64,000 bases of DNA from a virus: positions 32,001 through 96,000 of the IMG/VR virus record IMGVR_UViG_3300042934_000426. One strand, written 5' to 3'. The position numbers were made by a program, and so were the translations under genes. How positions within the stretch are numbered: the first letter of the stretch is position 1; each line of letters starts with the position of its first letter. Of this stretch, positions 1 to 64,000 are shown one piece after another. Under the pieces are notes generated by a model. That model was given only the letters and a program-made list of their open reading frames with translations, did no database searches and had not been told where the DNA came from.

Positions 1-1383
1 CTGATTGTCTTCGGTTAGGTATTCGGTCGCTTCCGTAGGCGCGTCGCCTTTGGCTAGAGCTAAGTCCATTCGAAGCTCCCCACCCGCTCCGAAAAGGTTA
101 TCAGCGTTTAAAGAGGTGTCTTCGACTTCTTCGTCCGTTTCGATGGTGAAAGGGATGTCAGCTAGGAATTTCGTGTAGTCTAGCGCGCCCATTTCTACTA
201 GGGTAATGAACCCGTTATAATCAATGCCCGCTGGTACTTTGCGGTTATCCACCACAACTTCCCCGTTATCGTCTTCGAAGACCCATTTGTTTTCTTCAGG
301 TAGGGCTTCGACTGGCTTTACCGCTCTACCACCGTGTACTTTGCTCCAACAATGGTCGTAGAATTCACAGTAGGTTGGTTTGCTTGTCTTATGACCCCAG
401 CTACACGGGAATCCGTCAGGCTTATCGGCACAGCGTTCAGGGAATAGTTGGGCGATAGTTGCCTGGTCGCCTTCGGCTTCCGCTTTTTCCAGCGCTTCTT
501 TGATTGCCCATAGACGGCTGATTCGTGGTACAGCGCCTTCGATAGCTTCACCACCACCGAAGAATCGTTCGCTAGACACCATCACTCGAACGATATCACT
601 CGCTGGCTTGCCGTGTAAGTCTTCTTCGAAGGTGTACTCTTCGCCTTCGTGCATATCCTTCCACACGATTTGAACTTCTACCGTGTCATTGTTGTCTTTG
701 GATTCGATAAAGATAGAGCCATAAGGCGTATTGTGCATGTACATGTAGAACATGATTTGGTCGATATACCCGCCAATGTTGCTAACGTCACCTTTGTCCT
801 TGATAGCCTTGAAGCCCCATGGGTTCATCGTCTTAATGTCTGCTACCATGGTAATCGGTACATAGTCTTCAGCGATATTTCCCTCTTCGTCGAAGATACC
901 AATGCTATTTGCATAAGCTGGGTCTAGCTCTACGTCAATTTCCCATTGTTCGGTTTCTTCGTTGTACGTCGACCCTACCGTGACCATGTTTAACGCGTGA
1001 GCTCTAACGATATTCATATCAAGCAAGCCGTCATAATGACCCGCCCATTCCCACGGGAATTGAGCTAAGTATTCGTCATCCTTCGAAGACAGGCGTTCCT
1101 CCATGGAGATTAGGACACCCATTTGCTCCCAGGCTGTTTGGTATCGGTCATGAACAAAGTCCCCGTTTTCTAGCTGGCGAAGGTTCTGCGCTGACTTCGA
1201 TTGTTTCGGTAAGTTGTGAGCGAAAAATCCGTAAATGATTTTGCGGTCTTCCATTCCCATTTCCGAAGCTCGGAAGTAGTTCTTCGCTCCTGTGATTCCT
1301 TTCTTATCGGTGTATTGTGCTTTCACGTTTTCGTTGTGTTCCCGCTTTGCGACTTGGAAAACATCCATAGCTTTTGATAACAT
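1..1383 (-). CDS. Cas4/RecB-like PD-(D/E)XK exonuclease, 3' end outside the window
   Basis: Not in the ORF track (no stop in window). Hand translation from ATG 1383 (RBS AGGAGCTGG) gives YFRASEMG..RK, GDFVH, GHYDG, ADIKT, YIDQIMFY, and a C-terminal Cys cluster RC..PCSW..YCEFYDHCW. Confidence 0.75.
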   Translation of the reverse strand, partial: MLSKAMDVFQVAKREHNENVKAQYTDKKGITGAKNYFRASEMGMEDRKIIYGFFAHNLPKQSKSAQNLRQLENGDFVHDRYQTAWEQMGVLISMEERLSSKDDEYLAQFPWEWAGHYDGLLDMNIVRAHALNMVTVGSTYNEETEQWEIDVELDPAYANSIGIFDEEGNIAEDYVPITMVADIKTMNPWGFKAIKDKGDVSNIGGYIDQIMFYMYMHNTPYGSIFIESKDNNDTVEVQIVWKDMHEGEEYTFEEDLHGKPASDIVRVMVSSERFFGGGEAIEGAVPRISRLWAIKEALEKAEAEGDQATIAQLFPERCADKPDGFPCSWGHKTSKPTYCEFYDHCWSKVHGGRAVKPVEALPEENKWVFEDDNGEVVVDNRKVPAGIDYNGFITLVEMGALDYTKFLADIPFTIETDEEVEDTSLNADNLFGAGGELRMDLALAKGDAPTEATEYLTEDNQ

Positions 1384-1610
1384 TATTCCCCAGCTCCTTC
1401 AGTATCTTCTTCTTTGGTTTCTTTTACGTCATATACGTCTACGTCGTCTAGTTGGTCTGTGCTATCTAACCAATTTCGCCAATCCATAGCGTTCTCAATG
1501 GCTTCATTTTGCTTACGCTCGGATAGAGCGTCGAATTTCTCTTCGGTCATATCTAGCTCCACTTCAAAGTTCCCACGAAGGGTTATGCTACCTGACACTT
1601 TAATACCCAT
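1383..1610 (-). CDS. small acidic hypothetical protein
   Basis: ORF; start reassigned to ATG 1610 after RBS GGGAGCTGG. Confidence 0.6.
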   Translation of the reverse strand: MGIKVSGSITLRGNFEVELDMTEEKFDALSERKQNEAIENAMDWRNWLDSTDQLDDVDVYDVKETKEEDTEGAGE

Positions 1611-1657
1611 GTTTACCAGCTCCCTCTCTTTATTCCGTACGACTTGGTACGTTTTTA

Positions 1658-1686
1658 ATGGTATCATTATGTTTTGCATTTGTCAA
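1658..1686 (-). promoter_or_regulatory. sigmaA-type promoter
   Basis: TTGACA-17 bp-TACCAT with upstream TG. Confidence 0.55.
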
Positions 1687-1721
1687 CAACTTTATACAAG
1701 TGTGAACAAGTTAGTTTAAGG

Positions 1722-1746
1722 AAAAAGCGGGTGGTTAAACCCGCTT
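1722..1746 (-). terminator. rho-independent terminator after dUTPase
   Basis: AAGCGGG/CCCGCTT stem followed by a T-run on the minus strand. Confidence 0.6.
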
Positions 1747-1753
1747 CGGAATA

Positions 1754-2341
1754 CTACTTGTTGGTAGAACCTGAAGCCCCACGCTCCATTCCAGCTCTTC
1801 CAGCGTTCTCGAATCGTAGGATAGGGAGTAGGACGATTTGACCTAAACGCTCGAATCGATTAATATAAACGTCCTCTTTTGTATAGTTATAGAACATAAA
1901 GCCAATGTCCCCGTCATTGTCTTCGTTTCCGTAGTAATCACTTTCCACGACCCCTACCCCATTAGCTAGAAATAATCCTTTTTTCTTCGGAATACTAGAA
2001 CGAATGAATGGGAATAAGCCTTCCTCTTCGCCATTGAATTTCGCCTTGATACCTGTCGGTACGCTTTTGATTTGCCCAGGTGCGATAACAACCTCTTCGG
2101 AAGCGAAGCAATCCGCTCCGACCGCCTTCGGTGTCATATAAGTTGGTACAATTACCACGTCAGCCCCGAATAACTCTTCAACTGTTCCCTGTGCTACGGC
2201 TTCTTCGTATGCCCAATAGTCGACCATAATTTTACCTTCGACGGCTTCTAAGTAGCGTGTCATATCGCTTGTGTGTCCGAATATTGCTTGTTCTAGTCTT
2301 TCTTTTTGCTCTTCGTTGTACTGATTCATTTCTTTAAACAT
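1754..2341 (-). CDS. dut: trimeric dUTPase with N-terminal extension
   Basis: Motifs AVGADC, VPTGIK, IRSS, GVVESDYYG, GQIVL, RGASGST; start at ATG 2341 after RBS. Confidence 0.9.
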   Translation of the reverse strand: MFKEMNQYNEEQKERLEQAIFGHTSDMTRYLEAVEGKIMVDYWAYEEAVAQGTVEELFGADVVIVPTYMTPKAVGADCFASEEVVIAPGQIKSVPTGIKAKFNGEEEGLFPFIRSSIPKKKGLFLANGVGVVESDYYGNEDNDGDIGFMFYNYTKEDVYINRFERLGQIVLLPILRFENAGRAGMERGASGSTNK

Positions 2342-2346
2342 TTCTC

Positions 2347-2419
2347 CCAGCTCCTTCAATAGAATAGGGACGGTTTCCCGTCCCTTATTAGTATACATAC
2401 GTTGTTCATTATTGTCTAC
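2347..2419 (-). promoter_or_regulatory. promoter-hairpin-RBS cassette, copy 1
   Basis: GTAGA-N13-CGTATGTAT, then GC hairpin AGGGACGG-GAAA-CCGTCCCT, then AGGAGCTGG. Confidence 0.7.
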
Positions 2420-2425
2420 GGTTGT

Positions 2426-5116
2426 CTAGCGTGTAGGGCAATGACCGCCCTGACATTCTACCATTTCAGCTAATGACATTTCATTATCTTCGAAGTCCCC
2501 TGAAGCCATTAATAGGTTGTAAAGGTCATGTGGCTTCATATGGATTTTCTTGTTCATAGCTTCCCATGTTTCCTTCGAAGTCGGTTCATACGGTGCTTGG
2601 ATATACCCATGACCACTATAAGGCAATAATGAAGTCGATTTGATTCTCATACGGTATTGCTCTAGTTGGTGCTTAATTTTCGGCTTTTCGTCTTCATGGA
2701 ACGTGATGGTGCATGAGACCATGTTGTCAGCCCAATACACGCACATTAAGCTCTGTAAGGCGAATTGCTCTTCGATGGTTACTTCATCCGCACTTCGGAA
2801 GTCTGCATAGTCAGCCGTCGGTGCTTTGAACGGAAATTCGATGACGTGACTTCCTGGATTTTGACTGGCTGGCTCTGTGTAGTACCCAGCTAATTCCACT
2901 AGCTTCAGAAGCGGGTCATTCGATTGTACACGAATTCGACGCTTTCCGTATCGGAAGTAGTGACTGTGAATCCCTGGTGAGATTCCTGATAGCAACGCTA
3001 CTGTCCCTGACGGTTTATTAGTCGTGTCACGTACCGAAGGATTGACCTGGTAGCCCAACGCCTGTGTAAGAAGGGCTGAATATTCAATATCGGACTGAAT
3101 CACTAGCTTATACATGTAGTCGATTTCTTGTAAGAGCTCCTGATTGTACATAGGCTCTAGGCGATATTTATCTTGGTAGCCTTCTTTTGCCAGCTTCCGA
3201 ACCAGGTACTTTCTGCGACGGTTCTCACGGTGACCCTTCTTAATGTGTAGGTCGTTCATAAATACGTAAAGGTCAGCCAGTTTCTCTTCCGAAGGTGGGG
3301 TATTTCCTCTCACAATGTCTACAGGTTTTACGTCTTGGTCTTTCCATAGCTGGTCATGCCATTCGTCTATATCGTAGACTTTCCAGCCTGTGATAGCTCC
3401 TTTACCGAATTTCAGTAACACCCAATCCATCACGCCTGATAAAGATACTCCGATACGACGGTTACGGTTGATGACTTGTGCTGATTGCTCCCAATCGTAC
3501 TTCGTGAACGTGACCCGCTTCGTTAAGTGAACCATGAACGGGATAACCTCTTCGTGCTTGATTCCTAGTCGGTGAGCGACAGGCAAGTGGTACTCGACCA
3601 GGTTACAAGGCTCGCCTGATTCTAGCGGGATTTCCATACAAGGATTACCGCCACGGGCTTTGTCGGTCTTCGCTTTGTAGCCGTCTATGATTCTTCCGAA
3701 GTTCTGCGCTAGGAATCGGTTAAAGATTCCAGGTTCTCCATTCGCTTCGATAGCGGGTGCAATGAACCCGAAGTCGTAGTTTCGTGGGTCGTCAATCACG
3801 ATACTGTTATTCGAAGCCCAACGGTGGTTATTTTGCGCCCATGCCGTTTCGTAGTCTTCGGAAGCTTGCTCGAATGAATACCCTTCAACCATGAGCTCTT
3901 CAACGGTCTTCAGCACAGGTTCGAATTTCTTCGTCTTTTCGTTCTCTACCCATTCCTTCACCACATGACCGACTAATAAGTAGTTTTTCATGTTGGTAAA
4001 CTTCTTGTCTTTATTGCTTCCTAGCGCAACTTCAGCCGTTCTTCTCACGTTACCCGCTACCGTACAACGTCCAGCGTGGTTGTGTAGGTCTGTCGCTAGC
4101 ACCGAATCAATATACCCACCGACACGTTCGTTTAGCTTCTTATTAGCATACCAAAGTAATTCTAATAGGGGAGCACTTCCTGAAGCCGTGCCACCGAAGC
4201 CTTTGATAGGTTTCCCACTTTCACGAATGTCGGATAGGTCAAATTCAATGTCCACCGTCTTTTCGTGTCTGAAGTGCTCGTCGATGGTAACTCCGTAAGA
4301 TTCAGCCCAGCCTTCTCGCTCGTCACCAATCATCATATAGTGACCCCTAGGCACAACAACGCCTGTATTGAAGCTAGCCCCTAATTCAATCGCTTTCGCC
4401 TTGACCTCTTCGAAGTCAGGATGGTCTTCCCGAAGTCGGAAGTAAAGATTCACCTTGTTCCGAACCATCGGAATTTCAGCCACGACGTCTTCTTCAGCGG
4501 AGAAGCCGACGCCCCCGCCCTTCATCGATTGGTCGAATAAGAACACGAACGGGTACGAAGGAAGCTTTTCATTCGGGTCAATTTCCCAATTCTTAAAGAT
4601 TTGGTTGCTTTCCCCGTAGTGCCACGGTCTTGTCTCGACGAACCAGCAATTATTGAAAGCGTCCCCTGTGCGCTCCGCAAACGGTGTACCTGAAATCCAT
4701 AGCCCACGTCCAGGTGGCGTAAAGACTAGATTCCATATGAGGCGGTAGAGCTTCTGTCCGTATTCCTGGGTAACCACAGGGTCGTCAGCTAAGATATTCA
4801 AGTTCCCTTCGACTACTCTTCGAACCACTTCTGTCCACTCTTCTGTACGAATCGAAGTACCATCGGCACGCTCTACCCGTCTAGCATAGGTACGCTTAAA
4901 GGTAAACCAGCCCAGCTCGCCCCAGCCTGGCTCTTTGCCGACGAATTCAGCGATAAAATCATCGTCCAGCTTGAACGGTGCTTTGACCAATACATTTCTG
5001 ACCTTCCGAAGGTCGATTGTTGCATACTCATTGTTGGCTACTTTTTGTGCTACTTGTGCTTCGAAGGGAAGGATATTCCCGATACCCATCGTATTAATGG
5101 TTTGCACGTTTGACAT
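2426..5116 (-). CDS. nrdJ: class II (B12-dependent) monomeric ribonucleotide reductase
   Basis: PPGRGLW, NNCWF, GNVRRTA, NPCME, CNLVE, KPSGTV and C-terminal CQGGHCP redox pair. Confidence 0.93.
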   Translation of the reverse strand: MSNVQTINTMGIGNILPFEAQVAQKVANNEYATIDLRKVRNVLVKAPFKLDDDFIAEFVGKEPGWGELGWFTFKRTYARRVERADGTSIRTEEWTEVVRRVVEGNLNILADDPVVTQEYGQKLYRLIWNLVFTPPGRGLWISGTPFAERTGDAFNNCWFVETRPWHYGESNQIFKNWEIDPNEKLPSYPFVFLFDQSMKGGGVGFSAEEDVVAEIPMVRNKVNLYFRLREDHPDFEEVKAKAIELGASFNTGVVVPRGHYMMIGDEREGWAESYGVTIDEHFRHEKTVDIEFDLSDIRESGKPIKGFGGTASGSAPLLELLWYANKKLNERVGGYIDSVLATDLHNHAGRCTVAGNVRRTAEVALGSNKDKKFTNMKNYLLVGHVVKEWVENEKTKKFEPVLKTVEELMVEGYSFEQASEDYETAWAQNNHRWASNNSIVIDDPRNYDFGFIAPAIEANGEPGIFNRFLAQNFGRIIDGYKAKTDKARGGNPCMEIPLESGEPCNLVEYHLPVAHRLGIKHEEVIPFMVHLTKRVTFTKYDWEQSAQVINRNRRIGVSLSGVMDWVLLKFGKGAITGWKVYDIDEWHDQLWKDQDVKPVDIVRGNTPPSEEKLADLYVFMNDLHIKKGHRENRRRKYLVRKLAKEGYQDKYRLEPMYNQELLQEIDYMYKLVIQSDIEYSALLTQALGYQVNPSVRDTTNKPSGTVALLSGISPGIHSHYFRYGKRRIRVQSNDPLLKLVELAGYYTEPASQNPGSHVIEFPFKAPTADYADFRSADEVTIEEQFALQSLMCVYWADNMVSCTITFHEDEKPKIKHQLEQYRMRIKSTSLLPYSGHGYIQAPYEPTSKETWEAMNKKIHMKPHDLYNLLMASGDFEDNEMSLAEMVECQGGHCPTR

Positions 5117-5121
5117 GTTTA

Positions 5122-5634
5122 CTACCCCCTGATTAGTGTTTGATATTTAGCGAGCCCGATTCCCACGCTGTCCCATACGTGTGTAGGCTGTCGTTTAAGA
5201 AGCTCTTCAGCTTCGGGAAGTGTATGTTTCACATAATGCTTCACTTGCTCTTTATTCGCCCGCATAACCCCTAGCGCGAGTTTTTTCCATTCGCCATTCT
5301 CATAGACAGTGACTTCGTAGCCCATGCTACGCCCGACCATGCGAAGGTGCTCTGTCAACCATGCCATTTCTTTATAGGTCTTTCCGACGGCTTTTCCTTG
5401 TTCGGTAAAGTCCTCAATGACGACGTGTTCGGGCTTAATGACCGATATAAGCTGACGCATATTGCCTCCGATAATATCAATCCTCTGTCGAACATCCCCG
5501 TCTGCCTTCGAAGTTCGAATGACCCCGAAATGTCTTGTCATTCCTACGGTTTTCCCCTCATAAAGAATAGAGGCGTAGCCACAATTCTCGGTGCCTGGGT
5601 CGAAAGCTAGTATTCGATTCATTCGGTCTTTCAT
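5122..5634 (-). CDS. ruvC: RuvC-like Holliday junction resolvase
   Basis: ILAFDPGT..CGY, VVIED, ANKEQV, H.WDSVGIG. Confidence 0.85.
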   Translation of the reverse strand: MKDRMNRILAFDPGTENCGYASILYEGKTVGMTRHFGVIRTSKADGDVRQRIDIIGGNMRQLISVIKPEHVVIEDFTEQGKAVGKTYKEMAWLTEHLRMVGRSMGYEVTVYENGEWKKLALGVMRANKEQVKHYVKHTLPEAEELLKRQPTHVWDSVGIGLAKYQTLIRG

Positions 5635-5651
5635 GTAACCAGCCCCTCACT

Positions 5652-5712
5652 TGTCGAACCTTGTCGAATATGTTATGATAAAGTCACCAGCCTAGGCTGG
5701 GCTTTTGTCGAA
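5652..5712. promoter_or_regulatory. three TGTCGAA (Spo0A-box-like) sites
   Basis: TGTCGAA at 5652, 5662 and 5706 in the tmk-ruvC intergenic region. Confidence 0.5.
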
Positions 5713-5790
5713 AACTTCTTTGTTTAGTTTATAAATATTTTGGTCATACTAGGGATAAGCTAGCATATCCTAGGTAGTGAAGCGAAGGCG

Positions 5791-6426
5791 TCAGGGTTTC
5801 GGAAGCTCCTGACAGGCTACCCCCAGCCGTTGTTTCACGATTTCGAATATCTCTTGTGCGATAGCTTCTTCGTCCCGATTGCCATTAAGAAGCACGTACC
5901 GCTCCGACTTCGAAGTCAAGTGAAGTAAAGCCTTTTTTGCTCGCTGGTAAAACTTATCGTTTTCTAGCTCTAATCGGTCGTTCTTATCGAGCGGACGATG
6001 GGCTGTACCGTCAATGACAAACGTTACATCAGGTAAGAGCGAACCCGTCGTCGCATGATGTAACCGCCATAAAAAAGCGGTTTTCCAACCACGACCCGCT
6101 CCCTGATAGGCTAATGTAGTGTCAAAGTATCGGTCACTAATCACGATTTTGCCTTCCTTTAGCGACGGCTTCAGTACTTCTTTGTAATGCTGGGCACGGT
6201 CGGCTAGGAATAAGAACAACTCAGTAGCCTTCGATAATCGATTGTTCGGATTTTTCAGAATTACTCTGATTTGCTGACCCAGCTTAGTACCCCCTGGCTC
6301 ACAGGTCAACACCACGTCTAAGCCTACGTCCCTAAGTTTAGACGATAATAGGGAAGCCTGTGTAGTCTTCCCTATTCCTTCCTTCGTACTTTCGAAAGTA
6401 ACAAAAAACCCTTTTTTCTTCGCCAT
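5791..6426 (-). CDS. tmk: thymidylate kinase
   Basis: P-loop GIGKTTQ, EPGGT, LFLADRAQH, SDRYFDTTLAYQG, PDVTF. Confidence 0.92.
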   Translation of the reverse strand: MAKKKGFFVTFESTKEGIGKTTQASLLSSKLRDVGLDVVLTCEPGGTKLGQQIRVILKNPNNRLSKATELFLFLADRAQHYKEVLKPSLKEGKIVISDRYFDTTLAYQGAGRGWKTAFLWRLHHATTGSLLPDVTFVIDGTAHRPLDKNDRLELENDKFYQRAKKALLHLTSKSERYVLLNGNRDEEAIAQEIFEIVKQRLGVACQELPKP

Positions 6427-6466
6427 TCCTCATGACCTCACTTTCGTTTTCTCATTTCCTGGATAC

Positions 6467-7066
6467 CTAATATACATACCCCGAAAAATATTCTCTACGG
6501 ACTTTCGTTAATTTCCGATAAATTAAGTCGTACTGCTTTGCTGTAGGCTTCGGTAGCTCTTCCACATAGTCCGTCATGTGCGCGATTCGCCAGTCAATCG
6601 GTGGCATATTGGCATATGCCACTCGCTCCATTCCCAGGTATTCGCTCTTCCAGTCATAGCTTCGATGAATGTCAGGGAAATACGTGTCGCCTTCGAAGGC
6701 TTCGCCTACGGTGGTGATATAGAACTCTTCAATATACGGAAGGAACGCTTTATAGACTTCGGAACCACCTATTACCCATACGTCTTTTTCAGGGTGTCTA
6801 TTCGCTATCGCTAACACAGGTTCTATACGGTCGAACGTAGGTTCATAGTAGCTTATAGGTAGTCGCTGACGAGATAGTACAACATTATGTCGATTCGGAA
6901 GTGGTTCACATCCCATGCTCTCGAAGGTTTTTCGTCCCATGACTACGGTATGCCCTTCGGTTAGACTTCGGAAGTGCTTACCATCCAGGGGCTTATCGCC
7001 CCATGGCATTTGTCCATTCTTTCCCATGACCCCGTTGGCTCCAATGCACACAATCGCTTTTATCAT
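6467..7066 (-). CDS. folA: dihydrofolate reductase
   Basis: [43 protein letters not shown]. Confidence 0.93.
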
Positions 7067-7974
7067 GAGCTTTGTTCCCCTTTAATCGCTGGGTATGGGT
7101 CATAGCCTTCTAACTCGAAGTCGCTTCGGGTGAAGCCGTTAATGTCCCGAACGGATGGGTTTAGGTGCATAGTCGGTAAAGGCTTCGGCTCACGGCTGAT
7201 TTGCTCCTTGATTTGGTCTAGGTGGTTGTTATAGATATGAGCGTCCCCGAAGGTGTGGATGAACTCACCAGGCTTCAGTCCGACTACCTGGGCAATCATC
7301 ATCGTAAGCAAGCTATACGAAGCGATATTGTACGGAACGCCTAGGAAAATGTCGGCACTTCGCTGGTAAAGCTGGCAATCAAGATATCCGTCACGTACGT
7401 AAAATTGGAAGAGTACGTGACACGGTGGTAACGCCATATCGTCCAGCTCGCCAGGATTCCAGGCACTTACAAGGTGTCTTCGTCCATCAGGGTCAGCTAC
7501 TAATAATACTATGACCCTAGCAATTTGGTCGATTGTACCCCTATAACCTAGTTTATCGGCAATCGCCCAGCTACGCCATTGGTGACCATAAATATTACCT
7601 AGATTAGCCATCCTAGGGAGGAATTTCGGGTCGAATTCTTTCACCTTCGCCACGAATTCCTTATACGTAAGCCCTTCGTATTCACCTTTGTAGGTTCGTT
7701 GGTAGTACTTGTAAGCGTCCCGATTCCATATATGAATCCCCTTGTCGACTAACGGCTTAATATTGGTTTCGCCACGTAAGAACCATAGAAGCTCTTCGAT
7801 AATGCCGTCTAAACGAACTCCGCTCATATCCTTCGTTGTCATGAGCGGGAAGCCTTCTTGAAGATTGAATCTCATTTGATAACCGAAGACGCTAATTGTC
7901 CCCGTTCCTGTACGGTCGCCCTTCGACAACCCGTTTGCTAGCACATGCTGGCATAATTCTAAGTATTGTTTCAT
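7063..7974 (-). CDS. thyA: thymidylate synthase
   Basis: [39 protein letters not shown]; start is 7974 or 7980. Confidence 0.96.
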
Positions 7975-8064
7975 ACTCATTTCACCCTTTCGGTCTTTTG
8001 ATTGTACCATGGTTTTTGTTCTTCTACATATGGTGTCTTCGGAAGTCAGACTTGTTAAAATTAC

Positions 8065-8862
8065 TCAAAATGTAGGAGCTAACAAATGGTCTTTGCCTAG
8101 TGCTTGAGCATGCCTTTTAATCCAATCTTTAGACTTATGGAAATACCCCTCTTCGGTGTCTTTTTCGAAACCGATAAAATTCCTATTCGTATTTAAACAG
8201 GCTATACCTATCGTCCCCGCACCACTTACATTATCTAAAATTAAAGACTTTCTACCTTCGGAAGAGTAGGTTTTGATAATTTTTTCATAGAGCTCAATCG
8301 GCTTTTGGGTAGGGTGAAATTTCCTAGCGTCATCATTATTCATAACAGGTATATCCCATACGCTTGTAGGGTAGCGGTCGGTTTGCCCACCACCACTAAC
8401 ACCTTGTTTTGTTTTTCCGTAGTTTGTGCCATCGCTTGTATTTTTTGTGTAACTATTAACAGGGCTATGCCCCGTTGTTTTTTGTGGATTATACACAGGT
8501 AGCTTTTTATAAAATACTAGAATAGCTTCATGGCTTCGAAGGGGCATTTTATTCGCATTTAAAAAGCCTGTGCTTTTATTTTTTTGCCATATAATATCGT
8601 AGCGAAATAATTTAGGATTACTCATAATGAGCATAGACGCAAATGGTTGAGTAGCTGTAAAAACAATTACTCCGTCGTCTTTTATAATCCTCTCGTACTG
8701 CTCCCAAAGTGGTTCAAAGGGGATAATAATATCCCATTTATTCTGCGAAGTCACTCCATAGGGTAAGTCTGCGATAACCAAATCAACAGTCTTATCATCA
8801 ATTAAGCACATACCTTTAGAACCGATACAGTCTTCATTATAAATATTATTTATCTCTAGCAT
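8065..8862 (-). CDS. N4-C/N6-A DNA methyltransferase (beta class)
   Basis: Catalytic DLPY motif before the SAM-binding LDNVSGAGT, plus HPTQKP; visibly AT-richer than neighbours. Confidence 0.88.
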   Translation of the reverse strand: MLEINNIYNEDCIGSKGMCLIDDKTVDLVIADLPYGVTSQNKWDIIIPFEPLWEQYERIIKDDGVIVFTATQPFASMLIMSNPKLFRYDIIWQKNKSTGFLNANKMPLRSHEAILVFYKKLPVYNPQKTTGHSPVNSYTKNTSDGTNYGKTKQGVSGGGQTDRYPTSVWDIPVMNNDDARKFHPTQKPIELYEKIIKTYSSEGRKSLILDNVSGAGTIGIACLNTNRNFIGFEKDTEEGYFHKSKDWIKRHAQALGKDHLLAPTF

Positions 8863-8914
8863 TACTACCAGCTCCTTTTCTACCCAACTACTAAAATTGT
8901 AGGTTTTGATTCTA

Positions 8915-9619
8915 CTATACCTTTTCGAAGATGATTAAAGCGGAACCGATTGACCGTTCTCTGCCGTCGCTGACTTCGTTAACAATCGTCATGCCTTTAT
9001 CCGTGCGAACCATCATTTCACTAGAACCGCCACCGTCCGCATTAATCGCATTGACACAGCCTAACGCCTTCATAATTTCCGCTGATTCTTTCCCCGTCAC
9101 ACCTGTACTATCCCCGCTTCGACCCTCTACGACAACCAGGACGATATTGCTGTTTGCTTTCTGACCAATAAGCGTTCTCGGATTACGCGTCTTAAAGTGT
9201 GCATAGCGATTCGCCCCTAAAAAGACCGCTTCCCCGTCTACTAATACCGAATAGGACAATGACCCACCCCAAAGAACTTTCTCTTTTAATTCAGGAACCT
9301 GTTTAGCATTTAGCTGGGTAACGACGAAGCGCCCTTTCTTATCCAGGTAACATTCCGCGTTATCTCCGTTCGGATTCCCTTTGGCTTCCCCGTCGAACAT
9401 AACTAGCCCGTTATGCTCCGCGTTGCCTCCAAAATAGCCCAGGTTAATTTTTGCAACTTCTCTGAAGCCCTTTTTCTCCATAGCGGTATGACGAAGAACG
9501 GATAGGCGTTCCAGCTTTCCTGCCGTTCCGAAGCTTATAGCTGACGGATTTTTAATCGGGTTAAATTCATAGACATACACATCACTATTAAACAATCGTT
9601 TCTTATAAAATTTCGGCAT
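8915..9619 (-). CDS. phosphodiester glycosidase (NAGPA-family) domain protein
   Basis: INLGYF, NPRTLIG, VVEGR, A.NADGGGSS, ERSIGSAL. Confidence 0.75.
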   Translation of the reverse strand: MPKFYKKRLFNSDVYVYEFNPIKNPSAISFGTAGKLERLSVLRHTAMEKKGFREVAKINLGYFGGNAEHNGLVMFDGEAKGNPNGDNAECYLDKKGRFVVTQLNAKQVPELKEKVLWGGSLSYSVLVDGEAVFLGANRYAHFKTRNPRTLIGQKANSNIVLVVVEGRSGDSTGVTGKESAEIMKALGCVNAINADGGGSSEMMVRTDKGMTIVNEVSDGRERSIGSALIIFEKV

Positions 9620-9883
9620 TTTTTACTCCCCTTTCGTTGTGCTAATAGCGGATTACGCACTACTTCTTTTTTGAGTATCTTCCGATAGTGAACGCTACCA
9701 CTACAGAAACACCATAAAACCAACCTTCATAACTAATCCCTAAAAACATGTTACTCACCCTTTCTTACTATTTCTGTTTTACATGTTGGACACTTGTACT
9801 CATACTGATTATTAAACTCCTGTCCGCAAAAATCACATTTGTTATCCAATTCCCTCACCTAACTGTTGCGTCATTTGGTTCCA

Positions 9884-10168
9884 TTATTCAAAATGTAAGA
9901 ACTTCTCTTCCCAATCTTCGACGATTAATACGATTCCGAAGTCCAGCTTAAAATAGCGGAAAATCGGTGAATGAGCGGACACTTCCGTCCCTAGTTCGGG
10001 TCGTTGATAGAAACCTTCAATTCGGCTCATATGGGCAATAATATCAGGGTTGATGTGAAGTTCTTTCGGGTAGTTAAGAACGTAATGGTCATACATACGA
10101 CCTAGCGTGTTTAGGTGCTGGAAAAATTCAGTTAACTGTTGTTTGTATTCAGCGTCTTTAATTGCCAT
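9884..10168 (-). CDS. hypothetical protein
   Basis: ORF in a tightly packed operon. Confidence 0.6.
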   Translation of the reverse strand: MAIKDAEYKQQLTEFFQHLNTLGRMYDHYVLNYPKELHINPDIIAHMSRIEGFYQRPELGTEVSAHSPIFRYFKLDFGIVLIVEDWEEKFLHFE

Positions 10169-10319
10169 TTTTTATCACGTTCCCTCTTGCGTGTTCTTCG
10201 TTTAAGTAGTTTATTGCTTGCGAAGCGGTTAGTTCATGCTTTAACATAAATTCCTTACCTTCGACCCATGAATATCCCCATTGTCGAAACCATTGATTTA
10301 ATGTTTTCTTGTCTTCCAT
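10158..10319 (-). CDS. small hypothetical protein (53 aa)
   Basis: Hand-translated MEDKKTLNQWF...; RBS AGGGG; fills the gap between neighbours. Confidence 0.5.
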   Translation of the reverse strand: MEDKKTLNQWFRQWGYSWVEGKEFMLKHELTASQAINYLNEEHARGNVIKNGN

Positions 10320-10320
10320 A

Positions 10321-10527
10321 CTATTTTCCCCCTCTCCACTTATCTAATAGCATGTGGAAGGTAGCGTTAAACTTCCACATCATAACCCAATTTACTGCCG
10401 TCATAAAAACTAATTGGGGTGTTAGCTCTCCTATAAAAATACCTAATGGTATAACATAGAAGGTACATACTACCACACCGCATATAACGGCTAGCTCTAG
10501 GTATAGCTTCCATTTCGTTAGATTCAC
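10321..10527 (-). CDS. small membrane protein
   Basis: Two hydrophobic segments; RBS AGGGGG. Confidence 0.55.
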   Translation of the reverse strand: MNLTKWKLYLELAVICGVVVCTFYVIPLGIFIGELTPQLVFMTAVNWVMMWKFNATFHMLLDKWRGGK

Positions 10528-10528
10528 A

Positions 10529-10810
10529 CTAGTCTATCCCCCTATATTTTGGGTCATGAACCCAGCCATTTGTACTTCTATATAATTCTACCCCATTCTT
10601 CGGGTCTACGAAAACGTCCTTTTCCGAAATGCCGTGTAATTCCGCTAGCTCGCGCTTTCGAAGCTGGTGGGGAAGTAAGTCGGTCTTCGGAAGTTGTTTA
10701 TCTAGCTCTTCGAACGTCCGCTTTTGGTATTCGTCGGATATATCCCGAACGTAGACGGGGAATCCCGCTACGCTCGGTACACGCTTCTTTCGTTGGTGTA
10801 TGGGTATCAT
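10529..10810 (-). CDS. hypothetical protein
   Basis: ORF with ATGA coupling to the upstream gene. Confidence 0.6.
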   Translation of the reverse strand: MIPIHQRKKRVPSVAGFPVYVRDISDEYQKRTFEELDKQLPKTDLLPHQLRKRELAELHGISEKDVFVDPKNGVELYRSTNGWVHDPKYRGID

Positions 10811-10983
10811 TCAATACTCACCTTCACTTCCTCCTTCGGAAGGGCTCCGCGAACCTCTCGACTGTGCTTGAAACAGTGGATTCCCTGTACCCATTTTTTC
10901 GGGTCTTTCGGGTCAGGGTAACCTAGGTTCCATCCTGAATGGGTCAGCTCATTACAGATAATACAACGTGTTCGTCTAGCCAT
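10807..10983 (-). CDS. small Cys/His-rich protein (58 aa)
   Basis: Hand-translated MARRTRCIICNE...HCFKH; RBS AGGAGCTGG. Confidence 0.55.
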   Translation of the reverse strand: MARRTRCIICNELTHSGWNLGYPDPKDPKKWVQGIHCFKHSREVRGALPKEEVKVSIE

Positions 10984-10996
10984 TTTTACCAGCTCC

Positions 10997-11515
10997 TTAA
11001 TTTTCTGTGTGGGTCATTAATTTCTTCCTAGTTTCCTTCGCTATTCTTCCAGCTTCTTCAGGGTCTTCGAAGTAACCTAGGTAGTGGCTAACGCCTTTAA
11101 CTGTTACATTTGCTTTCCACTTTCGAAGCCTTTCGTTCCAGCTAACCCCACGAATACCGCTCTTCGTACCTGTAACAGCACCTTTACGGTTCTGTGCATT
11201 TTGACCCCTAGTAACCACTCGAAGGTTGCTCCGTTCATTATTGAATGGATTATGGTCTACATGGTCAACTACTACGTCTTTCCTTCCGTAAGTACCCATT
11301 ATCCATTGGTGAAGACCGTAAACAACCCGTGATTTTCCTGAATAAATCGCACCCCGTATATAGGGCTTACCGTCCGAATACACTATACGCCAGCTATTAG
11401 GCAATTCTTGAACCTTTGGAAGGTCTTCGGTGCTAATGAAGACCTTCTCTTGTTTATCTTTGTACGTTACGTAAATTACTGTGGTATCGCCTAAGACTTC
11501 GAATTCGTTTTTCAT
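10997..11515 (-). CDS. free-standing HNH homing endonuclease with AP2 domain
   Basis: VVDHVDHNPFNNERSNLR (HNH); SGIRGVSW..KWKA..YLGYF (AP2). Confidence 0.88.
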   Translation of the reverse strand: MKNEFEVLGDTTVIYVTYKDKQEKVFISTEDLPKVQELPNSWRIVYSDGKPYIRGAIYSGKSRVVYGLHQWIMGTYGRKDVVVDHVDHNPFNNERSNLRVVTRGQNAQNRKGAVTGTKSGIRGVSWNERLRKWKANVTVKGVSHYLGYFEDPEEAGRIAKETRKKLMTHTEN

Positions 11516-11519
11516 AGGG

Positions 11520-14120
11520 CTACCTCACTTCTATATTGGCTTTCTTAAAGAGCGGAATCATATAAGCTATGTCGTCATATGTGACGTCGGTTGCTTCTTT
11601 CTTCTCTTTCTTCGGCTTCACCCATGCTGTACCGTCAGCGTCCCAGCTTACATCTAAGGCATGTTGCCATATCTTACCGACGGCTGGTTCGGCTATGATA
11701 GGTAGAATTTCCGTAAAGCCTTCGAGCGGTGCTTCCATAACCTCTTTTATCCAGCGTGCTCCTTCCGAAGCGTATTCGATTGGACATTCAGCCTGGATTT
11801 CATCGTGGATTTGCATAACCTGTTTGATATACGGTGCTTCCTTGATGGAACGCTTCTTAATCTCCACCATGGCTCTTCGGATGATATCACTTGCTGACCC
11901 CTGAATAGGTGTGTTCATGGCTTTGTTTTCTGCGGACTTCCGAATAAACTCTTTCGGGTGATTAATGTCAGGAATCGGTCTTCGGTTTCCGAAGAGGGTT
12001 TCCACATATCCGTATTCTCTAGCGAAGCTGATTTGACTGTCCGCATACCCTCTAATACCTGGGTAGGTCGCCATGTAGTTGTTGATGAATACTTTCGCTT
12101 CGTCTTTGGTCATACCCATTTGTCGGTCTTTGGATAAGCCGAATTCGGTCATCCCATAGACGATTCCGAAGTTAACTTTTTTGGCACGATATCGATACGG
12201 CTTAAACTTACTCTTTACTTCGTCGATGGTGCATTGTAGCTTGAATACTTCTCTTGCCACTAGGCTATGAAGGTCAATGTTATCGATAAAGGCTTGAATC
12301 ATGTTCTTTTCCTGGGCGAACCAGGCGAGAACCTTTAGCTCAATTTGAGAATAGTCACATCCGATAAAAATGGTTTCTCCGCTCAATTTATGCGTGATAA
12401 TCATAATGTTCGGACGGGTAAAAATGTTCTGCTGGGTATAGTCAGCGGTTAGGTCATAGCTTGGTGCTTCGAAGACCCCTCGAATTCCCATCGGGTCGTT
12501 ATCGGGTCGTGGGATATTCTGCAAATTCGGCTTCTTCGAAGATAGTCGCCACGTACTAACAAGATTGAGCTGGGTGTGCAATTTATTGGTGTCTTTTCGG
12601 CAAAACGGAAGCATACCATTCACATAGGTACTAAGAATTTTGGTGTACTTCGAACGCTCCTTCAGTACTTTCATAAAGGCGCTGTCGCCTTCGTAGCTGT
12701 CGATTATGAGCTCCATATTGTCTTTCCCTGTTCCAGGTATTCCTGTCGTCTTCGAGCGCTCTACGCCCCTTGTATCGACTTGTAGGACGTGGAAGAATAG
12801 CCATGACTTATGCTGAGGACTTCCCCAGGAAAACGGCTTCGGTGTCTTGATTTCTAAGGCTACAGGGTCACCACGCCATTGACCCATTCCGTAAACCCCA
12901 GCGGGTACAATGACGTTACCGTGGTCGTCGACGCCCGCATGGTCTTTCGTAACCTCTCGTAAGGCTTCGTAGAGTTTTTGTTCGATACAGTCGTCTTCCC
13001 AATCTCCCGCTTCGATTTGCTCTTCGGTCATGGTTTCTCTTCCGTATAGCGCACGAAACGCTACCCGCTCCATATCCCGAAGCTTATCGGGATTCACCCG
13101 CCAACCCGCTAACTCAATTTCTCCCAGGGTCATCATAAACGGGACATTCAGCTCGAAGTACACGTCGTCTAAGCCTTCAGCCACTAGAAGCGGGTAACAC
13201 TTTAGATACACACCCAGCCCCCAATCACTGTCGGAACAGGCATAGTCAACGCTATGCTTATCGACGGGCAATTCGTTAAACGTGCGGTAGCGGGATTGTT
13301 TCTTCGTCTTCGGAAGTCCCTTTTTTGCCCCCGACTTGTAGTATTCGCCAGGGATAGGTTCTTCCCATTCGTGCTTTCCAACCGTTTGCTTAAAGGTTTT
13401 AATATTATCTACATGAATCAATCCATGCACCCATCCATCTTTGTCTGCTAATAGAGCTTTTGTGGCGGGCTTTAATCCGACTTCGGTTTCTCCTTCTGCT
13501 CCGACGGTTTCGGGTAAGGCTAGTTGCTTCACCATCACCAACGTACAAATGATTTTTCGGGTCAACGTCTTCGGGAACATATCAATGCCGTGTAATAAGC
13601 TCCATTGGTGCTCGGCTTTGATGTTATGGGCAATGACTAGGATTTCAGGGTCTTCGAGAAGAGGTTTTAAGAACTCTTGCATGATGAAGTCTGTTTCCCA
13701 ATTCGCTCCGTAGCTAGTATGGTTCATAGGGAAGTAAAACGCCTGACCGATTTCCCAGGCTACCGATACCCCTACGATTTCGTGGTCTTGCGGGTCTTGG
13801 GTGTCGTCTTCAGGGTCACCGTTTGTTTCATAGTCGAAGCTAATGATTTTCTTCTTTCGAATTTCCTGAGCTATGGTTCGAAGCTTCGGAAGGTCATTTT
13901 TTCCGACCGCATGATAGCCTCTTCCTGGTAGCTCTACATTTAGTATTTGCTGGACTTCAGCGGTGCTTTCTGCCTGAGCGATTCGTGCCTTCGCTTGCGG
14001 ACTTAACTTCGTTGGGGTCGTGGTTCTACTTGGTGCGATTACTCGCTTCGGCTCTTCCCTCTTCGGAAGTGCCTTTTTCTTTTGGCTTGCTACCTTCTCT
14101 TTGAGCTTCGCTAGGCTCAT
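11520..14120 (-). CDS. polA: family A DNA polymerase with 3'-5' exonuclease
   Basis: Exo FDYET, AHNIKAE, YACSD; pol RLSSKKPNLQNIP, DYSQIEL, RAKKVNFGIVYG, NTPIQGSA, QIHDE. Confidence 0.95.
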   Translation of the reverse strand: MSLAKLKEKVASQKKKALPKREEPKRVIAPSRTTTPTKLSPQAKARIAQAESTAEVQQILNVELPGRGYHAVGKNDLPKLRTIAQEIRKKKIISFDYETNGDPEDDTQDPQDHEIVGVSVAWEIGQAFYFPMNHTSYGANWETDFIMQEFLKPLLEDPEILVIAHNIKAEHQWSLLHGIDMFPKTLTRKIICTLVMVKQLALPETVGAEGETEVGLKPATKALLADKDGWVHGLIHVDNIKTFKQTVGKHEWEEPIPGEYYKSGAKKGLPKTKKQSRYRTFNELPVDKHSVDYACSDSDWGLGVYLKCYPLLVAEGLDDVYFELNVPFMMTLGEIELAGWRVNPDKLRDMERVAFRALYGRETMTEEQIEAGDWEDDCIEQKLYEALREVTKDHAGVDDHGNVIVPAGVYGMGQWRGDPVALEIKTPKPFSWGSPQHKSWLFFHVLQVDTRGVERSKTTGIPGTGKDNMELIIDSYEGDSAFMKVLKERSKYTKILSTYVNGMLPFCRKDTNKLHTQLNLVSTWRLSSKKPNLQNIPRPDNDPMGIRGVFEAPSYDLTADYTQQNIFTRPNIMIITHKLSGETIFIGCDYSQIELKVLAWFAQEKNMIQAFIDNIDLHSLVAREVFKLQCTIDEVKSKFKPYRYRAKKVNFGIVYGMTEFGLSKDRQMGMTKDEAKVFINNYMATYPGIRGYADSQISFAREYGYVETLFGNRRPIPDINHPKEFIRKSAENKAMNTPIQGSASDIIRRAMVEIKKRSIKEAPYIKQVMQIHDEIQAECPIEYASEGARWIKEVMEAPLEGFTEILPIIAEPAVGKIWQHALDVSWDADGTAWVKPKKEKKEATDVTYDDIAYMIPLFKKANIEVR

Positions 14121-14132
14121 AGTTACCAGCTC

Positions 14133-14309
14133 CTATCTAAAATACCGTGGGTGAATGTCCTTTGACTGAAGAGTGTGCAAATTGCCTTCGTCGTCTTCCC
14201 CTATGAATTCTTGCGGTTTATCAGGACTATACCCACTTGGATTTTGTTGCTTAACGGTTACCCATAGACCACTTGCTAATTCCAATCTTACACCGATTTT
14301 TGGTAGCAT
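14133..14309 (-). CDS. small hypothetical protein (58 aa)
   Basis: Hand-translated MLPKIGVRLELASG...; RBS AGGAGCTGG. Confidence 0.5.
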   Translation of the reverse strand: MLPKIGVRLELASGLWVTVKQQNPSGYSPDKPQEFIGEDDEGNLHTLQSKDIHPRYFR

Positions 14310-14321
14310 ACTTACCAGCTC

Positions 14322-14699
14322 CTATTCACAAATTCTTTTTAGATACTTTTGGCGTATCTCTTGCATACGTGGCGTCGGAAGGTAGTATTTCTTGGATTCC
14401 CTTCGAATCAGTCCTAGTTGCTGAAATAACTTTAATCGCTTTAAGACGGGCTTATCACTGTAGCCTAGCTCGCCATAAACTTCCTGAGCGGTGACCACAC
14501 CCCTATCGACGATGAAGGTAATGAGCGCCTTCGTCAGGTCTTTGCTTCCCTGTTTATTCGTCGGGTGAAGCACGGTGCGAATGAATAACAGGTCTTGAAT
14601 GGAAAGGGGTTGAATGTCCTTATAGTGACCGCCCCGCTCTTTCCAGCGCTCGACGTCTTTTTGGTAATTCGATAGCACTTCTAACGCTTTTGCGTCCAA
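14322..14699 (-). CDS. winged-HTH DNA-binding protein
   Basis: VTAQEVYGELGYSDKPVLKRLKLFQQLGLIRR wHTH pattern. Confidence 0.7.
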   Translation of the reverse strand: MDAKALEVLSNYQKDVERWKERGGHYKDIQPLSIQDLLFIRTVLHPTNKQGSKDLTKALITFIVDRGVVTAQEVYGELGYSDKPVLKRLKLFQQLGLIRRESKKYYLPTPRMQEIRQKYLKRICE

Positions 14700-14753
14700 T
14701 GTTGACCAGCTCCTTTGTCAGAATTCAGTACGACTTCGTACGTTATATGATTA

Positions 14754-14781
14754 AGTATAACCAACTTTGAACAAATGTCAA
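14754..14781 (-). promoter_or_regulatory. sigmaA-type promoter
   Basis: TTGACA-16 bp-TATACT; spacer contains TTGTTCAAAGTTG. Confidence 0.65.
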
Positions 14782-14816
14782 CAAGAAAAGAAGCCCATTT
14801 TCAGGGCTTCCCTTGT

Positions 14817-15035
14817 CTAATTTTGACAGTCCTCACAATTTTCCCATATACCCACAATTTCTAAGGTTTCAGCGTCTACGTACAAGTAGACGTTGCTATC
14901 ACGCCAGCGCCATAGCCCTAAAACCTCATGGTCAGGATGACCTACTTCGTGCCCGCTCCAATCGCTTTCCCAAAAAAGGTCTTGGTGGTCGACCCACGTT
15001 TGACCGCACCCTGGGTGTATTTGTTTTTCTCCCAT
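14817..15035 (-). CDS. hypothetical protein
   Basis: ORF with RBS AGGAGCTGG. Confidence 0.55.
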   Translation of the reverse strand: MGEKQIHPGCGQTWVDHQDLFWESDWSGHEVGHPDHEVLGLWRWRDSNVYLYVDAETLEIVGIWENCEDCQN

Positions 15036-15048
15036 ACTTACCAGCTCC

Positions 15049-18000
15049 TTATGTGTTCAAGTATTCAATGAACTTCGGTAACTTCCGAAGCCCATCACGG
15101 GTACGTTTAATCATGCTATGCTTCGTGAGGATTGCCAGTCGGTCATTCACCTGTTTTCGCTCGAATCCTAACATATCGATAATCTCGGCTGGCTTCAGAA
15201 TATCGTTCTTTCGGAAGAGCTCTAGGATTTCTTCCGATACGGCTACGTTCTCCCCGAAGTCCATGTTTTCAAGGGTTTGGCGAATCTCTTCCGCTTCTTC
15301 TTCGGTCAGCTCGGATTCTTCTTTGCTCTTGGCACTATAAATGTCTAGGCGGGCGTTTTGGTTGTCGTAAATCACTTGGATAAAGTCAGCTACATACTCC
15401 ACATGGTCAGGATTCACAATCACCTTCTCATGCGCTTCGTCGGTTGAATGAAGCAAGCTTGCTAGACTAATAGCCATACGTGCAATCTTCTTCCGAAGGT
15501 CAGACGGCTCTAAAAGCGGAATGTCCTGAGCGTAGCCGTACTTCTCGCCTAACTCGTCAGCCTTCGCTAGAATCTTACGCATAGCGGGCTTCGTAATCTC
15601 AATGTGTTCAGGTTTGCGTGACCACGCCCATAGAATCGAATCCCGAAGAGCTTCGGAAGTGATTAGTTGAACTTCGGGCTTGTCGTATTCCTGATTGAGT
15701 ACCGCCTTCGTGACGTCACCTGACTGAAGGAATATCGCCATATCCAAACGTCTGATATCTGCTGGTGAAGCGAACAACGGTTTTAAGGCTTCTACCCCAT
15801 GCGTGAAGCTCGATAGCGTTCTTGCCTTCGCTGGGTTCGTTAAAAGGATTAATCGGACACGGGCGTTGGTTTCGGTGTTGACCGTACGGTCTACTCGAAG
15901 TACCCCTGTGGTTCTCGCTTCGGTAATCTTACCAAAGTCTTCAGGGTGTAATTCAGAAAATTCGTCGATTGCGATTAGCTTGCGGTCACTAAGCGGGTAT
16001 TTCCCCCAGGTGATGAACCATCGTTCACCCATTTGCTCTAGGCGGTAGACTAATCCTGTACGGGACGTTCCTTCCCCTGACGTCATATTTCCTAGCCCCG
16101 CGAATTCCATAATGTTGCTAACAAGCTGGGTCTTCGCTTGCCCTGAATCTCCGACGAATACCGTTTCCAGCCAGCCACGCTTTTCGAGCTGACCCTGGAA
16201 ATAATAGTTTAAAGCGGAATGGTAGGTTAATAGTACCGCCAGGTGTGGCTCGAAGCGTTCTCGTACCAGGGTCACGTTGTCTACCAGGTCGCCTACTAAC
16301 AGGCTCACTCTATCGTCAATCGTTTCCCCTTCTTGCACCTTGAATACATCTAATCGTTGTCTAGCCTCTTCGGTCATTTCAAACTTTGATATGCTATCCT
16401 CTAACGGCTCTTGCTTTTGGCTCAGAATGGTCGCCATAGCGTTTTTCGGGTGACTATAGACATAACCCTCTAGGTCATAGTGTGTATTCGCCTGTACGTC
16501 ATTTCCGACGGCATACACCTTACGGGTCACGTACTCATTTCCTTCTCCGTCTACTTCCTTCGAAGACCCGTCTTCCCCTTTGACCGTCTTTACACGGTCA
16601 GCCATGGGCACCACTAGGAGCTCGGTGATATTTTCGTGTTCCAGCACTTCGGATTTAACCTTCTTACAGGAAGCTCCTGAATGGTGGAAGAGTATTCCTT
16701 TTAGCTGGGTATCATTTTGGTTGGTGGCTTCGATTAGGAATCGTTCATTTTCATGGAATTCCCGCTCGTATAGCCCACCGAAGTCGTGCATAATACAATC
16801 TTTGTCACAGAACGGTTCATGGCTACATACATAGCGAACCTTCTTTGGCACAATGTAAGGCGTATCCATTTTCCCTGATACCAGGGCGCTAAACGCTACT
16901 TTCTTTCCTGTGAATTCGGCATTAGCTGTCTTCGCTAGGTGCATGTGCTCGGCTGGCTCTTGGTCAATGGCGAAGTCTTCGTGGGCTGGGCATGCACGCC
17001 CCGCACATGGAACGGTTTCATAGTCACGTCCCTTACGCTCTCCTGATAGGCTTCGAATGAAGGCACAACCGAAGTGGTACTTTTGGTCTTCGTACACCGT
17101 TTTAATACACCCAATCGTAGACGCTTGCACTTCCGAAGGAGAAGAGCTAGTGAACGACTTCGGAATCTTTTTGACCCAATCGCACAAAATCTTGACCGTT
17201 TCGCTCATAGGGTAACCAGCGTCTTTATAGTACGAAGCTAGCGCCATTGTCGCTTTGTTACGGTCGCCTGATTTGAGGATTCCACGCTCGATGATAAATT
17301 GAACACATACAGGTACACCTTCCATTTGCTTTAGTACGGTGTCCTTTAGGGTTACACGGTCTGTATAGAGCTTATCAACTTCTTCCCATGCTTCGACTTT
17401 ACTCGCATACCATTCGTGAATGTCTTCGTTCAAATTGTACTCACATTGGTCAGGCGGGTAGAGGTCAGGACGTGGTGACTTTGCCAATCCATTAATGATG
17501 TTCCGAAGGTCGCTTTTCACTTCGTCATGGGTCAGTTCTACTTTGAATAGCCCGCTCTTATAGTGGATGGAATTCACCAGGCGAAGCATGCGACGGGTTC
17601 CGTAAATGGAAGAGGAATCTAAGCTTTTTAGTCCTAGCTGGGTTTCTAAGGTAACCGCGATAAACTTGATAATTCGGTTTAGCTTTTTATGTGGCTGGAT
17701 TCCCATAATCGTCGGATTCGCAATCACATGGAAGCCCTTCGAACCGCTGAAGTACACCCTGATTTCGTCTTCAGTTACCTGAAATCGCTCCGTGAAGTAA
17801 TGAAGAATCTTTACGACGTCACTTCGGCTCATTTCCAGGTTTTTAATCCATACAAAATCAGTACACGCCTGGTCACTGTCCACATAGTCATTAATCGATT
17901 GATTCGTGTCTTTTGATAACGGAATACCCATTTCGTAATTGCGAAGGTGTAATAATAGGTTTTCAGGTAATAGTCCGATTAATTCGTCCGCCTTTACCGC

Positions 18001-18318
18001 TCCCATTTCGACCAGTCCTGGGGCTTCCTGAATAACACCTTCTTTTACTTCCGAAGTAAGACTTCGTGAGCTATCAATATCGAAGAATAACGGCATATAA
18101 AGGAGCTCGGCTTCCCCATCAGGTCTTACCTTGTTACGAAAAGTTTGAATGGTGGAAAATACGTTGTAATTGCCGTATTGTTGCCTGAAGTCTTCCAGCT
18201 TATCCGCTTCGGTGCGGTTCCATTTCGTGTTCACGCCCGTTTGCGGGTTCTTGTGGTAGACGTCCACATAGAGGAAGTCCTCTAGTTTGATTTCGCTTTT
18301 CTTTTTCCCTTTTGCCAT
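15049..18318 (-). CDS. AEP primase fused to MCM-family AAA+ helicase
   Basis: AEP FFDID, YFSGSKGFH, RMLRL; Cys-rich linker; MCM Zn motif, Walker A GDSGQAKTQ, TSRTGL, Walker B IDEF, LLTNP, Arg finger RRLD; C-terminal wHTH. Confidence 0.85.
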   Translation of the reverse strand: MAKGKKKSEIKLEDFLYVDVYHKNPQTGVNTKWNRTEADKLEDFRQQYGNYNVFSTIQTFRNKVRPDGEAELLYMPLFFDIDSSRSLTSEVKEGVIQEAPGLVEMGAVKADELIGLLPENLLLHLRNYEMGIPLSKDTNQSINDYVDSDQACTDFVWIKNLEMSRSDVVKILHYFTERFQVTEDEIRVYFSGSKGFHVIANPTIMGIQPHKKLNRIIKFIAVTLETQLGLKSLDSSSIYGTRRMLRLVNSIHYKSGLFKVELTHDEVKSDLRNIINGLAKSPRPDLYPPDQCEYNLNEDIHEWYASKVEAWEEVDKLYTDRVTLKDTVLKQMEGVPVCVQFIIERGILKSGDRNKATMALASYYKDAGYPMSETVKILCDWVKKIPKSFTSSSPSEVQASTIGCIKTVYEDQKYHFGCAFIRSLSGERKGRDYETVPCAGRACPAHEDFAIDQEPAEHMHLAKTANAEFTGKKVAFSALVSGKMDTPYIVPKKVRYVCSHEPFCDKDCIMHDFGGLYEREFHENERFLIEATNQNDTQLKGILFHHSGASCKKVKSEVLEHENITELLVVPMADRVKTVKGEDGSSKEVDGEGNEYVTRKVYAVGNDVQANTHYDLEGYVYSHPKNAMATILSQKQEPLEDSISKFEMTEEARQRLDVFKVQEGETIDDRVSLLVGDLVDNVTLVRERFEPHLAVLLTYHSALNYYFQGQLEKRGWLETVFVGDSGQAKTQLVSNIMEFAGLGNMTSGEGTSRTGLVYRLEQMGERWFITWGKYPLSDRKLIAIDEFSELHPEDFGKITEARTTGVLRVDRTVNTETNARVRLILLTNPAKARTLSSFTHGVEALKPLFASPADIRRLDMAIFLQSGDVTKAVLNQEYDKPEVQLITSEALRDSILWAWSRKPEHIEITKPAMRKILAKADELGEKYGYAQDIPLLEPSDLRKKIARMAISLASLLHSTDEAHEKVIVNPDHVEYVADFIQVIYDNQNARLDIYSAKSKEESELTEEEAEEIRQTLENMDFGENVAVSEEILELFRKNDILKPAEIIDMLGFERKQVNDRLAILTKHSMIKRTRDGLRKLPKFIEYLNT

Positions 18319-18433
18319 TTCCGTTTCCCCCTGTGAGCCTACTTCCGAAGTAAAGCCTGGGTCGGGTCGCTCCTTATGAGCTTACCTTGCCTTCTTTATC
18401 GCTTCGAAGGGCTCGATTAATAATGAAAAGAAT

Positions 18434-18465
18434 AGACCCCTGAAGAGCGAATCATTCAGGGGTCT
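18434..18465 (-). terminator. hairpin/terminator after SSB-like gene
   Basis: AGACCCCTGAA/TTCAGGGGTCT 11-bp inverted repeat. Confidence 0.55.
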
Positions 18466-18484
18466 TCATTTTGGTTTCGAAGAA

Positions 18485-19135
18485 CTATTCAGCTTCTACT
18501 ACGCCTACGTTTTCAAATTCTACACGGCTATAACGAATTTTCTTGTCGTTACGGTTTTCCTGACGGCTGATTGTCATTTTCGTATAGATTTGGTTGATGG
18601 CGAAGCCCGCTTTGGCTTGTGCTTTTACGTAGTCGATAAAGTTCATAGCGGAAGCGGTCGGAAGCGTCATGATGTACTCAGTCGGCTCACCTTCTTCGCC
18701 TTCTTCGAACCAGCGAATTTCGAATTTCAATTTATATCGGTCGTCTAATTTCGTGTCGCTATTGTTGTACTTATTGTTGTCTTCGTCAAACCATTGATAG
18801 AAGCGTTTTCCGAAGCTTACAACCATTATAATCTCCGTAGCTGTTTCATTGCTTGCTTTGTAAAGGAAGTTTGTTCCGTCGATGGATACGTAATTACCGC
18901 CACCTGTGATATCGTCGATATTATCCAGGATTCCAGCGTTCATAACCGCCATTTGATTCGGGTTGTTGTTTACGGCTGGTGTTGCAGATTGGTTACGTGG
19001 TGCTGGTGTTTGGTTTGTCATGTGATTACCCCCGTTTTGAACTGTTTGCTGATTTGCATGTTGGTCTACGTTACCCGCTGGTACTGAGGTTGTTTGGGCT
19101 TTTGGTGCTCCCCCACGATTTGCTCTTAATGCCAT
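18485..19135 (-). CDS. putative ssDNA-binding/recombination protein
   Basis: Low-complexity N-terminus plus beta-rich domain, next to primase-helicase; true start ATG 19135 (RBS AGGTGG). Confidence 0.5.
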   Translation of the reverse strand: MALRANRGGAPKAQTTSVPAGNVDQHANQQTVQNGGNHMTNQTPAPRNQSATPAVNNNPNQMAVMNAGILDNIDDITGGGNYVSIDGTNFLYKASNETATEIIMVVSFGKRFYQWFDEDNNKYNNSDTKLDDRYKLKFEIRWFEEGEEGEPTEYIMTLPTASAMNFIDYVKAQAKAGFAINQIYTKMTISRQENRNDKKIRYSRVEFENVGVVEAE

Positions 19136-19617
19136 AATGTTTTCCACCTTTCTGTCAGCTATCGGCTGAACACTGTAATATGATTTGCGGTAGCCTTCGA
19201 TTTGGTCTACCAAAAGTGATTCGAAGACGCTCGGCACAGTTCCACGTTTAGCTCACTCATTTCGTCAATCCCGCTTAGTGTCTATGCAAGTATCTATTGC
19301 GGGAGAAAGTGAGCGTGTACTGTCTTGCCTTTACGAATTTCCTACCCCTAGGTCGTTCGTTTGCGTGGGGTACTTCGAATCAGCTTTTGCTAGACCGAAG
19401 GGAGCGTCGGTGTAAATCCACCGATACTTTGTTGGTTTGACCCCGCCTATTTCGGTCTACCGAAAAGGGTTCATTACCTGGACTGATTACCAGCTTTGGT
19501 GGGATTTACGGTGTTTACCGTTCAGCCGTACTTTCGCCCGCTTAAAAGGGGTACTATTCAGCCATACTAAGAATTGACCTAACCCGTTATGAACGCCTTT
19601 CGCTAGACCGAAGCGTG
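19136..19617 (-). ncRNA. putative structured non-coding RNA with two domains
   Basis: Long stems 19201-19226/19373-19399 and 19451-19474/19589-19612, with internal helices; no credible ORF. Confidence 0.6.
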
Positions 19618-19860
19618 TTAAGCTTCAAGTCCCTGGCTCTTTAAGAAGTTAGCCAGCCCGCTTTGCGGGAAACGACGTACTTTATGTTTTCCTTCAGGAT
19701 TAATCACCGTATAGGGAATGTTGAAGTCTTCTAGCACCCGATAAAAGGTGTTTCGGCTTTGGCAAGGGAAGCCCTTGCTACTAAGGTAATCCATGGCTTG
19801 TTGCATTGTCAACATTTTATCGTCTACTAGGATTGCTTTTGCTTGCTTTGCTTTCGCCAC
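19618..19860 (-). CDS. excisionase/MerR-like HTH DNA-binding protein
   Basis: MLTMQQAMDYL...SRNTFYR...VRRF..GLANFL; GTG 19860 preceded by RBS AGGAGC. Confidence 0.7.
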   Translation of the reverse strand: MAKAKQAKAILVDDKMLTMQQAMDYLSSKGFPCQSRNTFYRVLEDFNIPYTVINPEGKHKVRRFPQSGLANFLKSQGLEA

Positions 19861-19919
19861 TTGCCTTCCGCTCCTTTCTTGTTTGAAGTTGTTCACCGTT
19901 GTTTAACTTTATATTTCTC

Positions 19920-19948
19920 ATTATAGAGGTGTCCTATACGTTTGTCAA
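19920..19948 (-). promoter_or_regulatory. consensus sigmaA promoter for the HTH-ncRNA-SSB unit
   Basis: TTGACA-17 bp-TATAAT, preceded by TTGTTCAAAGTTG. Confidence 0.85.
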
Positions 19949-20094
19949 CAACTTTGAACAAAATTATTTTATCGGTTTAGAGAATGTTTTATGACACGAA
20001 TAGCAAACGTAATCTATTTCTGTATCACCTGGAAAAATAACCAAAAAGTCTGTGTCTGTACTTCCACAGTTAGGGCAACCTACTTTATTAGCTG

Positions 20095-20391
20095 TCACCA
20101 TTGACCCCTTCCTTCGACGTATGTTTTATGCTTCAGGTCTTCGACTTGTGTAGCTGTATGAATCGTCTTCGAGCGGGCGTAGAAGGGATAGAAGCCCTTC
20201 CCCTCTCGTATACGCTCATTTAACGAATCCTTCGCTTGCTCGGTCATATCGTTCCAATCGTCGGATTCCCACACTTCCACCATGACTTCGACTTGCATAA
20301 TCACCACAGCTTTTTTACCCGTACGGGCTGGGGCGACGACTTCCGAAGTGGGAAGGTCGCCCATATCCTTACGTTCGTTCATACTACCCAC
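20095..20391 (-). CDS. hypothetical protein
   Basis: ORF. Confidence 0.55.
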   Translation of the reverse strand: MGSMNERKDMGDLPTSEVVAPARTGKKAVVIMQVEVMVEVWESDDWNDMTEQAKDSLNERIREGKGFYPFYARSKTIHTATQVEDLKHKTYVEGRGQW

Positions 20392-20419
20392 CCCTTCAGG
20401 TTTTTCTCGATTGACGGCA

Positions 20420-20620
20420 CTAACTCAATGCTAAAATTACATCATCATATATCAGTTTTAATTCCTCAATTGTTATTCCATCTTTTTCATACTCCTTGAA
20501 TGATTGAACTAATTCAATAGCAATATCGTCTGTTATTTCTCCACTTTTAATTCTCATATCAAGAATTCCCACTTTTGTTTCAAGGTCGTTTTTTAATTGT
20601 TCAATTTCTATTTTGTTCAA
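20420..20620 (-). CDS. AT-rich hypothetical protein
   Basis: ORF with TTG start after RBS AGGAAG. Confidence 0.45.
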   Translation of the reverse strand: MNKIEIEQLKNDLETKVGILDMRIKSGEITDDIAIELVQSFKEYEKDGITIEELKLIYDDVILALS

Positions 20621-20676
20621 ATTAATCTTCCTTTCTGTTTTTTAGTGCGTAATTTGGTTTCATTACCTACTAGACC

Positions 20677-22461
20677 CTATATCAGGTCTAGTAAGTCTTG
20701 TGGTGAGCTGAAGAGCTTCTTCATCACTACCTCGTCTTCGTCTACGATGGCTTTGAAGAGCTCCCGCTTGTTCTCTAGGATTTCGAGCTTCTTCTCTTCG
20801 TAGCTTCCTTCGGTAATCATGTTAATAGCGGTGACGGCTGACTTCACCCCGTTACGGTGGGCACGGGCATAAATTTGTTCCATCTTTTGCGGGTTGAATA
20901 GCTGGTCATAGCATATCACATATGACCCCATAGAAAGGTCTAGCCCGTAGTTACCAGCGGTGGTCATCAGCACACATTGAATGTCCCCGTTTTGGAATTC
21001 ATTCTGAATCCGTCCTGTTTCGGTCGCTTTCAGTCCACCTTTGATGTAGCCAATTTGCTCCTTCCGAAGTCCTAACTTTTCATTGCTGGTTAGCCATGTG
21101 TAAAGTATGTCTGTCATTTCCTTGTATTGGCTGAACAGGATAAACTTGTGGCGGTGTGGGTCAAGGTCAACAATAATATCGCCTAGGGCGTTCATTTTTC
21201 CGCTTTCTTCAGGTAAGTTCGAATTTTCCATCACCTTCCGAAGTAGGGCTGGTGAATCGCATACTTGCTGAAGGCGGGTAATTTGCGCTAGTGCTTCCAG
21301 GTAGGAAAACTCGCTTCCTTGCTCTTTCGCGATTTCTAGGATTCCGTCTTTTACTTGCTTATACAGTCGTTGTTGTTCCTTCGTCATTTTAACCGAATAG
21401 TTAACCACGGATAGTGGTGGTAGGTCAGGTAGTGCGTCCGCTTTCGACTTCCGAAGCATGATAGGTTCTAGGCGCTTCGTCAGCTCACTAATCATTTGGG
21501 GCTTTGGTGCAACAGGTTTTCCAAAGAAGTCCATTTCTACATAGCGGTCTAGGAACTTGTAGTAAGTACCTAAGATACCAGGTCGGCAAAAATCGGTTAG
21601 TGTCCATAGTTCTTGAATGTTATTTTCAAGCGGTGTTCCTGTTCCCAGGATTTTACGACCCGCTGGTTTCAGCTTCTTAATCAAGTTCTTCGTCGTTTGT
21701 GCCTTCGGGTTCTTAATACGATGGGCTTCGTCTAGGATAACCAACCAGCGTCCATCTACAGGTGGGATAATGTCCATATCCCGAAGGAAGAGCTCATAGT
21801 TCATAATCGTCACATCAGCCCCATATTCGTATTGCTGATATTGCACTTCACGAAGCTTTGCACCTGTCAGCTTCTCCTTCGTACCGTCTTCCCATTCGAC
21901 CGTTTCCCGCTTGTCACCGTCAATCACGACATATTCCAGCGACGTCCATTTTTTGACTTCCTTTTCCCAGGTGGAATACTTCAAAGGTGACGGGCATACC
22001 ACCAATAGATAATCGACTAATCCTTTGTTCTTCCAATCGACGAAGCTCGCTAGCCCCGTGAGTGATTTTCCTAATCCCATATCGAAGGCTAGGATAGCAC
22101 CCTCTCCGTCTTCGAGCGTATCCAGGAACGCCTTCCCTACCGCCTGGTACGGGTAAAGCTCTCCTTTTAATCCTTTGATTTTTCCGCTTACTTTCTTTTC
22201 GTCAATGCTTTTCACGGCTACCGCTTTTTGCTGACGGTCTTTTAAGTCCTTGAATACTTGCTTGACAGCTGGTGCAATTTCTAACGAAGGCATAATACGC
22301 AAAGCGTCTTCGGTTGATTCTAATGGGATTTCCCAGCGTTTCGCTGAACGCTCCCAGGCTGACCCAGGGATTGCACGAATCAAGTCTTTATAGCTGAATG
22401 TCTTTCCAGCGAAATAAAGTGTTTTGCTACTGCCTTCTGATAACTGTAAACTGATTGTCAT
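20677..22461 (-). CDS. SNF2/SWI2-family helicase/translocase
   Basis: DMGLGKS, LVVCP, LDEAH, TGTPLEN, LFSQY, AGNYGLDL, QIYARAHR; start probably ATG 22461. Confidence 0.92.
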   Translation of the reverse strand: MTISLQLSEGSSKTLYFAGKTFSYKDLIRAIPGSAWERSAKRWEIPLESTEDALRIMPSLEIAPAVKQVFKDLKDRQQKAVAVKSIDEKKVSGKIKGLKGELYPYQAVGKAFLDTLEDGEGAILAFDMGLGKSLTGLASFVDWKNKGLVDYLLVVCPSPLKYSTWEKEVKKWTSLEYVVIDGDKRETVEWEDGTKEKLTGAKLREVQYQQYEYGADVTIMNYELFLRDMDIIPPVDGRWLVILDEAHRIKNPKAQTTKNLIKKLKPAGRKILGTGTPLENNIQELWTLTDFCRPGILGTYYKFLDRYVEMDFFGKPVAPKPQMISELTKRLEPIMLRKSKADALPDLPPLSVVNYSVKMTKEQQRLYKQVKDGILEIAKEQGSEFSYLEALAQITRLQQVCDSPALLRKVMENSNLPEESGKMNALGDIIVDLDPHRHKFILFSQYKEMTDILYTWLTSNEKLGLRKEQIGYIKGGLKATETGRIQNEFQNGDIQCVLMTTAGNYGLDLSMGSYVICYDQLFNPQKMEQIYARAHRNGVKSAVTAINMITEGSYEEKKLEILENKRELFKAIVDEDEVVMKKLFSSPQDLLDLI

Positions 22462-22470
22462 ATGTGACAC

Positions 22471-22537
22471 GCTCCTTTTGTTTTGGGGGTTCTATCCCCT
22501 CATGATTAACATACATACGCTTTTATTCTTTCTCTAC
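22471..22537 (-). promoter_or_regulatory. promoter-hairpin-RBS cassette, copy 2
   Basis: GTAGA-N13-CGTATGTATGTTAA, GGGG..CCCC hairpin, A-rich tract, AGGAGC. Confidence 0.7.
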
Positions 22538-22759
22538 GCTGGAATAATCCTTCTCTACGATACCCTTCAGGTATTGGTAATAGAAGTTTTTCCAGCCACC
22601 ACGCTTCGGATAAGTAAGCACCGTTATATTGCCCTTCCGAACCACGACTTCCTTTAGTACGGGTTCGGTTCGTATATCGAAGCCAGCGGTTATTAATACC
22701 CGAACACATTCCATTTTGTAGTCGTACCACGTCCAACTAGGCTTCGGCTCCTTAATCAT
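22523..22759 (-). CDS. hypothetical protein
   Basis: ORF overlapping the stop of the upstream gene. Confidence 0.5.
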   Translation of the reverse strand: MIKEPKPSWTWYDYKMECVRVLITAGFDIRTEPVLKEVVVRKGNITVLTYPKRGGWKNFYYQYLKGIVEKDYSSVEKE

Positions 22760-23273
22760 ACTGATTCACCAGGCTTCGGAAGACTACTAGGTGCTTTTTA
22801 TACCGTTCTAATCGCTCTTCTAGGTCTACTTTCTTTTTATTCAATCGATTGTAATATCCTGGTGGTACAGGTGATGGTCTAAAGGTAGTCAAGTTACGTT
22901 CTGTATATTGAATGGATTCTTTACACGCTTCAATTTTGCTTTCTAGGTTACGAATTGCCCATTGTATTGCTTCCTTTTGTTCCCCGTCCAGTCCATAGTT
23001 TATCATGCTTCCCAGCTCCTTTTTGCCTTCTTCCGAAGGTTCTTCAATGGTAATGACTAAAGCATAATCGAAGTCAGGCTTCAATTCGATTTTCTTACCT
23101 GTGTCGATAACGTGTAAAAACTTCTTGCCGTCTTCTTTGACGATTTCACCGTCCCATACGCCATTATCCACACTAAACTTCGTTCCGACGGAAAGCATAT
23201 ACATATCAGTGGTTGTGCCAAAATAACGCCCGTTACTATCGGGTAATTTATATATAAATTTGCTTCTGTCCAT
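22752..23273 (-). CDS. hypothetical protein with C-terminal coiled coil
   Basis: ORF, RBS AGGAGCTGG, upstream promoter-like TTCATA-17-TATACT. Confidence 0.6.
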   Translation of the reverse strand: MDRSKFIYKLPDSNGRYFGTTTDMYMLSVGTKFSVDNGVWDGEIVKEDGKKFLHVIDTGKKIELKPDFDYALVITIEEPSEEGKKELGSMINYGLDGEQKEAIQWAIRNLESKIEACKESIQYTERNLTTFRPSPVPPGYYNRLNKKKVDLEERLERYKKHLVVFRSLVNQYD

Positions 23274-23351
23274 TTCGCCAGCTCCTTTTCACTTAGTATA
23301 CCACAACTTTGACTAAATATGAACAACTTCGTTCAAGTAAAAAGCTGGGTA

Positions 23352-23624
23352 TTAACCCAGCCCGCCTTCGCCATTATAAGGGTTTTCGTCTGTACTTAAT
23401 GGATTATAGGGCAAGACCTCACACCGCCATACATACGTACGGCTGATAAAGCTCATTCCTTGTGACGGTACGACTTCGAAGTCATCATTCTCTTCTAGTA
23501 CGTGGGTCAGTACAAAGCTCGTTGCCGTTTCCTGGGTCAATACCCCTACAATATGTGTCGGCATAAGCGACCCTTCGGTCTGTGGTACTAAGTGCAATCG
23601 CACCCATGTTTCAGGTTGGTTCAT
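23352..23624 (-). CDS. hypothetical protein
   Basis: ORF with RBS AGGAGCTG. Confidence 0.55.
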   Translation of the reverse strand: MNQPETWVRLHLVPQTEGSLMPTHIVGVLTQETATSFVLTHVLEENDDFEVVPSQGMSFISRTYVWRCEVLPYNPLSTDENPYNGEGGLG

Positions 23625-23865
23625 TATTTTCAGCTCCTTCGATTATTTTCGGTGACCGTCCTGTTAAGGTCAGCACCCATTCCAGGAAGTCAGGGTCACC
23701 AGGAACTAGGTCAAACCGTTCCTGTACCTTTTTCATTTCCTTTGTGTAGGTTTCACGGTCGATTTCACATAGCTCTAGTTGGCTCGGTATTTCTCCGAAT
23801 AACTCCATCATAAAGACTTCGAAGGCAACTGTCACTCTACTTTTTTCCTCTGTCATAGTCTTCAT
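23611..23865 (-). CDS. hypothetical protein
   Basis: ORF with ATGA coupling. Confidence 0.55.
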   Translation of the reverse strand: MKTMTEEKSRVTVAFEVFMMELFGEIPSQLELCEIDRETYTKEMKKVQERFDLVPGDPDFLEWVLTLTGRSPKIIEGAENNEPT

Positions 23866-24584
23866 TCCTTCCCGAATATACCGTTATCAACGGCAATGTA
23901 AAAATCCTTCGTACTCATAGAACATCCACAGCATTTACGATAACCCGTCCAGGCATGGTAGTGAAAAGGTTGCCAGTCTACGCAATACCCACAATAAAGG
24001 GCTTCTTTATTGCTTGGTTTTGCTTCCACTAGGTTCCGAAGTTTAGCTTCGTCTAGGCGCATTTGAAGCTTCTTCGGTAGAACGCTAGGCTTTAGTAAGG
24101 TGATGAATCGGTCTTCGGAAGCCCCTTTATTCAGGCGCTTGAAAAGGTCTTGCTTCGCCTTGTATGACAGCTCCCTCATTTGGAATACGCTTACTTGCTC
24201 TTCATGCTTCACAGGTTCGTCGGGCGACGTCGTTCTTGTATGAGCTGGTCTAGGTTCGGCTGGTGGATTTGGGCGTTCGCTGGTAACAATAGGCTTCGAA
24301 GCTTCTGTGCTCTTTCTTGCTTCAGGCTTTTGCTTTGGTTCTTGTTTGATAGCTTGCTTGACTTCTTCCTTCTTGCCATTTGCTTTCTTCCCTTCAGTGG
24401 TCTTCGGAAGCTTAACTGGCGGTGCTGGGCGTGCTGGTGTCTTTTTAGTTGCCACGGTAGCGGGTGTTGCGGTCTTCTTTGATTGCACTTCGGAAGTCTT
24501 CGTAGTAGTCGGTTGAGCTGGTGTAGCCGTAGTCCCAGGTACTCTTTTCTTCTTTGCGTTTTTCGTTGCGATTGTCATTGTCAT
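23862..24584 (-). CDS. Lys/Pro/Thr-rich protein with C-terminal zinc finger
   Basis: CGYC...CCGC; start probably MTMTIATK after a GGGGG RBS. Confidence 0.6.
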   Translation of the reverse strand: MTMTIATKNAKKKRVPGTTATPAQPTTTKTSEVQSKKTATPATVATKKTPARPAPPVKLPKTTEGKKANGKKEEVKQAIKQEPKQKPEARKSTEASKPIVTSERPNPPAEPRPAHTRTTSPDEPVKHEEQVSVFQMRELSYKAKQDLFKRLNKGASEDRFITLLKPSVLPKKLQMRLDEAKLRNLVEAKPSNKEALYCGYCVDWQPFHYHAWTGYRKCCGCSMSTKDFYIAVDNGIFGKE

Positions 24585-24744
24585 TTCCCCCATTACATGT
24601 AATCTGATAACTGTTATATGAATCTCGTATGTGTATAGCTGTGTGCTGGTTATGTGAAGGGCTTCGCTCGACAAAAGGAGCGAAGACCCATGACACACAT
24701 TTCAAAAATATCCATCCTACGACTATCCAGAATAGGACTATCAT
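24445..24744 (-). CDS. possible small membrane protein
   Basis: N-terminal hydrophobic helix, ATGA coupling, but overlaps the downstream gene. Confidence 0.35.
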   Translation of the reverse strand: MIVLFWIVVGWIFLKCVSWVFAPFVERSPSHNQHTAIHIRDSYNSYQITCNGGNDNDNRNEKRKEEKSTWDYGYTSSTDYYEDFRSAIKEDRNTRYRGN

Positions 24745-25187
24745 AGTTTCAGCACGGCTTCCTTGAATTCCTTGATAGCCGTCTTAATTTCCCTTCGTTG
24801 GTTCTTCGTCGAAGCGGTATGGTCGTACTCGCTAACGATTTCTTGCTCTACGTCTTCGTACATTTGCCACAGGTAAATAGCGGTACCTCGATAAAGAAAG
24901 ACGAATACGTGGTCTTTGTAGACGATTCGGTGGTTACCTTTCGCATACTCTCCGTGTATCATAGCTTCGTGCATGTTTCTACTTTTCAGCTTCCGAAGAC
25001 CGTCAATATAGACGCTCTTCGGAAATTGGTGGATAAAGCTGACCGCAAGTTTTCGAGCGGTATCAGGTTCTAACAGCTTCAAGAGGTCTTCCCTTTTTGC
25101 TCCATATATTTGAGATAAGTAAACCTGGTAACCACCAGGTTTACTTCGATAACTATTCAACGGTAATAAGCTCCCCATCACGTACAT
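24741..25187 (-). CDS. hypothetical protein
   Basis: ORF. Confidence 0.55.
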   Translation of the reverse strand: MYVMGSLLPLNSYRSKPGGYQVYLSQIYGAKREDLLKLLEPDTARKLAVSFIHQFPKSVYIDGLRKLKSRNMHEAMIHGEYAKGNHRIVYKDHVFVFLYRGTAIYLWQMYEDVEQEIVSEYDHTASTKNQRREIKTAIKEFKEAVLKL

Positions 25188-26478
25188 ACACCCCTTTGTT
25201 AAAGTCGATTTGGTGACGCTTCGCCTGATAGGTAATCGTCGCTGGTGTCTTTCCGAAGTGCTCCGCTACCGCCTTCATGGAACCTAATTCCCGATAAAGC
25301 GTGATAATGTCTTCAGGGTTATCGTGGCTTCGAAGTCTTTGGTTCTTCACTTCTACCGCTACGATTTTTGCCTTCGGCTTCTTTGGTGTTTTTGGTTCTT
25401 CCGTTTTCACTTTTTTCGTCCCCTTCGGCTTCTTTGGTGCTTTAGGCTTTTCTTCCGAAGCTTGCTTTTCTTGCTCTTGTTCGATTTCCTTTACTTCTTC
25501 ATTGTTCACTTCGTCAGGCACGACTTCAGCGGTGTTATAGGCTATCCAATGAGTATACCCCTCTTTGTAAGCGTTATGACCTTTTTGGTACGTCCCTTCT
25601 TGTGCTTCGGTGATAGGCTCAGTCGATGTCCCTTTATGCTCTTCGATAAAGAATTCCTTTTCGTCCTTGGACTTGAATTTTTCGAAGTAGCGATAAGAGG
25701 CGCGCATATTCTTTTCAATCGCGTCTTCTCCTGGCTTCTCGACGTGTGACTGTGTTACCTGAATGACTTTCCCACCCTTCGGTACTTCAATATAAGGGGT
25801 ATCACAAACCATACACACCGCATGAATCTGACGTGTGCACCATACCGTAATACGGTGACCATTCGAAGCCACACAACGACAAATGAACTTACGGTTATAG
25901 CTTTGTGGTTCAGGCATTTTGGCTATATTCCCATAGCATTGAGCGCCTTTTGCGGGAATTCCTACAATTTGCGCGTAATCTTTGAAATCTTTGTTATGCC
26001 AATCTTTCGGGCGCTTCTTTTGGTTCTCTGTCGGTTCTTCACCAGGCTTCGCATATAACACTTCGTCTTGCCATTGGTGAATCATTTCGTGTCGAAGCGT
26101 TTCTAGGATTCGCTCTTCCGTATTTAATACGATGAAGTTTCGGTTAAAGCGAATATGACGCTCAATCCCCATATTATCGGTGCCTGGCGTGTAGTTGCCT
26201 AATGTCTTATTAGAAAGCTTATCAATGGTAATCAGAGGGTAAGATAATTGACCCTTGAAGTATTCTCTATTGTAGTCTTCCCACTTCTTATAAAGAAGCC
26301 CTAAGAATTCATTTTCCTTCGTTAGAAGCCCCATTAGCGCCTTCTTTAGCGTTTCTTGGTCTACTTCGATAATCTCCTGTTCGTCAGGCTTTTGTAGGAT
26401 GGTACCATCCCCTAAGTCCACTTCCACCATATCGACTACTTGTTCGACTTCTTTCTTTTTCCCTTTCGTTTTAGCCAT
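25153..26478 (-). CDS. SprT-like zinc metalloprotease with Zn ribbon and C-terminal HTH
   Basis: ETLRHEMIH, HNKDFK, CRC..CMVC, terminal SMKAVAEHFGKTPATI. Confidence 0.75.
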   Translation of the reverse strand: MAKTKGKKKEVEQVVDMVEVDLGDGTILQKPDEQEIIEVDQETLKKALMGLLTKENEFLGLLYKKWEDYNREYFKGQLSYPLITIDKLSNKTLGNYTPGTDNMGIERHIRFNRNFIVLNTEERILETLRHEMIHQWQDEVLYAKPGEEPTENQKKRPKDWHNKDFKDYAQIVGIPAKGAQCYGNIAKMPEPQSYNRKFICRCVASNGHRITVWCTRQIHAVCMVCDTPYIEVPKGGKVIQVTQSHVEKPGEDAIEKNMRASYRYFEKFKSKDEKEFFIEEHKGTSTEPITEAQEGTYQKGHNAYKEGYTHWIAYNTAEVVPDEVNNEEVKEIEQEQEKQASEEKPKAPKKPKGTKKVKTEEPKTPKKPKAKIVAVEVKNQRLRSHDNPEDIITLYRELGSMKAVAEHFGKTPATITYQAKRHQIDFNKGVYVRDGELITVE

Positions 26479-26555
26479 GTTCAGCCAGCTCCTTGTATTT
26501 TATTTTAGGGGGCTTTCGCCCCTTCTAAGTGTAGTATACGCTTCCGAAGTATTTT

Positions 26556-26705
26556 TTATTCCTTCGTTGCATTTGCTTTAATGAAAGACATAGAACCTTG
26601 TACAACCAATAACGTAGGTAAATGTGACGTGCTACCCTTCGGTTCACGAATAGCCGTTTCAAGTTCTTTTTCTAATTGTTTCCATGCCTTTTCGTAATCG
26701 ACCAT
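26556..26705 (-). CDS. small hypothetical protein (49 aa)
   Basis: Hand-translated MVDYEKAWKQLEKE...; G-rich RBS; upstream TTGTAA-17-TATACT. Confidence 0.5.
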   Translation of the reverse strand: MVDYEKAWKQLEKELETAIREPKGSTSHLPTLLVVQGSMSFIKANATKE

Positions 26706-26804
26706 ATACCCCCACCCCCTCAACTCCGTTTTTGGTTCTAAAATTAGTATACAACAATGAACAACAATTTACAAGCGTAAACATTTACCACCTCCTTTTC
26801 AGGC

Positions 26805-26998
26805 AAAAAATTTTGGGAAATCGCCTATTACGTATCAACTCGTACGTAATACTCAATGACACACGCTATAGTGTCTATCTGAAAAATTTTTTATTTTTCT
26901 CTCCGCTGATAAAAAATAAAAAAATAAATTTTTGAAAATCAAAACCCTTGTGACACCACTACTACGTACCAACTCGTACGTAATAGAAGGTTTCCCAT
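26805..26998 (+). repeat. element A: paired 9-8-9 palindromic sites around an AT-rich core (inverted copy at 57183-57376)
   Basis: TATTACGTA-TCAACTCG-TACGTAATA at 26826-26851 and TACTACGTA-CCAACTCG-TACGTAATA at 26960-26985. Confidence 0.9.
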
Positions 26999-27114
26999 TT
27001 CATTTTTGACTTATTAGGTGTTTTTTCTCTTATTTTGTGAATGTTTTCACTTAACAAATAAGGAAATTTTAGGCTATTATTTTCCTAAAATTCCCATCAT
27101 ATACCCCCTAGGGA

Positions 27115-27816
27115 TTACTGTTCGAATACTTCAGCTTGTGACTTCGGAATCCATCTTTCGAATTTTTGATTATTCAGTTTCTTTACAAACTGTTGGCGCA
27201 CCTTCTTTCGTTCTGCCTTCGACATACCTAAGACACCCGCTGGGTCATAGGGAATACCTAACCTATCCGCACACGTCGCACCGAAGCCTGTAACCATGCT
27301 AGCGGGCTCAGTGAGTTGCTTCGAACAACGAGCACAAAAGGTCATATCGGTTAGCATATCTGCATAGCCTTCGACTAACCAGGCTTTTGCGGATTCCGCT
27401 TTGACCTTCCCTGTAATGATACGGCTGTCAATTCCTAGGCTCTTCATAAGGAACGGCTTGATTTTAAGTGTGATGGTCGGGTAGTTACCAGCTTCGGAAG
27501 CCTTCTTCTTTTCTTCGTTTTGCTTCGTCCATTCTTTTTCACGTTCCATACACTTGCGAACCGCATTAGCCATGTTATCTGTGAATACAGCGCCTTCGTC
27601 ATGCTTTGCTTTCATATCCAATAGAAATTGAAACGGTTTTGTTTTCTTCGAAGCTTCTGTTAAGAATGTTCCGAATTCTTCGATTTGTTTTTGGTACGCT
27701 CCATTTAACTTCGCTTTTTCCATATCCTTCGTATAAGCGTCTGTAAGTGCCTTATCTGCCTTTGTAACCTTTTTCGCTACTTCTTCCTTATAAGTTCTTT
27801 TCGCCTTCAATACCAT
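27115..27816 (-). CDS. protein with DUF6011-like zinc finger
   Basis: CARCSKQLTEPAS...GFGATCA; start ATG 27816 after AGGAGCTGG. Confidence 0.6.
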   Translation of the reverse strand: MVLKAKRTYKEEVAKKVTKADKALTDAYTKDMEKAKLNGAYQKQIEEFGTFLTEASKKTKPFQFLLDMKAKHDEGAVFTDNMANAVRKCMEREKEWTKQNEEKKKASEAGNYPTITLKIKPFLMKSLGIDSRIITGKVKAESAKAWLVEGYADMLTDMTFCARCSKQLTEPASMVTGFGATCADRLGIPYDPAGVLGMSKAERKKVRQQFVKKLNNQKFERWIPKSQAEVFEQ

Positions 27817-27821
27817 GCTTC

Positions 27822-27907
27822 CCAGCTCCTTAAAATGGTTTTGTTTTAGGGGAGCTTTAAGGGCTCCCCTCATACTTAACATACATACGTCTTTTGTTTT
27901 GCTCTAC
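27822..27907 (-). promoter_or_regulatory. promoter-hairpin-RBS cassette, copy 3
   Basis: GTAGA-N13-CGTATGTATGTTAAG, GGGGAGC/GCTCCCC hairpin, AGGAGCTGG. Confidence 0.75.
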
Positions 27908-27910
27908 AGC

Positions 27911-28459
27911 TTAGAAGAAGAAGATTCCCAGGTCTTCTCTCCAATACGTGTCGTCCTGGTATGGTGTGAACATTCCTACGGCACGCTCTTTCGCTTCGAT
28001 ACCGCCATTCCACCATAGAATCGTTTGGAAGCCTTTGTACGTTCCCGAAGCGTGTAACATATCCTCTGCCGTGCGACTTAGTGTGCGGACATTCGCTTCA
28101 GCGTCTTCAGTCTTCGTGATTCCGAAGAATGGTTTGTAGTCCATATTGACCAGGTATAAGAAGTAGTCCATAGCGATAGCGTTGTACTGTGCTTTGTGCA
28201 TAAGAGCGATTCGTTGAATATCCATAGTCTTATTCTTTTTACGCTTGTTGTGACCCAGCTCGCTCATTTCACTTCTGATTTCTTGATACAGGTTGTGATT
28301 CTCTTCGATTTGACGCTTGATACGTGTTTCGAATGTTACGACGTTTCCAAAAGCTTCGGTTGTTTCTTGGCGAATCATATCCAGCACTTCGAATGAATGA
28401 ATCCCGTGATTGTTGTTTTGTGTGTCCAGGTTTTTGTAACGTAATGATGTTCTTGTCAT
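27911..28459 (-). CDS. hypothetical protein
   Basis: ORF with RBS. Confidence 0.6.
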   Translation of the reverse strand: MTRTSLRYKNLDTQNNNHGIHSFEVLDMIRQETTEAFGNVVTFETRIKRQIEENHNLYQEIRSEMSELGHNKRKKNKTMDIQRIALMHKAQYNAIAMDYFLYLVNMDYKPFFGITKTEDAEANVRTLSRTAEDMLHASGTYKGFQTILWWNGGIEAKERAVGMFTPYQDDTYWREDLGIFFF

Positions 28460-28464
28460 TTTAT

Positions 28465-28543
28465 CCAGCTCCTAGTTTTTATTTTGGGGAGCTTCGGAAG
28501 CTCCCTCATACTTACCATACATACGGCTTTTATTTTCCTCTAC
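28465..28543 (-). promoter_or_regulatory. promoter-hairpin-RBS cassette, copy 4
   Basis: GTAGA-N13-CGTATGTATGGTAAG, GGGAGCTT/AAGCTCCC hairpin, AGGAGCTGG. Confidence 0.75.
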
Positions 28544-28557
28544 GGTGCTTCGGAAGC

Positions 28558-28890
28558 CTATAAAGTCTTCACGTAGTCTAATCCATAATTGTATACAGTT
28601 ATAAGTCCATTTGTGCGTTTTTGTACCTTCACCATGATACGTTCATTGGTTACATGGATATTGAATAGGTAGCAATGGCTCTTTACGTAAGTTGTAGCAT
28701 AAGCAACGGAAATAATAAGCGTATCGTCTTTCTTTTCCTTTGTAGCCGTACCGTCAACTAAGAAATCGAGTACCGATTGAATCATTTGTTTTACTTCTTC
28801 CTTCGACTGAATCATTTTCCCTACAAATACCTTAATGAATAAGTCGTTTGCCATTTTCATAAAGTGTTTTTCTGTTATTGCTTTCATCAT
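28558..28890 (-). CDS. hypothetical protein
   Basis: ORF; start reassigned to ATG 28890 after RBS. Confidence 0.55.
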   Translation of the reverse strand: MMKAITEKHFMKMANDLFIKVFVGKMIQSKEEVKQMIQSVLDFLVDGTATKEKKDDTLIISVAYATTYVKSHCYLFNIHVTNERIMVKVQKRTNGLITVYNYGLDYVKTL

Positions 28891-28892
28891 AA

Positions 28893-28963
28893 CCAGCTCC
28901 TTTTTTGTTTTAGGGGCTTTCCCCCTCATTATTACCATACATACGTCTTTTATTTTATTCTAC
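28893..28963 (-). promoter_or_regulatory. promoter-hairpin-RBS cassette, copy 5
   Basis: GTAGA-N13-CGTATGTATGGTAAT, GGGG/CCCC hairpin, AGGAGCTGG. Confidence 0.75.
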
Positions 28964-28999
28964 GCCCTTCGGAAGTGTATTATCCACGTCAATAAATAG

Positions 29000-29035
29000 A
29001 AAAAGACCCATGCCTTCAGGGGTGGCATGGGTCTT
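29000..29035 (-). terminator. rho-independent terminator after HU
   Basis: AAGACCCATGCC/GGCATGGGTCTT stem plus T-run. Confidence 0.75.
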
Positions 29036-29066
29036 ACAGGGGTATTCGGGTTAGGTTAAGTATAGC

Positions 29067-29420
29067 TTACTTTAACGCGTCTTTCAATGCCTTACCAGGT
29101 TTGAACGCTGGATATTTACCACCAGCAATTTCAAGTTCTTCGCCTGTTTGTGGATTGCGTCCCTTTCTTGCTTGACGCTCACGCACTTCGTACACGCCAT
29201 GACCTATGTAGCGTACTTTATCACCATTTTGAAGAGCACCTAAGATAAGGGACTTCTCAGCGTCTAAGATTTTACCGATAACGCCCTGAGATACTTCGAC
29301 AGGGTGGTCACCCGCTTTTAGTTCTTCCTGAATGGCTTTGACCATATCCTCTTTACCGAAAATCGTTCCTTTTGTTTCGACTACTTCTACAGGTGCTTCT
29401 ACAGCTTTTTTCTTTGCCAT
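29067..29420 (-). CDS. HU/TF1-like histone-like DNA-binding protein
   Basis: [44 protein letters not shown]. Confidence 0.9.
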
Positions 29421-29486
29421 GATTCTTTATCTCCTTTGGGTCTATGCCCATATTGAATTCGGTAGCTCACCAGCTCCGTTAAGGCG

Positions 29487-29516
29487 ACTATATCACTCTC
29501 GGATAAGCTTCGTCAA
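29487..29516 (-). promoter_or_regulatory. sigmaA-type promoter for HU
   Basis: TTGACG-18 bp-TATAGT with extended TG. Confidence 0.55.
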
Positions 29517-29519
29517 TAG

Positions 29520-29563
29520 AAAAAGCTCCCGAAGCGTATTGGTGGGCTCTTCGGGAGCTTTTT
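29520..29563. terminator. terminator ending the late/lysis operon
   Basis: AAAAAGCTCCCGAAG/CTTCGGGAGCTTTTT inverted repeat. Confidence 0.8.
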
Positions 29564-29743
29564 CTATTTCTTTTCCTTTTTCGGTTTCATGAAAATACCC
29601 GCAATCGCTATACCCGCTAATGTAAGGTCAGCTATAGCGTTGGTTAATTCCCCAGGTACTTCGTAGCCTGTAGCATGCTTTACTACGACGGCAAGTGCGG
29701 ATATCACAGGAATGAGTAACGCTTTATTGAATGTATGCTTCAT
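29564..29743 (-). CDS. putative holin (59 aa, 2 TM segments, basic C-terminus)
   Basis: Hand-translated MKHTFNKALLIPVISALAVVV...LAGIAIAGIFMKPKKEKK; ATGA-coupled to the endolysin. Confidence 0.7.
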   Translation of the reverse strand: MKHTFNKALLIPVISALAVVVKHATGYEVPGELTNAIADLTLAGIAIAGIFMKPKKEKK

Positions 29744-30498
29744 AGGTTTCGACGCTCCTTTATGACAATAGGTTTATAGCCTTTCGCCTTCAATTCGTCC
29801 TGAAGTCTTTTTGCGTTGTCTTCGTTTTCGTATGCCCCTACTTGAACAAGGAAAACGTACCCTTCCGAAGTGGGCTTTGTAGGTGAAGGTGTCGGCTTCG
29901 GAACGTAGGTCTTCCCAAAAATCTCACATATTGCCTTCGCCAGCTCCACCGCGCACTCACGACGGTACTCGTCCGATAGAAGCCTCTTCACGTCGTCTTG
30001 GTTGTCCATAAAGCCCAGCTCGACAAGAATCGAAACAGGCTTGACGTTCTTTATCATGTAAAGCCATGCCCCAGGTTTTAAACCTCTATCCTTCATTTTA
30101 GTTCCTTGCATAACGTGATGATGAACCACTTGCGCTACCTTTTTCGATAGAGCGGAAGTTTCATAGTAAAGCGTTTCGATACCGCCCGCCTTATCGTTTA
30201 AGATTCCGTCGAAGGCGTTGGCATGGATTTCTACGTGAAGGTGTGCCCCTGATTCATTCACACGCTTCGCACGGGTTTCTAGTGGTACATCTATCTTGTC
30301 GTGGTCAACATCTACATGCTTAATCCCACAACGCTTCAGTTCTTCAGCTAAGTAGTCTTGGACGGCTTCGTTGAACTCTTTTTCTTTCATACGCTGACCA
30401 TTTCGCTGTGGTAGTGGTGGCGTTTCTTTTCCGTTGGTATCGTATCCATGCCCCGCTGAAGACGATACGATTGGTTCAGACACCTGAATAAGTGCCAT
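29740..30498 (-). CDS. endolysin: N-acetylmuramoyl-L-alanine amidase (Amidase_3) with SPOR domain
   Basis: SAGHG, EKEFN, EIHANA, LVELGFMDN; C-terminal VQVGAY..NAKRL; start ATG 30498. Confidence 0.9.
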   Translation of the reverse strand: MALIQVSEPIVSSSAGHGYDTNGKETPPLPQRNGQRMKEKEFNEAVQDYLAEELKRCGIKHVDVDHDKIDVPLETRAKRVNESGAHLHVEIHANAFDGILNDKAGGIETLYYETSALSKKVAQVVHHHVMQGTKMKDRGLKPGAWLYMIKNVKPVSILVELGFMDNQDDVKRLLSDEYRRECAVELAKAICEIFGKTYVPKPTPSPTKPTSEGYVFLVQVGAYENEDNAKRLQDELKAKGYKPIVIKERRNL

Positions 30499-30511
30499 AT
30501 AGGTTGTCCCC

Positions 30512-30814
30512 CTATGCGATAATTTTCTTATGGATTTCACTTACTTTATCATTCGTATCTTTTGCCGTGTCGACACCCTTCCGAAGCGTTTCCATAATTT
30601 CCTTTTGGAATTCGATTTCCCGCTCGGCTTGCTTGGCAAAAACGTCTGACAAACTATTAAAAGCGTCCGTGTTCTTGTTCAGCGAATCGGTGCTGTTTGC
30701 CCATTGTGTCATCACTAGCCTAAAGGCTTGGTAGCCGAAGTAGATAACCGCAATCGCGATTCCTATGCCCCCCAGGTCTTTTGCTAGCTTGAACCACTCG
30801 AAATCAATCGTCAT
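30512..30814 (-). CDS. holin-like protein (one TM plus coiled coil, BhlA-like)
   Basis: N-terminal TM helix, directly upstream of the endolysin. Confidence 0.6.
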   Translation of the reverse strand: MTIDFEWFKLAKDLGGIGIAIAVIYFGYQAFRLVMTQWANSTDSLNKNTDAFNSLSDVFAKQAEREIEFQKEIMETLRKGVDTAKDTNDKVSEIHKKIIA

Positions 30815-30860
30815 ACCCCCTGACCCCTTCCTTCCAAAATTCCAGCCCTGATTACTTATT

Positions 30861-31370
30861 CTATTTTACCACCTGGTAACCATTTGAAATAGAGCTAACC
30901 TTCCGAAGGTTATAAACTTGGATAAGTTCATGAGGGTACACGTCCCCTACACCTATTTGTAGCAACCGCTTCACGCCTACTACGTAAAAAATGTAGTCGA
31001 CCACTTCGGAACAATACAATTTGTTTTTCTCTTCGATAAGCGTACGATTGGACTTCCACCAGCTTCGAAGTATTAAACCGACCATTTCTAGGTAGTCGTA
31101 AGCCTTTCCTTCCTGTGTGTAGGCTAGAAGCTCGATATGAAACTGTTGCTTACGGGTTAGCTCGGTGCGGTAGACTTCGAACACTTCCGAAGGCTGTATA
31201 CGTCGTATCTTCGTTTTTGTAAACCGCTGGGCTTCGAGCACAAGCGGTGTTCCGTCAATGTCTTCCCCTATGACTAAGGCTACATGGGTGTAAGATGACT
31301 TCGTGATGTAAGCAATAACCTTAGAAATAAGGGAACGTCCCTTGAAAAAAAGTACGTCCCCTGTTTTCAT
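30861..31370 (-). CDS. permuted papain-like NlpC/P60 (YiiX/YebB-like) protein
   Basis: GDVLFF, YTHVAL, G.AYD, LYCSEVV. Confidence 0.8.
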   Translation of the reverse strand: MKTGDVLFFKGRSLISKVIAYITKSSYTHVALVIGEDIDGTPLVLEAQRFTKTKIRRIQPSEVFEVYRTELTRKQQFHIELLAYTQEGKAYDYLEMVGLILRSWWKSNRTLIEEKNKLYCSEVVDYIFYVVGVKRLLQIGVGDVYPHELIQVYNLRKVSSISNGYQVVK

Positions 31371-31383
31371 GCTCCTAGCTCCC

Positions 31384-32025
31384 TTACCAATTAATAGCGT
31401 CGACTTTGGCAAAACCGACTGAGGAAGTATCTGATATCAGTGTAACCGCCTGTTTAAGTTGGTCGTATTTGAATAGTTGAGCTTTCTTATGCGCTAATCC
31501 TTCGGAATGAATTTTTAGCCATTCTTCCCGTGTGTGCACGACATAACCAGCGTCTTCGGTTTTCCATGGAACATCGATAATCGAAGGGTCGCTAGTTAGC
31601 TCGTCTTTCTGACCAATAAAGTTAATTTGGTCATCCCGATTGGTTCGGTAGTGGTGACCATTTATCTTCGAAGTGAAGCCTTCTTCGATAGCCAGCTCAC
31701 ACAAGCGTTTTAAGCTGGCGATTTTGATAGCTTTTAAGTTCGCTAGACCTTCCGCTTGCACAATACCTTTATCATAGGTGAACTCAAGCACCCTTTTTTC
31801 AGCATTGATACGATACCCTGTGCATTTCGAGAACTCTTCGTCATAGGCTCCGTAGTCTAGCTCTAGCACGTCAAACGTTCCTTCTGGTTGTTTCGCTAGA
31901 ATCGAATAGGCTTCGATGTCTTGTTCAACGGTTGTTTCTATGACATCACCTTGCATTTTTCCTGTATCCAGGATGATACGCCCTGTGTCTTTCTCAAAAT
32001 AAATTCTACGCTTAATGTACTTCAT
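31384..32025 (-). CDS. tail fibre assembly/chaperone-like protein
   Basis: Follows the fibre gene; KAIKIASL..AIEEGF..DQIN pattern (DUF4376-like). Confidence 0.6.
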   Translation of the reverse strand: MKYIKRRIYFEKDTGRIILDTGKMQGDVIETTVEQDIEAYSILAKQPEGTFDVLELDYGAYDEEFSKCTGYRINAEKRVLEFTYDKGIVQAEGLANLKAIKIASLKRLCELAIEEGFTSKINGHHYRTNRDDQINFIGQKDELTSDPSIIDVPWKTEDAGYVVHTREEWLKIHSEGLAHKKAQLFKYDQLKQAVTLISDTSSVGFAKVDAINW

Positions 32026-32063
32026 TATTTTTACCCTCCTTCAATAGCCCATTAAAATAGTGT

Positions 32064-35000
32064 CTACAAGCTTCCTTCGTAGGCGTACCATTCCCACGTA
32101 ACAACCTGTCCCGCTTGATAGGAGCTAAAGGTAAAACCTGTAGATGTAGTAGAAGCTGTACCATAAGATGTGTAAACGTTACCGCCATTATGGTACCAAT
32201 CATAACAGTTCATAGCGTCTTCTCTTGCTATTTGACCTGCGTCACTATTCTTGTACCATGAGCCAACGATTGTTCTTCTAAATAATAAACTGGAACCTGT
32301 AGTGAATCCCATAAGAAGAACCACAGCGGGCTCAAAAGCTAAGTTGTTTACGGTTTGTACAGTGTCGGGATTAATAAAATAAAAGGCTCCTGACGCTTTC
32401 CGTCCAACGGTTCCTGTGACCCCGAAAATATTGACACCTTTTAGGATATTAAAAGCCTTTAAGTCAGCGTCACCCGCAATCGTAATCGCACTAGAGTAAT
32501 AGCCCGCTGGTTTCGTTTGATTACTAGCCGAAGGGGTAACGGTTCCACCCGCTCCATTATTTGCTATGGTTCCTGATACGACTGCCCCATTGACGAAGGC
32601 TTTTCGCCCTGTAAGGATTTGTGAAGCGCTTGCTGGTGCTGTCGCTTCGGTTGTATCGATGACGTTCGTCGCTCCCGCTACTCCGAAGATATTGACACCC
32701 GCTTTGATGTTGGCGCTCACTAGGTCAGTGTCACCAGCCACCGAACCACCACTGTAGTAACCCGCTGGTATAGAAATAGCGCTTGCTCCTGGTGTAAAGC
32801 TAGGACTTCCTTGGTTCGGCATGGTTCCTGTTGTTTTTGTCCCATTTACCCAGGCAATTCGACCCGTCAAAATCTGTGAATTTGTTGCTGGGGATGTACC
32901 TTCTGTCGTGTCTACTACCTGGGACTTTCCAGCTACCCCAAAGATATCCACGCCCGCTTTAATGTTCGCACTTATGAGGTCAGGGTCACCCGCTATGGAG
33001 CCACCGCTATAGTAGCCCGCTGAAAGAGGGATAGAGCCTATTCCTGGTGTAAAGCTAGGACTTCCTTGGTTCGGCATGGTTCCTGTGACCTTCGCCCCGT
33101 TCACGAAGCCTATTTTACCTGTCAGAATTTGCCCCGCACTCGCTGGCGAAGTCGCTTCGGAAGTATCGACGACGTTCGTCGCTCCCACTACTCCGAAAAT
33201 ATCCACGCCCGCTTTGATGTTGGCACTCACTAAGTCGGTATCTCCGCTGATAGTAATGGCGCTTGAATAGTAGCCCGCTGGCTTCGTTTGGTTAGCCGTT
33301 CCTGGTGTGACCGTTCCACCCGCTCCATTGTTTGCCATGGTGCCTGTGACCTTTGCCCCTTGGACGAAGCCCACTTTTCCTGATAGGACGTCACCAGCCG
33401 TGATTCGATTCGCAACCGTCGCTTCGGCTGTGTCGACCACTTCGGTTTTCCCCGCTACCCCAAAGATATCCACACCCGCTTTGATGTTGGCGCTTATAAG
33501 GTCAGCGTCCCCTACAATAACGCTTGGGTTTCCTAATCCGTAGTAACCGTAAGGAATCGTTATGTCTGTCGCTCCAGGTGTAAAGGTCTTTTTTGTTCCT
33601 ACTAAAGCATAATCAGGCATAGTCCCTACTTTTTTAACCCCATTTACAAACCCTACGTAACCTTCTCGTAAATCTTGAACATCTATAGGTTTAGTCGCGT
33701 CGGAAGTATCGACGACGTTCGTCGCTCCCACTACTCCGAAAATATCCACGCCCGCTTTGATATTCGCGCTTATGAGGTCAGCGTCACCACTAATAGTAAT
33801 AGCGCTTGAATAATAGCCCGCTGGCTTCGTTTGGTTCGCTGTGCTTGGTGTGACCGTGCCACCCGCTCCATTGTTTGCCATGGTTCCCGTGACCTTTGCC
33901 CCTTGGACGAAGCCTACTTTCCCTGTAAGCATATCACCAGCCGTTACACGGTTACCAACGGTCGCTTCGGAAGTGTCTACCACTTCTGTTTTCCCCGCCA
34001 CACCGAAGATATTCACGCCCGCTTTGATGTTGGCTGAAATCAGGTCAGCGTCACCTGAAATGACGCCCGCACCACTATGGTATCCGTCAGGGATTGTAAT
34101 ATTAGCGGTTCCTGGTGTAGCGCCCCATGCCCCTCTATCAGGCATAGTACCTGTGATTTTCGCACCATTTACAAACCCAACTCTTCCCGCTAATACACGC
34201 CCTACCGTAATAGGAGAAGGTACTTCGGTGGTATCCACCACTTCGGTTTTCCCCGCTACCCCAAAAATATCAGCACCCGCTTTGATGTTGGCGCTCACTA
34301 AATCAGCGTCACCCGCTATGGTGATATCCGTAGAGTAATACCCATAGCCTTTTGTTTGGTTCGCTGTACCAGGTGTGACCGTTCCACCAGCTCCACGATT
34401 CGGCATATCTCCGATTAGCTTCACACCATTTACGAAGGCTACTTTATTATTTACGATATGACCTGTTATAGCTGGTGAGGTCGCTTCGGAAGTGTCGACC
34501 ACTTCGGTTTTCCCCGCTACGCCAAAGATATCTACGCCCGCTCGAATATTACCTGTTAGAAGGTCAGCGTCGCCCGCTACGGTACCTGTACCATCGTGGT
34601 AACCCGCTGGTATCGTTTGATTCGCTGTCCCAGGCGTTATGCTCGTTGTAGAAGTTGCCATGGTTCCTGTGACCTTAGCCCCGTTGACGAAGGCAACTTT
34701 AGGCGCTAAAATGTGGCTCGCTCCCGCTGGATTAAGCGCTTCGGAAGTGTCTGATACCGTCGACGTCCCCGCTACACCAAAGATGTTCACGCCCGCTTTG
34801 ATATTGCCTGGTACTAAGTCGGGGTCACCTTCGATGGTAATCGCTCCATCATAAACACCCGCCCCCTTTACGATATTGGCTGTACCTGGTGTGATGGTTT
34901 GAGCCGTTGTTGCTTGCACCGCTAGCGTCCCTGTTACGAGCGCACCATTGACATAAGCTTTCTGCCCGCTTCGGATTTGACCCGCACTTGCTGGGTTTGT

Positions 35001-36470
35001 GCTTACGGACGTGTTTACGACGTTTGTGTCACCCGCTACTCCGAAGATATTAACGCCCGCCTTAATGTTGGCTGTTACGAGGTCTGCGTCTGTTATCTGT
35101 ATGTTAGGTTCACCACCAGGGTAGTAACCTTTTGGTACATGTACAGACACCGATGTATCCGTATTCGTATTTATCCATGTAGTATCTTCATTTACAACGC
35201 CTGTTTTATTAGTCATAGACCCTGTTTGGTCACCTGTATCATTTGAGAATGTTTTTCCGCTCAATACTTCTGCTGGTTGAGCGTTTCCTGACCCCCCTTC
35301 ACCCTGTAAGATAAAATCCGTGCCGTTATAGACCAGCGTATAAACGCTTCCTGTTTTTAAGTTTCCAGCGGATAAAAGACCGCCATTCCCTTTTTTAATC
35401 GTCTTCGCGCCTAAACCGTTCACGTTAACCGTTGCGGAACCTGTATTATCCGCATGAATCTCTAATCGAAGCGATAGTCCTTTGACTAGGGTAGGGGCTG
35501 GCGTTAAAGTAGCGGTATAAGCCGTTCCTGTGCCCGCTGACACGACATAAGGCGTGTGAAGGGTAAAGGTATTCGCGTGGGCGTTTAAGGTCGTTTGAGT
35601 GACTAGTGATTCCCATGCTGTCCATGTACTGTTTGACTTCTTTCGACTATACGTACCTTCGGGGTTCGTACCAATCGCAATTTGTACCCCACCTGTTGCG
35701 GAAGTTTTTATATGAATAATACCGTAGTAATCAGCTAGTATACCTCTTGGACTGTTTGTTAGGTTTGTTCCTTGATAAAAACCTGTTACGTCTAAAGTAT
35801 TTAAGTCTGTGCTACCAATATCTTTCGCCACACTACCCAATCCGAAGCCCTTCGCAAAGTTAATCGCATTAGTTTCAGCGGTACTCGATAAGGCGGTCGC
35901 AATCGCTCTAGCGTCCGCTAGAATGGTTGTATCTGTAAATGTTAGTTTCTGTACCGTAGGTTGACCCCCTACCGCCACAATATCGCACAGCTTTTGGAAG
36001 GTACCTGTCCCTACGTTCGTCTTCGTCAACTGATAGGTCACTTGTAGTCTTCGGGTCGTTTCCTCTCCCATACGAGCGTCTAGCATGGTATTCGGTACGG
36101 TTGTCGAAGTCGCTAAGTCCCCATGCTTCTTAATTCCGTCTGTATGAGCTTTCACGCTCTCGATTTTATTTAAGTAAACAGCGTCCCCACTGGCTACGGC
36201 AAAATCGGTCGAAGTAAGGAGGATAATTTCCCCGTCAATCGATACGTATTCATTCGTGATATTCAGCTTCCCGTTGGCTACGGCATACGTTCCCATGTAC
36301 AGAGGTCTGCTTCCGAAGACTAATTGTAGTAGTCGTGCGGTTCGGAAGTTTTGGATATCCTGAGCTTCGTTGAGCTCGGCTTCGGTTATCTTCGCGTCCG
36401 CACCGAAAATGACCTTCTTAAATTGTGCTTCTTTGTTGAAATAACTATCGACTGTAAAAATAGCTGGCAT
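32064..36470 (-). CDS. long tail fibre with 11 internal repeats
   Basis: Gly/Thr/Ala-rich; repeated GDxDLxxxNIKAGVxIFGVxG; position after the baseplate genes. Confidence 0.85.
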   Translation of the reverse strand: MPAIFTVDSYFNKEAQFKKVIFGADAKITEAELNEAQDIQNFRTARLLQLVFGSRPLYMGTYAVANGKLNITNEYVSIDGEIILLTSTDFAVASGDAVYLNKIESVKAHTDGIKKHGDLATSTTVPNTMLDARMGEETTRRLQVTYQLTKTNVGTGTFQKLCDIVAVGGQPTVQKLTFTDTTILADARAIATALSSTAETNAINFAKGFGLGSVAKDIGSTDLNTLDVTGFYQGTNLTNSPRGILADYYGIIHIKTSATGGVQIAIGTNPEGTYSRKKSNSTWTAWESLVTQTTLNAHANTFTLHTPYVVSAGTGTAYTATLTPAPTLVKGLSLRLEIHADNTGSATVNVNGLGAKTIKKGNGGLLSAGNLKTGSVYTLVYNGTDFILQGEGGSGNAQPAEVLSGKTFSNDTGDQTGSMTNKTGVVNEDTTWINTNTDTSVSVHVPKGYYPGGEPNIQITDADLVTANIKAGVNIFGVAGDTNVVNTSVSTNPASAGQIRSGQKAYVNGALVTGTLAVQATTAQTITPGTANIVKGAGVYDGAITIEGDPDLVPGNIKAGVNIFGVAGTSTVSDTSEALNPAGASHILAPKVAFVNGAKVTGTMATSTTSITPGTANQTIPAGYHDGTGTVAGDADLLTGNIRAGVDIFGVAGKTEVVDTSEATSPAITGHIVNNKVAFVNGVKLIGDMPNRGAGGTVTPGTANQTKGYGYYSTDITIAGDADLVSANIKAGADIFGVAGKTEVVDTTEVPSPITVGRVLAGRVGFVNGAKITGTMPDRGAWGATPGTANITIPDGYHSGAGVISGDADLISANIKAGVNIFGVAGKTEVVDTSEATVGNRVTAGDMLTGKVGFVQGAKVTGTMANNGAGGTVTPSTANQTKPAGYYSSAITISGDADLISANIKAGVDIFGVVGATNVVDTSDATKPIDVQDLREGYVGFVNGVKKVGTMPDYALVGTKKTFTPGATDITIPYGYYGLGNPSVIVGDADLISANIKAGVDIFGVAGKTEVVDTAEATVANRITAGDVLSGKVGFVQGAKVTGTMANNGAGGTVTPGTANQTKPAGYYSSAITISGDTDLVSANIKAGVDIFGVVGATNVVDTSEATSPASAGQILTGKIGFVNGAKVTGTMPNQGSPSFTPGIGSIPLSAGYYSGGSIAGDPDLISANIKAGVDIFGVAGKSQVVDTTEGTSPATNSQILTGRIAWVNGTKTTGTMPNQGSPSFTPGASAISIPAGYYSGGSVAGDTDLVSANIKAGVNIFGVAGATNVIDTTEATAPASASQILTGRKAFVNGAVVSGTIANNGAGGTVTPSASNQTKPAGYYSSAITIAGDADLKAFNILKGVNIFGVTGTVGRKASGAFYFINPDTVQTVNNLAFEPAVVLLMGFTTGSSLLFRRTIVGSWYKNSDAGQIAREDAMNCYDWYHNGGNVYTSYGTASTTSTGFTFSSYQAGQVVTWEWYAYEGSL

Positions 36471-36488
36471 GTAGCTCGTCCCCCTTTA

Positions 36489-37073
36489 TTAAAACGTAAT
36501 ACGCCATGTGACGGATAATTGCATACCGTTGGCTTTATTCCACACAGGAAACACCTTGTAGTTAAACATATAGCCTGAATTGAGCGTAACCGTGGCGTCG
36601 CCACCAAAAAGACCCATTTCGACTAGTGCACCGTTGGCTTCGGTGTCGGTAAAGCTAACCGTAAACTCAATCACGTTGGTTTCGGTACCTGTTGCATTTC
36701 CTGAACCGTCGATGTACGTCCAGGCGCTTATCGCTTTTCGGAATAAGGCGGTTCGAAGTTGGGTTTGGGTGAGCGATTCAGGTTGTGGCGCTTGTGTCGT
36801 GCCTGTTCCGACGCCTGTTCCGACTTCTAGGTGCGTGATACCCGCTCCCCAATTCGCCCCAGGACGCATACGCTTCGCAATAAATTGAGAAGCCTTCGAA
36901 ACAATTAAGTTCTTTAGATGGAACTCTTTTTCTGCGTGAAGTTGGCTTCGGTCTAAGTACCCTTGCCCGTTTGCTTCGTCTATCCATATCATTTTAGGGT
37001 CTTCTTTGTGCAAGTAGGCACTAACGAAGCCCTTTGCCCCTAGTGACTGGTCTTCTTCGAAAAAATAATCCAC
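36489..37073 (-). CDS. baseplate/tail-fibre attachment protein
   Basis: KNLIV..., EANGALVEMGLF, WRITF pattern; position. Confidence 0.65.
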   Translation of the reverse strand: MDYFFEEDQSLGAKGFVSAYLHKEDPKMIWIDEANGQGYLDRSQLHAEKEFHLKNLIVSKASQFIAKRMRPGANWGAGITHLEVGTGVGTGTTQAPQPESLTQTQLRTALFRKAISAWTYIDGSGNATGTETNVIEFTVSFTDTEANGALVEMGLFGGDATVTLNSGYMFNYKVFPVWNKANGMQLSVTWRITF

Positions 37074-37086
37074 TAAAACTACCCCC

Positions 37087-38103
37087 TTACATTTCTTTAA
37101 TAATGGTACCGCCTTGTGTCATGACCATGCTAACTCTTTCAATAATACGTTTGTCTGATATAGATAGCTTATGTGTGCTGTTCAAACGGCTACTGTTTAA
37201 TATGAATCCACTCAATGCTTGACCCGCTGGTATAACGGTGTAGTCCTCTTCGGCTTTTCCGAAGTTAACACTAACGGTTCGATACGATTGGTTAATGGAT
37301 GGGAACGTATCCCCTTTAAAGCTTCGGAAGGACACAGGGTAGTCTTCTGAAAAGTCCACCGCATAGTTCAGAATGTAGTCTACGCCCGCCCCTTTTAAGG
37401 TCTTAATGAGGTCATGAATCTTTTGAGCGGAAGACATATATTCAGGTGTAACACGGACTTCGAATTTCGCTGGTAGATAGTCTTGCACCTTTACCACCGC
37501 ATTAATGTAAAAGCTTACGAGCTCTTCGATAGCGACGTCATTCGCTTTTACACGGTTAATAGACAAAAACGCTCTTCGAAGGAGCATTTCATCGGTTTCA
37601 TCACGTAATCTCTTAATCTTGAAAAATCCTACCCAATAATCCAGCCATTCGCCCCGTGCGGACGGTAAAAGGATTTGCTCGACCGCTACGTCGATGTCAT
37701 TACCCGCTTCGGTTAGCTTTCGATGGAACGGGTACATCACCCGCCATAGATTTGATGTAAAGCCATAGAGGGTTTCCCCGTCATTTAAAAGGCTTCGGTT
37801 CGCCACTTCGAGAAGAACTAAAGCGGATTCTTGGGCGATATTTGAGTTGATAACAGTTAGGTCGTACCCCATTCCCCTAGCGGTCGTCACGACGTCGTTC
37901 ACCGTCATATCATCCAGGTGGATTTCTTGTGATTGGGTCAAATACTTCGAATAAGGTAAAGAGTGGAAGGATAAAATTCCACTCTCGATAGTCAATAAAT
38001 GATGTTGACCTGTACCCTTCCGAAGTGTAAGTGTAGGGGAGATACGACTGTTTTCATACCATATTCGGTTCACTTTTTCGAGCAAATTGCGTAGCATTTG
38101 CAT
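37087..38103 (-). CDS. baseplate wedge protein (P2 gpI-like)
   Basis: ARGEWLDYW...R..DETDE..R; follows the J-like gene. Confidence 0.7.
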   Translation of the reverse strand: MQMLRNLLEKVNRIWYENSRISPTLTLRKGTGQHHLLTIESGILSFHSLPYSKYLTQSQEIHLDDMTVNDVVTTARGMGYDLTVINSNIAQESALVLLEVANRSLLNDGETLYGFTSNLWRVMYPFHRKLTEAGNDIDVAVEQILLPSARGEWLDYWVGFFKIKRLRDETDEMLLRRAFLSINRVKANDVAIEELVSFYINAVVKVQDYLPAKFEVRVTPEYMSSAQKIHDLIKTLKGAGVDYILNYAVDFSEDYPVSFRSFKGDTFPSINQSYRTVSVNFGKAEEDYTVIPAGQALSGFILNSSRLNSTHKLSISDKRIIERVSMVMTQGGTIIKEM

Positions 38104-38119
38104 GTAGGTCACCCCTCTT

Positions 38120-39262
38120 TTACACTTCGTAAATAATCGAATTGTTAACGGCAATCGTGGTCGCTCCGACCGTTATGTTATCCATTACGTACGACGTGCC
38201 GTTGTTGACGGACAAATTCACTTTAATATCATAAACCCCGTTGACGAGCTTGATAAGAGCGGAAAGTTCGGAATGGACGATGGTTTGTCCTAAACGAAGA
38301 CGATAGAAGAAGGACTGAATTTCTTTTTCGACCATTTTCTTTACGTCACTTTCGATTGCCCACTCTGCAACCGTCAATTTCAGTTTAATTTTAACATAGG
38401 TCACATTGGCTGGGTAGATGTTCACTTTCGTCCCCGCAATTTTATAGCCGTATACCCGTGACCCATTGACGTCGGTATATCCCCGAAGGATTTTCTGTAT
38501 TTCGGTTTGAAGGTTAGCCGAAGGTGCTCCTACCCCATTCCATACATACAAGTCTACCTGACCTAGCTTCGTTACCAGGTCTTCGGTCGCACTTGCTTGT
38601 AAAACTTGTTCCGTTACAAGACCATTGCTGTCCACAAGCTTCGCTGTCTTCGCTCCGTATTCAATAGCGGGTAGTGTTCCCCTAGAGTTCGAATCCATGT
38701 AATCCTGAAAACGTACTTTTTGGTCTTCGGGTGTTTCTTCGTCCTTCCCGTTAATGAAGGCTCTTGGATTGGTCACCGTATCAAGACCGAAGGGCTTTTG
38801 AACGAAGGTGTTAATCGTTCCCGCTTCGACGTTGCTAACCGCTCCCGCTTCGTTGCATATCACTAACACTTCGACGGACGTATACCCGATGGGTAACACA
38901 GCGTCCACAGCGGTATGGAAAATGATAGGCGGTCGGTATTCATTCGGCTCTGCGATAACTTCGGTTCCCGCTGGGATAAAAATCTCTTCGGTCGAAGGCT
39001 CTTCACGTCCAAAGATAACGGTGTCGGAAGACGGAACCGCTTGTGCCTTATCGAAGCCGATAACCGCATACAGGTTCGTTTCGATTAATTTCTTCGCGGA
39101 ACGGAAGGCACGGTCATACAATCCTTCAATCGCTACAGCGAAGGCTTCGAAAAGGGTACGTATAACTGACCCTCTTCGGAAGTCTGTAAGTTTCGGGCTC
39201 ACCGCCCGTGCCCATTTCATCATTTTGTCTAGCGTTTGTTCTTTACTCTGACGTTCGAACAT
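38120..39262 (-). CDS. baseplate J-like protein
   Basis: GSVIRTLFEA, IPAGTEV, G..SNVEAGTI, NGKDEET. Confidence 0.9.
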   Translation of the reverse strand: MFERQSKEQTLDKMMKWARAVSPKLTDFRRGSVIRTLFEAFAVAIEGLYDRAFRSAKKLIETNLYAVIGFDKAQAVPSSDTVIFGREEPSTEEIFIPAGTEVIAEPNEYRPPIIFHTAVDAVLPIGYTSVEVLVICNEAGAVSNVEAGTINTFVQKPFGLDTVTNPRAFINGKDEETPEDQKVRFQDYMDSNSRGTLPAIEYGAKTAKLVDSNGLVTEQVLQASATEDLVTKLGQVDLYVWNGVGAPSANLQTEIQKILRGYTDVNGSRVYGYKIAGTKVNIYPANVTYVKIKLKLTVAEWAIESDVKKMVEKEIQSFFYRLRLGQTIVHSELSALIKLVNGVYDIKVNLSVNNGTSYVMDNITVGATTIAVNNSIIYEV

Positions 39263-40209
39263 TATACCGTGCCCCCTATCTGTAGACCTATTAGCTCTAT
39301 AACCTCTTCTAGGCTCACGACTTTCATTGCTACGTCTATTCTAACCGACCCTTCGGAAGGCTGTATATGAATGTTTTTTATCGTAGGTTCATGAATTCGG
39401 TCTTCGTAGGAAAGAGCCTCTAATATTTCGATTTCTAAGCGCTTCGGAAGTGCTTCTGCTGGGATACTTCCATTTCCGATAATCGTAGGAATATTGGTTC
39501 CCCAATTATAATCGCTTGGATTATCCCCTTTTTCCGCTTTTAATCGTTGGGCAACGGCTTGCTTCACATTGTCGACGAAGCTAACGGTAGCAAGGTCACC
39601 GTTTAAGGATATCACGAAGTCGTCTTGCTCTAACTTTATGTCCTCTCCATAAAAATACTTTGCTCGGTTGTAGCCTCCATCCGTAGTCAAAAGGATATCG
39701 TTCTCTTCCGAAGGAATAAACAGGTAATCCCCCGTTGTTAAAACTTTGCCTTCGATACCGCCCCGAATCGGGCTAGGATTGGTGACGACGGAAAAGTGAA
39801 CGAAGTGTCGAGCGAAGTCGTCCCCTAGCACTTGCACCGCATTATTCAGCGTATTTCCCTGTAAACCTGGAACCATGGAACGGACGTGCAAATAAGCTTC
39901 GGAAGTCCCCGCTGGTATTGTCACATCTTGTGTGGTTACGTAGGTTTTGACGACGGCATTGAGAATACTCGGCTTCGTATGAAGCTTCCAGCCTTTTTTC
40001 ACTGTTACGTCCGATTGGGCATTTTCTCGTTTCACATACATGTACCCTTGGGCATAGGTAAGGAAGCGGTCTTCGTCTTCGGTGCTGATATAGGGACTAA
40101 CTAGACTATTATATTCAATAATATCCATTACCCTAGTTTCATTTCCGAAGTATCTTACGGATAACGATTCGAGCGTGTCCATATCCGTCAATTTATGTCG
40201 TACAGGCAT
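39262..40209 (-). CDS. baseplate protein: LysM-like N-terminus and gp25-like C-terminus
   Basis: DTLESLSVRYFG...IIEYN; GDLATV..NVKQAV..RL..EKG..WGT. Confidence 0.7.
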   Translation of the reverse strand: MPVRHKLTDMDTLESLSVRYFGNETRVMDIIEYNSLVSPYISTEDEDRFLTYAQGYMYVKRENAQSDVTVKKGWKLHTKPSILNAVVKTYVTTQDVTIPAGTSEAYLHVRSMVPGLQGNTLNNAVQVLGDDFARHFVHFSVVTNPSPIRGGIEGKVLTTGDYLFIPSEENDILLTTDGGYNRAKYFYGEDIKLEQDDFVISLNGDLATVSFVDNVKQAVAQRLKAEKGDNPSDYNWGTNIPTIIGNGSIPAEALPKRLEIEILEALSYEDRIHEPTIKNIHIQPSEGSVRIDVAMKVVSLEEVIELIGLQIGGTV

Positions 40210-40222
40210 TGGCTATCGCTCC

Positions 40223-40609
40223 TTATATGGCGTTTTTATCCACTTCGTTAGAAGGGTTGTAAGGCTCCGTGCTGACGTATTCGTTCCCGTTGGCTGTATG
40301 ACTATACAAAAGGTCGTTAAACCCCTCCTGGATAGCTCTAATGTTGATTAGAATGTCATAGCATACGTTCGGGGCTCTACCTAGCACATCACATACATTA
40401 TGGCTCGTTTCTAGTACGTTCCGAAGTTCGGCTATATTCAAGTACACTTTTTCTGCTCGTCTATCGTTATACGCGTTTATCGCTTCTTGAACTTTTTGTG
40501 CGTAGGTGTATATCAAGCCTATATCCGCACTAACCGTCGCTACTTCAGGGAAATTAGAATAGAGAAATTCTTCCTTTGGGCTTCGTTGGCTTTTCGGTAG
40601 TATACTCAT
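40223..40609 (-). CDS. virion-associated hypothetical protein
   Basis: ORF within the baseplate operon. Confidence 0.55.
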   Translation of the reverse strand: MSILPKSQRSPKEEFLYSNFPEVATVSADIGLIYTYAQKVQEAINAYNDRRAEKVYLNIAELRNVLETSHNVCDVLGRAPNVCYDILINIRAIQEGFNDLLYSHTANGNEYVSTEPYNPSNEVDKNAI

Positions 40610-41223
40610 TCAATTATCCACCCCCCGCTTCGCTGGTACCCGCTTCGTTCGAACTGGCTACCTATCTCCCCCATGTAGCTTATCGCATTGGTTAGGTCGG
40701 TACTTACGTGGGCATTAGGGTCGTAGCCTGTTTTGCTTAGTAAATCTTGTTGCCCTAACTTTTTCGTACAAACAAAACGAAGCTCATAGCGGTAAAGCGT
40801 GGCTTCTGATTTGCTTCGCATTAAACGGAATGATAGTGGAACGACTTTGTAGAATTCGGAATCTTCCCAATTAAACCAATACATTTCGATTTGTGTCGAC
40901 TTCGTTTCCACATAATAGCGGTAGACTTTATCTCGAAAAGCTTTCCATTCGGTATACCCATCGAATACGTCACCTGACGCTTTTCTCCTGGCGTGGAAGC
41001 CTGTTGTGCCTGAAATAGACACATTCGGTAACCCCTTACCGAAGTCGCTGATATACGCACCGCCTAGCGTTTGTACGACGTTCGTTCGTGGCGGTTCATC
41101 CATGGACATATCAGAGGGATTCAGCAAAAGCGTATGGGTATACACAATTTTACCGTTGTTCCGAATCTCGAAGGTATATTTATAAAAGCTTCGAGCTAGT
41201 CGTGAGGATAGTAATTGTGGCAT
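40606..41223 (-). CDS. tail tube initiator/baseplate protein
   Basis: LNPSDM..R.NVVQTLGG..ISGTTG; position. Confidence 0.6.
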   Translation of the reverse strand: MPQLLSSRLARSFYKYTFEIRNNGKIVYTHTLLLNPSDMSMDEPPRTNVVQTLGGAYISDFGKGLPNVSISGTTGFHARRKASGDVFDGYTEWKAFRDKVYRYYVETKSTQIEMYWFNWEDSEFYKVVPLSFRLMRSKSEATLYRYELRFVCTKKLGQQDLLSKTGYDPNAHVSTDLTNAISYMGEIGSQFERSGYQRSGGWIIE

Positions 41224-41236
41224 GTATAAACCCCCT

Positions 41237-41815
41237 TTACGTGTTATCGATACTTAAATTTTCTCCATTAGCGGTGATACTAGAGCCCGTCATGGTGATG
41301 TTTCCTGATAAAGAAATCGCGGGTGCGACTACTTCGACTTTTGTTGTGCCTGTTAATTTAAGTGTAGGGGCAACTACTTCGACTACTCCCGAAGGTCGAA
41401 AAACGCGGGTCTTCGTGGATGTTAGTTCCACGTAAGGACGTTGCTCCTTCTTCGTATCGTCTAGTAGATTACCTTCTCTATCCTTATCCGAAGCGGGAAG
41501 CTGTACCCGTACGTAGTCTTTTCCAATCAAGATACGATTAGACGTGTAGGACTGATTACGAACGAATCCCGCCATATACGGGGTGTCTTTTCTGCCTTCC
41601 ATATAACCGACAATGACCATATCGCCTTCGATAGGCTCACGGTCGACGTCGCCTAAGACCCATACGTTTGTTGTGGCTCCATAGTCTAGGAATACGACGT
41701 CGATTTTCCCGTACTTCTTATAGTTGGCTACACTAACCACTTTGCCTATTTTTGTTTTTTCATAGGTGGGTGTTCGATGTACCTTCGGACTTCCTAGTGA
41801 GTTTTGTCTTTGCAT
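41237..41815 (-). CDS. baseplate spike (gpV/gp45-like)
   Basis: OB-fold IGKVVSV, P.EGDMVIV, C-terminal beta-repeats. Confidence 0.65.
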   Translation of the reverse strand: MQRQNSLGSPKVHRTPTYEKTKIGKVVSVANYKKYGKIDVVFLDYGATTNVWVLGDVDREPIEGDMVIVGYMEGRKDTPYMAGFVRNQSYTSNRILIGKDYVRVQLPASDKDREGNLLDDTKKEQRPYVELTSTKTRVFRPSGVVEVVAPTLKLTGTTKVEVVAPAISLSGNITMTGSSITANGENLSIDNT

Positions 41816-41827
41816 GTTACCACCCCT

Positions 41828-43336
41828 TTAATTGACCAATTCGTTTAACTCCATTCCCCTTGTCACTTGGAGCGTTGTTGTCCAGCCTTCAAACACGTTA
41901 AACGAGTGTGAAACGCCTTCGACGTAGAATTCCTTCGTAAACGAAGGAGAACGGTACACGACACGATGACCTACTCGGATATTGGCGTTCCCTCTGATTT
42001 CCAATGTTCCCGACCAATAGTTGTGATTATTCTCATACCAGGCTTTGAGTTTGGCGGTGTATGCCTTCGTCATGGTTTCGAGCGTCTTTCCGTGCTTATT
42101 CTTTTCGCTTTCTAAGATTTCAAGCCCTTCGATATCCACTTCGAGCGGGCTTAATCCGTAGCGCTTCACATGAGATTCGTTTATTAAAGGCGGGCACGCT
42201 TTTTTTAGGTCTATGCCTAATGGATTAACGGTTGTTCCCGCCCAAAATAAATTGTAGTGCTCTCCGTCGCTTTTGGTTAGGTCTTCGTAGTGACATTCGT
42301 CTGCGTCGATTCGGTGGCTGACTAAACGGCTTCGAAGAGCAGAGCTGTAAGGCGTTTCACGAAGGCATAAAACCACCTTCGCCCCGTCTTCTCCGAATTG
42401 AAAAGACGTACCTGGGTAAAATCCTTTACCCTTCGGAAGGTTACCTTTTTCCACACTACTTGATTCTTCGACTTCATGCGGTACCGCTCTTCCTACTTCG
42501 GATGGATTCCATGCTTCATTTGGGCTTCGTACGTCTATCCATAGTTCAGTAAACGGTTTAATCGAAGCTCGTTCAAGCATATTCCATAATGAGCCTTCGT
42601 ATTGGTCAGCACTAAAGAGGAAAGGAAGGAAGAAGTTAATCTTTCCTAATTGATAACGGATAATTTGCCCCGCTTGTATCGTTTGCTTTCCTTTTCTGCC
42701 CCCGCCCATTTCATTGTAAACCGTCCACTCGGTATCATGGTATTTCATAAAGATATACCGCATGATATTGTCAATGAGTACGGCTGGTGTTCCTTTCATA
42801 ATGCTGTCAGCGGTAAATACTTTCATCATTTCTATCCAGCCTACTTCGGTCAAGAAATGGCTCGCACTACTTGTTTTTCCTCCAATAGCGGGATAAAACT
42901 TCAGTAAGTCTTTTACAAATAGCTTTCCGAAGTCTCTTCCTGAAATCGTCGTTTGAACGGTAGGCTCCCCGTTTTCTCCTACGCTTCGACGGACGCTAAT
43001 CGAATCGATTAAGCCCACCATGACCGTCGTGGTGACTTCGCCTATATAGCCCATTTCTATTACCACAATATCATTTGTGGTAAGGTAGGTTCGCCATTGG
43101 CTCCCCGCCAGGGAAATCGTGAAACTCCCAGCGGGGCTTTCTAGCGTTTTATTGGTCATAATGGATAACACTTGGTTCATCGGGTTTAAGACTTCTCCGT
43201 ACTGGTTCGTTTCTCCCCCGTAAGCATGGTAGCACTTTTCCTTCGTATGGAAACTCACTTTCAACTTCGGTTGATATACTCTAACGTCCAGTGGTGTTCG
43301 TAATACGTATTGCATTTCGGTGTTATTCGGATTCAT
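41828..43336 (-). CDS. baseplate hub protein
   Basis: AGSFTISL, ISGRDFGK, FYVEGVSHSF..WTTTL.VTRG; follows the tape measure. Confidence 0.7.
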   Translation of the reverse strand: MNPNNTEMQYVLRTPLDVRVYQPKLKVSFHTKEKCYHAYGGETNQYGEVLNPMNQVLSIMTNKTLESPAGSFTISLAGSQWRTYLTTNDIVVIEMGYIGEVTTTVMVGLIDSISVRRSVGENGEPTVQTTISGRDFGKLFVKDLLKFYPAIGGKTSSASHFLTEVGWIEMMKVFTADSIMKGTPAVLIDNIMRYIFMKYHDTEWTVYNEMGGGRKGKQTIQAGQIIRYQLGKINFFLPFLFSADQYEGSLWNMLERASIKPFTELWIDVRSPNEAWNPSEVGRAVPHEVEESSSVEKGNLPKGKGFYPGTSFQFGEDGAKVVLCLRETPYSSALRSRLVSHRIDADECHYEDLTKSDGEHYNLFWAGTTVNPLGIDLKKACPPLINESHVKRYGLSPLEVDIEGLEILESEKNKHGKTLETMTKAYTAKLKAWYENNHNYWSGTLEIRGNANIRVGHRVVYRSPSFTKEFYVEGVSHSFNVFEGWTTTLQVTRGMELNELVN

Positions 43337-43344
43337 GCTACCAC

Positions 43345-46300
43345 CTACCTTCGAGTTGGATTCACTAGTAATTTCTGTTGCTCGTAATCTTTAATCGCTT
43401 GGGAAATGAGCTTCCGAAGTGAACTTTCTGACCGCTCATTTAGGCTTGCTACGTCACCGCCCAGCTTCACATTTACCTGAATCGTCTTCGTCGAAGCGGT
43501 GTTTTCCCATTTACCGACGTCAGAATCACCCGCGCCTTGTAAGGCTTTCATGAGCTCCATTGGGTTTTTGTATGTCCCTTGTTTACTCAGATAACCTAAG
43601 TGTAAGTGAGAACCTGTAGTCGATTCCCCACTACCAGGCTTATTTCTATCCCCACCGATGTTTCCGATGTACTGACCTTGTGCAACTGTCGCGTTTTTGT
43701 TCTTCTTATCGAAGAACTCTTCTAAAATCTTAGGGGCTATCTTCGATAGGTGGCTGTAGAAGTAGGTTTCGCCATTTTCCATTTCGATACCAATTTCCGT
43801 ACCGCCTCCGTTCGTGTTCTTCTTCTTGTCTTTGTCATACTTTCCACCGTCGTCCATCGTAATGAACTTAATCCTACCGCCCGCTAAAGCTTGGATAGAA
43901 TCTCCCTGATTTCCGTCGATGTCTAAGCCCCCATGCGCTTTTCCTGTACGAAAGTTTTCCATAGCTCCGAAGCCCGATGTAATACGGTTCTGCCAGCCTT
44001 TGAAGAATCCGTCAGCGGTGACGCCTGTTGTAGGGATTCCGAAGTTGCTCATATACTTCGTTACGCCATTTACCCAATGCTGGTTTAAGCCTGTCGGGTC
44101 GTTCTTCGCTCCTACAGGAGCATACTTCTTTTGAATCTCTTCAATCGTCGTAAGTCCTTTGTCCGTATAGAGGCGCTTCAAGTTACTTGCCATGGCTTCG
44201 ATACCCTTTTCGATACTTTCGAAGCTCATTAGACCGTTTTTACCCATCATACCGCCTACGTTGTTTTTATTCTTTACCGCATTAGACGTCCCGTTTCCTG
44301 TTTCGTGCATAGCGACCGAAGCAAGAAAAGCGGGGTCAATACCATACTTATTACCCGCGCGCATAAAGGCTAGCCCTTGACCTGATAGCTCCCCTTTTAG
44401 CTGGCTGTCTAGCTGTTTACCTGTGACGCCTGACATCCTAGTGACATCATACCCACTTCCGAAGTTCCCGTTATCAAAAGCACTTCCACCAGGTATAAGC
44501 TCCTTCACAATCTCGATGAAATCGCCCCACATGGTCTTAAAGCCGTCTGCCCATTTCATATGGGTGTCGGTTACTTTGTCGAGCTCGGTTTTCCCATTTT
44601 CCTTGAATTTAATGAGTTGGTCGTTACCATCCCTCTTAAACTCTTCGAAGGTCTTAGCGGTGTGAACTTTTTGGGATTCGGCTTTATCTTCGACTTTCTT
44701 TCCTGAATGGAAAAAGCCTTCGACGCCTTCTTTTAGTCCTAGCCAGTTTTTCGGGTTCAAGTACTTATAGACGTCCTCTTCGTCAACGAAGGGAATAACA
44801 CTGGCTAGCTCTGTAAAGAATCGGTCTGTGCCTATGCCCGCTGTTTTCGGGTCTAGCCCCGCGTTTTTCGCCCACTCTTTATGTTGCTCTTCGGAACCTG
44901 GTTTCATTGCTTCACTAATCGCATAGCCCGTACCTAACGTTAGCGCGGTTGGTAACCCTAAGAATGGGATAATATTCGATAACGTATCTGCGTCCGTGTC
45001 TATGCTCTTCTTTTTCTTTTTCTTAGATTTCGACTTCTTTTTATCTTTGTCACCGATGACCGTTGAATCGTCATCATCGTCCTTGCCTCCACCGCCTAGT
45101 AGCGGTAGTCTTTCTGTTAGGATTGACCCTAGTCCCGCTATTGCGCCAACGGTCGCTAGCTCTTTCCAATGTTCTTTCATAAAATCAAGAATTTCTTTTG
45201 CGGGGTCACCCGAACTTGTAATGGCTTCGAGAACTTCGGTCACGGTTTCTTTTAGCTCCGTTACGACCGTTAAAATCGGCTGACCGATGTTTTCAAGTTG
45301 TTTATCGAAGCGGGAATTCACGTCAAGAATTTTCTGACCTAGCTGACCCATACGCTCCTGATACTTCGCTGTTCCGTCCCCGTTTTCCAGGTCTTTCATG
45401 ACGTCTGCCATTTTATCCTTATCGAAGGCGTTTAAGCCGTCTGTAGCGCTGTATAGGTCGTCTACCTGGCGCTTCGTCGCATTATAGCCACCGTCTTGTA
45501 ACCATCGTTGAAGCATACGCTTCATAAGGTCTTCGTTGCCACCTGATTTTTCCTTTAAGAAGTCAGCCATGGCGGGTAGGTTATCTTCGTTCATTAGTCC
45601 GTCTTCGAAGCTCATTTCTAGGTCGTATAGCCCCATATTTCCGTATTTCTTTGGGTTATGGCGCTGTAGGGCTTGCATGCCCATGTACTTCCAATTATTG
45701 CCTTCGCCAGGGGTATAAATGCCCCCTAGACCACCAATGATGTTCGCTCCTTGCTGACCCGTTAGTTTCATCATGCCTTGCTCCATACCTATTGTATCGA
45801 GCGTCGTTTGATAAGCGAGAATTTGTTTCGCTCCCGTGTCTTTTAACGTCGTATTCATTTGACCTAACAATCCAGCGGACGTTTGCATGACTTCGAGAAT
45901 ACGCGGGGTCATTCCTGACTTCGCTACCGAAGCCCCTATCATATCAGAGAATTCGCTTGGACTTGTGGTACCGCCCAGCTCTTTTACGGCTGATAAGCTC
46001 GAAGCGGTTTCTTGTACGTCTAGCCCATAAGCTCTTCCGAATTTTAAGGCATGTTCGGTTTCGTTCTCACTAAGGGCTCCCGCTTGTCGACTGAAGGAAT
46101 CTTGAAATTGCCAGGATTCTGCGGACGTGTAGCCCATTTTGTCACGTCGACCGATATCCCCCATCGTGTCCCACATACCTTTAGCGGAACCACTGTACTC
46201 GTCCCCTCTTATGCGCTGGGATAAGTCCATCGGGGTTACCTGGGAATCAAACGCTTTTTGGTAGGCTTCCATTGCCATCGACGTAATGCCTGATATTCCA

Positions 46301-46830
46301 GCTAGTCCGAAGGCAAATTTACCTAGCCCCATCATTTTGCCTATACCTGTACCGACTAGACCACGCTCGATATTACTTCCTTCGTGACCACCCGAAGAGC
46401 GACCAGCTCCCGAACCTGACGTCGGTTGCACTTCGTATCTTTCGGATTCTTGATTTCGGTTCTTATACAGGTCTTCGACCGCCATTAGTTTCTTTCGAAT
46501 TAAATCAAGCTCTTTCTCCCGTGCTTTGATTTGCTTATTCAGGTCTTCTTGTTCTGACCTAGACGATTTTTCCTTCTTACGATTTAGGTCTTCGACGACG
46601 GCATTTTGACGGTCGAATTCGCGGTTTAAGTCACGCATAGTGGACTTAAATCGCTCCCTATATAAATCAAGAGCACGAAGTTGGGTATCGTCAAACACTC
46701 CCCCTCTTCGTGCTCCTTTGTCTATCTCACCTAGGACACTATTAAGGTCTTTCTGAAGGTGTTTCAAACCCCGTTCGAGCTGACCGAATTCTCCCCTAGC
46801 ACTCACTCGTATTGAATGTTCACTAGCCAT
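43345..46830 (-). CDS. tape measure protein with glucosaminidase/lysozyme-like and M23 peptidase domains
   Basis: Helical N-terminus; YGIDP..HETG..NNVGGM; HGGLDI, YSHL, STTGSHLH. Confidence 0.88.
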   Translation of the reverse strand: MASEHSIRVSARGEFGQLERGLKHLQKDLNSVLGEIDKGARRGGVFDDTQLRALDLYRERFKSTMRDLNREFDRQNAVVEDLNRKKEKSSRSEQEDLNKQIKAREKELDLIRKKLMAVEDLYKNRNQESERYEVQPTSGSGAGRSSGGHEGSNIERGLVGTGIGKMMGLGKFAFGLAGISGITSMAMEAYQKAFDSQVTPMDLSQRIRGDEYSGSAKGMWDTMGDIGRRDKMGYTSAESWQFQDSFSRQAGALSENETEHALKFGRAYGLDVQETASSLSAVKELGGTTSPSEFSDMIGASVAKSGMTPRILEVMQTSAGLLGQMNTTLKDTGAKQILAYQTTLDTIGMEQGMMKLTGQQGANIIGGLGGIYTPGEGNNWKYMGMQALQRHNPKKYGNMGLYDLEMSFEDGLMNEDNLPAMADFLKEKSGGNEDLMKRMLQRWLQDGGYNATKRQVDDLYSATDGLNAFDKDKMADVMKDLENGDGTAKYQERMGQLGQKILDVNSRFDKQLENIGQPILTVVTELKETVTEVLEAITSSGDPAKEILDFMKEHWKELATVGAIAGLGSILTERLPLLGGGGKDDDDDSTVIGDKDKKKSKSKKKKKKSIDTDADTLSNIIPFLGLPTALTLGTGYAISEAMKPGSEEQHKEWAKNAGLDPKTAGIGTDRFFTELASVIPFVDEEDVYKYLNPKNWLGLKEGVEGFFHSGKKVEDKAESQKVHTAKTFEEFKRDGNDQLIKFKENGKTELDKVTDTHMKWADGFKTMWGDFIEIVKELIPGGSAFDNGNFGSGYDVTRMSGVTGKQLDSQLKGELSGQGLAFMRAGNKYGIDPAFLASVAMHETGNGTSNAVKNKNNVGGMMGKNGLMSFESIEKGIEAMASNLKRLYTDKGLTTIEEIQKKYAPVGAKNDPTGLNQHWVNGVTKYMSNFGIPTTGVTADGFFKGWQNRITSGFGAMENFRTGKAHGGLDIDGNQGDSIQALAGGRIKFITMDDGGKYDKDKKKNTNGGGTEIGIEMENGETYFYSHLSKIAPKILEEFFDKKNKNATVAQGQYIGNIGGDRNKPGSGESTTGSHLHLGYLSKQGTYKNPMELMKALQGAGDSDVGKWENTASTKTIQVNVKLGGDVASLNERSESSLRKLISQAIKDYEQQKLLVNPTRR

Positions 46831-46868
46831 AGATTACCCCCCTTTATGAAAACAAAGATAAAGGGAAG

Positions 46869-47243
46869 CTAGTCTATATCTTCCCAATCGTCTTCGTCTA
46901 TGATTTCCTTCTTCGGAAGTTGGTTATTAGCCGTCTTGTAGATAGCTGGTGTGTCCGATAAACGACGGTCTATCTCTTCGGATTCCTTATCGTAGTCATC
47001 GTAGTCACTGTCTACATAGACTTCCTTATTCTCGTTGCTATTCGCTTTATCTAATAAGATATGCTCGAATTCTAAGTCAATTTGTTCAGGTGTCATGGCT
47101 AGTATTCGTGGGTCAGTAGGTGGTAAGCACCCTCCGTTCCCCGCATAGAACTTCCGAAGGTACCACATTTTACGCTCACTTGGTAGCTGGACTATCTCCT
47201 TCAGGTTCAAACTTTTTACGAAAGGAGTTTTCCCATACCTCAT
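46869..47243 (-). CDS. tail assembly chaperone extension (GT part, probably reached by +1 frameshift)
   Basis: Overlaps the upstream chaperone in the +1 frame; lies just before the tape measure. Confidence 0.7.
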   Translation of the reverse strand: MRYGKTPFVKSLNLKEIVQLPSERKMWYLRKFYAGNGGCLPPTDPRILAMTPEQIDLEFEHILLDKANSNENKEVYVDSDYDDYDKESEEIDRRLSDTPAIYKTANNQLPKKEIIDEDDWEDID

Positions 47244-47631
47244 ATTGAGCGTAGACGTGATAAAGAACTTCAGGCTCTTTTACCTCTTCAATGTCTAACA
47301 ACCATTCAGGGCACTTCGTTACGACTGTTGCTAAAACAGCCATACAATGTGCTAATGTTTTGACACTATTGTCCACTAGGTTTACGTCCTTTACACCCGC
47401 TTTTCGAAGGTACTCGGATTTCTTTCCACCCATTTGCATGTATTCGAAGGTAGTCGGTCGTTTGAATTCTACCCAGCCTTGGAACTTTGTTCCGAAGTCC
47501 GATTCGAAGTCAATATACGTACCGTTTTTTAGGTTACCGCCTAGATGGATTTGCTCTGCTTGTTCTGCAAGTGCTTGCTGTTTCATTAGCTCTTGGATTT
47601 TCTCTAAATTGTCCTCATTACCCATGGTCAT
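47176..47631 (-). CDS. tail assembly chaperone (G)
   Basis: Between tube and tape measure; ends NSFR (TCC TTT CGT). Confidence 0.75.
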   Translation of the reverse strand: MTMGNEDNLEKIQELMKQQALAEQAEQIHLGGNLKNGTYIDFESDFGTKFQGWVEFKRPTTFEYMQMGGKKSEYLRKAGVKDVNLVDNSVKTLAHCMAVLATVVTKCPEWLLDIEEVKEPEVLYHVYAQYEVWENSFRKKFEPEGDSPATK

Positions 47632-47681
47632 TCTACCCAGCTCCGTTCTACATTTTGGTAATCAATTTCTCTTTCATTATA

Positions 47682-47714
47682 AAACAACCCCTACCAAAAG
47701 GGTAGGGGTGTTTT
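47682..47714. terminator. terminator after tail tube
   Basis: ACCCCTACC/GGTAGGGGT stem flanked by A and T runs. Confidence 0.65.
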
Positions 47715-47734
47715 CAGCTTCGGAACCTCTTACA

Positions 47735-48172
47735 TTAAATCGCTGTTTCCACTGTACCTTGGTCAGCGGATAAATAGTTCCATGTTGCGTTCTCGCCTGA
47801 AATAGCGTTTACTCGGAAGTTCTCGCTATAGTCAGCTAGTGAACAACCACGGTATACCACAACGATATCACCTGTAAAGCGGTCTGTGATTTCAATGTCG
47901 ATGACATTCATTTTCAGAATCCCTTCGCCTAGAACCGCTAGACCTAAGTCTTTTAGGGACTTCTTACGGATTTTAAACTTGTCGAAGGTTACGGAACCTT
48001 CGTAACGCAACGGTACGTGTTCCTGGGGCATAATGCTCCCAATTTCGTACTGTGCTTCTTGCCCAAAGGAACGTCTACCATCTACCGATTGAGCTCGTCC
48101 TACTTCTTGACCGCCAATTTTCAAACGAATCGTGTGACCCGCATGGGCTTGTTGGTTTGTTATGTTTGCCAT
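47735..48172 (-). CDS. tail tube protein
   Basis: VGRAQS, YEIGSIMPQEHV.LRYEG (Twort/SPO1-like tube pattern). Confidence 0.88.
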   Translation of the reverse strand: MANITNQQAHAGHTIRLKIGGQEVGRAQSVDGRRSFGQEAQYEIGSIMPQEHVPLRYEGSVTFDKFKIRKKSLKDLGLAVLGEGILKMNVIDIEITDRFTGDIVVVYRGCSLADYSENFRVNAISGENATWNYLSADQGTVETAI

Positions 48173-48201
48173 GAGTTTATCCCCCTTTTGATTCCGCTAA
48201 A

Positions 48202-49311
48202 TTATAGCGTGAAGTGTGAAGTGATTAAGAAATTATTGATAGGTAGAGTTGGTTTCCCTTCCCAATCAATAAGGAACGCTGTACCTGACTTAACAACTTT
48301 TACAGAATCTTGTACATAATCTGTAATCCAGCCGTTCTTCTTGTACTCTTCGATACGAGAAACAGCGTCGTTATAGATAGTGATTTCGATTCCTGGTACA
48401 CCCGCTTTACCTACGTGTTTGTTTTCCATCGTTTCACGCATATCTTGGCTCATGACGTCTTTTAACGTAGACACGGATAATTCACGCTCTGTTAAGTCCG
48501 TAGAAGACGATGTTGTAACACCTTGAACAACTCGAATTCCTCTACCTTTTACGATTTCAGCAACCGCGATACCAGCCACTAGTAAATCACCTAGGTCTGT
48601 CGGTTCATACTGCTTTTCTAAGCCAGCGAAGCTCACATAATCGTATGTGATAGGGTCTTGAGGGTTTTTGCCAGCCCATAAGCCCGCATAAGCTGAAGCA
48701 AGTTCAACCGAAGTCTTTAGTACCTTCGACCCGTCTGCTCCTGTTTCATACACGGCTGGTGAAGCTATCACAATACGTGAATCCGCAATAGCCGTCTTCA
48801 GTGTGATGATTTCTTCTTTCGTCTTCCCGCTTGCATGACCTACGAAGGCTCTGCGTTCTTTGCGGTTAGATGTACTTGAAGACGTCACCACATGTGTTTT
48901 CACCTTTGTTAAGATAGCTGTTTCGGTTGTAACCGCTACGATACCATCCACGAATTCCATGTTAAAGGCGTCAATCGCTTTTTGCCATTCTGCGTCGGTT
49001 GCGGGTGTTTGGGCTGTAGCCGTCTTCGATACAACGGAAACCGCGATTAAGTCCGCTCCATGGCTCCATGCGATTCTCATATTGTTGAGTAAATCGCCTT
49101 CGCCTAATTCTTCTGTTGCAAGCTTCGTTGTTTGTGAATTATACCAGCGCACTTCTGCTATACCTACATCGGTAATTGCTGTCGTCGTTACCCCTACGAA
49201 GCCTAACGCACGAAATGAACCTAATTGAGAAGGTGTCATATTGCTTGTGTCGACTGTAGAGTAAGAACCAGGACGTCTAATTTGTGCTCCACCAAACGCT
49301 ATTGTTGTCAT
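48202..49311 (-). CDS. tail sheath protein (compact, 369 aa)
   Basis: IRRPGSYS, IRVVQGVTT, ELSV, PTLPINNF; directly before the tube. Confidence 0.85.
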   Translation of the reverse strand: MTTIAFGGAQIRRPGSYSTVDTSNMTPSQLGSFRALGFVGVTTTAITDVGIAEVRWYNSQTTKLATEELGEGDLLNNMRIAWSHGADLIAVSVVSKTATAQTPATDAEWQKAIDAFNMEFVDGIVAVTTETAILTKVKTHVVTSSSTSNRKERRAFVGHASGKTKEEIITLKTAIADSRIVIASPAVYETGADGSKVLKTSVELASAYAGLWAGKNPQDPITYDYVSFAGLEKQYEPTDLGDLLVAGIAVAEIVKGRGIRVVQGVTTSSSTDLTERELSVSTLKDVMSQDMRETMENKHVGKAGVPGIEITIYNDAVSRIEEYKKNGWITDYVQDSVKVVKSGTAFLIDWEGKPTLPINNFLITSHFTL

Positions 49312-49329
49312 AATCGGTTTACCCCCTTA

Positions 49330-49566
49330 TTAATATGCTCGATTTGCTTGCGCTTCGAAGTCTCGTTTCCACTCGTCTTCGGAACGCTCCTGAAGACCTT
49401 TTTCAGCCTTCAACGCTTCGTATTTGAAGCTTGCTACCAGCCCAGGATTGACCTTAGCTTTCGCAATATATTTTTCGAAGCTGACCATTTCCGCTTCCGT
49501 AGCCTTCGCTTCCGAAGCTTGTAAGTCGACTTCTGTAGCTTTTAAATTACGCTTTTTTGTACTCAT
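49330..49566 (-). CDS. small hypothetical virion-module protein
   Basis: ORF with RBS. Confidence 0.55.
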   Translation of the reverse strand: MSTKKRNLKATEVDLQASEAKATEAEMVSFEKYIAKAKVNPGLVASFKYEALKAEKGLQERSEDEWKRDFEAQANRAY

Positions 49567-49578
49567 AGCGGTTTCCCC

Positions 49579-50121
49579 CTACCCTTTCATTCTAGTAGTC
49601 ACTGTCACAGCACTAATCGGTTCTACGGTAGATACGAAGGTCACATCCATCGGATTTAAGTAGCTCATTGTAATACTCGTCCAGTACAGCGCGGTATTCG
49701 CCTGTTGCATGGTGCTGTCTTGCTCGTCACGCCCGCTTCGAAGGGTGATATTGAGAAGCCCCTTTTCTACTAAACTAGGACGAATAGCAAAGAGTATCGC
49801 CTTCGTATGAAGACCTAATCTATCCCGCTCGTCTGCGTTGGTATGCCATACGCGGACTTCTAAGGATTCTTGAAAGAAGGTACCATAAAACGTTCGATAT
49901 TCCTTCATTTCTGCGTCGTAGAAATGCCCTTGTGCGTCCGCTAAACTCTGCTCGGATTCGTTGTCGTCTACTCGATTAATCCCAATACACGGCATTTCTG
50001 CTTGAGTAAGTGGGTCGGCTTTGATGACCTTTACGTTTCCAAAGTTAAACTTCGGAAGCTCTCTTTTTAACTGATTCACGATTTCGCTCTTTACGTCTAC
50101 GTGCTGGAAGGTAAAGCTCAT
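49579..50121 (-). CDS. putative tail terminator/neck protein
   Basis: MPCIGINR; position before the sheath. Confidence 0.55.
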   Translation of the reverse strand: MSFTFQHVDVKSEIVNQLKRELPKFNFGNVKVIKADPLTQAEMPCIGINRVDDNESEQSLADAQGHFYDAEMKEYRTFYGTFFQESLEVRVWHTNADERDRLGLHTKAILFAIRPSLVEKGLLNITLRSGRDEQDSTMQQANTALYWTSITMSYLNPMDVTFVSTVEPISAVTVTTRMKG

Positions 50122-50958
50122 TTAATCACCGCCTAATCCCATAAAGTATAAGTCCATTTCGAAGCCTTGCCTAATTAAGTGGAGCACTTCTTCCCTGGTG
50201 TTCTCGACGACGGCTTCCCTTATTGGGCGTGGTTTCACCCCTGGGTGTTGCCAGCTCGACGGGTCACTATTCGTCGATACTCTTCGGAAGGTTAGATATT
50301 GTGTGTGCCCAGCTTTTCCTACTCTTACCATACCCGAAAATTGTCCACTTTTCCACGTATATTTTTGTCCTGGATGTGGAGCGATATGACTTCGTTGTCC
50401 TTGCGAAGTTTCTTTCAATCGACCATTCCATACATATTTTCGTCCCGTGAAAAAGGCTTTTAATGCCCCGTTTCTTCGGCTGAAGCCTAGCTTATTAGCT
50501 TGCTGATAGACATTGACGGGCATAGCGGATAGCCCACTTGTTCCAGGTGTGCCGTGTCGGAAGGGCACCGTAATAAACTTACCTCCGTCTTTCATGGGCT
50601 TCGCCTTTGGGCTAGCGAGTAACCCAGGCTTCATATCGAAGGGTTTGATACCGTCTTCGATGGTGTTCCCATGCGGGGAAGTTGAAATAATTTCGCCTGT
50701 TAAGTCTTCGGGAAATCGAAGACCGTTTTCAATGCTTCGGATGTACTCACCTGTTACCACATTTATACGAAATGTGCCCCCTGAATAGGTGACGGTTGCC
50801 CCCGAAGCGTATTGAATCCAGGTTCTTTGCACGACGTCCACGGTAGCGGAACGAACCGCCTCCTTCGTATAGGGAAGCTCCCCTTTGCCCGCTCGTTCTA
50901 CCGCTTTTAAGACGTTATCAAGGCTCGGAAGGTCGGCACTAATAGTGATTAGGCTCAT
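50122..50958 (-). CDS. neck/tail completion protein
   Basis: IEDG..PFDMK, TFRRVS..S...W.HPG; position. Confidence 0.6.
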   Translation of the reverse strand: MSLITISADLPSLDNVLKAVERAGKGELPYTKEAVRSATVDVVQRTWIQYASGATVTYSGGTFRINVVTGEYIRSIENGLRFPEDLTGEIISTSPHGNTIEDGIKPFDMKPGLLASPKAKPMKDGGKFITVPFRHGTPGTSGLSAMPVNVYQQANKLGFSRRNGALKAFFTGRKYVWNGRLKETSQGQRSHIAPHPGQKYTWKSGQFSGMVRVGKAGHTQYLTFRRVSTNSDPSSWQHPGVKPRPIREAVVENTREEVLHLIRQGFEMDLYFMGLGGD

Positions 50959-51733
50959 TTACGAATAACCCCCCGCCTGGTGAGTTGGGCTTATTGTTTA
51001 AGCCCCATGCTCTTTGGCGTAGGACTACTTTCTTCGGAAGGTCTTGACCATCTTGGTATCGTTGTTCAGGTAGTTGGGTCAGCACCGTAAACGAAGGTCT
51101 ATGGGTGTAGAGCACACTATATTTTTCGCCTTCGGAAGGCTGATTCCCGTCTTCCTTCCATACAATCCGATTGCGTTCGACTTCGAAGTCCACGCCTTTA
51201 TCATACTCGTATACTTTGCCTTCTTCCAGGCTCGTTCTTCGAACCTTCCGCACTTCGGTAACATCTTCATTAATCAGCGTGTCTGCTAGTCTTCCGTACA
51301 TAGGAATACCCTTTTGAATGATTTCTGACGTTTTATACTCGTCGTCTAAGACGGTAATAATATCAAATTGACCCACTTCGAAGACAGGATTATCACGGGT
51401 ATACCTCAGCGTTTCCACTCCACTCGTATTCGTTGGGTTTGGGATGACCTCAAAAACCCGCTTCGGAACAACGAGAACAGCGTCCCCGATTTCGAATAAT
51501 CCCGCCATTTCCTCATACCCCTTCGAATGGGCAATACTCATAAGAAGGACTTTTTCTTCTTGTGGGTCTTCATAGGTGTAGCCTAGACCGTAGCAAGCGG
51601 GGCATGAGTAGGCGGGTTGACCACTATCCAGATTCCAGCATGAACACACAATGGCTTCCCGCCACCGCACGACACGTCCACGCCTGGCTATCATTTGTTC
51701 GTATTTATCCGCATGAAGCTTTACACTTGGCAT
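50939..51733 (-). CDS. head closure/neck protein
   Basis: W..A.VCSC...CPACYG.G motif typical of Herelleviridae-like neck proteins. Confidence 0.65.
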   Translation of the reverse strand: MPSVKLHADKYEQMIARRGRVVRWREAIVCSCWNLDSGQPAYSCPACYGLGYTYEDPQEEKVLLMSIAHSKGYEEMAGLFEIGDAVLVVPKRVFEVIPNPTNTSGVETLRYTRDNPVFEVGQFDIITVLDDEYKTSEIIQKGIPMYGRLADTLINEDVTEVRKVRRTSLEEGKVYEYDKGVDFEVERNRIVWKEDGNQPSEGEKYSVLYTHRPSFTVLTQLPEQRYQDGQDLPKKVVLRQRAWGLNNKPNSPGGGLFVNEPNHY

Positions 51734-51756
51734 TGGTTAGTCGCTCCCTTCTCTCT

Positions 51757-52638
51757 TTATAACCCCGTCATCGTGAAGCCACGGTAGACACTTCGGGCTG
51801 ACCCTTTTTTGAAGAAATTATCTACTTCGTCTTGAAGCTGTTTTTGATGTGCTCCGTACGTTGCTGACGTTGCCGAAGCTGTTGTGCTGAAGGATTCGCT
51901 TAGACCGTCTATCGAAGTCGATAGAGAAGCAACCCCCGCTAGTACTGCGTCACCCGCGATACCTAGGGTATCAATAGCGGACATTTTAGCGATTACATTT
52001 CGCACGTCATTAGGCACTTCATGGAGCGGAAAGCCCGCTTCGTAGTCCACATACCACATTTGCGGTAGCTGTGAGTTAATCCGTCCTGTGACGAAGGGAT
52101 AACCCGACTGTGACCCGCCCAACATAGCAAAGAGCGTAGGGTCGCCCGCATAAGGGACTAGGTGAAGCTGACCTTGTTCAGGATAGAGCTTAATCCACTG
52201 TTTAACCGTGTCCGAAGCGGTAAAATCCATAATGACCTGACCATTCGGAAGAACCAATTTTAAGCCGTTTAGCTTCTGTACAGGACGCTCCCGAAGCTGA
52301 AGGAATCCGTATTGCATGTAGTCACGGGCTGAATAGTCATAAGCTGGTTCAGCCTTATCGTAGTCTACTCCCTTCGTAAGTCCACGCTCTTCGGGATTCG
52401 TGACGATTTTCAACGGCTTTAGGAAAACCCCCAGGTGCTTTTCCATTTCGTCGATTGCCCCTAAAAGGAATTGAAGAATATCTTCGTCACTCATAGGAAT
52501 TCCCCGCTCATTGGTTAAGGGTAATCCATAACACCATCGATTTCGTACTTCCGAAGGCGTTGGAAGGTTCGTTGTGGATACAATCGTCTTCGAACCGTCC
52601 GCTTCGGTGACTTCTCGGTAGTAAGGTGTCACTAGCAT
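51757..52638 (-). CDS. head-tail adaptor
   Basis: VDYEAGF, GVASLSTSIDGLSES; position after the capsid. Confidence 0.7.
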   Translation of the reverse strand: MLVTPYYREVTEADGSKTIVSTTNLPTPSEVRNRWCYGLPLTNERGIPMSDEDILQFLLGAIDEMEKHLGVFLKPLKIVTNPEERGLTKGVDYDKAEPAYDYSARDYMQYGFLQLRERPVQKLNGLKLVLPNGQVIMDFTASDTVKQWIKLYPEQGQLHLVPYAGDPTLFAMLGGSQSGYPFVTGRINSQLPQMWYVDYEAGFPLHEVPNDVRNVIAKMSAIDTLGIAGDAVLAGVASLSTSIDGLSESFSTTASATSATYGAHQKQLQDEVDNFFKKGSARSVYRGFTMTGL

Positions 52639-52650
52639 AGAAGCACCCCC

Positions 52651-52923
52651 CTAGTATCCGTAGGCTACTACGGTGACTACGCCTGTCGCTTTGAATTTGT
52701 AAACCGTTAAAGGTATGGGTCTAGTGGTATTTGCTTTAATCGGAATAGCTGTTCCTTGGTGTCCTTGTTCGGGATAGTCATTGACTAAGAAATCGACTGC
52801 CGAAGCGGTGTCATTCGTCACTTCGATGTAACCGAAGTTCCCATGCTCGTCGATAATTTTCTCCGTATTCGCTGGAACATTAATAAATGCTTTAACTTTA
52901 CGTAAGCCTATCGGTGTCGCCAT
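52651..52923 (-). CDS. small beta-rich virion protein
   Basis: ORF in the head operon. Confidence 0.55.
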   Translation of the reverse strand: MATPIGLRKVKAFINVPANTEKIIDEHGNFGYIEVTNDTASAVDFLVNDYPEQGHQGTAIPIKANTTRPIPLTVYKFKATGVVTVVAYGY

Positions 52924-52935
52924 TTACGTCACCCC

Positions 52936-53199
52936 TTAGTTAGCCTTCGGTTTTGCTGGTGCTTTCTTCGGAAGAGCTTTTTTAGGCGCTTCAGGTACTT
53001 CAGGCGCTTCCTCTTCCTTATCATCGTCTTCGGAAGGGTCTGTGTACACCACTTCTTCATATCCTGGGATTTGAAGAAGGACTTCGATAACCTCTTCGTC
53101 TTCGATTTCCGCAATTCCTTCAGCATTAAATTCTACTTCTTTGGTTAATACGACTGTTGTGATAGGGTATTCCCCATACACTTTCTTAATTTGTTTCAT
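52936..53199 (-). CDS. small acidic protein after the capsid gene
   Basis: VEFNAEGIAEI; acidic then Lys-rich tail. Confidence 0.6.
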   Translation of the reverse strand: MKQIKKVYGEYPITTVVLTKEVEFNAEGIAEIEDEEVIEVLLQIPGYEEVVYTDPSEDDDKEEEAPEVPEAPKKALPKKAPAKPKAN

Positions 53200-53279
53200 C
53201 AGCTCTTTTCTCCCTTCGAATAATAAAATTTAAAAAGGGAGGCTAGAATCTAGCCCTAGCCCCCCTTCATGTTCAATTA

Positions 53280-54761
53280 TTAACGGTCTACTGCTTTCAC
53301 TGTTCCGAAGCTAGTTGCCCCATAAGAAGGGTTGAATAGCTCACGGTTTGAGTTGATTCCTAGTTTACCGATGTTCTTGATAACTACGCAACGACGTGGG
53401 TTGTACACTTGAACCATACCGTAAAGTAGAATCATGAAACGCTCTGAAGCGGAAATTCTAGCAAGTGGAAGCTTCATTAATGGAGCTAATTGCTTGAATG
53501 TTAATACGTTTTCAGAATCGTTATCGATTAATACGGCTGTGTCCGTTCCAGGAATATCGAAGTTACGGTCAGCGATTGTTTGCGTTGCACCCGCCTTAGC
53601 GTCAGCCACTTCGAAGGCGAATAATGCTTTCGTAGGGTCTGAAGTTACGCCACGGTACACTTTGTAAGACTTCGCTACAGGGTCGCTTGTTACGCGATTG
53701 ATAAGGATGTCTACACGTTGTCCAGCCGTTACCGCTACTGAGCCTAATGCCACAGGAGCAGATTCCCCAGCACTATTCTTCGCTGATACGAAGTAGAAGT
53801 ATGTGCTAGCTGTATGCTTCGCTGTAGTGTCCGCTACCGCTACTAATTGAGAAGCTGGGAATGTTGGAATTCCTGGTGCTCCTTTTTGAGATTGAGCTTT
53901 CGGTGCGCCTTGTGGCTTCAAGAAAATGTTATTCACGAAGTTAATATTCGCTGTATTAGCTGAATATCCACGAACAGGTGCCCCTAATGTCATGCCGTCT
54001 GTCGAAGGCATAGCAATACGTTGACGAGCATATAATAACTTCGAGAAGTCCTTATGTGCTTGGTTTGTAATGTGAAGGTCTAAGTTCGCATTACCATAGT
54101 TGTCCGCTACGATGGTCGCTACGTCTTCCAACGTGTTTTCATCTAACGTTTCGCCACGCATATCAATAATATGTTGGGTTTCGTAAGGCTTGCCCTTAAC
54201 GAAGTCTGTGATTTGTTTGATTACACCGTCAAACGCTAATGGGTCTACGCTTGAATCAGCGAAGTAAAGCATGCGCTCTAATTGCTGAAGCAACCATAAT
54301 GTACCATTTTGAGATTCACGGGCAACAATGTCACCCACTGTGTTACGCACTAGCGTAGCTGGGTGTGTTACTACTCTCGTAGTCCCTAGGAATTTCACCA
54401 TTTGGGATTGACGAATGTAGTTGCTGTCCTCTTCGTTCGGTAAACCGCCTTCCATGAAGAAAGGAGAAGAATCGCCACCGAAGCTGTCTAATACGTTGAA
54501 TTCTTCAACAGTATTGAACGCTTGTTTTTTGCCGATTGTCTTCCAAAACTTAATGTGTTGCTCGCCAGCCGTTACAATCTTTAAAGTCCCCTCTAAAGAT
54601 TGTGGACGAAGAGCGGACATATCATTGTATGCACCGTTGCCATAAGCTTCTCCGTCTTGCCCTGTACCTAGGGCTTTGTTTAATTCTTCAAGGTTCTGCC
54701 AGTTATCGACACCAAAGCCTTGAACGTCTTCTTGACCACCATTTGGTAAAAAGTTACTCAT
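53280..54761 (-). CDS. major capsid protein
   Basis: ELNKAL, ALRPQSLE, EGGLP, FDG, YFYFVSAKN..ESAP, PLMKLPLA, VIKNI (SPO1/Twort-like MCP). Confidence 0.93.
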   Translation of the reverse strand: MSNFLPNGGQEDVQGFGVDNWQNLEELNKALGTGQDGEAYGNGAYNDMSALRPQSLEGTLKIVTAGEQHIKFWKTIGKKQAFNTVEEFNVLDSFGGDSSPFFMEGGLPNEEDSNYIRQSQMVKFLGTTRVVTHPATLVRNTVGDIVARESQNGTLWLLQQLERMLYFADSSVDPLAFDGVIKQITDFVKGKPYETQHIIDMRGETLDENTLEDVATIVADNYGNANLDLHITNQAHKDFSKLLYARQRIAMPSTDGMTLGAPVRGYSANTANINFVNNIFLKPQGAPKAQSQKGAPGIPTFPASQLVAVADTTAKHTASTYFYFVSAKNSAGESAPVALGSVAVTAGQRVDILINRVTSDPVAKSYKVYRGVTSDPTKALFAFEVADAKAGATQTIADRNFDIPGTDTAVLIDNDSENVLTFKQLAPLMKLPLARISASERFMILLYGMVQVYNPRRCVVIKNIGKLGINSNRELFNPSYGATSFGTVKAVDR

Positions 54762-54790
54762 GCGTGTATACCCCCTTCTTGGATTGTCGG

Positions 54791-56404
54791 CTATAAGCCT
54801 AATTGTTGTCTAAGCGATTCAGGTAATCCTAGGCTCTGAAGCGGTGTGCCAGCTTCGAATCTAGCAATAGCAGAACCAGGGATTTCCCCTTTATCGAAGC
54901 TCTTCATCAGAATATTCCCGATTTGATTTCGATTTAAAGGTTGACCACCTGTTTCGATAGACTTCTGAAGTGTTTGCACTTCACGCCCGCTTACGACGCT
55001 TTTGCGTCCTACGGGACGGTTTAACACTTCGTTAAGTGACTTTTCAAGCGAATCAATGCGTTCCGCTTGCGCTTCGATAACCGCTAAGGACTTTTGCATA
55101 GCTTCACCGAAGGTTGCAAGTGACTTAACAATCGTGTTTTGTTGCTTCGTTACACTTCCCATCGACTTTTCGAATCCTTCTAAATAGAATCCGATTTCGT
55201 CTGTTAAAGAAGTGAGGAAGTCAGACACTTCGAACGCTTGACCGTGTTCTTCCGCTAATGACTTCGAAAGATTCGTGCGAAGGGATTTCTCGACTTCTTC
55301 GTCGTCCTCTCCGTCGCCTTCGTCCCCTTGGTCGTCATCGTCCTGGTCACCTTCGTCACCTTGGTCGTCGTCGTCCTGGTTACCTTCGTCATCGTCCTCA
55401 TTCATGGACTTTTCAAGGTCTTCGTCTTCTTCGTTTTCGAAGTCGTTTTCGTCCTCTTCATTGTCCATTTCAAGAGATTTTTGAAGCTCTTCTAAGTCTG
55501 TGTCTAACAAACTAGAAAGAGTATTCTTCACGTTTTCAGGCATACTAGCACCTCCTATAAATTTTTGAATGGATTTCAATATTGGTAGCTTTTCAGCTAT
55601 ATACGAAGCGAAGTCTTCCGCTTCATCATAATCCAGCCCTTTTGATAACGCACAATGTAAGGCTTCGATTTCTATGTCGTCAGCATAGCTGGTTACGAAT
55701 GATTTCTTTAGTAGCTCCTGTTTAACGAAGCTTCGAAATAGGTTTAACCAATCGTCTTGCGGGTCAGGTGTTTTCACACCGCCTTCGAGCGACTGTGGCG
55801 TGACGGCATGAATGGCTCCTATGTCCATAGACTTGTCCATTTCAGGCATATCAATCGTCAACTCATGGTGTTTAGCGAAGGACTTCGCTAGTTCAGCCCA
55901 TGTAGTTGTATTGACAGGATTCATCGTTAAAACAACGTTCCGAAGGACAGATTTCACAATCTTTCCTGTTTTACGGTCACGCTCTTTGACGTTTCCTTCG
56001 ATTGACCAGCCCATTGTACGCTTCGTATTCGACTTTTGAAGGTCTTCGATAGTCTTTACCGCTTGGCGGGTTAGTTCACGCTGGGCAAACAATCTCCCTT
56101 TTACGTGGATTCCGTTCACCGACTTTTTAATGGTCGGATGTTCGAAGCGTCCTACCTTCACTTCTAAAGGTTCACCGATAAACTGATTCGGGCTATTCCC
56201 ATGCTCGTATTTTATCCAGCCTTTTTCTAAGAAGTAGGAGCAATCCATCCCTTCGGGGCTTATGCTATCATCCTCTTCGTCTGTATCATCCGAAGACATC
56301 ACACCTTGTACGATGTAATCACCGTTTTCATCTACCTCGATAGACTTTTCGATGGGTACATAGAGATTATAGGTATCCGATAAGACGTTAAATGGTTCGC
56401 TCAT
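54791..56404 (-). CDS. prohead protease fused to acidic scaffold
   Basis: VQGVMS..D...D, IKYEH, IGEP, GWSIEG, VLTMNPVN; acidic repeats; many xxKS motifs. Confidence 0.88.
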   Translation of the reverse strand: MSEPFNVLSDTYNLYVPIEKSIEVDENGDYIVQGVMSSDDTDEEDDSISPEGMDCSYFLEKGWIKYEHGNSPNQFIGEPLEVKVGRFEHPTIKKSVNGIHVKGRLFAQRELTRQAVKTIEDLQKSNTKRTMGWSIEGNVKERDRKTGKIVKSVLRNVVLTMNPVNTTTWAELAKSFAKHHELTIDMPEMDKSMDIGAIHAVTPQSLEGGVKTPDPQDDWLNLFRSFVKQELLKKSFVTSYADDIEIEALHCALSKGLDYDEAEDFASYIAEKLPILKSIQKFIGGASMPENVKNTLSSLLDTDLEELQKSLEMDNEEDENDFENEEDEDLEKSMNEDDDEGNQDDDDQGDEGDQDDDDQGDEGDGEDDEEVEKSLRTNLSKSLAEEHGQAFEVSDFLTSLTDEIGFYLEGFEKSMGSVTKQQNTIVKSLATFGEAMQKSLAVIEAQAERIDSLEKSLNEVLNRPVGRKSVVSGREVQTLQKSIETGGQPLNRNQIGNILMKSFDKGEIPGSAIARFEAGTPLQSLGLPESLRQQLGL

Positions 56405-56433
56405 AATTTCACCTCACTTTATGGCTTCATATG

Positions 56434-56521
56434 AAACAAGGACAATCCACAATACACCCCTGGCTAGGTTAGAGCTGGTAGAAACCTTGGCTAGAGTGGT
56501 TATTGCGGACTGTCCTTGTTT
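56434..56521 (-). other. long RNA hairpin in the leader of the protease/capsid operon
   Basis: 21-bp outer stem AAACAAGGACAGUCCGCAAUA/UAUUGUGGAUUGUCCUUGUUU. Confidence 0.7.
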
Positions 56522-56607
56522 GATATGGACTTTGTTGCCCTTTTTTATTCACTTTTGATTACTTTTGTTCAACTACTTTCGAGTTTACCATTAACTTCCG
56601 AAGAGCG

Positions 56608-56823
56608 TCAACGGTCATTTTTCATATTTAAAACGTGCTTCGTCTTCGGGGGAGCTTCAGGCATAGACCCCAACTGTAACGGGACGGCTACCTTCGTTTT
56701 GCACGTTGGGCATAGGGCGTGTGCTTCTCCATTATGGAATAATACCATTCGGCTTCGTAGCTTGACGCCCCCATCAGTGGTAGAATCCATTAGTATCCTA
56801 TTACAACTTGGGCAATGTATCAT
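56608..56823 (-). CDS. zinc-ribbon protein (Mu Com-like)
   Basis: IHCPSCNRIL...CPTCK. Confidence 0.65.
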   Translation of the reverse strand: MIHCPSCNRILMDSTTDGGVKLRSRMVLFHNGEAHALCPTCKTKVAVPLQLGSMPEAPPKTKHVLNMKNDR

Positions 56824-56871
56824 AAAGCTCCCCCTTTCCTGATTATAACAGTAATTTTCTGACTTCGGAAG

Positions 56872-57147
56872 TTAGTTTTTACCGATAGACTTCGCGACCC
56901 TTTCCAGGTGTTCGTTCGTGTAGTTTACCCTTTGACACGATTTTATCAAGTTTTTCCATACTTGTCGAAGCTTTTCTTTTCGCTCGTCCCCGTGTAGACC
57001 AGCGTCGGAAAGCTGGTTTTGGTAGCTTTGTAAGTTGTTGACGAAGTAGGTGTAACAACTTTGAGCTTCGGAAGTGCTTTTTATCTCTTCCTGAAAGGAA
57101 TGTTCGTCGAAAAGAAAGCTCGTATTATTCACTGAATTTTCTGACAT
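56872..57147 (-). CDS. hypothetical protein
   Basis: ORF with RBS AGGGGG. Confidence 0.55.
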   Translation of the reverse strand: MSENSVNNTSFLFDEHSFQEEIKSTSEAQSCYTYFVNNLQSYQNQLSDAGLHGDERKEKLRQVWKNLIKSCQRVNYTNEHLERVAKSIGKN

Positions 57148-57182
57148 AATAAGAATAACCCCCTATATAAGAGATATTTTTC

Positions 57183-57376
57183 ATGGGAAACCTTCTATTA
57201 CGTACGAGTTGGTACGTAGTAATGGTGTCACAGAGGTTTTGATTTTCAAAAATTATTTTTTTATTTTTCTTCACCTGAAGGATAAAAATAAAAAATTTTT
57301 CTCTTAGACTTCGAACGTCTGCATGCCACTATTACGTATCAACTCGTACGTAATAGAGGGTTTCCCAAAATTTTTT
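57183..57376 (-). repeat. element B: inverted copy of element A
   Basis: Reverse complement of 57183-57263 nearly equals 26917-26998; sites at 57196-57221 and 57330-57355. Confidence 0.9.
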
Positions 57377-57378
57377 AA

Positions 57379-57407
57379 GAAAAAGAGGGCTAAAAACCCT
57401 CTTTTTC
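57379..57407. terminator. terminator after the giant gene
   Basis: AAAAAGAGGG/CCCTCTTTTT inverted repeat. Confidence 0.7.
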
Positions 57408-57427
57408 AGAATTGTTTCTTTATCTTA

Positions 57428-60400
57428 CTAAAGCATTATAACCAGTTTTAGGGACTTCGCTACCGCTTTCCCTTGGGTTGTTCCACTTCCGACTTTTAAA
57501 TCACTTGTCTTCGGTGTTTTCACCTTCGGAAGTGTTTGGTTTTGCGCCCCTTTCGGCTTGGCACCCGCTTTACGCTTGGCGCTTCGTGAAAACCCTCTTC
57601 CTGTCATAGCACGGGCTGAAGCGGTATCACTCAACTTGTCTTGCTTCTCTAGTTGCTTCGTTGAATTCACCACATTCGAAATATTCTTCATTTTCGTATC
57701 CTGTGCGTCAAACATGAAGTCTTCGATGGTTCCAGGCATATGAAGCGATTCGACACGGGTTGTGTTGGCTCTGCCTACTGCCTTATGGGACTTCCAGCTA
57801 TCCGAACGTCTGACACGGGCGGTAAACTGTGCCATTTTCTGTGGGTTCCAGTCTTGGTCGAAGTGTATCATCATGTGAGCGTTTCCGAAGTCAACGCCTT
57901 CTTTACCCGCTGGTGATACCGTCGTTGCCCATAGGTGACCTTGGTTGTTCACGTAGTCCGCTCCGCTATCAGCCTTCGAACCACGGAAGCCTACCTTCGT
58001 ATCTTCACGGTCTGTCGCTTCCCCTGTGAACTGTCCATGACCGAACTTGTCGCCTACCTTCGAAGCCCACTTATGCAATTCAGGATGTCCCGTTTCAGGG
58101 TGTGCCAGGTCTTTTAGTACTCCGTCCACAATGTCCGTTCCGAAAGTAGTGTAAGAAGACTTCACCACTAGCTTCGGCATGATTTCAGGCTTACCAGCCT
58201 TACGTCTTTCGTTGTTCTCATGAGCTACTTCATCCAGGTACTTCGATACACGTTCCTTCAGGTAATCAGCCTTCGGGTTGTTGTGGTGAAGTGGAGCTAG
58301 AAGCTTTGGTGACCCGTCTTCGTTTTTCAGGTAACCGCCTTTGCCATCGCTTTCATAATAACGCTTGTGACCGTCCCCGTCTACTTCGAAAGGAATCGGC
58401 TCGCTCTTATCCTTTTTGTCCCCGCTTGTAGTCTGCTGTACTCCTGTGGCTTCGCTATCGAAGGCATTGGAACCAGGGACATACATTTTGCTCGCTAGTG
58501 GGGCGTTTAGGTACTTCTGAAGCTTCTGCATAGCGGTTAAATAGTTTTGGCTCTTCTTCCCGCTGGCATTATCGAAGCCCGTTGTAGAAGCTTGCTGAAG
58601 TTCCTGAAGCTTCGACTTCGGAAGGTACTTTTCCTGAAGCTGGCTGTACTCGTCGTACATTTTTTGCATGCTCGGCTTCATATTCGTCGGCTTGAACGTA
58701 CGAACTTCGTACTCTTCCCCGCTCTTCGCTTTGGCTGTGACTGTGCCTTCGTCGAAGTCGGTGATACTATGCTTCGTTCCATAGTAGTCGTTGGTCGCAT
58801 GGTCACGGCTTCGGTCTACTAAGTTACCTACGAAGTCATTTTGTGGGTTCGGATTGTCAGGCGTTCCACTCGCTCCTGATAAGTGTGGGAAGTGGATTTT
58901 CGAACCGTCGTTAAACTTTACATCTTCCCCGCCACGGAATTGAACGAAGTTGGCTAGAATGTCCCCTAGCTTACCCGCCTTCGCTGGGTTGACCCCGACG
59001 ATTTTCCCGTTTCGGTCTTTAATCATATACTCATTGGTGAATTCCTGACGTGAGCCTAGCTCATGTTTCCCGCCTGAAATGGTGTCAATTAAGCTGTGAA
59101 TCTCACGGGCGTCATTTTCCATTGGCGTTCCTGATAAGCCCCATACGTTTTTGAACTTGTCGGTCGCTTCGGCTAGAGACTTCCCGCGCTTCCCGCCCTG
59201 GTTCTTAAAGGCGTGTACTTCGTCAATCGTAATGTTATCGTACAATCCCGAAGCTGTTAACGCGTCTTTGTTTCTCATAAAGGTGTCATAGCTCATGATA
59301 TGGAAGTCATGGTCAGAATCGTGGTGAGCGTCTAGGTTGTTTAGCAAGTCCTTCGTATGAACGACTTCGTGCTCTTTACCCGCTTGACCCCACAGTTTCT
59401 TACCGTCTTCACCCTTCGTATGACCGCTGAAAGACGAAGACCCCCCGATAAACGCACCCTTCATTGAAGTGTGGTCGGTGATTTCCTTACCCCAATCGGA
59501 CATAATCCCCTTCGGAGCCACAATGAGCGTTTTCTTCGGCTTTTGTCCCTTAGATAATTGCTTCGCCTTATAATGGGCGTGAGCGACAACCCCTAGAATG
59601 GTCTTACCTGTTCCCATTCCGTGACCCGCAATACCACGCTTACGCTCGACTAGGTGAGCTACCCCTTGTAGCTGTGTGCCGTACAATCCTTGCTTTTCAT
59701 CCATAAGGAAGCTCTTCGGATTGAATTGAGCCTTGTAGTGGTCATCGAAGCTTCCGCGCTTCGTATTGACTTGTGACGGCTGGTAGTTTTCCTGGTAATA
59801 TTTACGTCCTTCGGGACTGTCAATATCACGGAATACTCGGTCTTTACTTCGGAAGTAGTCGGCTAGGTGCTCCTGTGCGTCATGTGCCATCGAGATACCG
59901 CTACCTTCACGGGAAAGTATGTCCCGAAGTTCTTCGAACTTATTGGTGGACACTTTCGCTATACCGTCCTTACTTACTGCAACCCCTTCGCTCGCTACTA
60001 CGTCCCGAAGGTGTTCAGGAACGTGCAAGTCTAGGTCTTTGGTGTAACTCGACTTGAATTGCTTCAATAACCCTTTGCCCGCCTTCGAGCGTCCTAAGAC
60101 CTTCTCTAAGCGTTTCATTTGGCTATCGTTTAATTCCAGGTCTTTCTTCAGGTTGCCTTCTTTATCGAAGGCGGTGGTGTTGATTTTGGCTTTCTTTAGC
60201 GCTTCGGCAAATAAGGTTTTCGCCTTTTCTGCTCTAGCTGTATCACGTTTGCCTTCCGAAGCTGGTTTGAATAGGTCATTCGTGTTCATACGGTGTGTAC
60301 CCGTTTGACCCACTTTCAATACGGCATTACCGCTATTGGATAAGGTACGCCCTTTTTCCTTCGCTGGTTTCAGCTCATTCTTATTGAATAGCCCGACAAG

Positions 60401-63400
60401 CTGACCGTCGCTGTTGATAACCTGGAAAGCTCCGTTTTCCGTTTCCTGAGTAATCTTACCCTTTTTCCATGTGTTTCCGTCTTGGTACATGACCGCATTG
60501 CCTTGTTTCATTTTGACGTCATTCACATTGGTATGTTTTCGGTCGACTAATTTCCCATTTTTGAATAAAGCTTTGATAGGTTCGCCTGTCGAAGGGTCTA
60601 CTGCTCCCTTCGGAATATCGCGACTATCAATGTATCGATATCCCTTATAGGTTCCTGAAGCCACTACAGGAGCGCCTTTCCCATCGTATAGTAGCTCAAT
60701 ATGGTGCCCCAATGCGTCCCCAATGTGGACGTCACTTCCCGCATGAGCCGTTACCCAGGCACGATTACCGACGGCATTTTTCATGACTTCGTGAAGGTCT
60801 TCAGCCGTATTCACGTCTTTATGTTGCTTCAGAAGTCTAGCCATGATAGGGTCAGTGATTTTCCCGCTTCCATCCACTTCGATAACGTTTTGGGTGCCGT
60901 CTTCGTTTTCTTGGGCAAAGGTCTTACGTCCCGTCTTCGCGTCGTGGTCAACTAGCTTGAAGTTCTTGTGCGTCATTTCGTCTTGCATACCTAGTCTTGT
61001 TTGGCTTCGGAAGCTCTTGGCTTCGTCTTCGGATAGCTCCTTGAACATCGGGCTTGTGCCGTCTTTGTTAGCGTCCGCTAGTAACTTTTCCGAAGAGTTG
61101 ATATTCGTCCCCAGGTACTTGTTTAGCTTTGACCAGCTATGCGCGATATCGTCAGTTGCAAAGTGCTCTCCTGTTTCAGGGTCGAAGGCTTCGGAAATGT
61201 ATGATGTATAGTTATTTTTCTTGTCGTCCATACGGTGAGCGACTTGAACAACCATACTTTTCCCTGTCGTTGGGTTACCAATTTGGTAGTGCCCTTCAGG
61301 TATCATACGCTTCGTCATTTCTTCTCCCGCACGGGTCATTTCCTTTTGTCCGATTAGGCTAGCCAGCTCGTCCGTTGATAGGTCTTTCTTTGCCATTTCC
61401 TGTATGGTTGAACTCATACCATCTTGGCTTCGAAGTGCCATAGAGTTAGCGGTTTTCGAGATAGCTTCGAAGTCGGCTTTGTGCTCCTTAAAGAAGTTTT
61501 CAGCGTCCTTTTTGGCTGGCTTCGTAATGCCGTTTTCTTCTAGGTATTGCTTGTATGCTTCCACTTTGTCCTGAAGGAAATTGGCGACGTCTTCCGTTAG
61601 GATTTTATGCCCTACGAAGCGTTTTCGCTCTTCGTCACCCATTGAATCGTAGGCTTCTTTTTCTTCGTCGGATAAAGTGTGATACATGCCGATACCTTTA
61701 TGGCTATGTTCCTTCGCTTTTTGCTTAATTCCGCTTACGTGGTCTTTCAGGTTCTCTAAGTCCTCTTCGAAGGCTTGAATTCCCATATCTAAGCGGTCTT
61801 TGTCTTCGTCCCCGTGGTTGAATTCCAGCTCGCCTGTTTCGTGGTTGATTTTCGCCCCGAATTTGTTCATGTGCATATCCTTCGCACGGGCGGTCTTCTT
61901 CGAATCGTCTTTAATCTTTGCCCACTCTTCATGAGCTTTGGCTTCCTTGTTCTTACGGTGCTCGGCTAGTTCTTCCTCTTCATGGTGGAATTCTAGTCCT
62001 TCTTCCTGGTCAGTGATACCATGGTTTTTCGCTTGTTCCTCTCGGTGGCTAGAGTTTTTAGAATCGTACTTGATTTCCCCATCACCTGTGATAAGGATTT
62101 TTTTACCGCCCCAGCTAATCCACGCTGACCCAGGATTCTTGACGAGAAGTTCTTCAGACCAGGTAAGTGCCCCTTGTTTCTGCTTTACCCGTTCCTGTTG
62201 CGTCTTCGCCATTCCCTGAATCTTAGCCTTGTTCTTTTTTGCGTATTCGCTTGCCTTTGCATTGGTGGAGCTATTCGAAGCCCCTTTATGGGCAAACATC
62301 GACTTTTGAAGCTCTTCGAATTCACCGAACGCCTTACGAAGCTCTTCGGAAGCTGGTAATGTGTGCTCGACGATTCGTGCACTTACCTGTCCTTCGTCAT
62401 TAACGATATAGGCTCCGACGTACTCAGTAGGTGATAGAGATTTCTTAATATCGAATAACGTTTCACCTGTTGCTACTCTTGTAAACTTCTGACGAAGGAT
62501 ACTCGCGTCAAGACCCCAGCTATTAAGGGACTTAATCAGGTTCAATTCGTACCATGACTTCAAAATCATATTGAAGACGAAGCTCTTTAGCATAGCGAGC
62601 TGTTGAATGGCTGGATGATTGTTCGCATGAGCCTGAGCGATTTTCCCCATAGCGCTTCGAACCCACTTGTCTACCCATTTTTCTCCATAGCTTGTTCCAT
62701 GCACAGCATTATAGCGGTCAGCGATTTCCTGATTCGTTAAGTTCGCTTGGTTACGCTTTTCGGAAGGCTGGGAGAACTTATACGTCATCAGTTTAATTTC
62801 ATCGTCACTTAATCCCATATCAGCCATAGCTTTCGGAAGTGTGCCTTCTAGTTCCTTCTGACGCTCTTTACGCTCATACACTTCTTCAGGGGAACGCCCT
62901 TCGTCCTGGATATTGCTTGTAATCGTTACGCTACCTTCTTCCGAAGCACGGTTCTTGTCGGCTGATACCGTCTTCTGCTGGCTTGCATAGGCACGAAGCT
63001 GACGAACACGTTCGGCTGGGTCGGTTTCTTGTTTGTTAGTCGCCACCCACTCGCTTTTCTTATCATCCCAATAAGGAGCCTTGACGATTGGCGCTTCCTT
63101 GAATTCCTTCGAATTCTTCATAAGATGTGCGCCTAGTTCTTCGTCCGAAGGCGTACGTCCTAGCTCATGAGATAGCTGAGTGTGGGCGTTGTTCATATCC
63201 ACATTTGCCATACGAACGGCATGCGGTAATGGGATATCGTTTAAGAAGTCATACACGTCGTTTTTCAGCTTATCTTTGATACGTTGAGCTACATGTGCCC
63301 CCATATCGGCTGAAGGGTGCTGAGTGCCCGCCATGACGTTGTGGAGGGTTTCGAACATCGTCGCACGCGCTGACTGAAGCATATCACCATAGAAGCCTGT

Positions 63401-64000
63401 TTCCTGGTTGATGACGTTCTCGCTTCGGGTCGCTTTGTTCCCGATTCGGTTGATTTGCGAAGCTAGGTTCATACCTAGGGCACGACCACGCTTTAATACT
63501 AGGTGACGAGCAAACTTGTCATTCGCGTCTGTAATTTCTCCCGCTAACTTCTTAATGTCTTCGGCATTACGCTTTTCAGGTGGTAAGCTCATAAGCTTTT
63601 GTACCTTTGATGATTCCCACATTTCCGTAATGGAAGCATTATCCTTCGTAGCCGTTGCTTCGTTGAAATCCTGGACTTCTTGGTTCGCTTTATGGTTATC
63701 TTCGGTTTTGGTTAGGCGTTTAACAGGGTCAAGCTCTACGCGCTTAATCGCTGGTGCTTCTAAGTCACGCTTCTTTTTCGCTTGTCGAATCGCTTTGTTT
63801 TCAGCCGTCGCCTTCTTTTTCATATCCTTGACCTTTGCGGTTTGCGCTTTCTTCCGCTCTTTGGTTGTCTTGTTGACTTCCTTCATCACCTGTTTAACGG
63901 TAGGCTTTTTTGCTTCCGAAGCTGTTTTCGCCTTCTTTGCTGGTGCTTTCGTTGTCGGGTCAGCGATTACCTTTGCTTTACCTGTACCGTTTGCCTTCGT
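57428..64000 (-). CDS. giant polyvalent protein with sigma-70-like and SNF2 helicase domains; N-terminus outside the window
   Basis: Frame stays open to 64000; sigma-like GDMLQSA, IPLP, LSHELGRTPSDEEL, LSDDE, LTNQEIA; SNF2 GMGTGKT, DEVH, SGTPMEN, EGVDF, WNP..AQ..ARVRR. Confidence 0.85.
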   Translation of the reverse strand, partial: TKANGTGKAKVIADPTTKAPAKKAKTASEAKKPTVKQVMKEVNKTTKERKKAQTAKVKDMKKKATAENKAIRQAKKKRDLEAPAIKRVELDPVKRLTKTEDNHKANQEVQDFNEATATKDNASITEMWESSKVQKLMSLPPEKRNAEDIKKLAGEITDANDKFARHLVLKRGRALGMNLASQINRIGNKATRSENVINQETGFYGDMLQSARATMFETLHNVMAGTQHPSADMGAHVAQRIKDKLKNDVYDFLNDIPLPHAVRMANVDMNNAHTQLSHELGRTPSDEELGAHLMKNSKEFKEAPIVKAPYWDDKKSEWVATNKQETDPAERVRQLRAYASQQKTVSADKNRASEEGSVTITSNIQDEGRSPEEVYERKERQKELEGTLPKAMADMGLSDDEIKLMTYKFSQPSEKRNQANLTNQEIADRYNAVHGTSYGEKWVDKWVRSAMGKIAQAHANNHPAIQQLAMLKSFVFNMILKSWYELNLIKSLNSWGLDASILRQKFTRVATGETLFDIKKSLSPTEYVGAYIVNDEGQVSARIVEHTLPASEELRKAFGEFEELQKSMFAHKGASNSSTNAKASEYAKKNKAKIQGMAKTQQERVKQKQGALTWSEELLVKNPGSAWISWGGKKILITGDGEIKYDSKNSSHREEQAKNHGITDQEEGLEFHHEEEELAEHRKNKEAKAHEEWAKIKDDSKKTARAKDMHMNKFGAKINHETGELEFNHGDEDKDRLDMGIQAFEEDLENLKDHVSGIKQKAKEHSHKGIGMYHTLSDEEKEAYDSMGDEERKRFVGHKILTEDVANFLQDKVEAYKQYLEENGITKPAKKDAENFFKEHKADFEAISKTANSMALRSQDGMSSTIQEMAKKDLSTDELASLIGQKEMTRAGEEMTKRMIPEGHYQIGNPTTGKSMVVQVAHRMDDKKNNYTSYISEAFDPETGEHFATDDIAHSWSKLNKYLGTNINSSEKLLADANKDGTSPMFKELSEDEAKSFRSQTRLGMQDEMTHKNFKLVDHDAKTGRKTFAQENEDGTQNVIEVDGSGKITDPIMARLLKQHKDVNTAEDLHEVMKNAVGNRAWVTAHAGSDVHIGDALGHHIELLYDGKGAPVVASGTYKGYRYIDSRDIPKGAVDPSTGEPIKALFKNGKLVDRKHTNVNDVKMKQGNAVMYQDGNTWKKGKITQETENGAFQVINSDGQLVGLFNKNELKPAKEKGRTLSNSGNAVLKVGQTGTHRMNTNDLFKPASEGKRDTARAEKAKTLFAEALKKAKINTTAFDKEGNLKKDLELNDSQMKRLEKVLGRSKAGKGLLKQFKSSYTKDLDLHVPEHLRDVVASEGVAVSKDGIAKVSTNKFEELRDILSREGSGISMAHDAQEHLADYFRSKDRVFRDIDSPEGRKYYQENYQPSQVNTKRGSFDDHYKAQFNPKSFLMDEKQGLYGTQLQGVAHLVERKRGIAGHGMGTGKTILGVVAHAHYKAKQLSKGQKPKKTLIVAPKGIMSDWGKEITDHTSMKGAFIGGSSSFSGHTKGEDGKKLWGQAGKEHEVVHTKDLLNNLDAHHDSDHDFHIMSYDTFMRNKDALTASGLYDNITIDEVHAFKNQGGKRGKSLAEATDKFKNVWGLSGTPMENDAREIHSLIDTISGGKHELGSRQEFTNEYMIKDRNGKIVGVNPAKAGKLGDILANFVQFRGGEDVKFNDGSKIHFPHLSGASGTPDNPNPQNDFVGNLVDRSRDHATNDYYGTKHSITDFDEGTVTAKAKSGEEYEVRTFKPTNMKPSMQKMYDEYSQLQEKYLPKSKLQELQQASTTGFDNASGKKSQNYLTAMQKLQKYLNAPLASKMYVPGSNAFDSEATGVQQTTSGDKKDKSEPIPFEVDGDGHKRYYESDGKGGYLKNEDGSPKLLAPLHHNNPKADYLKERVSKYLDEVAHENNERRKAGKPEIMPKLVVKSSYTTFGTDIVDGVLKDLAHPETGHPELHKWASKVGDKFGHGQFTGEATDREDTKVGFRGSKADSGADYVNNQGHLWATTVSPAGKEGVDFGNAHMMIHFDQDWNPQKMAQFTARVRRSDSWKSHKAVGRANTTRVESLHMPGTIEDFMFDAQDTKMKNISNVVNSTKQLEKQDKLSDTASARAMTGRGFSRSAKRKAGAKPKGAQNQTLPKVKTPKTSDLKVGSGTTQGKAVAKSLKLVIML

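Follow-up and report, generated by a model that had tools for sequence, protein, structure and literature searches.

The closest described counterparts of the word reported here are HIP1 (GCGATCGC) and the alternate highly iterated palindromes of cyanobacteria (Elhai 2015, PMC4390886; Xu, Lawrence and Durand 2018, PMC5861425). CTTC(N)GAAG resembles them as a short palindrome with 15-300-fold over-representation, present at roughly one copy per gene in all reading frames and between genes, conserved beyond background, with deviants at its outer positions, variant words by lineage and no known function. The likeness to HIP1 suggested in a first-pass annotation of this DNA is supported. HIP1 shows a long-range periodic distribution of 10-90 kb (Xu et al. 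2018, PMC5861425); the phage genome considered here measures only 105 kb. There are also clear differences. HIP1 belongs to a cellular chromosome, whereas CTTC(N)GAAG is found in a virus and without an associated methyltransferase. Unlike HIP1, it exists in an 8-bp and a 9-bp form, with a centre preference that varies by lineage, it stands in a genome where other palindromes have been purged around it, and its loss was accompanied by that of a small DNA-binding gene, a candidate reader of the kind that HIP1 lacks. A literature search on over-represented palindromes in phage genomes gave no account of such a phenomenon, and a search with the raw motif returned primers only.

A word far above chance is also known from lambdoid phages without a recombination module, which are enriched in Chi (Zheng et al. 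2025, PMC12315714). Chi accumulates in those phages because a protein reads it. However, Chi is an asymmetric word of the host, whose chromosome contains many copies of it, whereas CTTC(N)GAAG is palindromic and is not enriched in the Bacilli that we sampled.

The DNA uptake sequences of Neisseria (DUS) and Haemophilus (USS) are words of 9-12 bp, written through coding sequence about once per kb, by which a DNA-handling machine recognises DNA as 'self'. They differ from CTTC(N)GAAG in that they lack palindromic symmetry and function in the natural transformation of cells, and to our knowledge no phage has a comparable machine. As for the reading of one word in two lengths, the base-flipping restriction enzymes Ecl18kI, PspGI and EcoRII read CCNGG or CCWGG as CCGG. 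A symmetric dimer of the Ecl18kI type accepts the same half-sites with or without the central pair by extruding that pair, which suggests, by mechanistic analogy only, how the 8-bp and 9-bp forms might be read alike; no nuclease of this family was detected here.

Abundance and anatomy of the palindrome

The window (the whole stretch of phage DNA that was analysed, 64 kb) contains 36 copies of CTTCGAAG (the 8-mer) and 77 of CTTCSGAAG (the 9-mer), the latter divided between CTTCGGAAG (n=44) and CTTCCGAAG (n=33), with just 4 copies of CTTCWGAAG (Table 1). Dinucleotide-preserving shuffles of the window yielded the 8-mer only 1.31 +/- 1.19 times, with a maximum of 5. Over the complete phage genome (104,950 bp) we counted 68 8-mers and 127 9-mers, at a local density of 6-14 sites per 5 kb throughout. 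Enrichment over the composition expectation was 45-180-fold genome-wide (48-fold for the 8-mer, about 180-fold for the 9-mer) and at least 58-fold in five relatives, above the 15-fold genome-wide over-representation that marks HIP1-type palindromes. Across a group of ~100-kb uncultured phages, CTTCGAAG/CTTCNGAAG is spaced every 0.5-1.2 kb. All 15 positions listed for the first 6 kb by the first-pass annotation, as well as all six of its intergenic examples, proved to be exact matches.

Table 1. Coordinates of representative palindrome copies and of genes discussed in the text (window positions unless stated).
Feature	Position	Strand	Remarks
Dispersed CTTCGAAG / CTTCSGAAG, 113 copies	273..63921	.	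about 1 per 560 bp; density continues over the remaining genome
8-bp form CTTCGAAG, intragenic example	273..280	.	
9-bp form, G centre on + strand, CTTCGGAAG	2095..2103	.	inside ribonucleotide reductase gene
9-bp form, C centre on + strand, CTTCCGAAG	3286..3294	.	
Intergenic copy, gap between thymidylate synthase and methyltransferase genes	8037..8045	.	
N6_N4 methyltransferase gene	8065-8862		Pfam E = 1.8e-28
SprT-like (HExxH) protein, 441 aa, C-terminal helix-turn-helix	25153..26478	-	second gene present in all motif-bearing genomes and not in the motif-free lineage
Intergenic pair, starts 28492 and 28548	28492..28556	.	56 bp apart
86-aa winged-helix gene	genome 101195-101455 (L042:5195-5455)	-	outside the window; head module, just downstream of the portal and conserved 436-aa genes

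All eight specified positions are required, and spacers of two or more bases are not enriched; the unit is the full palindrome, and half-sites alone are not. When one of the six or seven inner positions was altered, counts fell near expectation (0-7 copies for most such variants), the exceptions being CGTCGAAG, its complement CTTCGACG and CTTCGTAG, with 14-17 copies. Variants of the outermost C/G, however, were still 5-10-fold enriched (7-21 copies versus ~1.5 expected), as expected for graded binding affinity, so that one-base deviants fall mainly at the two ends of the word, as is typical of HIP1. Separately, TTCCGGAA is a different word from CTTC(N)GAAG, though the two have TTC...GAA arms in common.

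The sites had been described as often extending into longer palindromes, but complementary flanks were found at 51 sites versus 49.5 expected, which is chance. The sites are spaced at random or, in two genomes, slightly evenly; pairs less than 40 bp apart are scarcer than expected, and no motif-free region is common to the genomes. Close pairs showed no helical periodicity, only a 3-nt codon periodicity at short range. In near-identical relatives the median distance from a site to a mosaic breakpoint was 80 bp versus 206 bp under the null, for 32 breakpoints that are few and non-independent.

Distribution among relatives and sampled hosts

CTTC(N0-1)GAAG is a lineage-specific word of one group of ~100-kb myoviruses, and it follows the phage lineage. 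Nearly all relatives with a capsid protein at least 66% identical (GC 43-58%) have it as their most over-represented word, and the distant SPO1-like relatives, at 40% capsid identity or less, lack it. A density of 0.8-1.9/kb, or 80-200 sites per genome, is held across the group although most sites turn over. A pair-pattern scan of IMG/VR found dense dispersed sites, among the matches listed, in this group only, the others being local repeats. The ratio of S to W at the centre varies by genome (21:1, 9:1, 4:1, 4:1 and 0.6:1, with 68, 12, 3, 5 and 3 8-mers in the same order); such a drift of centre specificity between lineages is as expected for a co-evolving protein. This genome otherwise purges palindromes, with zero GATC, CCGG and GGCC, and the restriction-type palindromes that are avoided differ from relative to relative, implying that their hosts differ.

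A bias shared with the host genome had been named as a possible source of the enrichment. However, none of 401 evenly drawn Bacilli genomes was enriched (maximum density 0.05/kb, versus 1.2/kb in the phage), and most were at or below the reversed-word control, in a sample that covers Bacilli only and outside which the phage's real host may lie. In a search for that host, the thymidylate synthase of the phage gave matches from mixed phyla at 57% identity or less.

The sites might nevertheless be read by a protein of the host, either as a Chi-like signal for a nuclease of the AddAB/RecBCD type, which would work in both directions because the word is palindromic, or as the target of a DNA-binding or defence protein of the host, exploited or titrated by the phage. 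The precedent is the enrichment of host Chi in lambdoid phages without a recombination module of their own (PMC12315714). A general scan of the phage proteins found no RecA- or RecT-like family, but did find a RuvC-like resolvase and a Cas4/RecB-type exonuclease, and the even spread of sites over the genome would also suit such a reader. The word has, however, neither the asymmetry of Chi nor its over-representation in the host, as far as the Bacilli can tell, and the Chi words known from Firmicutes show no consistent enrichment. Half-sites, moreover, do not act as the unit, the motif persists across phages of very different GC and restriction-avoidance profiles, and its centre specificity drifts with the phage lineage. 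We therefore regard a host-encoded reader as unlikely.

Selection on the sites and their independence from coding

In a pair of genomes 1.9% apart, 8 substitutions fell within sites versus 21.3 expected, and two of the eight lay at the unconstrained centre base; in another cluster of close relatives there were none versus 5.8 expected. The sites thus mutate about threefold more slowly than their surroundings. At ~40% nucleotide divergence, 10-24% of sites were kept in place, compared with 1-3% of random 9-mers (about ninefold), a conservation between related genomes beyond background that is again shared with HIP1-type palindromes. Purifying selection is therefore shown to act on the sites, and the earlier suggestion of a DNA-level signal under selection stands, the word being frame-independent, intergenic as well as genic, conserved across relatives and protected from substitution.

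Could the same pattern arise neutrally, as a by-product of biased repair or gene conversion that turns near-matches into the motif and needs no function? Elhai's model of HIP1 invokes methylation-dependent mismatch repair (PMC4390886), and a continual process of this type could also account for the conservation and the constant density. The concentration of one-base deviations at the first and last positions recalls HIP1 in this respect (PMC4390886), conserved genes and genome-specific accessory genes carry sites at similar density, and conservation is lower in the codons that overlap a site than in the background (38.6% versus 51.6% identity to G004, a motif-free relative). However, the three main methyltransferase families have no member in three complete motif-rich genomes, and no C5 methyltransferase occurs in any; CTTTGAAG and CTTCAAAG, each one transition away from the motif, are about as frequent as expected and show no depletion; and the GC/AT skew profile is flat at the sites in four genomes, with no strand-skew step. 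A blind drive predicts neither the scarcity of sites less than 40 bp apart nor their slightly even spacing, and conservation such as this points to selection, according to Xu et al. (PMC5861425). We consider a neutral origin distinctly unlikely.

The first-pass annotation had also raised the possibility of a self-mark written by the phage methyltransferase, and the motif might indeed be the target of a DNA methyltransferase, be it the phage N6/N4 enzyme or one of the host. An N6_N4 methyltransferase is encoded here, its genome is the heaviest user of the 8-mer, which contains TTCGAA, and cognate methyltransferases are associated with HIP1 (PMC4390886). The gene, however, lies in a genome-specific island and is absent from G001, G002, G003, G004 and G410 by tblastn, an absence that a profile search of G001-G004 confirmed. 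No match to PF01555, PF02086 or PF00145 was found in the complete motif-rich genomes G001-G003, yet these carry 139-194 sites each. The self-mark proposal fails because these three relatives are rich in the motif without a detectable DNA methyltransferase. In addition, recognition of two words, one of 8 bp and one of 9 bp, would not be expected of a single enzyme. Within the phage genomes, then, no cognate orphan methyltransferase accompanies the palindrome wherever it is abundant, as would be usual for HIP1-type words. Nor does the word resemble the target of a restriction-modification system, as it is enriched rather than avoided and the methyltransferase occurs in this genome only. A methyltransferase target is, in our judgement, highly improbable.

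Inside coding sequence there are 66 8-mers and 113 9-mers. Sites occupy all three codon frames, both orientations and intergenic DNA, confirming the first report of copies in different frames and between genes, and their density is 2.2/kb in intergenic and 1.8/kb in coding DNA; this independence of frame and presence in non-coding DNA also characterise HIP1-type palindromes. A synonymous-codon shuffle of the coding sequence left 12 8-mers and 7.8 9-mers and codon permutation 4.6 and 1.2, so the excess survives both codon nulls. A dicodon-preserving Euler shuffle, which is nearly circular because dicodon counts already include the motif, retained 48-53 8-mers and 30-47 9-mers. It had been anticipated that the enrichment might disappear under such a shuffle: the 9-mer excess clearly survives it, by more than 10 sd, but the 8-mer does not clearly do so, exceeding this null by only ~2.5-3 sd. 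Taken together, the frames, orientations, intergenic copies and codon nulls establish that the signal resides in DNA and not in proteins. That the excess is instead an artefact, created by constraints on proteins or RNA (peptide preferences, codon pairs or a motif in the mRNA), is already largely refuted and barely credible: although the dicodon-preserving shuffle keeps most 8-mers, a C centre is preferred on the coding strand (305:225 in four genomes) and inter-site distances have a 3-nt periodicity, the three frames in use encode dozens of different peptides, intergenic density equals intragenic density, synonymous shuffling removes 80-93% of sites, the 9-mer is present in both orientations on the mRNA strand, and the same word is enriched in relatives of 43-58% GC with differing codon usage.

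Loss of the palindrome and a candidate reader

The motif-free G004, whose record is 83% complete, is sister to the motif-bearing G410 with a support of 1.0 in a 25-protein tree and of 0.97-0.98 in outgroup-rooted capsid and marker-gene trees. Since G004 is nested in this way, the motif was lost in its lineage. A gene for an 86-aa winged-helix protein was lost along with it, and an HNH endonuclease gene occupies the slot. We surveyed this slot in 31 IMG/VR loci and further metagenome loci, all carrying the neighbouring head-module gene; the winged-helix gene was present in every motif-rich locus that reaches the slot and absent from all motif-free loci. The protein has a predicted winged-helix fold (AlphaFold2, pLDDT 85.6), and its best structural matches, although weak (Foldseek E ~0.02, TM ~0.5), are DNA-bound winged-helix domains. 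Its family comprises only ~20 clusters among 5.8 billion proteins and, within IMG/VR, is found solely in contigs of this phage group.

As there was a single loss event, any gene lost in the G004 lineage correlates equally well, and the gene for the SprT-like protein does. The latter is a weaker candidate reader because the G410 copy has no helix-turn-helix and carries HQxxH in place of HExxH. SprT-like proteins are common in phages. A 278-aa zinc-ribbon protein and a 100-aa protein were dropped as readers since both are absent from the motif-bearing G410, and two further candidates, an exonuclease and a 124-aa protein, fall within the part missing from the G004 contig. The HU homolog, put forward earlier as a possible reader, is not supported in that role, as HU is found in all genomes, the motif-free lineage included.

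The reading that we favour, if tentatively and at somewhat less than even confidence, is that the selection-maintained CTTC(N0-1)GAAG is the double-stranded site of a phage-encoded protein acting as a symmetric dimer, with the 86-aa winged helix as the best candidate. From its co-distribution with the motif, across one loss event, and from its predicted fold, we infer that this protein may bind the motif; candidate target duplexes would be CTTCGAAG, CTTCCGAAG and CTTCAGAAG. Each half of the putative dimer would read CTTC/GAAG, and its centre preference and its tolerance of a missing centre base would drift between sublineages. The 80-200 sites per genome may then constitute a genome-wide tag of phage DNA, used in condensation, in packaging or by a protein travelling with the DNA. 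No known function, however, calls for a site every 0.5-1 kb. A recombination or packaging role, as first proposed, is possible. A more specific version is also conceivable, though rather doubtful: the head-module protein would read the sites as a lineage-private 'self' tag, perhaps being packaged or injected with the DNA, and takeover of its slot by the HNH gene would have led to complete decay of the tag.

To conclude, we describe a palindrome that is strongly enriched in the same genome that shows extreme avoidance of restriction-type palindromes. This coexistence bears on the use of phage genome signatures in host prediction and on models of restriction avoidance. HIP1-like palindromes have been unexplained for three decades, partly because no reader and no loss-of-function contrast were known. 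The ~100-kb phage group is a compact system with measurable purifying selection, sublineage dialects and one loss that coincides with that of a small DNA-binding gene. If the proposed reader is correct, an iterated palindrome would for the first time have an identified reader, and the HIP1 problem, now 30 years old, would gain a model that is tractable by experiment.

Enrichment of the palindrome

The palindrome CTTC(N)GAAG recurs through this phage both without a spacer (CTTCGAAG, the 8-mer) and with one central base (the 9-mer, centre S or W), and the site positions listed in the first-pass annotation are all exact matches. The window holds 77 CTTCSGAAG, only 4 CTTCWGAAG and 36 8-mers, compared with 1.3 8-mers expected from dinucleotide shuffles. 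Across the whole genome sites are spread at 6-14 per 5 kb, and the 8-mer and 9-mer, over-represented 48 times and about 180 times relative to composition, are its most enriched words. The top 8-mer list also includes CCAGCTCC (reverse complement GGAGCTGG), with 42 copies genome-wide, 30 times over composition, which probably corresponds to the AGGAGCTGG class of ribosome-binding sites.

A coding or RNA artefact has to be weighed against shuffles of the coding sequence, where the observed 66 8-mers and 113 9-mers compare with 12 and 7.8 after a synonymous-codon shuffle and 4.6 and 1.2 after codon permutation. A dicodon-preserving Euler shuffle, whose pair counts already hold most of the word, still yields 48-53 and 30-47; here the DNA-level enrichment claimed in the first-pass annotation stands clearly for the 9-mer (>10 sd above the null) and only by about 2.5-3 sd for the 8-mer. 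The claim that sites fall in different frames and between genes was borne out, with all three frames and both orientations used and 2.2 sites per kb between genes versus 1.8 inside. Sites are uniform along genes, and dozens of different peptides are encoded across them.

Each of the eight specified bases contributes. Changing the outer C or G leaves words that are still 5-10 times enriched, and inner variants lie near expectation. Spacers of at least two bases between CTTC and GAAG show no enrichment, and the reversed arrangement GAAG..CTTC is only mildly enriched. Frequent extension into longer palindromes was not upheld, as complementary flanks occur at 51 sites against 49.5 expected.

The genome itself is a complete virus of 104,950 bp with terminal repeats, and about 115 of 130 genes, from crude ORF calls, lie on the minus strand. 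Its major capsid protein is 37% identical to SPO1-like Bacillus phage capsids, and no close cultured relative was found in the phage collection searched. It encodes a prohead protease, tail lysins and a portal protein; a family-A DNA polymerase, primase-helicase, RuvC-like resolvase and Cas4-type exonuclease (Cas4/RecB-type, kept in 6/6 genomes compared); ribonucleotide reductase, thymidylate synthase, DHFR, thymidylate kinase and dUTPase; and an N6/N4 methyltransferase, an HU homolog and large polyvalent proteins. One polyvalent protein of 1109 aa, which contains an LPD1 domain and weakly matches ParB_N, adjoins a 2302-aa SNF2 protein.

Distribution over phages and hosts

The enrichment extends to related phages: among 17 contigs fetched from IMG/VR, whose capsid protein has 69-80% identity, the motif is the top k-mer in all but one small clade; it was not found in relatives with capsid identity of 40% or less. 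The counts across G000-G003 and G410 therefore place the core at CTTC-N-GAAG, with the centre preference ranging from none in G410 to strongly G/C in G000 and use of the spacer-less 8-mer rising in step with it.

Palindrome counts in the genome under study (G000), motif-bearing relatives (G001, G002, G003, G410) and the motif-free relative G004; complete or long genomes
Genome	GC	8-mers	S-centred	W-centred
G000	45%	68	127	6
G001	55%	12	145	16
G002	55%	3	151	40
G003	57%	5	107	27
G410	43%	3	29	50
G004 (80 kb, 83% complete)	40%	0	1	1

When IMG/VR was scanned for two close sites, dense dispersed copies appeared only in this phage group among the matches listed, the others being local repeats of a different kind. 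Two unrelated contigs (L315 and L275, GC 60%) carry the same 9-mer within a different kind of repeat, a dispersed 35-bp element of two 15-bp palindromes AGACTTCSGAAGTCT 5 bases apart (4-6 copies per 8-13 kb), which forms a hairpin with palindromic arms. In G004, TTCGAA is absent and TCGA 7-fold depleted; dispersed through it (L036-L039) are the non-palindromic words GTAGAGGC / TGTAGAGG and AGCCTCTG, the last with 33 copies, or 38 times the composition expectation.

Could the word instead serve a host factor or act as a Chi-like signal? Chi in lambdoid phages (PMC12315714) is a functional precedent for word build-up in phages, although it differs from the phage palindrome in symmetry and host abundance. 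We took 401 genomes drawn evenly from Bacilli, the class of a Sporosarcina locus and perhaps not the host's, and found no host-type bias in CTTCSGAAG: no genome had more than 125 copies (in 7.1 Mb), the top density was 0.05/kb versus 1.2/kb in the phage, and most genomes lay at or below the reversed-word control. Other palindromes are avoided to an extreme degree in these phages: G000 has zero GATC, CCGG and GGCC in 104,950 bases and 19 of 64 six-base palindromes absent (20 in G001, 11 in G002, 4 in G003 and 15 in G004, the sets differing). The pattern suggests that the DNA is unmodified and meets restriction systems that vary with the host, so the enriched word common to these genomes follows the phage and not a host.

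Conservation and placement of sites

The way sites persist points to selection acting on them, with a neutral biased-repair drive as a rival reading. In protein-guided alignments with G000 sites as reference, 27 of 114 are identical in place in G001 (versus 2.8% of random 9-mers), 17 of 93 in G002 (1.6%), 8 of 82 in G003 (1.2%) and 0 of 83 in G004. For G002 and a relative that differs from it by 1.9%, 21.3 substitutions were expected in sites and 8 were seen, two of the 8 at the free centre base; in a cluster of relatives of G003 the expectation was 5.8 and none was seen. Site positions mostly differ between genomes; density is nonetheless steady at 0.8-1.9/kb, with Poisson-like to slightly even spacing (CV 0.76-1.0) and pairs closer than 40 bp under-represented. 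Codons under sites are less conserved relative to motif-free G004 than background (38.6% versus 51.6%), and sites are therefore placed in, or force changes on, tolerant positions. No strand-skew step or helical phasing was seen at sites, and no site-free region is common to the genomes. The near-identical G002 and G005 (L140-L143) differ in mosaic blocks of 99.2, 98.2, 95.9 and 82.6% identity, a sequence pattern that indicates recent recombination inside the phage group.

Candidate readers of the word

That the word is a methylation target, a self-mark written by the phage methyltransferase, had been proposed in the first-pass annotation. The gene (motif DLPY) lies in a block that is nearly confined to G000 among six genomes, the sole match being a thymidylate synthase in G002 (50% identical), and that carries the palindrome at normal density. 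PF01555, PF02086 and PF00145 have no match in three complete motif-rich relatives, and G000 has no C5 methyltransferase. The HU homolog, also proposed, occurs in every genome compared, G004 among them. Neither explains the motif's distribution.

G004 is sister to motif-bearing G410 in a tree of 25 concatenated core proteins (support 1.0; protein identity 60.6%, either versus the rest about 53%), and outgroup-rooted capsid and marker-gene trees recover the same pair (0.97-0.98). With motif-bearing genomes on either side of the root, the motif's absence from the G004 lineage is a loss. Four genes shared by all five motif-bearing genomes went undetected in G004, an 83% complete genome whose contig lacks the portion where two of them fall. 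The SprT-like protein among them is an unconvincing candidate: in G410 it has no C-terminal HTH and carries HQxxH in place of HExxH (HQMIH versus HEMIH in others), and there it is possibly an inactive protease. Another protein, of 278 aa, combines a long linker rich in Pro, Ala and Lys with a zinc ribbon (CxxC...CxxC) at its C terminus; it is found in G000-G003 and not in G410 or G004.

Coordinates of features discussed in the text
Feature	Coordinates	Remark
Window	genome 32001-96000
Cas4/RecB-type exonuclease	window 1-1383
DHFR-thymidylate synthase-N6/N4 methyltransferase-NAGPA-like block	window 6467-9619
278-aa zinc-ribbon protein	window 23862-24698
SprT-like protein	window 25153-26478	one of four genes undetectable in G004
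SprT-like protein, G410	L192:5288-6352
86-aa protein	genome 101195-101455	one of four genes undetectable in G004
1109-aa polyvalent protein	L042:418-3747
286-aa HNH endonuclease, motif-free lineage	L039:9991-10851 (G004); L372:1292-2152

The gene for the 86-aa protein comes just after those for the portal protein and a conserved head-module protein of 436 aa. Its product has a confident winged-helix fold prediction (pLDDT 85.6), and its nearest structures, in weak matches (E ~0.02), are DNA-bound winged-helix domains and regulators from bacteria or archaea. With the 436-aa gene as marker, we surveyed 31 loci from IMG/VR and others from metagenomes: all motif-rich loci reaching the slot carry the winged-helix gene (two, cut off at the marker, were set aside), and all motif-free loci, from the G004 lineage and distant outgroups, lack it. 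The motif-free lineage has an HNH endonuclease gene in the slot, and a profile search found no winged-helix copy elsewhere in the G004 record. The family is small, with about 20 clusters in a set of 5.8 billion proteins, and carries no Pfam annotation. In the G410 clade, which takes any centre base, the protein lacks one residue immediately ahead of the predicted recognition helix, a coincidence confounded by phylogeny.

HIP1 and its alternates in cyanobacteria (PMC4390886, PMC5861425) are the closest described phenomenon, and the phage word shares their over-representation, frame independence, conservation between genomes and outer-position deviants. Unlike HIP1, it is viral, has two lengths and a candidate reader, and has no methyltransferase association. 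No published description of such palindromes in phages was found in the literature searched.

The simplest reading is that the motif is the site of a symmetric dimer reading CTTC/GAAG half-sites on duplex DNA. Some restriction enzymes extrude a central base pair, and by analogy such extrusion could make 8-bp and 9-bp sites equivalent. We put forward the winged-helix protein as the leading candidate reader, as a hypothesis, since its link to the motif consists of one co-loss together with co-presence and co-absence elsewhere. Such a dimer would be a product of the phage lineage that co-evolves with its sites; because the winged-helix gene sits in the head module, we infer that its product may organise or accompany packaged DNA, or mark phage DNA as self.

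Follow-up and report, generated by a model that had tools for sequence, protein, structure and literature searches.

One conserved closing helix on differing folded modules, probably RNA, beside the primase-MCM genes of uncultured phages

Results

Genes around the gap

The DNA analysed here (the window, 64,000 nt) spans bases 32001-96000 of a virus record of 104,950 bp with direct terminal repeats; a soil metagenome was the sole sequencing run containing the locus and is probably its source. All genes around the gap of interest lie on the minus strand, in the order promoter, 80-aa helix-turn-helix (HTH) gene, gap, 216-aa gene with a predicted OB fold and primase-MCM gene (Table 1). The promoter block TTTTGTTCAAAGTTGTTGACA is kept in two relatives, L005 and L006, and no minus-strand terminator was found between the promoter and the 216-aa gene. 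An inverted repeat, TTGTTTGAAGTTGTT / AACAACTTTGAACAA (window 19879-19893 and 19947-19961), flanks the promoter of the HTH operon, and its upstream copy is kept, together with the -35 box, in the same two relatives. This repeat is likely an operator, separate from the closing-helix motif described below.

The 80-aa HTH protein shares 60-64% identity with its relatives' copies (alignment A3). Its match to HTH_17 (Xis/MerR-type) is weak, found in three of three members with a best E of 0.0024 that falls below Pfam's cut-off, and it also matched the PHROG 'HTH DNA binding protein' (E 0.0077). For the 216-aa protein (a member of what we call the 220-aa protein family), residues 75-216 of the AlphaFold model had pLDDT >90. 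The top fold match was 9teh_I, a fusion of PhiC31 integrase with its recombination directionality factor (RDF) (Z 8.1, a middling score, over 131 residues), followed by OB-fold single-strand binders such as T4 gp32 (Z 4-5); neither a Pfam family nor a solved relative by sequence was found, and Foldseek returned nothing at E ≤0.001. The model suggests, at the level of a middling match, an OB-fold protein resembling the PhiC31 RDF gp3. The label 'SSB-like', given to this neighbour in a sequence-only reading of the window, thus fits loosely as regards the OB fold, but the closest structure is gp3.

GTG 19237, which lies within module B, opens the longest ORF of the 216-aa gene, and the protein collection includes a 250-aa version (P0004); the true start is ATG 19135 (MALRA...), since in all relatives the protein begins at the conserved MAL(K/R)A and a ribosome-binding site is present. 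As the sequence-only reading had it, the gap is without a credible ORF: none of ≥30 aa lies on its minus strand except this GTG extension of the downstream gene, which is absent from relatives. In several relatives, as in the window (UCAGCCGAUAGCUGA, 19150-19170) and L006 (UGUUCAGCACAUAGCGAACA, L006:3135-3160), a small hairpin lies just 5' of the ribosome-binding site that serves the 220-aa gene.

Table 1. Features of the locus (window coordinates unless a relative is named)
Feature	Position	Strand	Remarks
Consensus sigma-A promoter, TTGACA-17-TATAAT	19920..19948	-	12/12 hexamer matches
80-aa Xis/MerR-like HTH gene	19618..19860	-	Stop codon 5 nt ahead of module A
Gap with modules	19136-19617	-	From HTH gene to 216-aa gene
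Module A (type A, ~164 nt)	19449..19614	-	5' arm 19612-19586, 3' arm 19477-19451
Module A mismatches	G-G 19603/19460	-	Also conserved C-C at +8
Small hairpin	19406..19425	-	In 50-nt linker between modules A and B
Module B (type B, ~200 nt)	19201..19399	-	5' arm 19399-19373, 3' arm 19226-19201
Module B mismatch	G-G 19390/19210	-	
Module B core helix	ACCCC 19371-19367 / GGGGU 19348-19344	-	
Module B crossing helix (putative pseudoknot)	ACGC 19366-19363 / GCGU 19230-19227	-	
Module B further helix	GGCAA 19329-19325 / UGCC 19236-19233	-	Surrounds lineage-specific 88-nt insert
216-aa predicted OB-fold gene (220-aa protein family)	18485..19135	-	
Primase-MCM gene	15049-18318	-	PHROG 18685, E 5e-230; MCM P-loop
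Type A relatives	L025:1980-2091, L011:2710-2894, L005:2682-2905		Alignment A7
Type B relatives	L006:2982-3111, L025:2147-2381		

Two stems with a common start

Four 15-mers, TTYGGTCTASCRAAA, alternate in orientation across the gap, at 19201(+), 19385(-), 19451(+) and 19598(-); the last had been placed at 19597 by the sequence-only reading, which was otherwise right about them. With ≤2 mismatches allowed, there were five matches against 1.1 expected, a count reached in 0 of 100 shuffles, the fifth (19450-19464, -) being the third site on the opposite strand. No copies lie outside the locus in the 104,950-bp genome. Inverted-repeat arms of 27 nt each enclose 108 nt in module A, and arms at 19212-19226/19373-19387 enclose 146 nt in module B.

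Two long stems with a common start had been described, and both are there: on the minus strand each opens with UUCGGUCUA-G-C and closes with G-G-UAGACC. They have the same G-G mismatch, also as described, and run on into distal parts that are unlike yet paired (GUUCAU/AUGAAC in one, UGAUUCGAAG/CUUCGAAUCA in the other). That unrelated distal parts should stay paired indicates that the arms pair with each other. The folding energy of the 485 nt is -161 kcal/mol, compared with -127 ± 6.6 in shuffles (z = -5.1), and the opposite strand has an equal folding score. Because the outer helix is common to modules A and B, pairing between arms of different modules, and hence alternative folds, are possible: the 3' arm of module A can pair with the 5' arm of module B (19451-19465 with 19385-19399; 15 nt at 87% complementarity, with 51 nt between), and the 5' arm of module A likewise with the 3' arm of module B.

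Relatives of the locus

Queries for finding relatives in IMG/VR and in metagenome contigs were primase-MCM, an alignment of HTH proteins and alignments of the 220-aa family. We found 62 protein relatives of the 220-aa protein, which imply some 50 further loci; the module set comes from about a dozen distinct loci, in phages of ~80-107 kb. All of these loci have the order promoter, HTH, gap, 220-aa gene and primase-MCM, and no complete gap is without an element that has a closing helix of this kind. The 13 distinct modules (54-235 nt) are A and B of the window, two from L025 and those of L005, L006, L011, L015, L018, L020, L023, L027 and L036. The first module usually starts 4-20 nt past the HTH stop, and the last invariably leaves 55-105 nt to the start codon of the 220-aa gene. 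Four complete genomes scanned for the motif had high-scoring closing helices in this gap only.

Among INPHARED phages there was no DNA match to the gap and no protein match to the 220-aa protein, and 185,579 prokaryote genomes held no relatives of that protein. Scanning IMG/VR with a single 220-aa protein gave no match, and a richer alignment gave no new IMG/VR loci. In IMG/VR, a 22-base pattern from the 3' block of type B modules (see below) matched only the L006/L007 contigs, and the genome collection gave no match. The cultured Bacillus phage vB_BboS-125 (L062, MH884509.1 27561-31663) is a distant relative that encodes an HTH protein, a 245-aa hypothetical protein and primase-MCM in that order; it has 21 nt between the HTH gene and the next gene and no module, which indicates that the module-bearing gap is specific to the uncultured family of ~100-kb phages.

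The closing helix is conserved and covaries

In all 13 modules the closing helix, 17-28 bp including mismatches, consists of a 9-bp outer helix, a central mismatch and an inner helix. The outer helix (-9 to -1) has the consensus UUCAGCCUA / UAGGCUGAA, extended by three additional pairs in L036. Position 0 is G-G in 11 of the 13 modules and G-C in L005 and L011, and the inner helix runs from +1 to about +8, at most to +17. Three type A modules also have a C-C mismatch at +8. Where the others read CUAGC/GGUAG, L020 reads CCGGC/GGCGG, two adjacent compensatory changes with the G-G retained.

We counted covariation in two ways. In a table anchored on the central base (13 modules, 17 positions), 93.2% of cells were paired against 71.2 ± 1.8% after column shuffles (0 of 2000 reached the observed value), and 16 of the 17 positions showed at least two Watson-Crick pair types. 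In a MAFFT alignment (A8) restricted to the 13 safest pairs, 92.7% of cells were paired against 79.6% in shuffles, 10 of the 13 pairs were compensatory and the covariation score was 0.484 against 0.227, with 0 of 500 shuffles reaching the observed values; slid controls were 22-47% paired. Covariation in homologs, proposed as a check on the first reading, is therefore abundant in the closing helix.

Modules of the same genome have a common outer helix and a differing inner helix whose complementarity is intact: in the window, +2 is G-C in one module and A-U in the other, and modules 1 and 2 of L025 differ at +2 and +3. Operator co-evolution cannot explain inner helices that differ between paralogs and yet remain complementary. 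Likewise, the recurrence of the same mismatches (G-G, and C-C at +8) across lineages argues for a folded single strand rather than duplex repeats.

Interiors differ between modules

Inside the closing helix, the type A modules (window A, the first of L025, L011 and L005) share UAGCGnAAGGnG at the 5' end and a matching 3' block, and their interiors align poorly to each other. The type B modules (window B, L006 and the second of L025) have a core of fixed spacing that consists of GAAG, ACCYC, a 4-nt strand, a hairpin with GRGGU as its loop or 3' strand, GUAAAGGCRA, a variable insert of 20-124 nt, UGCCRAG, the partner 4-nt strand and CUUCG. Both ACCYC/GRGGU (CCCC/GGGG versus CCUC/GAGG) and the 4-nt helix (ACGC/GCGU, CCGC/GCGG, CCAC/GUGG) covary; because the two cross, type B would form a pseudoknot, for which the comparison of three sequences is suggestive. 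Including the crossing helices, 94.9% of type B cells were paired against 86.5% in shuffles, with 11 compensatory pairs and slid controls at 34-51%, while RNAalifold alone found 35 pairs, 9 of them compensatory. With three type B and four type A sequences, covariation in the interiors is thin. In L006, the hairpin that matches type B has U-G pairs that exist on the gene strand only.

Several interior helices had been proposed for the window from its sequence. All are in the minimum-energy fold, and UACCCC/GGGGUA covaries, but ACAGU, GCUCACU and CCCGC lie inside the insert that relatives lack. The pseudoknot then suggested, ACGAA/UUCGU, gives way to other paired sequences in relatives. Covariation does support a pseudoknot-like crossing helix in domain B.

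Six modules (L015, L018, L020, L023, L027 and L036; 54-139 nt) are of neither type. The four shortest are hardly more than extended hairpins, L023 measuring 54 nt in total. Relative to the genes, the seven modules of types A and B all point the same way. Among the relatives, some have A alone, some B alone, some both, and others a shorter module of neither type. The sequence-only reading had taken the gap for a candidate two-domain RNA; two independently closed domains and a shared stem conserved in 13 modules bear out part of this, but A and B are paralogous module types, found singly in relatives, and not halves of one RNA.

Interiors are exchanged, and the gap can hold a tRNA gene

L015 and L027 have flanks that are ~97% identical and modules whose interior and inner helix are unrelated (L015:3270-3390 / L027:460-560). 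Divergence begins just inside CCUAGCA and ends just before UGGUAGG, with the outer helix kept; breakpoints at the conserved core of the outer helix point to cassette-like replacement. At the window locus, contigs of the source run showed a single form, without variants, as far as contigs, which drop rare variants, can reveal.

A tRNA-Ile(UAU) gene lies in the same gap, on the same strand and outside the module, in L015, L017, L027 and L028. In this lineage (L017:2700-3310; also L015, L027:1-480 and L028) the gap between the HTH and 220-aa genes is ~800 nt and contains further hairpins ahead of the closing-helix module, as well as, in the L015/L017/L027 lineage, two tRNA-like pieces with a D-arm and a GGTTCGATTCC T-arm (GGUUCGAUUCC T-arms) that received no ARAGORN call; a relaxed ARAGORN run on the L017 gap gave one dubious intron-containing call that joined two such pieces. 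The gap of this lineage looks like a small RNA-gene island.

Known families and strand signals

No Rfam 15 family matched the 64-kb window at the gathering threshold, as expected from the first reading, which recognised no known family. A permissive search of 18900-19950 (E up to 10) gave a best E of 0.48 with scores far below gathering, Rfam searches of 11 relatives found tRNA only, and ARAGORN found no tRNA or tmRNA in the window. Neither the genome nor any of five relatives (four of them complete by estimate and one 83% complete) has a reverse transcriptase (PF00078), and the genome has no Ro/TROVE gene (PF05731), with positive controls in both searches; no RNase III gene was found in the phage genome.

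Several candidates were set aside on these grounds. A retron was rejected for the lack of a reverse transcriptase in these six genomes, a Ro/Y RNA (YrlA) system for the lack of a TROVE gene and of an Rfam match, and a phage-encoded RNase III because the genome has no such gene. A MITE or other dispersed repeat does not fit a 15-mer and closing helices that are confined to one locus per genome. The single-strand origin ssoA has a conserved TAGCGT box; here TAGCG lies within a stem and not in a terminal loop, and this candidate too was dropped.

As to strand, the sense fold was more stable than the antisense fold in 9 of 13 modules (summed, -749.5 versus -711.6 kcal/mol); the exceptions were window B, L020, L023 and L005, the last by 12 kcal/mol. 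Within the helix (-9 to +8) there were 9 G-U and 8 A-C mismatches, which gives no strand signal.

Discussion

The element at this locus is very probably a genuine, conserved folded element, given its covarying closing helix. It probably acts as RNA on the gene strand, as suggested by the promoter without a following terminator, the tRNA-Ile gene that some relatives have in this gap on the gene strand, the type B pseudoknot and its strand-specific U-G pairs, the greater stability of the sense folds and the fixed orientation of types A and B.

For how it would work, the reading that we favour, to which we give a little under an even chance on the comparative analysis, is that the modules are RNAs transcribed with the operon, and that a double-strand RNase of the host recognises and cuts the helix that they share. 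The gap would be a slot for RNA genes in an early operon, in which the sigma-A promoter drives the HTH gene, one or two structured RNA modules and the OB-fold and primase-MCM genes. Each module would fold independently, its ends forming the conserved 17-28-bp helix, and this helix would be the common functional handle, recognised and cut by a host enzyme of the RNase III or Mini-III type. Cleavage may both free the interior as a stable small RNA and split the HTH message from that of the replication genes, and the interior may be an exchangeable payload, be it type A, pseudoknotted type B or a short hairpin. Any cleavage would rely on the host, as an RNase III gene is absent from the phage. 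The cleavage step, taken by itself, is a tentative proposal that we hold to be somewhat less likely than its converse, and we know of no RNase III requirement for a conserved mismatch.

A narrower account, unlikely in our judgement though ahead of the other rivals, is a purely cis-acting mRNA structure in which the helix stabilises, insulates or regulates the flanking cistrons; as a stem it would protect the 3' end of the HTH message and give the replication genes a 5' stem or a control of translation, and the interiors would have no function of their own. This would accord with the 55-105 nt that always lie between the last module and the 220-aa gene, with a module as short as the 54-nt hairpin of L023 and with interiors swapped between near-identical phages. 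The spacing of the first module would also suit it, since a ribosome terminating 4-20 nt upstream would melt the outer helix. However, both type A and type B persist in lineages that have diverged, and B has a pseudoknotted core, which is more structure than a stabilising stem needs; a tRNA gene occupies the same slot, and we did not find alternative pairing with the ribosome-binding site.

Rather less likely is a role in DNA, in which the arms would extrude a hairpin or cruciform while the DNA is single-stranded or supercoiled, either to load primase-MCM and the OB-fold protein for replication or as a cassette-exchange site or invertible segment. The location in a replication module, next to the OB-fold protein and primase-helicase, speaks for such a role, as do the near-equal G-U and A-C counts and nearly symmetric folding energies. 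The identical outer helix in both modules of one genome suggests concerted evolution, the L015/L027 swap has its breakpoints at the conserved arms, and both neighbouring proteins resemble recombination directionality factors. Against this, the same mismatches are kept in both arms across lineages, the type B helices cross, the seven type A and B modules all have one orientation and the source contigs show a single form; moreover, a primase-MCM replicon can do without a module, as vB_BboS-125 shows.

It is improbable, too, that the helix is foremost a docking site for a specific protein of the phage (HTH, OB-fold) or the host, within a ribonucleoprotein in which cleavage is secondary. The conserved sequence around the G-G (YUA-G-C / G-G-UAR), an outer-helix sequence that is specific to each genome and common to both its modules, and the invariable linkage of both flanking genes to the element would fit docking. 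That linkage is partly built in, however, as the same genes served to find the loci, and what the HTH family binds is duplex DNA. L005 and L011 tolerate G-C in place of G-G. A bolder form, which we also hold to be unlikely, has modular phage RNA cassettes whose universal G-G helix docks with, or is processed by, one dedicated protein and whose payloads, unrelated structured RNAs, pass from phage to phage by recombination at the arms, in the manner of gene cassettes; such payloads could be decoys or regulators against host defence or replication machinery.

By far the least likely is that the modules are retron-like non-coding RNAs, or decoys for the retrons of the host, with the outer helix as a1/a2 and the G after UA as the branching G (in a comparison with the Ec86 sequence), given the missing reverse transcriptase, a helix that extends 5-17 bp past the G, unlike that of retron transcripts, and the lack of an Rfam match.

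Non-coding RNAs of phages are poorly charted, and the modules are a covariation-supported family without a database entry. Their organisation is unusual, with one conserved helix on at least two different conserved folds and on several short hairpins. If the helix is a signal for processing or docking, it would be a portable tag for the release of structured RNAs in Firmicutes phages and a handle for finding the partner enzyme, and the pseudoknotted core of type B would be a candidate new functional RNA. If instead it acts in DNA, it would mark a signal for replication or recombination in primase-MCM phages that has so far gone unrecognised.

Structured RNAs that phages encode next to tRNA genes include GOLLD, ROOL and the stable RNAs of the T4 tRNA cluster. 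Like these, the modules are phage-encoded, structured and non-coding, and one module lineage shares its slot with tRNA-Ile. GOLLD and ROOL are ~600-800 nt long, compared with 54-235 nt here; the modules have no Rfam match to those families and, unlike them, share a closing helix and have exchangeable interiors. Invertons and MITEs resemble the modules in their inverted repeats (here 17-28 bp around 23-190 bp) and in interiors swapped between near-identical backbones. The modules differ from them in occupying one locus per genome, in the arm asymmetries G-G and C-C, in a fixed orientation with no adjacent recombinase and, for invertons, in the single form seen in source contigs, from which rare variants are dropped.

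In retron non-coding RNAs, terminal inverted repeats hybridise and a conserved G lies at the inner end (PMC7736814). The modules resemble msr-msd in part, with inverted-repeat ends, a conserved G, here facing G at the inner end of a 9-bp helix, and hairpins inside, features that would speak for a retron-like reading (PMC7736814). They are unlike it in lacking a reverse transcriptase in six related genomes and in a helix that runs on past the conserved G, which is not part of the retron description (PMC7736814).

Closest to the reading that we favour, cleavage by a host enzyme, are the helices cut by RNase III and Mini-III, such as those of rRNA and scRNA precursors, of long-range mRNA duplexes in B. 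subtilis and of intercistronic sites in phages. RNase III of B. subtilis is reported to make paired-site cuts in long-range intramolecular duplexes and to process the scRNA precursor on both sides (PMC11780869); in such substrates, as in the modules, flanks pair over about two helical turns around tens to hundreds of nt within a polycistronic transcript (PMC11780869). At 17-28 bp in 13 of 13 modules, the closing helices are of the length of RNase III duplexes, ~20 bp or more. For BsMiniIII the favoured site is ACC^U, with AUC^U cleaved as well (PMC4357697). The tetranucleotide whose last base is the U of UAG reads ACCU in one module, GCCU in six, GUCU in three and GCUU, GUUU or GCCC in the others. 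In most modules the outer helix has RYCU-A-G, and the YCU-A step beside the mismatch bears a loose resemblance to this preference, a lead only. Unlike the modules, RNase III and Mini-III substrates are not reported to need a conserved sequence and a G-G mismatch. Judged by sequence comparison, with no match in Rfam, cultured phages or bacterial genomes, the modules are a previously undescribed family, and what sets them apart from known processing stems, on the alignments, is that one and the same helix, conserved in sequence and structure, closes several different and unrelated interiors.

Follow-up and report, generated by a model that had tools for sequence, protein, structure and literature searches.

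What role do two inverted, palindromic elements play in a phage genome when each carries a pair of sites that look like the crossover sites of a recombinase? The window analyzed here is a stretch of 64,000 nucleotides from a complete 104,950-bp myovirus-like soil phage. The first-pass annotation of this stretch had read the elements either as twin replication origins or as a recombination system able to invert or excise the virion module between them. We found that the two elements, here called A and B, belong with a third copy, C, to a conserved set of two or three regions in which palindromic sites flank AT-rich DNA, and these are most likely replication origins or control regions that a small DNA-binding protein of the phage reads, and not recombinase targets. 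Replication origins give the best fit, circumstantially, in view of the low duplex stability of the elements, the presence of a primase-MCM helicase, a matching operator, and synteny in relatives; with three copies, the word "twin" no longer applies.

The anatomy first described for the elements was confirmed by direct reading of the sequence. A and B are units of about 190 bp, each with two TACGTA-N8-TACGTA sites in a 9-8-9 layout, and this pattern occurs four times in the window against an expectation of 0.16, a count that none of 100 shuffled sequences reached. In both elements one site starts exactly 134 bp after the other and the spacer measures 108 bp, despite three small indels between the two spacers whose net effect on length cancels out. 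Element A (positions 26805 to 26998) is quasi-palindromic and consists, in order, of an outer TGGGAAA arm (26814 to 26820), a T-core site (TATTACGTA-TCAACTCG-TACGTAATA, 26826 to 26851, PWM score 39 bits), a self-complementary AT-rich center (26866 to 26945, 80% A+T), a GTGACAC box (26950 to 26956) adjoining a C-core site (TACTACGTA-CCAACTCG-TACGTAATA, 26960 to 26985), and an outer TTTCCCA arm (26991 to 26997). Element B (57184 to 57376) is inverted relative to A and is the most perfect palindrome of the three copies. Its TGGGAAA arm (57184 to 57190) is followed by the C-core site on the other strand (TATTACGTA-CGAGTTGG-TACGTAGTA, 57196 to 57221), an adjoining GTGTCAC box (57225 to 57231), the AT-rich center (57232 to 57311), a second site (TATTACGTA-TCAACTCG-TACGTAATA, 57330 to 57355), and the TTTCCCA arm (57361 to 57367). 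The inverted homology between A and B was recovered independently as 86 nt at 92% identity plus additional arms. As the annotation had it, the two CCAACTCG sites indeed face in opposite directions, and the two TCAACTCG 26-mers match exactly on the same strand. The flanks of the second site of B resemble the C-core end, and the apparent core flip is just as well viewed as a pair of like ends in B, forming a 42-nt terminal inverted repeat at 90%.

A search of the rest of the genome turned up element C, outside the window at genome positions 9232 to 9416 and with 74% identity, as well as two single sites inside the window that are discussed below. The claim that two inverted elements exist thus stands for A and B and falls short in number, and the claim that they bracket the virion module does not hold, because B lies inside the late region. 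Beyond it, in the same late transcription direction, are the gpA-type terminase gene and giant genes for proteins of 2302, 1109, 473, and 606 aa. B sits between the terminator of the 2302-aa gene and a 91-aa gene that precedes the head protease, and a bidirectional hairpin resembling an intrinsic terminator (57379 to 57407) ends the giant-gene operon and, as transcription runs, comes immediately before B.

The elements are present in relatives. A and C are kept at syntenic positions in four complete relatives, A at the start of the early/replication half and C at the start of the packaging/late half, and all five complete genomes have paired sites at these two junctions, upstream of a 441-aa SprT-like early gene (where the element is the ortholog of A) and upstream of a 286-aa gene followed by the gpA-type terminase. 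Both junctions are kept although the flanking proteins are only about 40 to 55% identical and G+C content ranges from 43 to 57%. B marks a third position restricted to a subclade: it is shared with the partial relatives L031 and L041 and is absent at that position from the four complete relatives and from L030. Altogether, paired sites make up 11 elements in five genomes, with a spacing of 133 to 140 bp in most genomes and departures in G003 (148 and 172 bp). The orientation of the cores among relatives is divergent, direct, or convergent, and the orientation of whole elements also differs between genomes.

Several properties set the elements apart from the rest of the genome. The centers of C, A, and B rank first, second, and third when the 80-bp windows of the 105-kb genome are ordered by increasing duplex stability, and element centers rank 1 and 2 in G007, 3 and 4 in G006, 2 in G003, and 3 in G008, as would suit a DNA-unwinding element. 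Whole elements fold as one long hairpin (z = -5.2 for A and -12.3 for B versus shuffled controls). The site consensus is near-palindromic, ATTnnGTAC(C/G)A-AC-TCGTACnnAAT, and one GTGWCAC box per element adjoins one of the two sites (6 observed versus 0.024 expected across five genomes; P about 2e-13). A PWM scan for the site found only the element sites and one or two promoter operators per genome. A separate search with an ATACCC...GGGTAT palindrome motif matched mostly G-rich ribosome-binding sites. We found no sigma-70-like promoter inside the element centers and, in five genomes, no DnaA boxes within 300 bp of the elements.

The single sites point to a candidate for the protein that reads the paired ones. 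One of them (14720 to 14749, minus strand; GTA-CGAAGTCG-TAC with AT-rich arms) lies between a strong predicted TTGACA-17-TATACT promoter and the ribosome-binding site (RBS) of a gene for a 125-aa protein (14322 to 14699, minus strand), which is the layout of an autoregulatory operator, and the arrangement of promoter, site, and RBS is kept in five of six lineages (G000, G006, G003, G007, and L084). The other (1629 to 1658, minus strand) is found in the order terminator, TTGACA-17-TACCAT promoter, site, RBS, and small gene ending at about 1383. The 125-aa protein is modeled with confidence as a winged helix (pLDDT 93) of MarR/ArsR/CodY-like fold; the nearest PDB folds found with Foldseek are of this type, with weak E-values (best, 0.013) and a consistent fold class, and weak sequence matches fall in the same class. 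Most homologs of the protein are encoded on Logan contigs. Its gene is located between those for a primase-MCM helicase and a DNA polymerase (PolA). Because the same palindrome sits singly between the promoter and the RBS of its own gene, this protein is the likely binder of the sites, and thus a candidate origin-binding protein and repressor; the assignment comes solely from this autoregulation argument. Since the sites occupy a repressor position at two promoters, their binder would be at least a transcription factor. Alternatively, the sites may be read by the C-terminal winged helix of the primase-MCM helicase itself (1089 aa, 15049 to 18318, minus strand; PF00493), which shares 38% identity with BcMCM of Bacillus phage phBC6A51. 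A profile search for known initiator domains found no Rep_3, Phage_rep_O, or Cdc6_C domain above the cut-off. Among cultured phages, phBC6A51 has the closest MCM, and it gives no cultured model for the system, as its MCM and PolA genes have no winged-helix gene between them.

These observations lead us to propose that A, B, and C act as redundant origins of replication and at the same time as control regions, in the manner of HSV oriS/oriL, SV40, or SaPI/P4, a proposal for which we see the scales as evenly poised. Dimers of the early, autoregulated 125-aa winged-helix protein would bind the paired near-palindromic sites on both sides of A-tract-rich, self-complementary DNA that should melt more easily than any other in the genome; the center would then be bent and destabilized, and the primase-MCM helicase could be loaded there. 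Consistent with this proposal, the spacer is fixed at 108 bp in A and B across the indels, the centers have the lowest duplex stability in the genome, and the phage encodes its own primase-MCM inside the window. We infer that the centers would melt and that replication may start at the elements. Nucleotide skew did not bear the origins out, as codon third-position GC and AT skew in five genomes was noisy and lacked a clean switch at the elements. The absence of DnaA boxes nearby and the departing spacing in G003 also count against origins. Moreover, the first gene of a major transcription unit (early, packaging, or head) directly follows each element, an arrangement that fits a role in transcription equally well.

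The main rival to the origin reading is therefore a purely transcriptional one, in which the winged-helix protein would occupy the paired sites ahead of the leading promoter in every major operon (early for A, packaging for C, and head for B) and loop or bend the A-tract DNA to switch, insulate, or enhance transcription, with no replication starting there. The same site does stand in the classical repressor position at two promoters, and every element separates two long operons transcribed in the same direction: B follows a terminator, A precedes a conserved early promoter of the sigma-A type (26746 to 26774, minus strand; TTGTAA-17-TATACT with a TG extension), and after elements of the B and C types there is a similar palindrome immediately ahead of the first late gene. 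Phages of Gram-positive hosts, besides, commonly have curved A-tract DNA upstream of their promoters. However, the promoter downstream of A, while kept in relatives, lies anywhere from about 29 to 120 nt from the element, the orientation of whole elements is not constant between genomes, and the downstream promoters are of different classes. The lack of any sigma-70-like promoter within the loop region, taken together with this unfixed distance, counts against a simple promoter-proximal operator. Neither genome-lowest duplex stability nor palindromy of the whole element would be needed for an upstream regulatory site, and the gene of the presumed binder is located in the replication module. 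For these reasons we consider an exclusively transcriptional role rather unlikely, though a serious competitor.

Two further explanations appear improbable, and to a similar degree. The first is that the elements are MITE-like mobile palindromes that spread within the phage genome and have no function for the phage. Their size of about 190 bp, their intergenic location, and the terminal inverted repeats of B would suit such an element, as would the extra position of B in a subclade and the inversions of whole elements between genomes. Yet A and C are syntenic across genomes that share only about 50% protein identity, with motifs and layout kept while the rest has diverged, and single sites are found as promoter operators. 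The element ends show no evident target-site duplication, many non-syntenic, near-identical copies were not found, roughly 80 proteins scanned included no transposase, and the exact 20-nt site pattern is absent from about 185,000 prokaryotic species genomes. The second is that the elements are pac- or cos-like packaging signals recognized by terminase. The position of C directly upstream of the operon with the gpA-type large terminase invites this idea, and the pac sites of SPP1 and P1 likewise consist of protein-binding repeats on both sides of a central region. Against it, near-identical elements occur upstream of early and head genes, cos sites at all three would leave the genome in fragments, the gene with the matching operator is part of the replication module and does not encode a terminase, and no terminase small subunit was identified.

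Site-specific recombination, the other half of the original proposal, fares worst, and we regard it as very improbable. The notion was that the sites are targets of a lox/FRT/dif-type recombinase, with inversion between A and B or excision between the directly oriented sites, and all four sites (starting at 26826, 26960, 57196, and 57330) do share with loxP, FRT, and dif the layout of inverted arms around an 8-bp asymmetric core, as A and B share with an invertible pair their opposite orientation. The initial remark that no recombinase was visible in the window now extends to the complete 104,950-bp genome, where a six-frame search found no match to Phage_integrase (PF00589) or Resolvase (PF00239) while controls matched; an enzyme supplied by the host would be conceivable. 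In addition, the two sites of one element differ in their cores (T versus C), the core and not the arms is best conserved, being kept across diverged phages while arm positions vary, core orientation is free, unlike that of a directional crossover site, single copies act as promoter operators, and genes are co-oriented across the elements in five of five complete genomes. No inversion or excision junctions were seen in the contigs of one soil-metagenome run, possibly the source sample, although contigs cannot show rare isomers; these contigs break at a 30-nt stretch common to A and B. One contig of the same run belongs to a related phage. Our findings also carry a warning for annotation, namely, that arm-spacer-arm palindromes without a recombinase are not to be read as recombinase sites. 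Hairpin-promoter and RNA stem-loop ideas were dropped because there is no arm covariation beyond chance (variable arm positions pair at P = 0.10 and 0.76, 22 sites), and an Rfam scan of the window matched no family.

If A, B, and C are indeed replication origins, they would combine features of several known systems. In the Rep-ori of SaPI/PICI and in the alpha and ori/crr of phage P4, for which two distinct cis regions are required, an AT-rich region that melts lies between repeated protein sites, and the element supplies a self-loading primase-helicase with a C-terminal winged helix, much as in our phage. Their origins, however, are short direct-repeat arrays read by the helicase itself, whereas each phage element has only two long palindromes, lies tens of kilobases from the helicase gene, and is more likely to be read by the dedicated 125-aa protein. 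HSV-1 has three redundant origins (oriS/oriL, with the origin-binding protein UL9), in which OBP boxes in inverted orientation enclose an AT-rich spacer and bound dimers bend and destabilize it (PMC12543377). The presence of several redundant copies, two of them mutually inverted, the palindromy, and the location in intergenic promoter regions are further points of likeness (PMC12543377), in which we see an analogy that implies no homology. In HSV-1 the spacer is about 18 to 20 bp, compared with about 108 bp in the phage elements, and the boxes are asymmetric 10-mers read by the C-terminal domain of the helicase, while each phage box is itself palindromic, with a small winged-helix dimer distinct from the helicase as its probable reader; the phage helicase is a primase-MCM and not an SF2 enzyme.

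A parallel for the predicted autoregulation comes from the iteron plasmids. RepE of the F plasmid regulates its own synthesis through an inverted repeat between promoter and ORF, and RepE and pPS10 RepA are winged-helix initiators with an inverted-repeat operator 5' of the ORF and related sites by an AT-rich region elsewhere (PMC13028717). The iterons themselves are direct repeats bound by monomers, unlike the origin-type sites of the phage, which are the same palindromes as its operator, and the phage has no Rep_3 domain. In archaeal oriC, the analogy drawn in the first-pass annotation, inverted boxes (ORB) likewise flank an unwinding element (DUE), with Orc1/Cdc6 loading a helicase of the MCM family. 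The phage differs in that it encodes no Orc1/Cdc6, its boxes are unrelated in sequence and have no fixed polarity, and its MCM, like BcMCM, carries a fused primase (PMC2715239). We tentatively entertain, as a possibility well worth stating, that the elements are loading places for an MCM-family primase-helicase in a bacterial virus, with the 125-aa protein as an initiator in the role of ORC/Cdc6 and with a redundancy of two or three palindromic origins in each genome, comparable to herpesviruses, and that the recurrent flips of cores, central loops, and whole elements may record hairpin or cruciform intermediates of origin firing.

Primase-fused MCM-type helicases are widespread among phages, including prophages. 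The biochemistry of one of them, BcMCM, has been examined (PMC2715239), and how such helicases find and open DNA in the bacterial cell is not addressed in that study, in which the word "origin" occurs only in the reference list. No homolog of the 125-aa winged-helix protein occurs among 50,697 genomes of cultured phages, and the protein would therefore represent a new family of initiators or repressors. With a 26-bp palindrome, a 125-aa candidate binder for which there is a confident model, a melting region of roughly 108 bp, and the helicase gene nearby, this clade of phages offers a compact and testable system.

The two elements in the window, A (26805-26998) and B (57184-57376), were read directly, and all details given for them in the first-pass annotation were confirmed: TACGTA-N8-TACGTA occurs at four sites in the window against 0.16 expected, the distance between site starts is 134 bp in each element, the spacer keeps its 108 bp because its three indels compensate for one another, and TGGGAAA and TTTCCCA form the outer arms. 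Each whole element can fold into a hairpin much more stable than those of shuffled controls (A, z = -5.2; B, z = -12.3), and both ends of B are of the type that bears the CCAACTCG site in A, giving a true 42-nt terminal inverted repeat. Looking beyond the window raised the number of elements from two to three, as a further copy, C (genome 9232-9416), has the same orientation as A, 74% identity to it, and degenerate arms with both 8-bp cores exact.

The record is a complete virus genome of 104,950 bp with a 127-bp assembly overlap, and its DNA was found in one sequencing run, a soil metagenome. It encodes a myovirus-type tail sheath, a head protease, and a capsid protein ~37% identical to capsids of SPO1-like Bacillus phages, and nearly all window genes lie on the minus strand. 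The plus strand carries a single gene block, located outside the window (genome 23766-28336), with genes for a VirD4/TraG-like coupling ATPase of 841 aa, a 301-aa Replic_Relax protein, and a SpoIIIAC-like membrane protein; the relatives G006 and G003 have this block, and G007 and G008 lack it. Also outside the window (genome 28720-30117), the phage encodes its own sigma factor, a 465-aa protein containing sigma-70 regions 2 and 4, which probably directs the transcription of middle or late genes. There are two HNH-AP2 homing-endonuclease-like genes (window 10997-11515 and genome 21873-22406), one of them immediately following the DNA polymerase gene, and a 1468-aa gene contains a long array of in-frame repeats of ~255-261 nt at 60-90% identity (window 32463-35108), an arrangement that would be as in a repeat-domain tail fiber or decoration protein. 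Short CTTCGGAAG-type palindromes are common across the window in coding and noncoding DNA (e.g., 15643-15671, 43383-43420, and 62321-62349) and give rise to several weaker inverted-repeat pairs.

Four complete relatives (G003, G006, G007, and G008; 43-57% G+C, with shared proteins mostly 40-75% identical to those of this phage) were compared, and each carries paired sites at two places. By synteny, these are the counterpart of A, upstream of a 441-aa SprT-like gene opening the early/replication half, and the counterpart of C, upstream of a 286-aa gene and then a lambda gpA-type large terminase gene. In this phage, the terminase gene (genome 5544-7376, outside the window) lies ~2-4 kb downstream of C, with giant-protein genes between it and the head genes. 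B is flanked by the terminator of a 2302-aa gene on one side and, on the other, by the small gene preceding the head protease. This position is empty in all four complete relatives and in L030, and a paired element occupies it in the partial relatives L031 and L041; judged by this distribution, B is a third position that was gained in a subclade. The proposal that the elements bracket the virion module does not hold, as B sits inside the late region and so forms no boundary of it. Beside B-type and C-type elements, just ahead of the first late genes, a palindrome ATACCC(n)ATAGGGGGTAT is repeated (window ~57150-57170; L031:2195-2215; G006 51028; G008 86682, 86975, 88275, and 88842; G007 51952 and 52314). 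It overlaps a G-rich ribosome-binding site in some cases and could act as a late promoter, as the site of a regulator, or as a hairpin that sequesters the ribosome-binding site.

Across genomes, the site follows the near-palindromic consensus ATTnnGTAC(C/G)A-AC-TCGTACnnAAT, in which the conserved GTA and TAC blocks are 11 bp apart center to center, with AT-rich arms outside them. Variation at the two "nn" positions is independent between the sides (P = 0.10 and 0.76), which argues that the symmetry is that of a putative dimeric protein site with no obligatory stem. The distance between paired sites is 133-140 bp in this phage, G006, G007, and G008; in G003 it is 148 and 172 bp. The intervening DNA has A/T tracts, often G-runs, and a central inverted repeat of genome-specific sequence. 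A single GTGWCAC box lies 2-6 bp inside one site, and 6 of the 37 genome-wide copies of this box fall in the 20-nt flanks inside sites (0.024 expected). The lowest duplex stability over 80-bp windows is that of the element centers (ranks 1, 2, and 3 in this genome; ranks 1 and 2 in G007), and in the other relatives the centers are among the top few or close to them.

The asymmetric cores are divergent in B and in both elements of G003 and of G007, direct in A, C, the first element of G008, L049, and L016, and convergent in the second element of G008, and, compared with G006, this genome has the entire A-type element turned around with respect to the neighboring gene. The "flipped core" noted in B is real and falls within this free orientation pattern. 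Hairpin-prone DNA recurrently flips parts of palindromes, as in the small hairpin-associated inversions of plastid DNA, and the recurrent flips seen here show, at the level of sequence, that function would not need core polarity.

Single copies of the site lie at two promoters in the window. One (14720-14749) is found between a TTGACA-17-TATACT promoter and the ribosome-binding site of the gene for a 125-aa winged-helix protein (14322-14699, minus strand), and the other (1629-1658) has the same layout ahead of a small gene. The layout at the 125-aa gene recurs in G006, G003, G007, and L084 and not in G008, where this gene lacks its own promoter. Two site-associated early promoters (window 26746-26774 and 14754-14781, minus strand) share a distinctive build of TTGT-type repeats ~10 bp apart, TTGTAAATTG TTGTTCATTG TTGTATACT, which is the same in relatives. 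Just upstream of minus-strand genes, a ~41-nt cassette (sense strand GTAGAG...ACGTATGTATGTTAAGTATGAGGG) occurs in four copies (window 22497-22537, 27867-27907, 28503-28543, and 28923-28963); it looks like a noncanonical promoter or leader, perhaps served by the phage sigma factor.

Homologs of the 125-aa protein form 36 clusters, all metagenomic, and none occurs in 50,697 cultured phage records. Its model (pLDDT 93) is a winged helix with N- and C-terminal flanking helices, and the nearest folds are of the MarR, ArsR, and CodY type, with weak sequence support. Its gene lies between the PolA gene and that of a 1,089-aa primase-MCM (window 15049-18318, minus strand), in which PF00493 is present and which is 38% identical to BcMCM. 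As a small dimeric winged helix that would repress its own promoter via the same palindrome, the 125-aa protein is the natural candidate to bind the sites, as a putative dimer. The C-terminal winged helix of the primase-MCM (window 15097-15213, minus strand), which has a weak, subthreshold lambda O-type (Phage_rep_O-like) match (14.5 bits, E = 0.004) and whose end is 27% identical over 33 residues to the helix-turn-helix of the 125-aa protein, could also read the sites or the GTGWCAC box.

We predict, with middling confidence, that the elements are replication origins. Their features are those of standard origin anatomy: putative protein sites on either side of the weakest duplex of the genome, conservation at fixed junctions, a replication-module gene for the putative binder that would be autoregulated via this site, and a neighboring helicase gene. 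The earlier idea of twin origins survives as the favored reading, with three copies in place of two. A purely transcriptional hub is rather unlikely; it would account for every element immediately preceding a major operon and for the clear operator role of the site elsewhere. The two readings, origin and regulatory, need not be exclusive: in SV40, an origin located at the early/late junction can also serve as an operator. Very improbable is a recombination system that inverts or excises the structural module: the lack of a visible recombinase in the window extends to the whole genome, which has no gene for a tyrosine or serine recombinase, and in each of the five genomes the genes on either side of the elements keep the same direction; the contigs of the soil-metagenome run show no isomers, which, from contigs alone, is uninformative. 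A packaging signal and a host-derived MITE are each comparably remote. Against the MITE, the exact site is absent from ~185,000 prokaryotic species genomes and the positions are syntenic across diverged genomes. A structured RNA was rejected for want of an Rfam match or covariation.

As replication origins, the elements would find some of their closest analogues in layout in SaPI Rep-ori and P4 alpha ori/crr. Others are HSV-1 oriS/oriL, three redundant origins in which bound dimers destabilize an AT-rich spacer between inverted boxes (PMC12543377), and autoregulated winged-helix plasmid initiators (PMC13028717). The type of element would then be a familiar one and its form new, with palindromic sites instead of iteron arrays, a separate small initiator candidate beside the primase-MCM, and two or three dispersed copies.

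What the first reader, a model, noticed from the sequence alone, without database searches (positions are those of the whole stretch)
56434..56521. Late-leader hairpin whose loop is antisense to the early RBS motif
Seen: an 88-nt hairpin upstream of the protease gene. On the coding strand its 12-nt apical loop is UCUACCAGCUCU (56471-56482), complementary to GAGCUGGUA, the core of the AGGAGCUGG(UA) RBS used by many non-structural genes (10/10 to the MTase RBS). Outer-stem G-U pairs favour the minus strand and inner-stem wobbles favour the plus strand, so orientation is uncertain. Inference: a late-expressed, possibly processed RNA that silences early and middle mRNAs as a class, or a decoy for a protein recognising that motif.
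Basis: inference. Interest (0 to 1): 0.7.

Follow-up and report, generated by a model that had tools for sequence, protein, structure and literature searches.

The report
Leader RNA hairpin with anti-RBS loop
Upstream of the head-protease gene of an uncultivated 105-kb phage lies a conserved, previously undescribed folded leader RNA that has two alternative shapes, and its exposed loop is the exact complement of a special ribosome-binding motif on about a quarter of the phage's own, mostly non-structural, genes, so it may switch those genes off as a group.

Summary
The hairpin (56434-56521, extendable to 56428-56527) is the strongest inverted repeat in the window. It is single-copy and sits at the same place in every relative found.

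- **Structure:** 15 distinct leaders share it. In the basal helix, 16 of 19 pairs show compensatory changes.
- **Loop:** 13 of 15 leaders display an invariant CCAGCUC in an 11-16-nt apical loop.
- **RBS motif:** GGAGCUGG is real. It occupies 34 RBS positions in this genome. It is enriched at start codons in all six related genomes examined and is rare in Paenibacillus, the likely host genus.
- **Strand:** G-U versus A-C counts and the only promoter-like site both favour the coding (minus) strand.

New here: a conserved 14-nt box upstream pairs with the hairpin's 5' arm. This alternative hairpin excludes the long one and is itself supported by covariation, so the leader looks like a conformational switch. 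No Rfam family matches.

My best reading (about 0.4) is a bifunctional leader: a cis switch for the head operon plus a trans-acting anti-RBS loop. Against a purely class-wide silencer:
- Two relatives keep the switch but lack the loop motif.
- Some genomes have few targets.
- Loop and RBS flanks do not co-vary by lineage.

Expression, processing and timing are untested.

The parts
56582..56611 (-). Sigma-70/sigmaA-like promoter: TTGACG, 18-nt spacer, TG-extended TAAACT. It overlaps the stop of the upstream gene.
   Evidence: The same arrangement (TTGAC, 17-18 nt, TGnTAnnnT) is present in the relatives. It is one of only three such sites on the coding strand of the genome.
56595..56603 (.). One copy of the genome-wide quasi-palindrome CTTCSGAAG, inside the promoter spacer.
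   Evidence: The motif is at the same place in most relatives' promoters.
56527..56540 (-). Conserved box GGGCAACAAAGUCC. CAAC-A is invariant across the 15 leaders.
   Evidence: Alignment A2. It is one of three coding-strand matches to the box pattern in G000; the other two lie inside genes or at a gene start.
56507..56540 (-). Alternative hairpin P0. The box pairs with the 5' arm of the long hairpin (GGGC/GUCC and GUCC/GGAC), leaving a 6-nt internal loop AACAAA. P0 and the long hairpin exclude each other.
   Evidence: P0 is the MFE of the 5' fragment in most leaders, at -6 to -10.7 kcal/mol; 97.5% of cells paired, 5 of 8 pairs compensatory, 0 of 500 shuffles reach the score, and slid controls give 28-48% paired.
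56428..56527 (-). Long hairpin (basal helices plus apical hairpin).
   Evidence: 16 of 19 basal pairs are compensatory across the 15 leaders.
56471..56482 (-). Apical 12-nt loop UCUACCAGCUCU. The invariant core CCAGCUC is at 56472-56478.
   Evidence: the core is invariant and unpaired in the 12 leaders aligned; a 13th (L018) has the same apical part as L008.
56409..56415 (-). Shine-Dalgarno GAGGUGA of the protease-scaffold gene. It lies about 19 nt downstream of the hairpin and is not sequestered by it.
54791..56404 (-). Head maturation protease/scaffold fusion gene (537 aa), first gene after the leader. The major capsid gene follows at 53280-54761.
   Evidence: phrog_1028 at 8e-42 for the protease, phrog_752 at 3e-81 for the capsid protein.
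56608..56823 (-). Zinc-ribbon protein of 71 aa (two CxxC pairs, basic tail). It is syntenic upstream of the leader in most relatives and is a candidate protein partner by position only.
   Evidence: alignment A3. Only generic zinc-ribbon hits. No copy in the 80 kb held for G003.
8866..8875 (-). Example target: the class-A RBS GGAGCUGGUA of the DNA methylase gene.
   Evidence: Predicted duplex with the loop is -20 kcal/mol.
14124..14133 (-). Example target: the class-A RBS of the DNA polymerase gene (11520-14120).
   Evidence: Predicted duplex with the loop is -18 kcal/mol.
47637..47644 (-). Class-A RBS of the tail assembly chaperone, the one structural-module gene that carries it. The chaperone RBS has the exact motif in four of the six genomes, and a wobble-compatible version in a fifth.

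Best explanation
The element is a conserved, previously undescribed structured 5' leader RNA. It is transcribed on the minus strand from a host-type promoter just upstream of the head protease, capsid and tail genes.

It has two layers.

**Layer 1, a conformational switch.** A 14-nt box can pair with the 5' arm of the long hairpin, forming a small hairpin (P0) with an invariant CAAC-A internal loop. This competes with formation of the ~100-nt long hairpin. P0 is made first during transcription. A factor bound to it would decide whether the long hairpin forms. The output of the switch is inferred only: read-through versus stopping at the U-rich tract after the hairpin, or cutting of the ~20-bp basal helix by a double-strand RNase.

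**Layer 2, an anti-RBS seed.** Once folded, the long hairpin displays an 11-16-nt unpaired, C-rich loop with the invariant core CCAGCUC. I take this to be an antisense seed. It pairs over 8-13 bp with the phage-specific ribosome-binding motif (A)GGAGCUGG(UA), blocks 30S binding, and possibly marks the duplex for RNase III. The motif sits on about 34 mostly non-structural genes, including DNA polymerase, methylase and arrays of small genes.

The effect would be to damp that gene class once head-operon transcripts accumulate.

**Status of each step.** Shown: the structures, their conservation, and the complementarity. Inferred: transcription timing, processing, and any effect on translation.
For: - **Real, conserved structure.** Searches confirm the hairpin. 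There are 15 distinct leaders, and 16 of 19 basal pairs are compensatory. The apical stems differ in sequence, yet every one of the 12 aligned leaders presents CCAGCUC unpaired. The element is single-copy and orthologous in six genomes.
- **Minus-strand RNA.** The basal helix has 11 G-U cells against 2 A-C cells. P0 has 5 G-U cells. The only promoter-like site near the hairpin is on the minus strand.
- **Switch.** P0 has 97.5% of cells paired and 5 of 8 pairs compensatory. This includes full replacement in L006 (AUAC/GUAU) and AUCC/GGAU in L008. None of 500 shuffles reaches the score. P0 is the MFE of the 5' fragment in most leaders.
- **RBS class.** GGAGCTGG occurs 20 times against 1.2 expected. 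CTGG is the top extension of RBS-positioned GGAG in four genomes and is enriched in all six: 34/83, 26/149, 7/94, 11/135, 6/112 and 3/60.
- **Phage-specific motif.** Three Paenibacillus genomes have only about 16 such sites per 6-7 Mb.
- **Tuned to the loop, not to 16S.** The motif departs from the perfect complement of the Paenibacillus 16S 3' end at three letters. All three match the loop.
- **Energetics.** Predicted duplexes are bimodal: -15 to -20 kcal/mol for this class, -3 to -12 for most of the others.
- **Extended complementarity.** In the three genomes with the most sites whose loop reads UA before the core (G000, G001, G004), UA is the commonest dinucleotide after GAGCUGG, in 30 of 81 sites.
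- **Precedent.** C-rich hairpin loops that target Shine-Dalgarno regions of several mRNAs, with RNase III, are established for S. aureus RNAIII (PMC2837412).
Against: - There are no expression, processing or timing data. 'Late' is assumed from gene content.
- The promoter is near-consensus host type, so the leader could be made early.
- Two relatives (L221, L222) keep the box, P0 and the basal helix but have other apical loops. The conserved core function therefore does not need the motif.
- G002 and G003 keep the loop with only 6 and 3 RBS-positioned targets. Most G002 early-region RBSs read GGAGCGUG or GGAGUGUU instead.
- A 6x6 matrix of loops against target sets shows no lineage-specific co-variation.
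- Any C/U-rich loop pairs moderately with SD regions. Some shuffled loops reach similar counts at a -12 kcal/mol cut-off.
- One leader per head-operon transcript must titrate dozens of mRNA species.
- The U-rich tract after the hairpin is weak and is absent in L006, and the terminator scan does not flag the site. The output of the switch is therefore open.
Confidence: 0.4

Rival explanations
1. Purely cis-acting regulatory leader, that is, a protein-dependent attenuator or antiterminator. A phage factor binds P0 or its CAAC-A internal loop, and perhaps the apical loop as a second protein site. This sets whether RNA polymerase reads through into the roughly 25-kb structural operon. On this reading the complementarity to the RBS class is incidental or secondary.
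For: - Two mutually exclusive structures are both supported by covariation.
- P0 overlaps the 5' arm of the downstream hairpin, as antiterminators do.
- A U-rich tract (UUGUUU and similar) follows the GC-rich basal stem in most leaders.
- The switch persists in L221 and L222, which lack the loop motif.
- A small zinc-ribbon gene is syntenic just upstream.
- A near-consensus host promoter in front of structural genes would need a post-initiation timer.
Against: - The U tract is interrupted and is poor or absent in L006 and L008.
- The terminator scan does not call the site.
- The hairpin is far larger than known attenuator terminators.
- It does not explain why a 7-nt loop core is invariant and is the exact complement of the genome's most enriched RBS extension in six genomes.
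- The zinc-ribbon protein has only generic hits and is not found in the 80 kb held for G003.
Confidence: 0.3
2. RNase III processing and/or mRNA-stability element, as in T7 and SP82. The ~20-bp near-perfect basal helix is cut, which separates the head-gene mRNA from upstream RNA and sets its half-life. The loop would have no base-pairing partner.
For: - The basal helices form about two turns of almost entirely Watson-Crick duplex, with few G-U pairs.
- The element sits between operons.
- The optional extra arm and variable apical stems fit a structure-only requirement.
Against: - It does not explain the invariant loop core, the invariant CAAC-A, or the covarying alternative hairpin.
- The hairpin is not at the 5' end of the transcript. 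Between 11 and 55 nt of variable leader separate the -10 element from the box (reading of the sequences).
Confidence: 0.15
3. A plus-strand (antisense) RNA is the functional molecule. Its loop, AGAGCUGGUAGA, would mimic the RBS motif and act as a decoy for whatever binds that motif.
For: The plus strand folds almost as well, and better in some relatives.
Against: - No promoter-like site on the plus strand within 55900-57500.
- G-U cells outnumber A-C cells 11 to 2 on the minus-strand reading.
- The conserved promoter, the box and P0 make sense only on the minus strand.
Confidence: 0.03
4. DNA-level palindrome (a protein-binding site, cruciform, origin or packaging signal), or a chance hairpin.
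For: The pairs are mostly Watson-Crick, so both strands fold. The genome is full of a DNA-level quasi-palindrome, CTTCSGAAG.
Against: - Arm sequences change freely while pairing is kept.
- G-U pairs are tolerated on one strand only.
- The alternative pairing P0 is an RNA-type feature.
- No shuffle folds as well.
- The element has a fixed position between a promoter and an RBS in all relatives.
Confidence: 0.04

Closest known systems
Staphylococcus aureus RNAIII and other Firmicute sRNAs with C-rich loops (also E. coli CyaR)
   Same: An unpaired C-rich hairpin loop is complementary to the Shine-Dalgarno region of several mRNAs. The targets have strong, unstructured RBSs. Loop-RBS duplexes can recruit RNase III (PMC2837412).
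   Different: - Here the seed is embedded in the 5' leader of a phage structural operon, not in a free-standing sRNA.
- The target motif extends beyond the SD into a phage-private code (CUGGUA) carried by about a quarter of the phage's genes.
- There is no sequence or Rfam relationship.
- Function is untested.
Phage P1/P7 c4 antisense RNA (Rfam RF01695)
   Same: It is a phage RNA made from the leader of an operon, and its loops pair with a ribosome-binding region to block translation. The c4 mechanism is from my own knowledge. Only the family's existence was checked.
   Different: - c4 acts on sites in its own transcript (icd-ant) to maintain immunity in a temperate phage.
- Here the candidate targets are dozens of genes elsewhere in a virulent-type genome.
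- There is no Rfam match, even at E up to 1.
T4 RegB endoribonuclease and RegA translational repressor
   Same: Both give class-wide post-transcriptional shut-down of early or middle phage mRNAs through their translation-initiation regions. RegB cuts GGAG in early SDs, and RegA competes with ribosomes on about 30 mRNAs (PMC3014915). The GGAG-based class versus the GGGGGU late class in this genome echoes that logic.
   Different: Those regulators are proteins. Here the candidate effector is an RNA loop, and specificity would come from base pairing.
Protein-dependent antiterminator/terminator leaders of Firmicutes (RAT-terminator type) and lambda nut (boxA-spacer-boxB)
   Same: A conserved short element lies upstream of, and can pair with, the 5' arm of a downstream hairpin. 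The order is box, variable spacer, hairpin. A small basic protein gene is adjacent.
   Different: - The downstream hairpin is 90-160 nt with an elaborate apical domain.
- Its U tract is weak.
- No known antiterminator protein family was recognised.
- There is no sequence similarity to boxA.

Membership tests
Trans-acting anti-SD regulatory RNA (RNAIII/CyaR type) | Unpaired C-rich loop or single-stranded seed | tested here: met
   An 11-16-nt apical loop with CCAGCUC unpaired in the 12 leaders aligned and folded.
Trans-acting anti-SD regulatory RNA (RNAIII/CyaR type) | Seed complementary to the RBS of several mRNAs, beyond chance | tested here: met
   The complement GGAGCUGG is at 34 RBS positions in this genome and is enriched in six of six genomes. 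Duplexes are -15 to -20 kcal/mol.
Trans-acting anti-SD regulatory RNA (RNAIII/CyaR type) | Co-variation of seed and targets between lineages | tested here: inconclusive
   The core is invariant on both sides, so it is uninformative. The flanks show no lineage-specific optimum. UA after the core is preferred in G000, G001 and G004, whose loops read UA before the core. The relatives with other loops (L221, L222) have no genome available.
Trans-acting anti-SD regulatory RNA (RNAIII/CyaR type) | Accumulates as RNA and represses its targets | not testable with these tools
   This needs RNA-seq or Northern blots, and reporters.
c4 antisense RNA (RF01695) or any Rfam family | Match to the covariance model | tested here: not met
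   cmscan at E up to 1 found nothing at the element, in the window or in six relatives.
Attenuator / antiterminator leader | Two mutually exclusive conserved structures that share one strand | tested here: met
   P0 and the basal helix both use window 56507-56515, and both covary.
Attenuator / antiterminator leader | Intrinsic terminator: GC-rich stem followed directly by a U tract | tested here: inconclusive
   UUGUUU-type tracts with 4-6 U in 9 nt follow the stem in most leaders, but are poor in L006 and L008. The scan did not call the site.
Attenuator / antiterminator leader | Freed 3' arm sequesters the RBS (translational variant) | tested here: not met
   Pairing probability of the 3' arm with the SD is 0.34, against 0.40 for shuffled arms.
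RNase III processing site (T7/SP82 type) | About two turns of near-perfect duplex | tested here: met
   19 basal pairs with one interruption, mostly Watson-Crick.
RNase III processing site (T7/SP82 type) | Cleavage by RNase III | not testable with these tools
   This needs an enzyme assay or end mapping.
Mu Com-type zinc-finger translational activator with its RNA hairpin (considered for the upstream 71-aa gene) | Protein matches the Com family | tested here: not met
   Only generic zinc-ribbon hits below the cut-offs. The 'translational regulator' family phrog_6417 reaches E 0.0095 in 2 of 10 members only. No PDB relative was found.

The most novel reading that the evidence does not exclude
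The phage uses a private 'RBS code'. Early and middle genes carry AGGAGCUGG(UA), and structural genes avoid it. A loop in the head-operon leader reads that code by base pairing, so that transcription of the structural operon itself shuts down translation of the earlier gene class. This would be an RNA-only counterpart of T4 RegA/RegB. The box/5'-arm switch would decide when the loop-bearing hairpin is formed or released.
Probability: 0.33. Interest if true: 0.85.

Novelty: new variant of a known kind. Interest (0 to 1): 0.66.

Why it matters
Temporal shut-off of early phage genes is known to use proteins (RegA, RegB, repressors, sigma replacement). An RNA loop that recognises a whole class of phage mRNAs through a dedicated extension of the Shine-Dalgarno sequence would be a new way to time a lytic programme. 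It would also show that phages can evolve a private translation-initiation code.

Apart from that reading, the element is a well-supported new structured RNA motif. It has two covarying, mutually exclusive folds, invariant unpaired nucleotides and no Rfam family. It occurs in an uncultivated clade of about 100-kb myoviruses that probably infect Paenibacillus-like Firmicutes.

It is small and directly testable with reporters and compensatory mutations.

Tried and rejected
- **16S rRNA 3'-end mimic.** The box plus 5' arm looks by eye like GAAGUCGUAACAAGGUAGCC. nhmmer of the leader profile against a Paenibacillus rRNA operon gave no significant hit (best E 6.2, and not at the 3' end). Dropped.
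- **Freed 3' arm sequestering the protease SD.** Pairing is no better than with shuffled arms. Rejected.
- **Upstream zinc-ribbon as a Mu Com-like activator.** Only generic hits. Kept as a positional candidate only.
- **Strand from folding energies.** Results are mixed. I used pair-type counts and the promoter scan instead.
- **Lineage-specific loop/RBS co-variation.** None was seen.
- **Prediction from the L222 variant loop.** That loop (UGGCUAUCCUUUUUU) predicts an RBS class AAAGGAUAGCC. This is inconclusive, because that phage seems to be absent from the collection.
- **Other phages using the GGAGCTGG RBS.** The other dense hits were Gly-Ala-Gly coding repeats.
- **Named phage records.** No DNA similarity.
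- **Paenibacillus chromosomal homologues of the protease.** They lack the leader.
- **GGAGCTGG inside relatives' protease genes.** It encodes the conserved A-E-L-A and is absent in the window, so it is not a conserved target.

Full report
**Setting.** The window is bases 32001-96000 of a 104,950-bp IMG/VR virus record with direct terminal repeats. Nearly all genes in the window are on the minus strand. The finding lies in a 203-nt gap between two genes:
- a 71-aa zinc-ribbon ORF (56608-56823);
- a 537-aa head maturation protease/scaffold gene (54791-56404).

The major capsid gene follows at 53280-54761, and then the sheath, tail and lysis genes. Upstream is a >2150-aa SNF2-type protein.

The capsid protein is about 37% identical to those of SPO1-like (Herelleviridae) phages. 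There is no DNA similarity to named phages. The N-terminal domain of the protease has 65-75% identical homologues in Paenibacillus chromosomes. Together with the strong SD usage, this points to a Paenibacillus-like Firmicute host. That is an inference.

- The stretch 56434-56521 folds at -42.4 kcal/mol on the minus strand (z -7.8) and -40.0 on the plus strand. No shuffle folds as well.
- It is the largest inverted repeat in the window and extends to 56428-56527.
- The minus-strand loop is UCUACCAGCUCU.
- GGAGCTGG occurs 20 times in the window, all on the minus strand, against 1.2 expected.

A crude gene call on the whole genome shows two RBS classes.
- AGGAGCUGG(UA) is followed after about 3 nt by the start codon. 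It is found on arrays of small genes, DNA polymerase, a DNA methylase, a dUTPase and the like.
- AAGGGGGU is found on virion genes.

Without any gene caller, 34 of 42 GGAGCTGG copies are followed at 3-9 nt by a start codon and an open frame of at least 40 codons. CTGG is by far the commonest four letters after an RBS-positioned GGAG, at 34 of 83.

**Relatives.** Protease-guided searches gave 19 viral and 9 metagenomic loci, and a motif scan gave one more lineage. All members of the ~100-kb clade have, upstream of the protease gene, the same parts in the same order:
- a promoter-like TTGAC, 17-18 nt, TG-extended -10;
- a variable stretch;
- a conserved box, GGGCAACGAAGUCC;
- a 5-11-nt spacer;
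- a long hairpin;
- an SD of the type GGAAGGUGGUGA.

Seven lineages carry an extra arm, which makes a three-way junction.

In an alignment of 15 distinct leaders (A2), RNAalifold recovers a 19-pair basal helix, and 16 of those pairs show compensatory double changes. The apical stems differ almost completely between lineages. Even so, the 12 leaders aligned (a 13th, L018, has the same apical part as L008) all present an 11-16-nt loop with an invariant, unpaired CCAGCUC.

nhmmer finds exactly one copy per genome, always at this site. Rfam has no match, even at E up to 1, in the window or in six relatives. Paenibacillus chromosomal elements with the homologous protease lack the leader.

**Strand.** Folding energies do not decide it. 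Three other lines point to the minus strand:
- In the aligned basal helix, G-U/U-G cells outnumber A-C/C-A cells 11 to 2 on the minus-strand reading (pair types). P0 adds 5 more G-U cells.
- The only sigma-70-like site adjacent to the hairpin is on the minus strand (56611-56582, TG-extended). No plus-strand site appears within 55900-57500.
- The conserved box makes sense only on the minus strand.

I conclude that the functional molecule is the 5' leader of the protease mRNA.

The box is complementary to the 5' arm of the long hairpin. GGGC pairs with GYCC, and GUCC pairs with GGAC. This leaves a 6-nt internal loop (AACGAA) that contains the invariant CAAC-A, plus a 1-nt bulge.
- Folded alone, the 5' fragment adopts this hairpin (P0) in most leaders, at -6 to -10.7 kcal/mol.
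- On alignment A2, 97.5% of cells are paired and 5 of 8 pairs have double changes. Examples are AUCC/GGAU in L008, GGAC/GUCC in L221, AGGC/GCCU in L222 and L226, and complete replacement by AUAC/GUAU in L006.
- None of 500 shuffles reaches the covariation score. Sliding the partner by 1-3 columns drops pairing to 28-48%.

P0 and the basal helix use the same nucleotides (window 56507-56515), so they exclude each other. Two covarying, mutually exclusive folds are the signature of a regulatory switch.

The output of the switch is not established.
- The GC-rich basal stem is followed by UUGUUU-type tracts in most leaders. These are weak, they are poor in L006 and L008, and the terminator scan does not call them.
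- The freed 3' arm does not sequester the SD above a shuffled control (0.34 against 0.40).
- The ~20-bp near-perfect helix would suit RNase III. This is inferred.

**Does the loop read the RBS class?** Points in favour:
- The core is invariant across lineages whose protease is only 51-78% identical, while the stems beneath it turn over.
- The complement is the most enriched RBS extension in G000, G001, G006 and G004. It is second in G002 and is also over-represented in G003.
- The motif is phage-private. Three Paenibacillus genomes of 6-7 Mb have only about 16 AGGAGCTGG-N3-7-ATG sites each.
- Compared with the perfect complement of the Paenibacillus 16S 3' end (AGAAAGGAGGUGAUCC, derived), the class motif AAAGGAGCUGGUA differs at three letters. 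All three match the loop.
- Predicted duplex energies in G000 are bimodal: -15 to -20 kcal/mol for the class, and -3 to -12 for most of the other genes.
- In G004 the loop (UUUACCAGCUCCU) extends the match to 12-13 bp.
- In G000, G001 and G004, where the loop reads UA before the core, UA is the commonest pair of letters after GAGCUGG, in 30 of 81 sites.
- The tail-chaperone gene has its own hairpin and TATAAT upstream. It carries the exact motif in four of the six genomes, and a wobble-compatible GGGUUGGC in G002.
- The logic has precedent in the C-rich loops of S. aureus RNAIII, which bind SD regions of several mRNAs with RNase III (PMC2837412). It also parallels the protein regulators RegB and RegA of T4 (PMC3014915).

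Points against, or limits:
- Nothing shows when or how much the leader is made. Its promoter is host-type and is one of only three such sites in the genome.
- L221 and L222 keep the promoter, box, P0 and basal helix but have other apical loops. The L222 loop is still pyrimidine-rich and is complementary to AAAGGAUAGCC.
- G002 keeps the loop although most of its early-region RBSs read GGAGCGUG or GGAGUGUU, and only 6 are exact.
- There is no lineage-specific optimum in a 6x6 matrix of loops against targets.
- Shuffled C/U-rich loops also pair moderately with SD regions.

The natural co-variation test needs the genome of the L222-type phage. I could not reach it:
- The phage is not in the viral collection.
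- A scan for its predicted RBS gave only background hits.

**Verdict.** The hairpin is a real, conserved and so far undescribed leader RNA with a built-in alternative fold.
- That it is a regulatory RNA on the minus strand I hold at about 0.9.
- That it is a conformational switch, about 0.7.
- That its loop functions by pairing with the GGAGCUGG RBS class, about 0.4.

The main alternative is a purely cis-acting attenuator or processing element whose loop binds a protein.

Noticed in passing
whole genome; e.g. window 56595-56603, 47715-47723: The quasi-palindrome CTTCSGAAG occurs 127 times in 105 kb, against fewer than 1 expected. It is on both strands, inside genes in several frames and between genes. 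It also occurs in relatives, including in the spacer of the leader's promoter. It looks like a DNA-level site for a binding or modifying protein.
   Followed up: partly
whole genome (G000), gene starts listed: There are two RBS dialects. AGGAGCUGG(UA) is on non-structural genes. AAGGGGGU, which avoids GGAG, is on virion genes of G000 and G001. Relatives G002-G004 use canonical GGAGG for virion genes.
   Followed up: partly
window 47645-47736 (-): A conserved CTTCSGAAG site, then a GC-rich hairpin (ACCCCUACC...GGUAGGGGU) that runs straight into UUUUAUAAU (terminator plus -10-like), then the tail-chaperone gene with the class-A RBS. The same arrangement is present in six genomes.
   Followed up: partly
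window 56608-56823 (-): A 71-aa zinc-ribbon protein (CxxC...CPxCK, basic C-terminal tail) is conserved immediately upstream of the leader in most relatives. There are only generic zinc-ribbon matches, and its function is unknown.
   Followed up: partly
L354:6001-8441 and L355 (Paenibacillus chromosomes): Chromosomal elements in Paenibacillus encode a 313-aa homologue of the protease domain alone (65-75% identity). It is followed by a 492-aa ORF of capsid-gene size, and there is no leader RNA. This is a clue to the host, and to a prophage-like or domesticated head module.
   Followed up: partly
G000 coding-oriented 83-92.5 kb and 44-50 kb (partly outside the window); e.g. window 27800-29600: Small early-type genes each have their own cassette: a GTAGA...TATGGTAAGTAT promoter-like box, a GGGG...CCCC 5' hairpin that often encloses CTTCCGAAG, an A-rich spacer, and then the class-A RBS.
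   Followed up: no
window 57194-57357 (+) and 57379-57407 (+): A weak Rfam hit to a plant microRNA family (39 bits against a gathering score of 211) is almost certainly spurious. Next to it is a terminator-like hairpin on the plus strand, in the gap between the giant gene and the small genes.
   Followed up: no
L222:940-1058 and L221:543-622: Two relatives keep the box, P0 and the basal helix but have other apical loops. The L222 loop (UUUUUUUGGCUAUCCUUUUUU) is complementary to AAAGGAUAGCC-type sequences, which predicts a different RBS code in that phage.
   Followed up: partly
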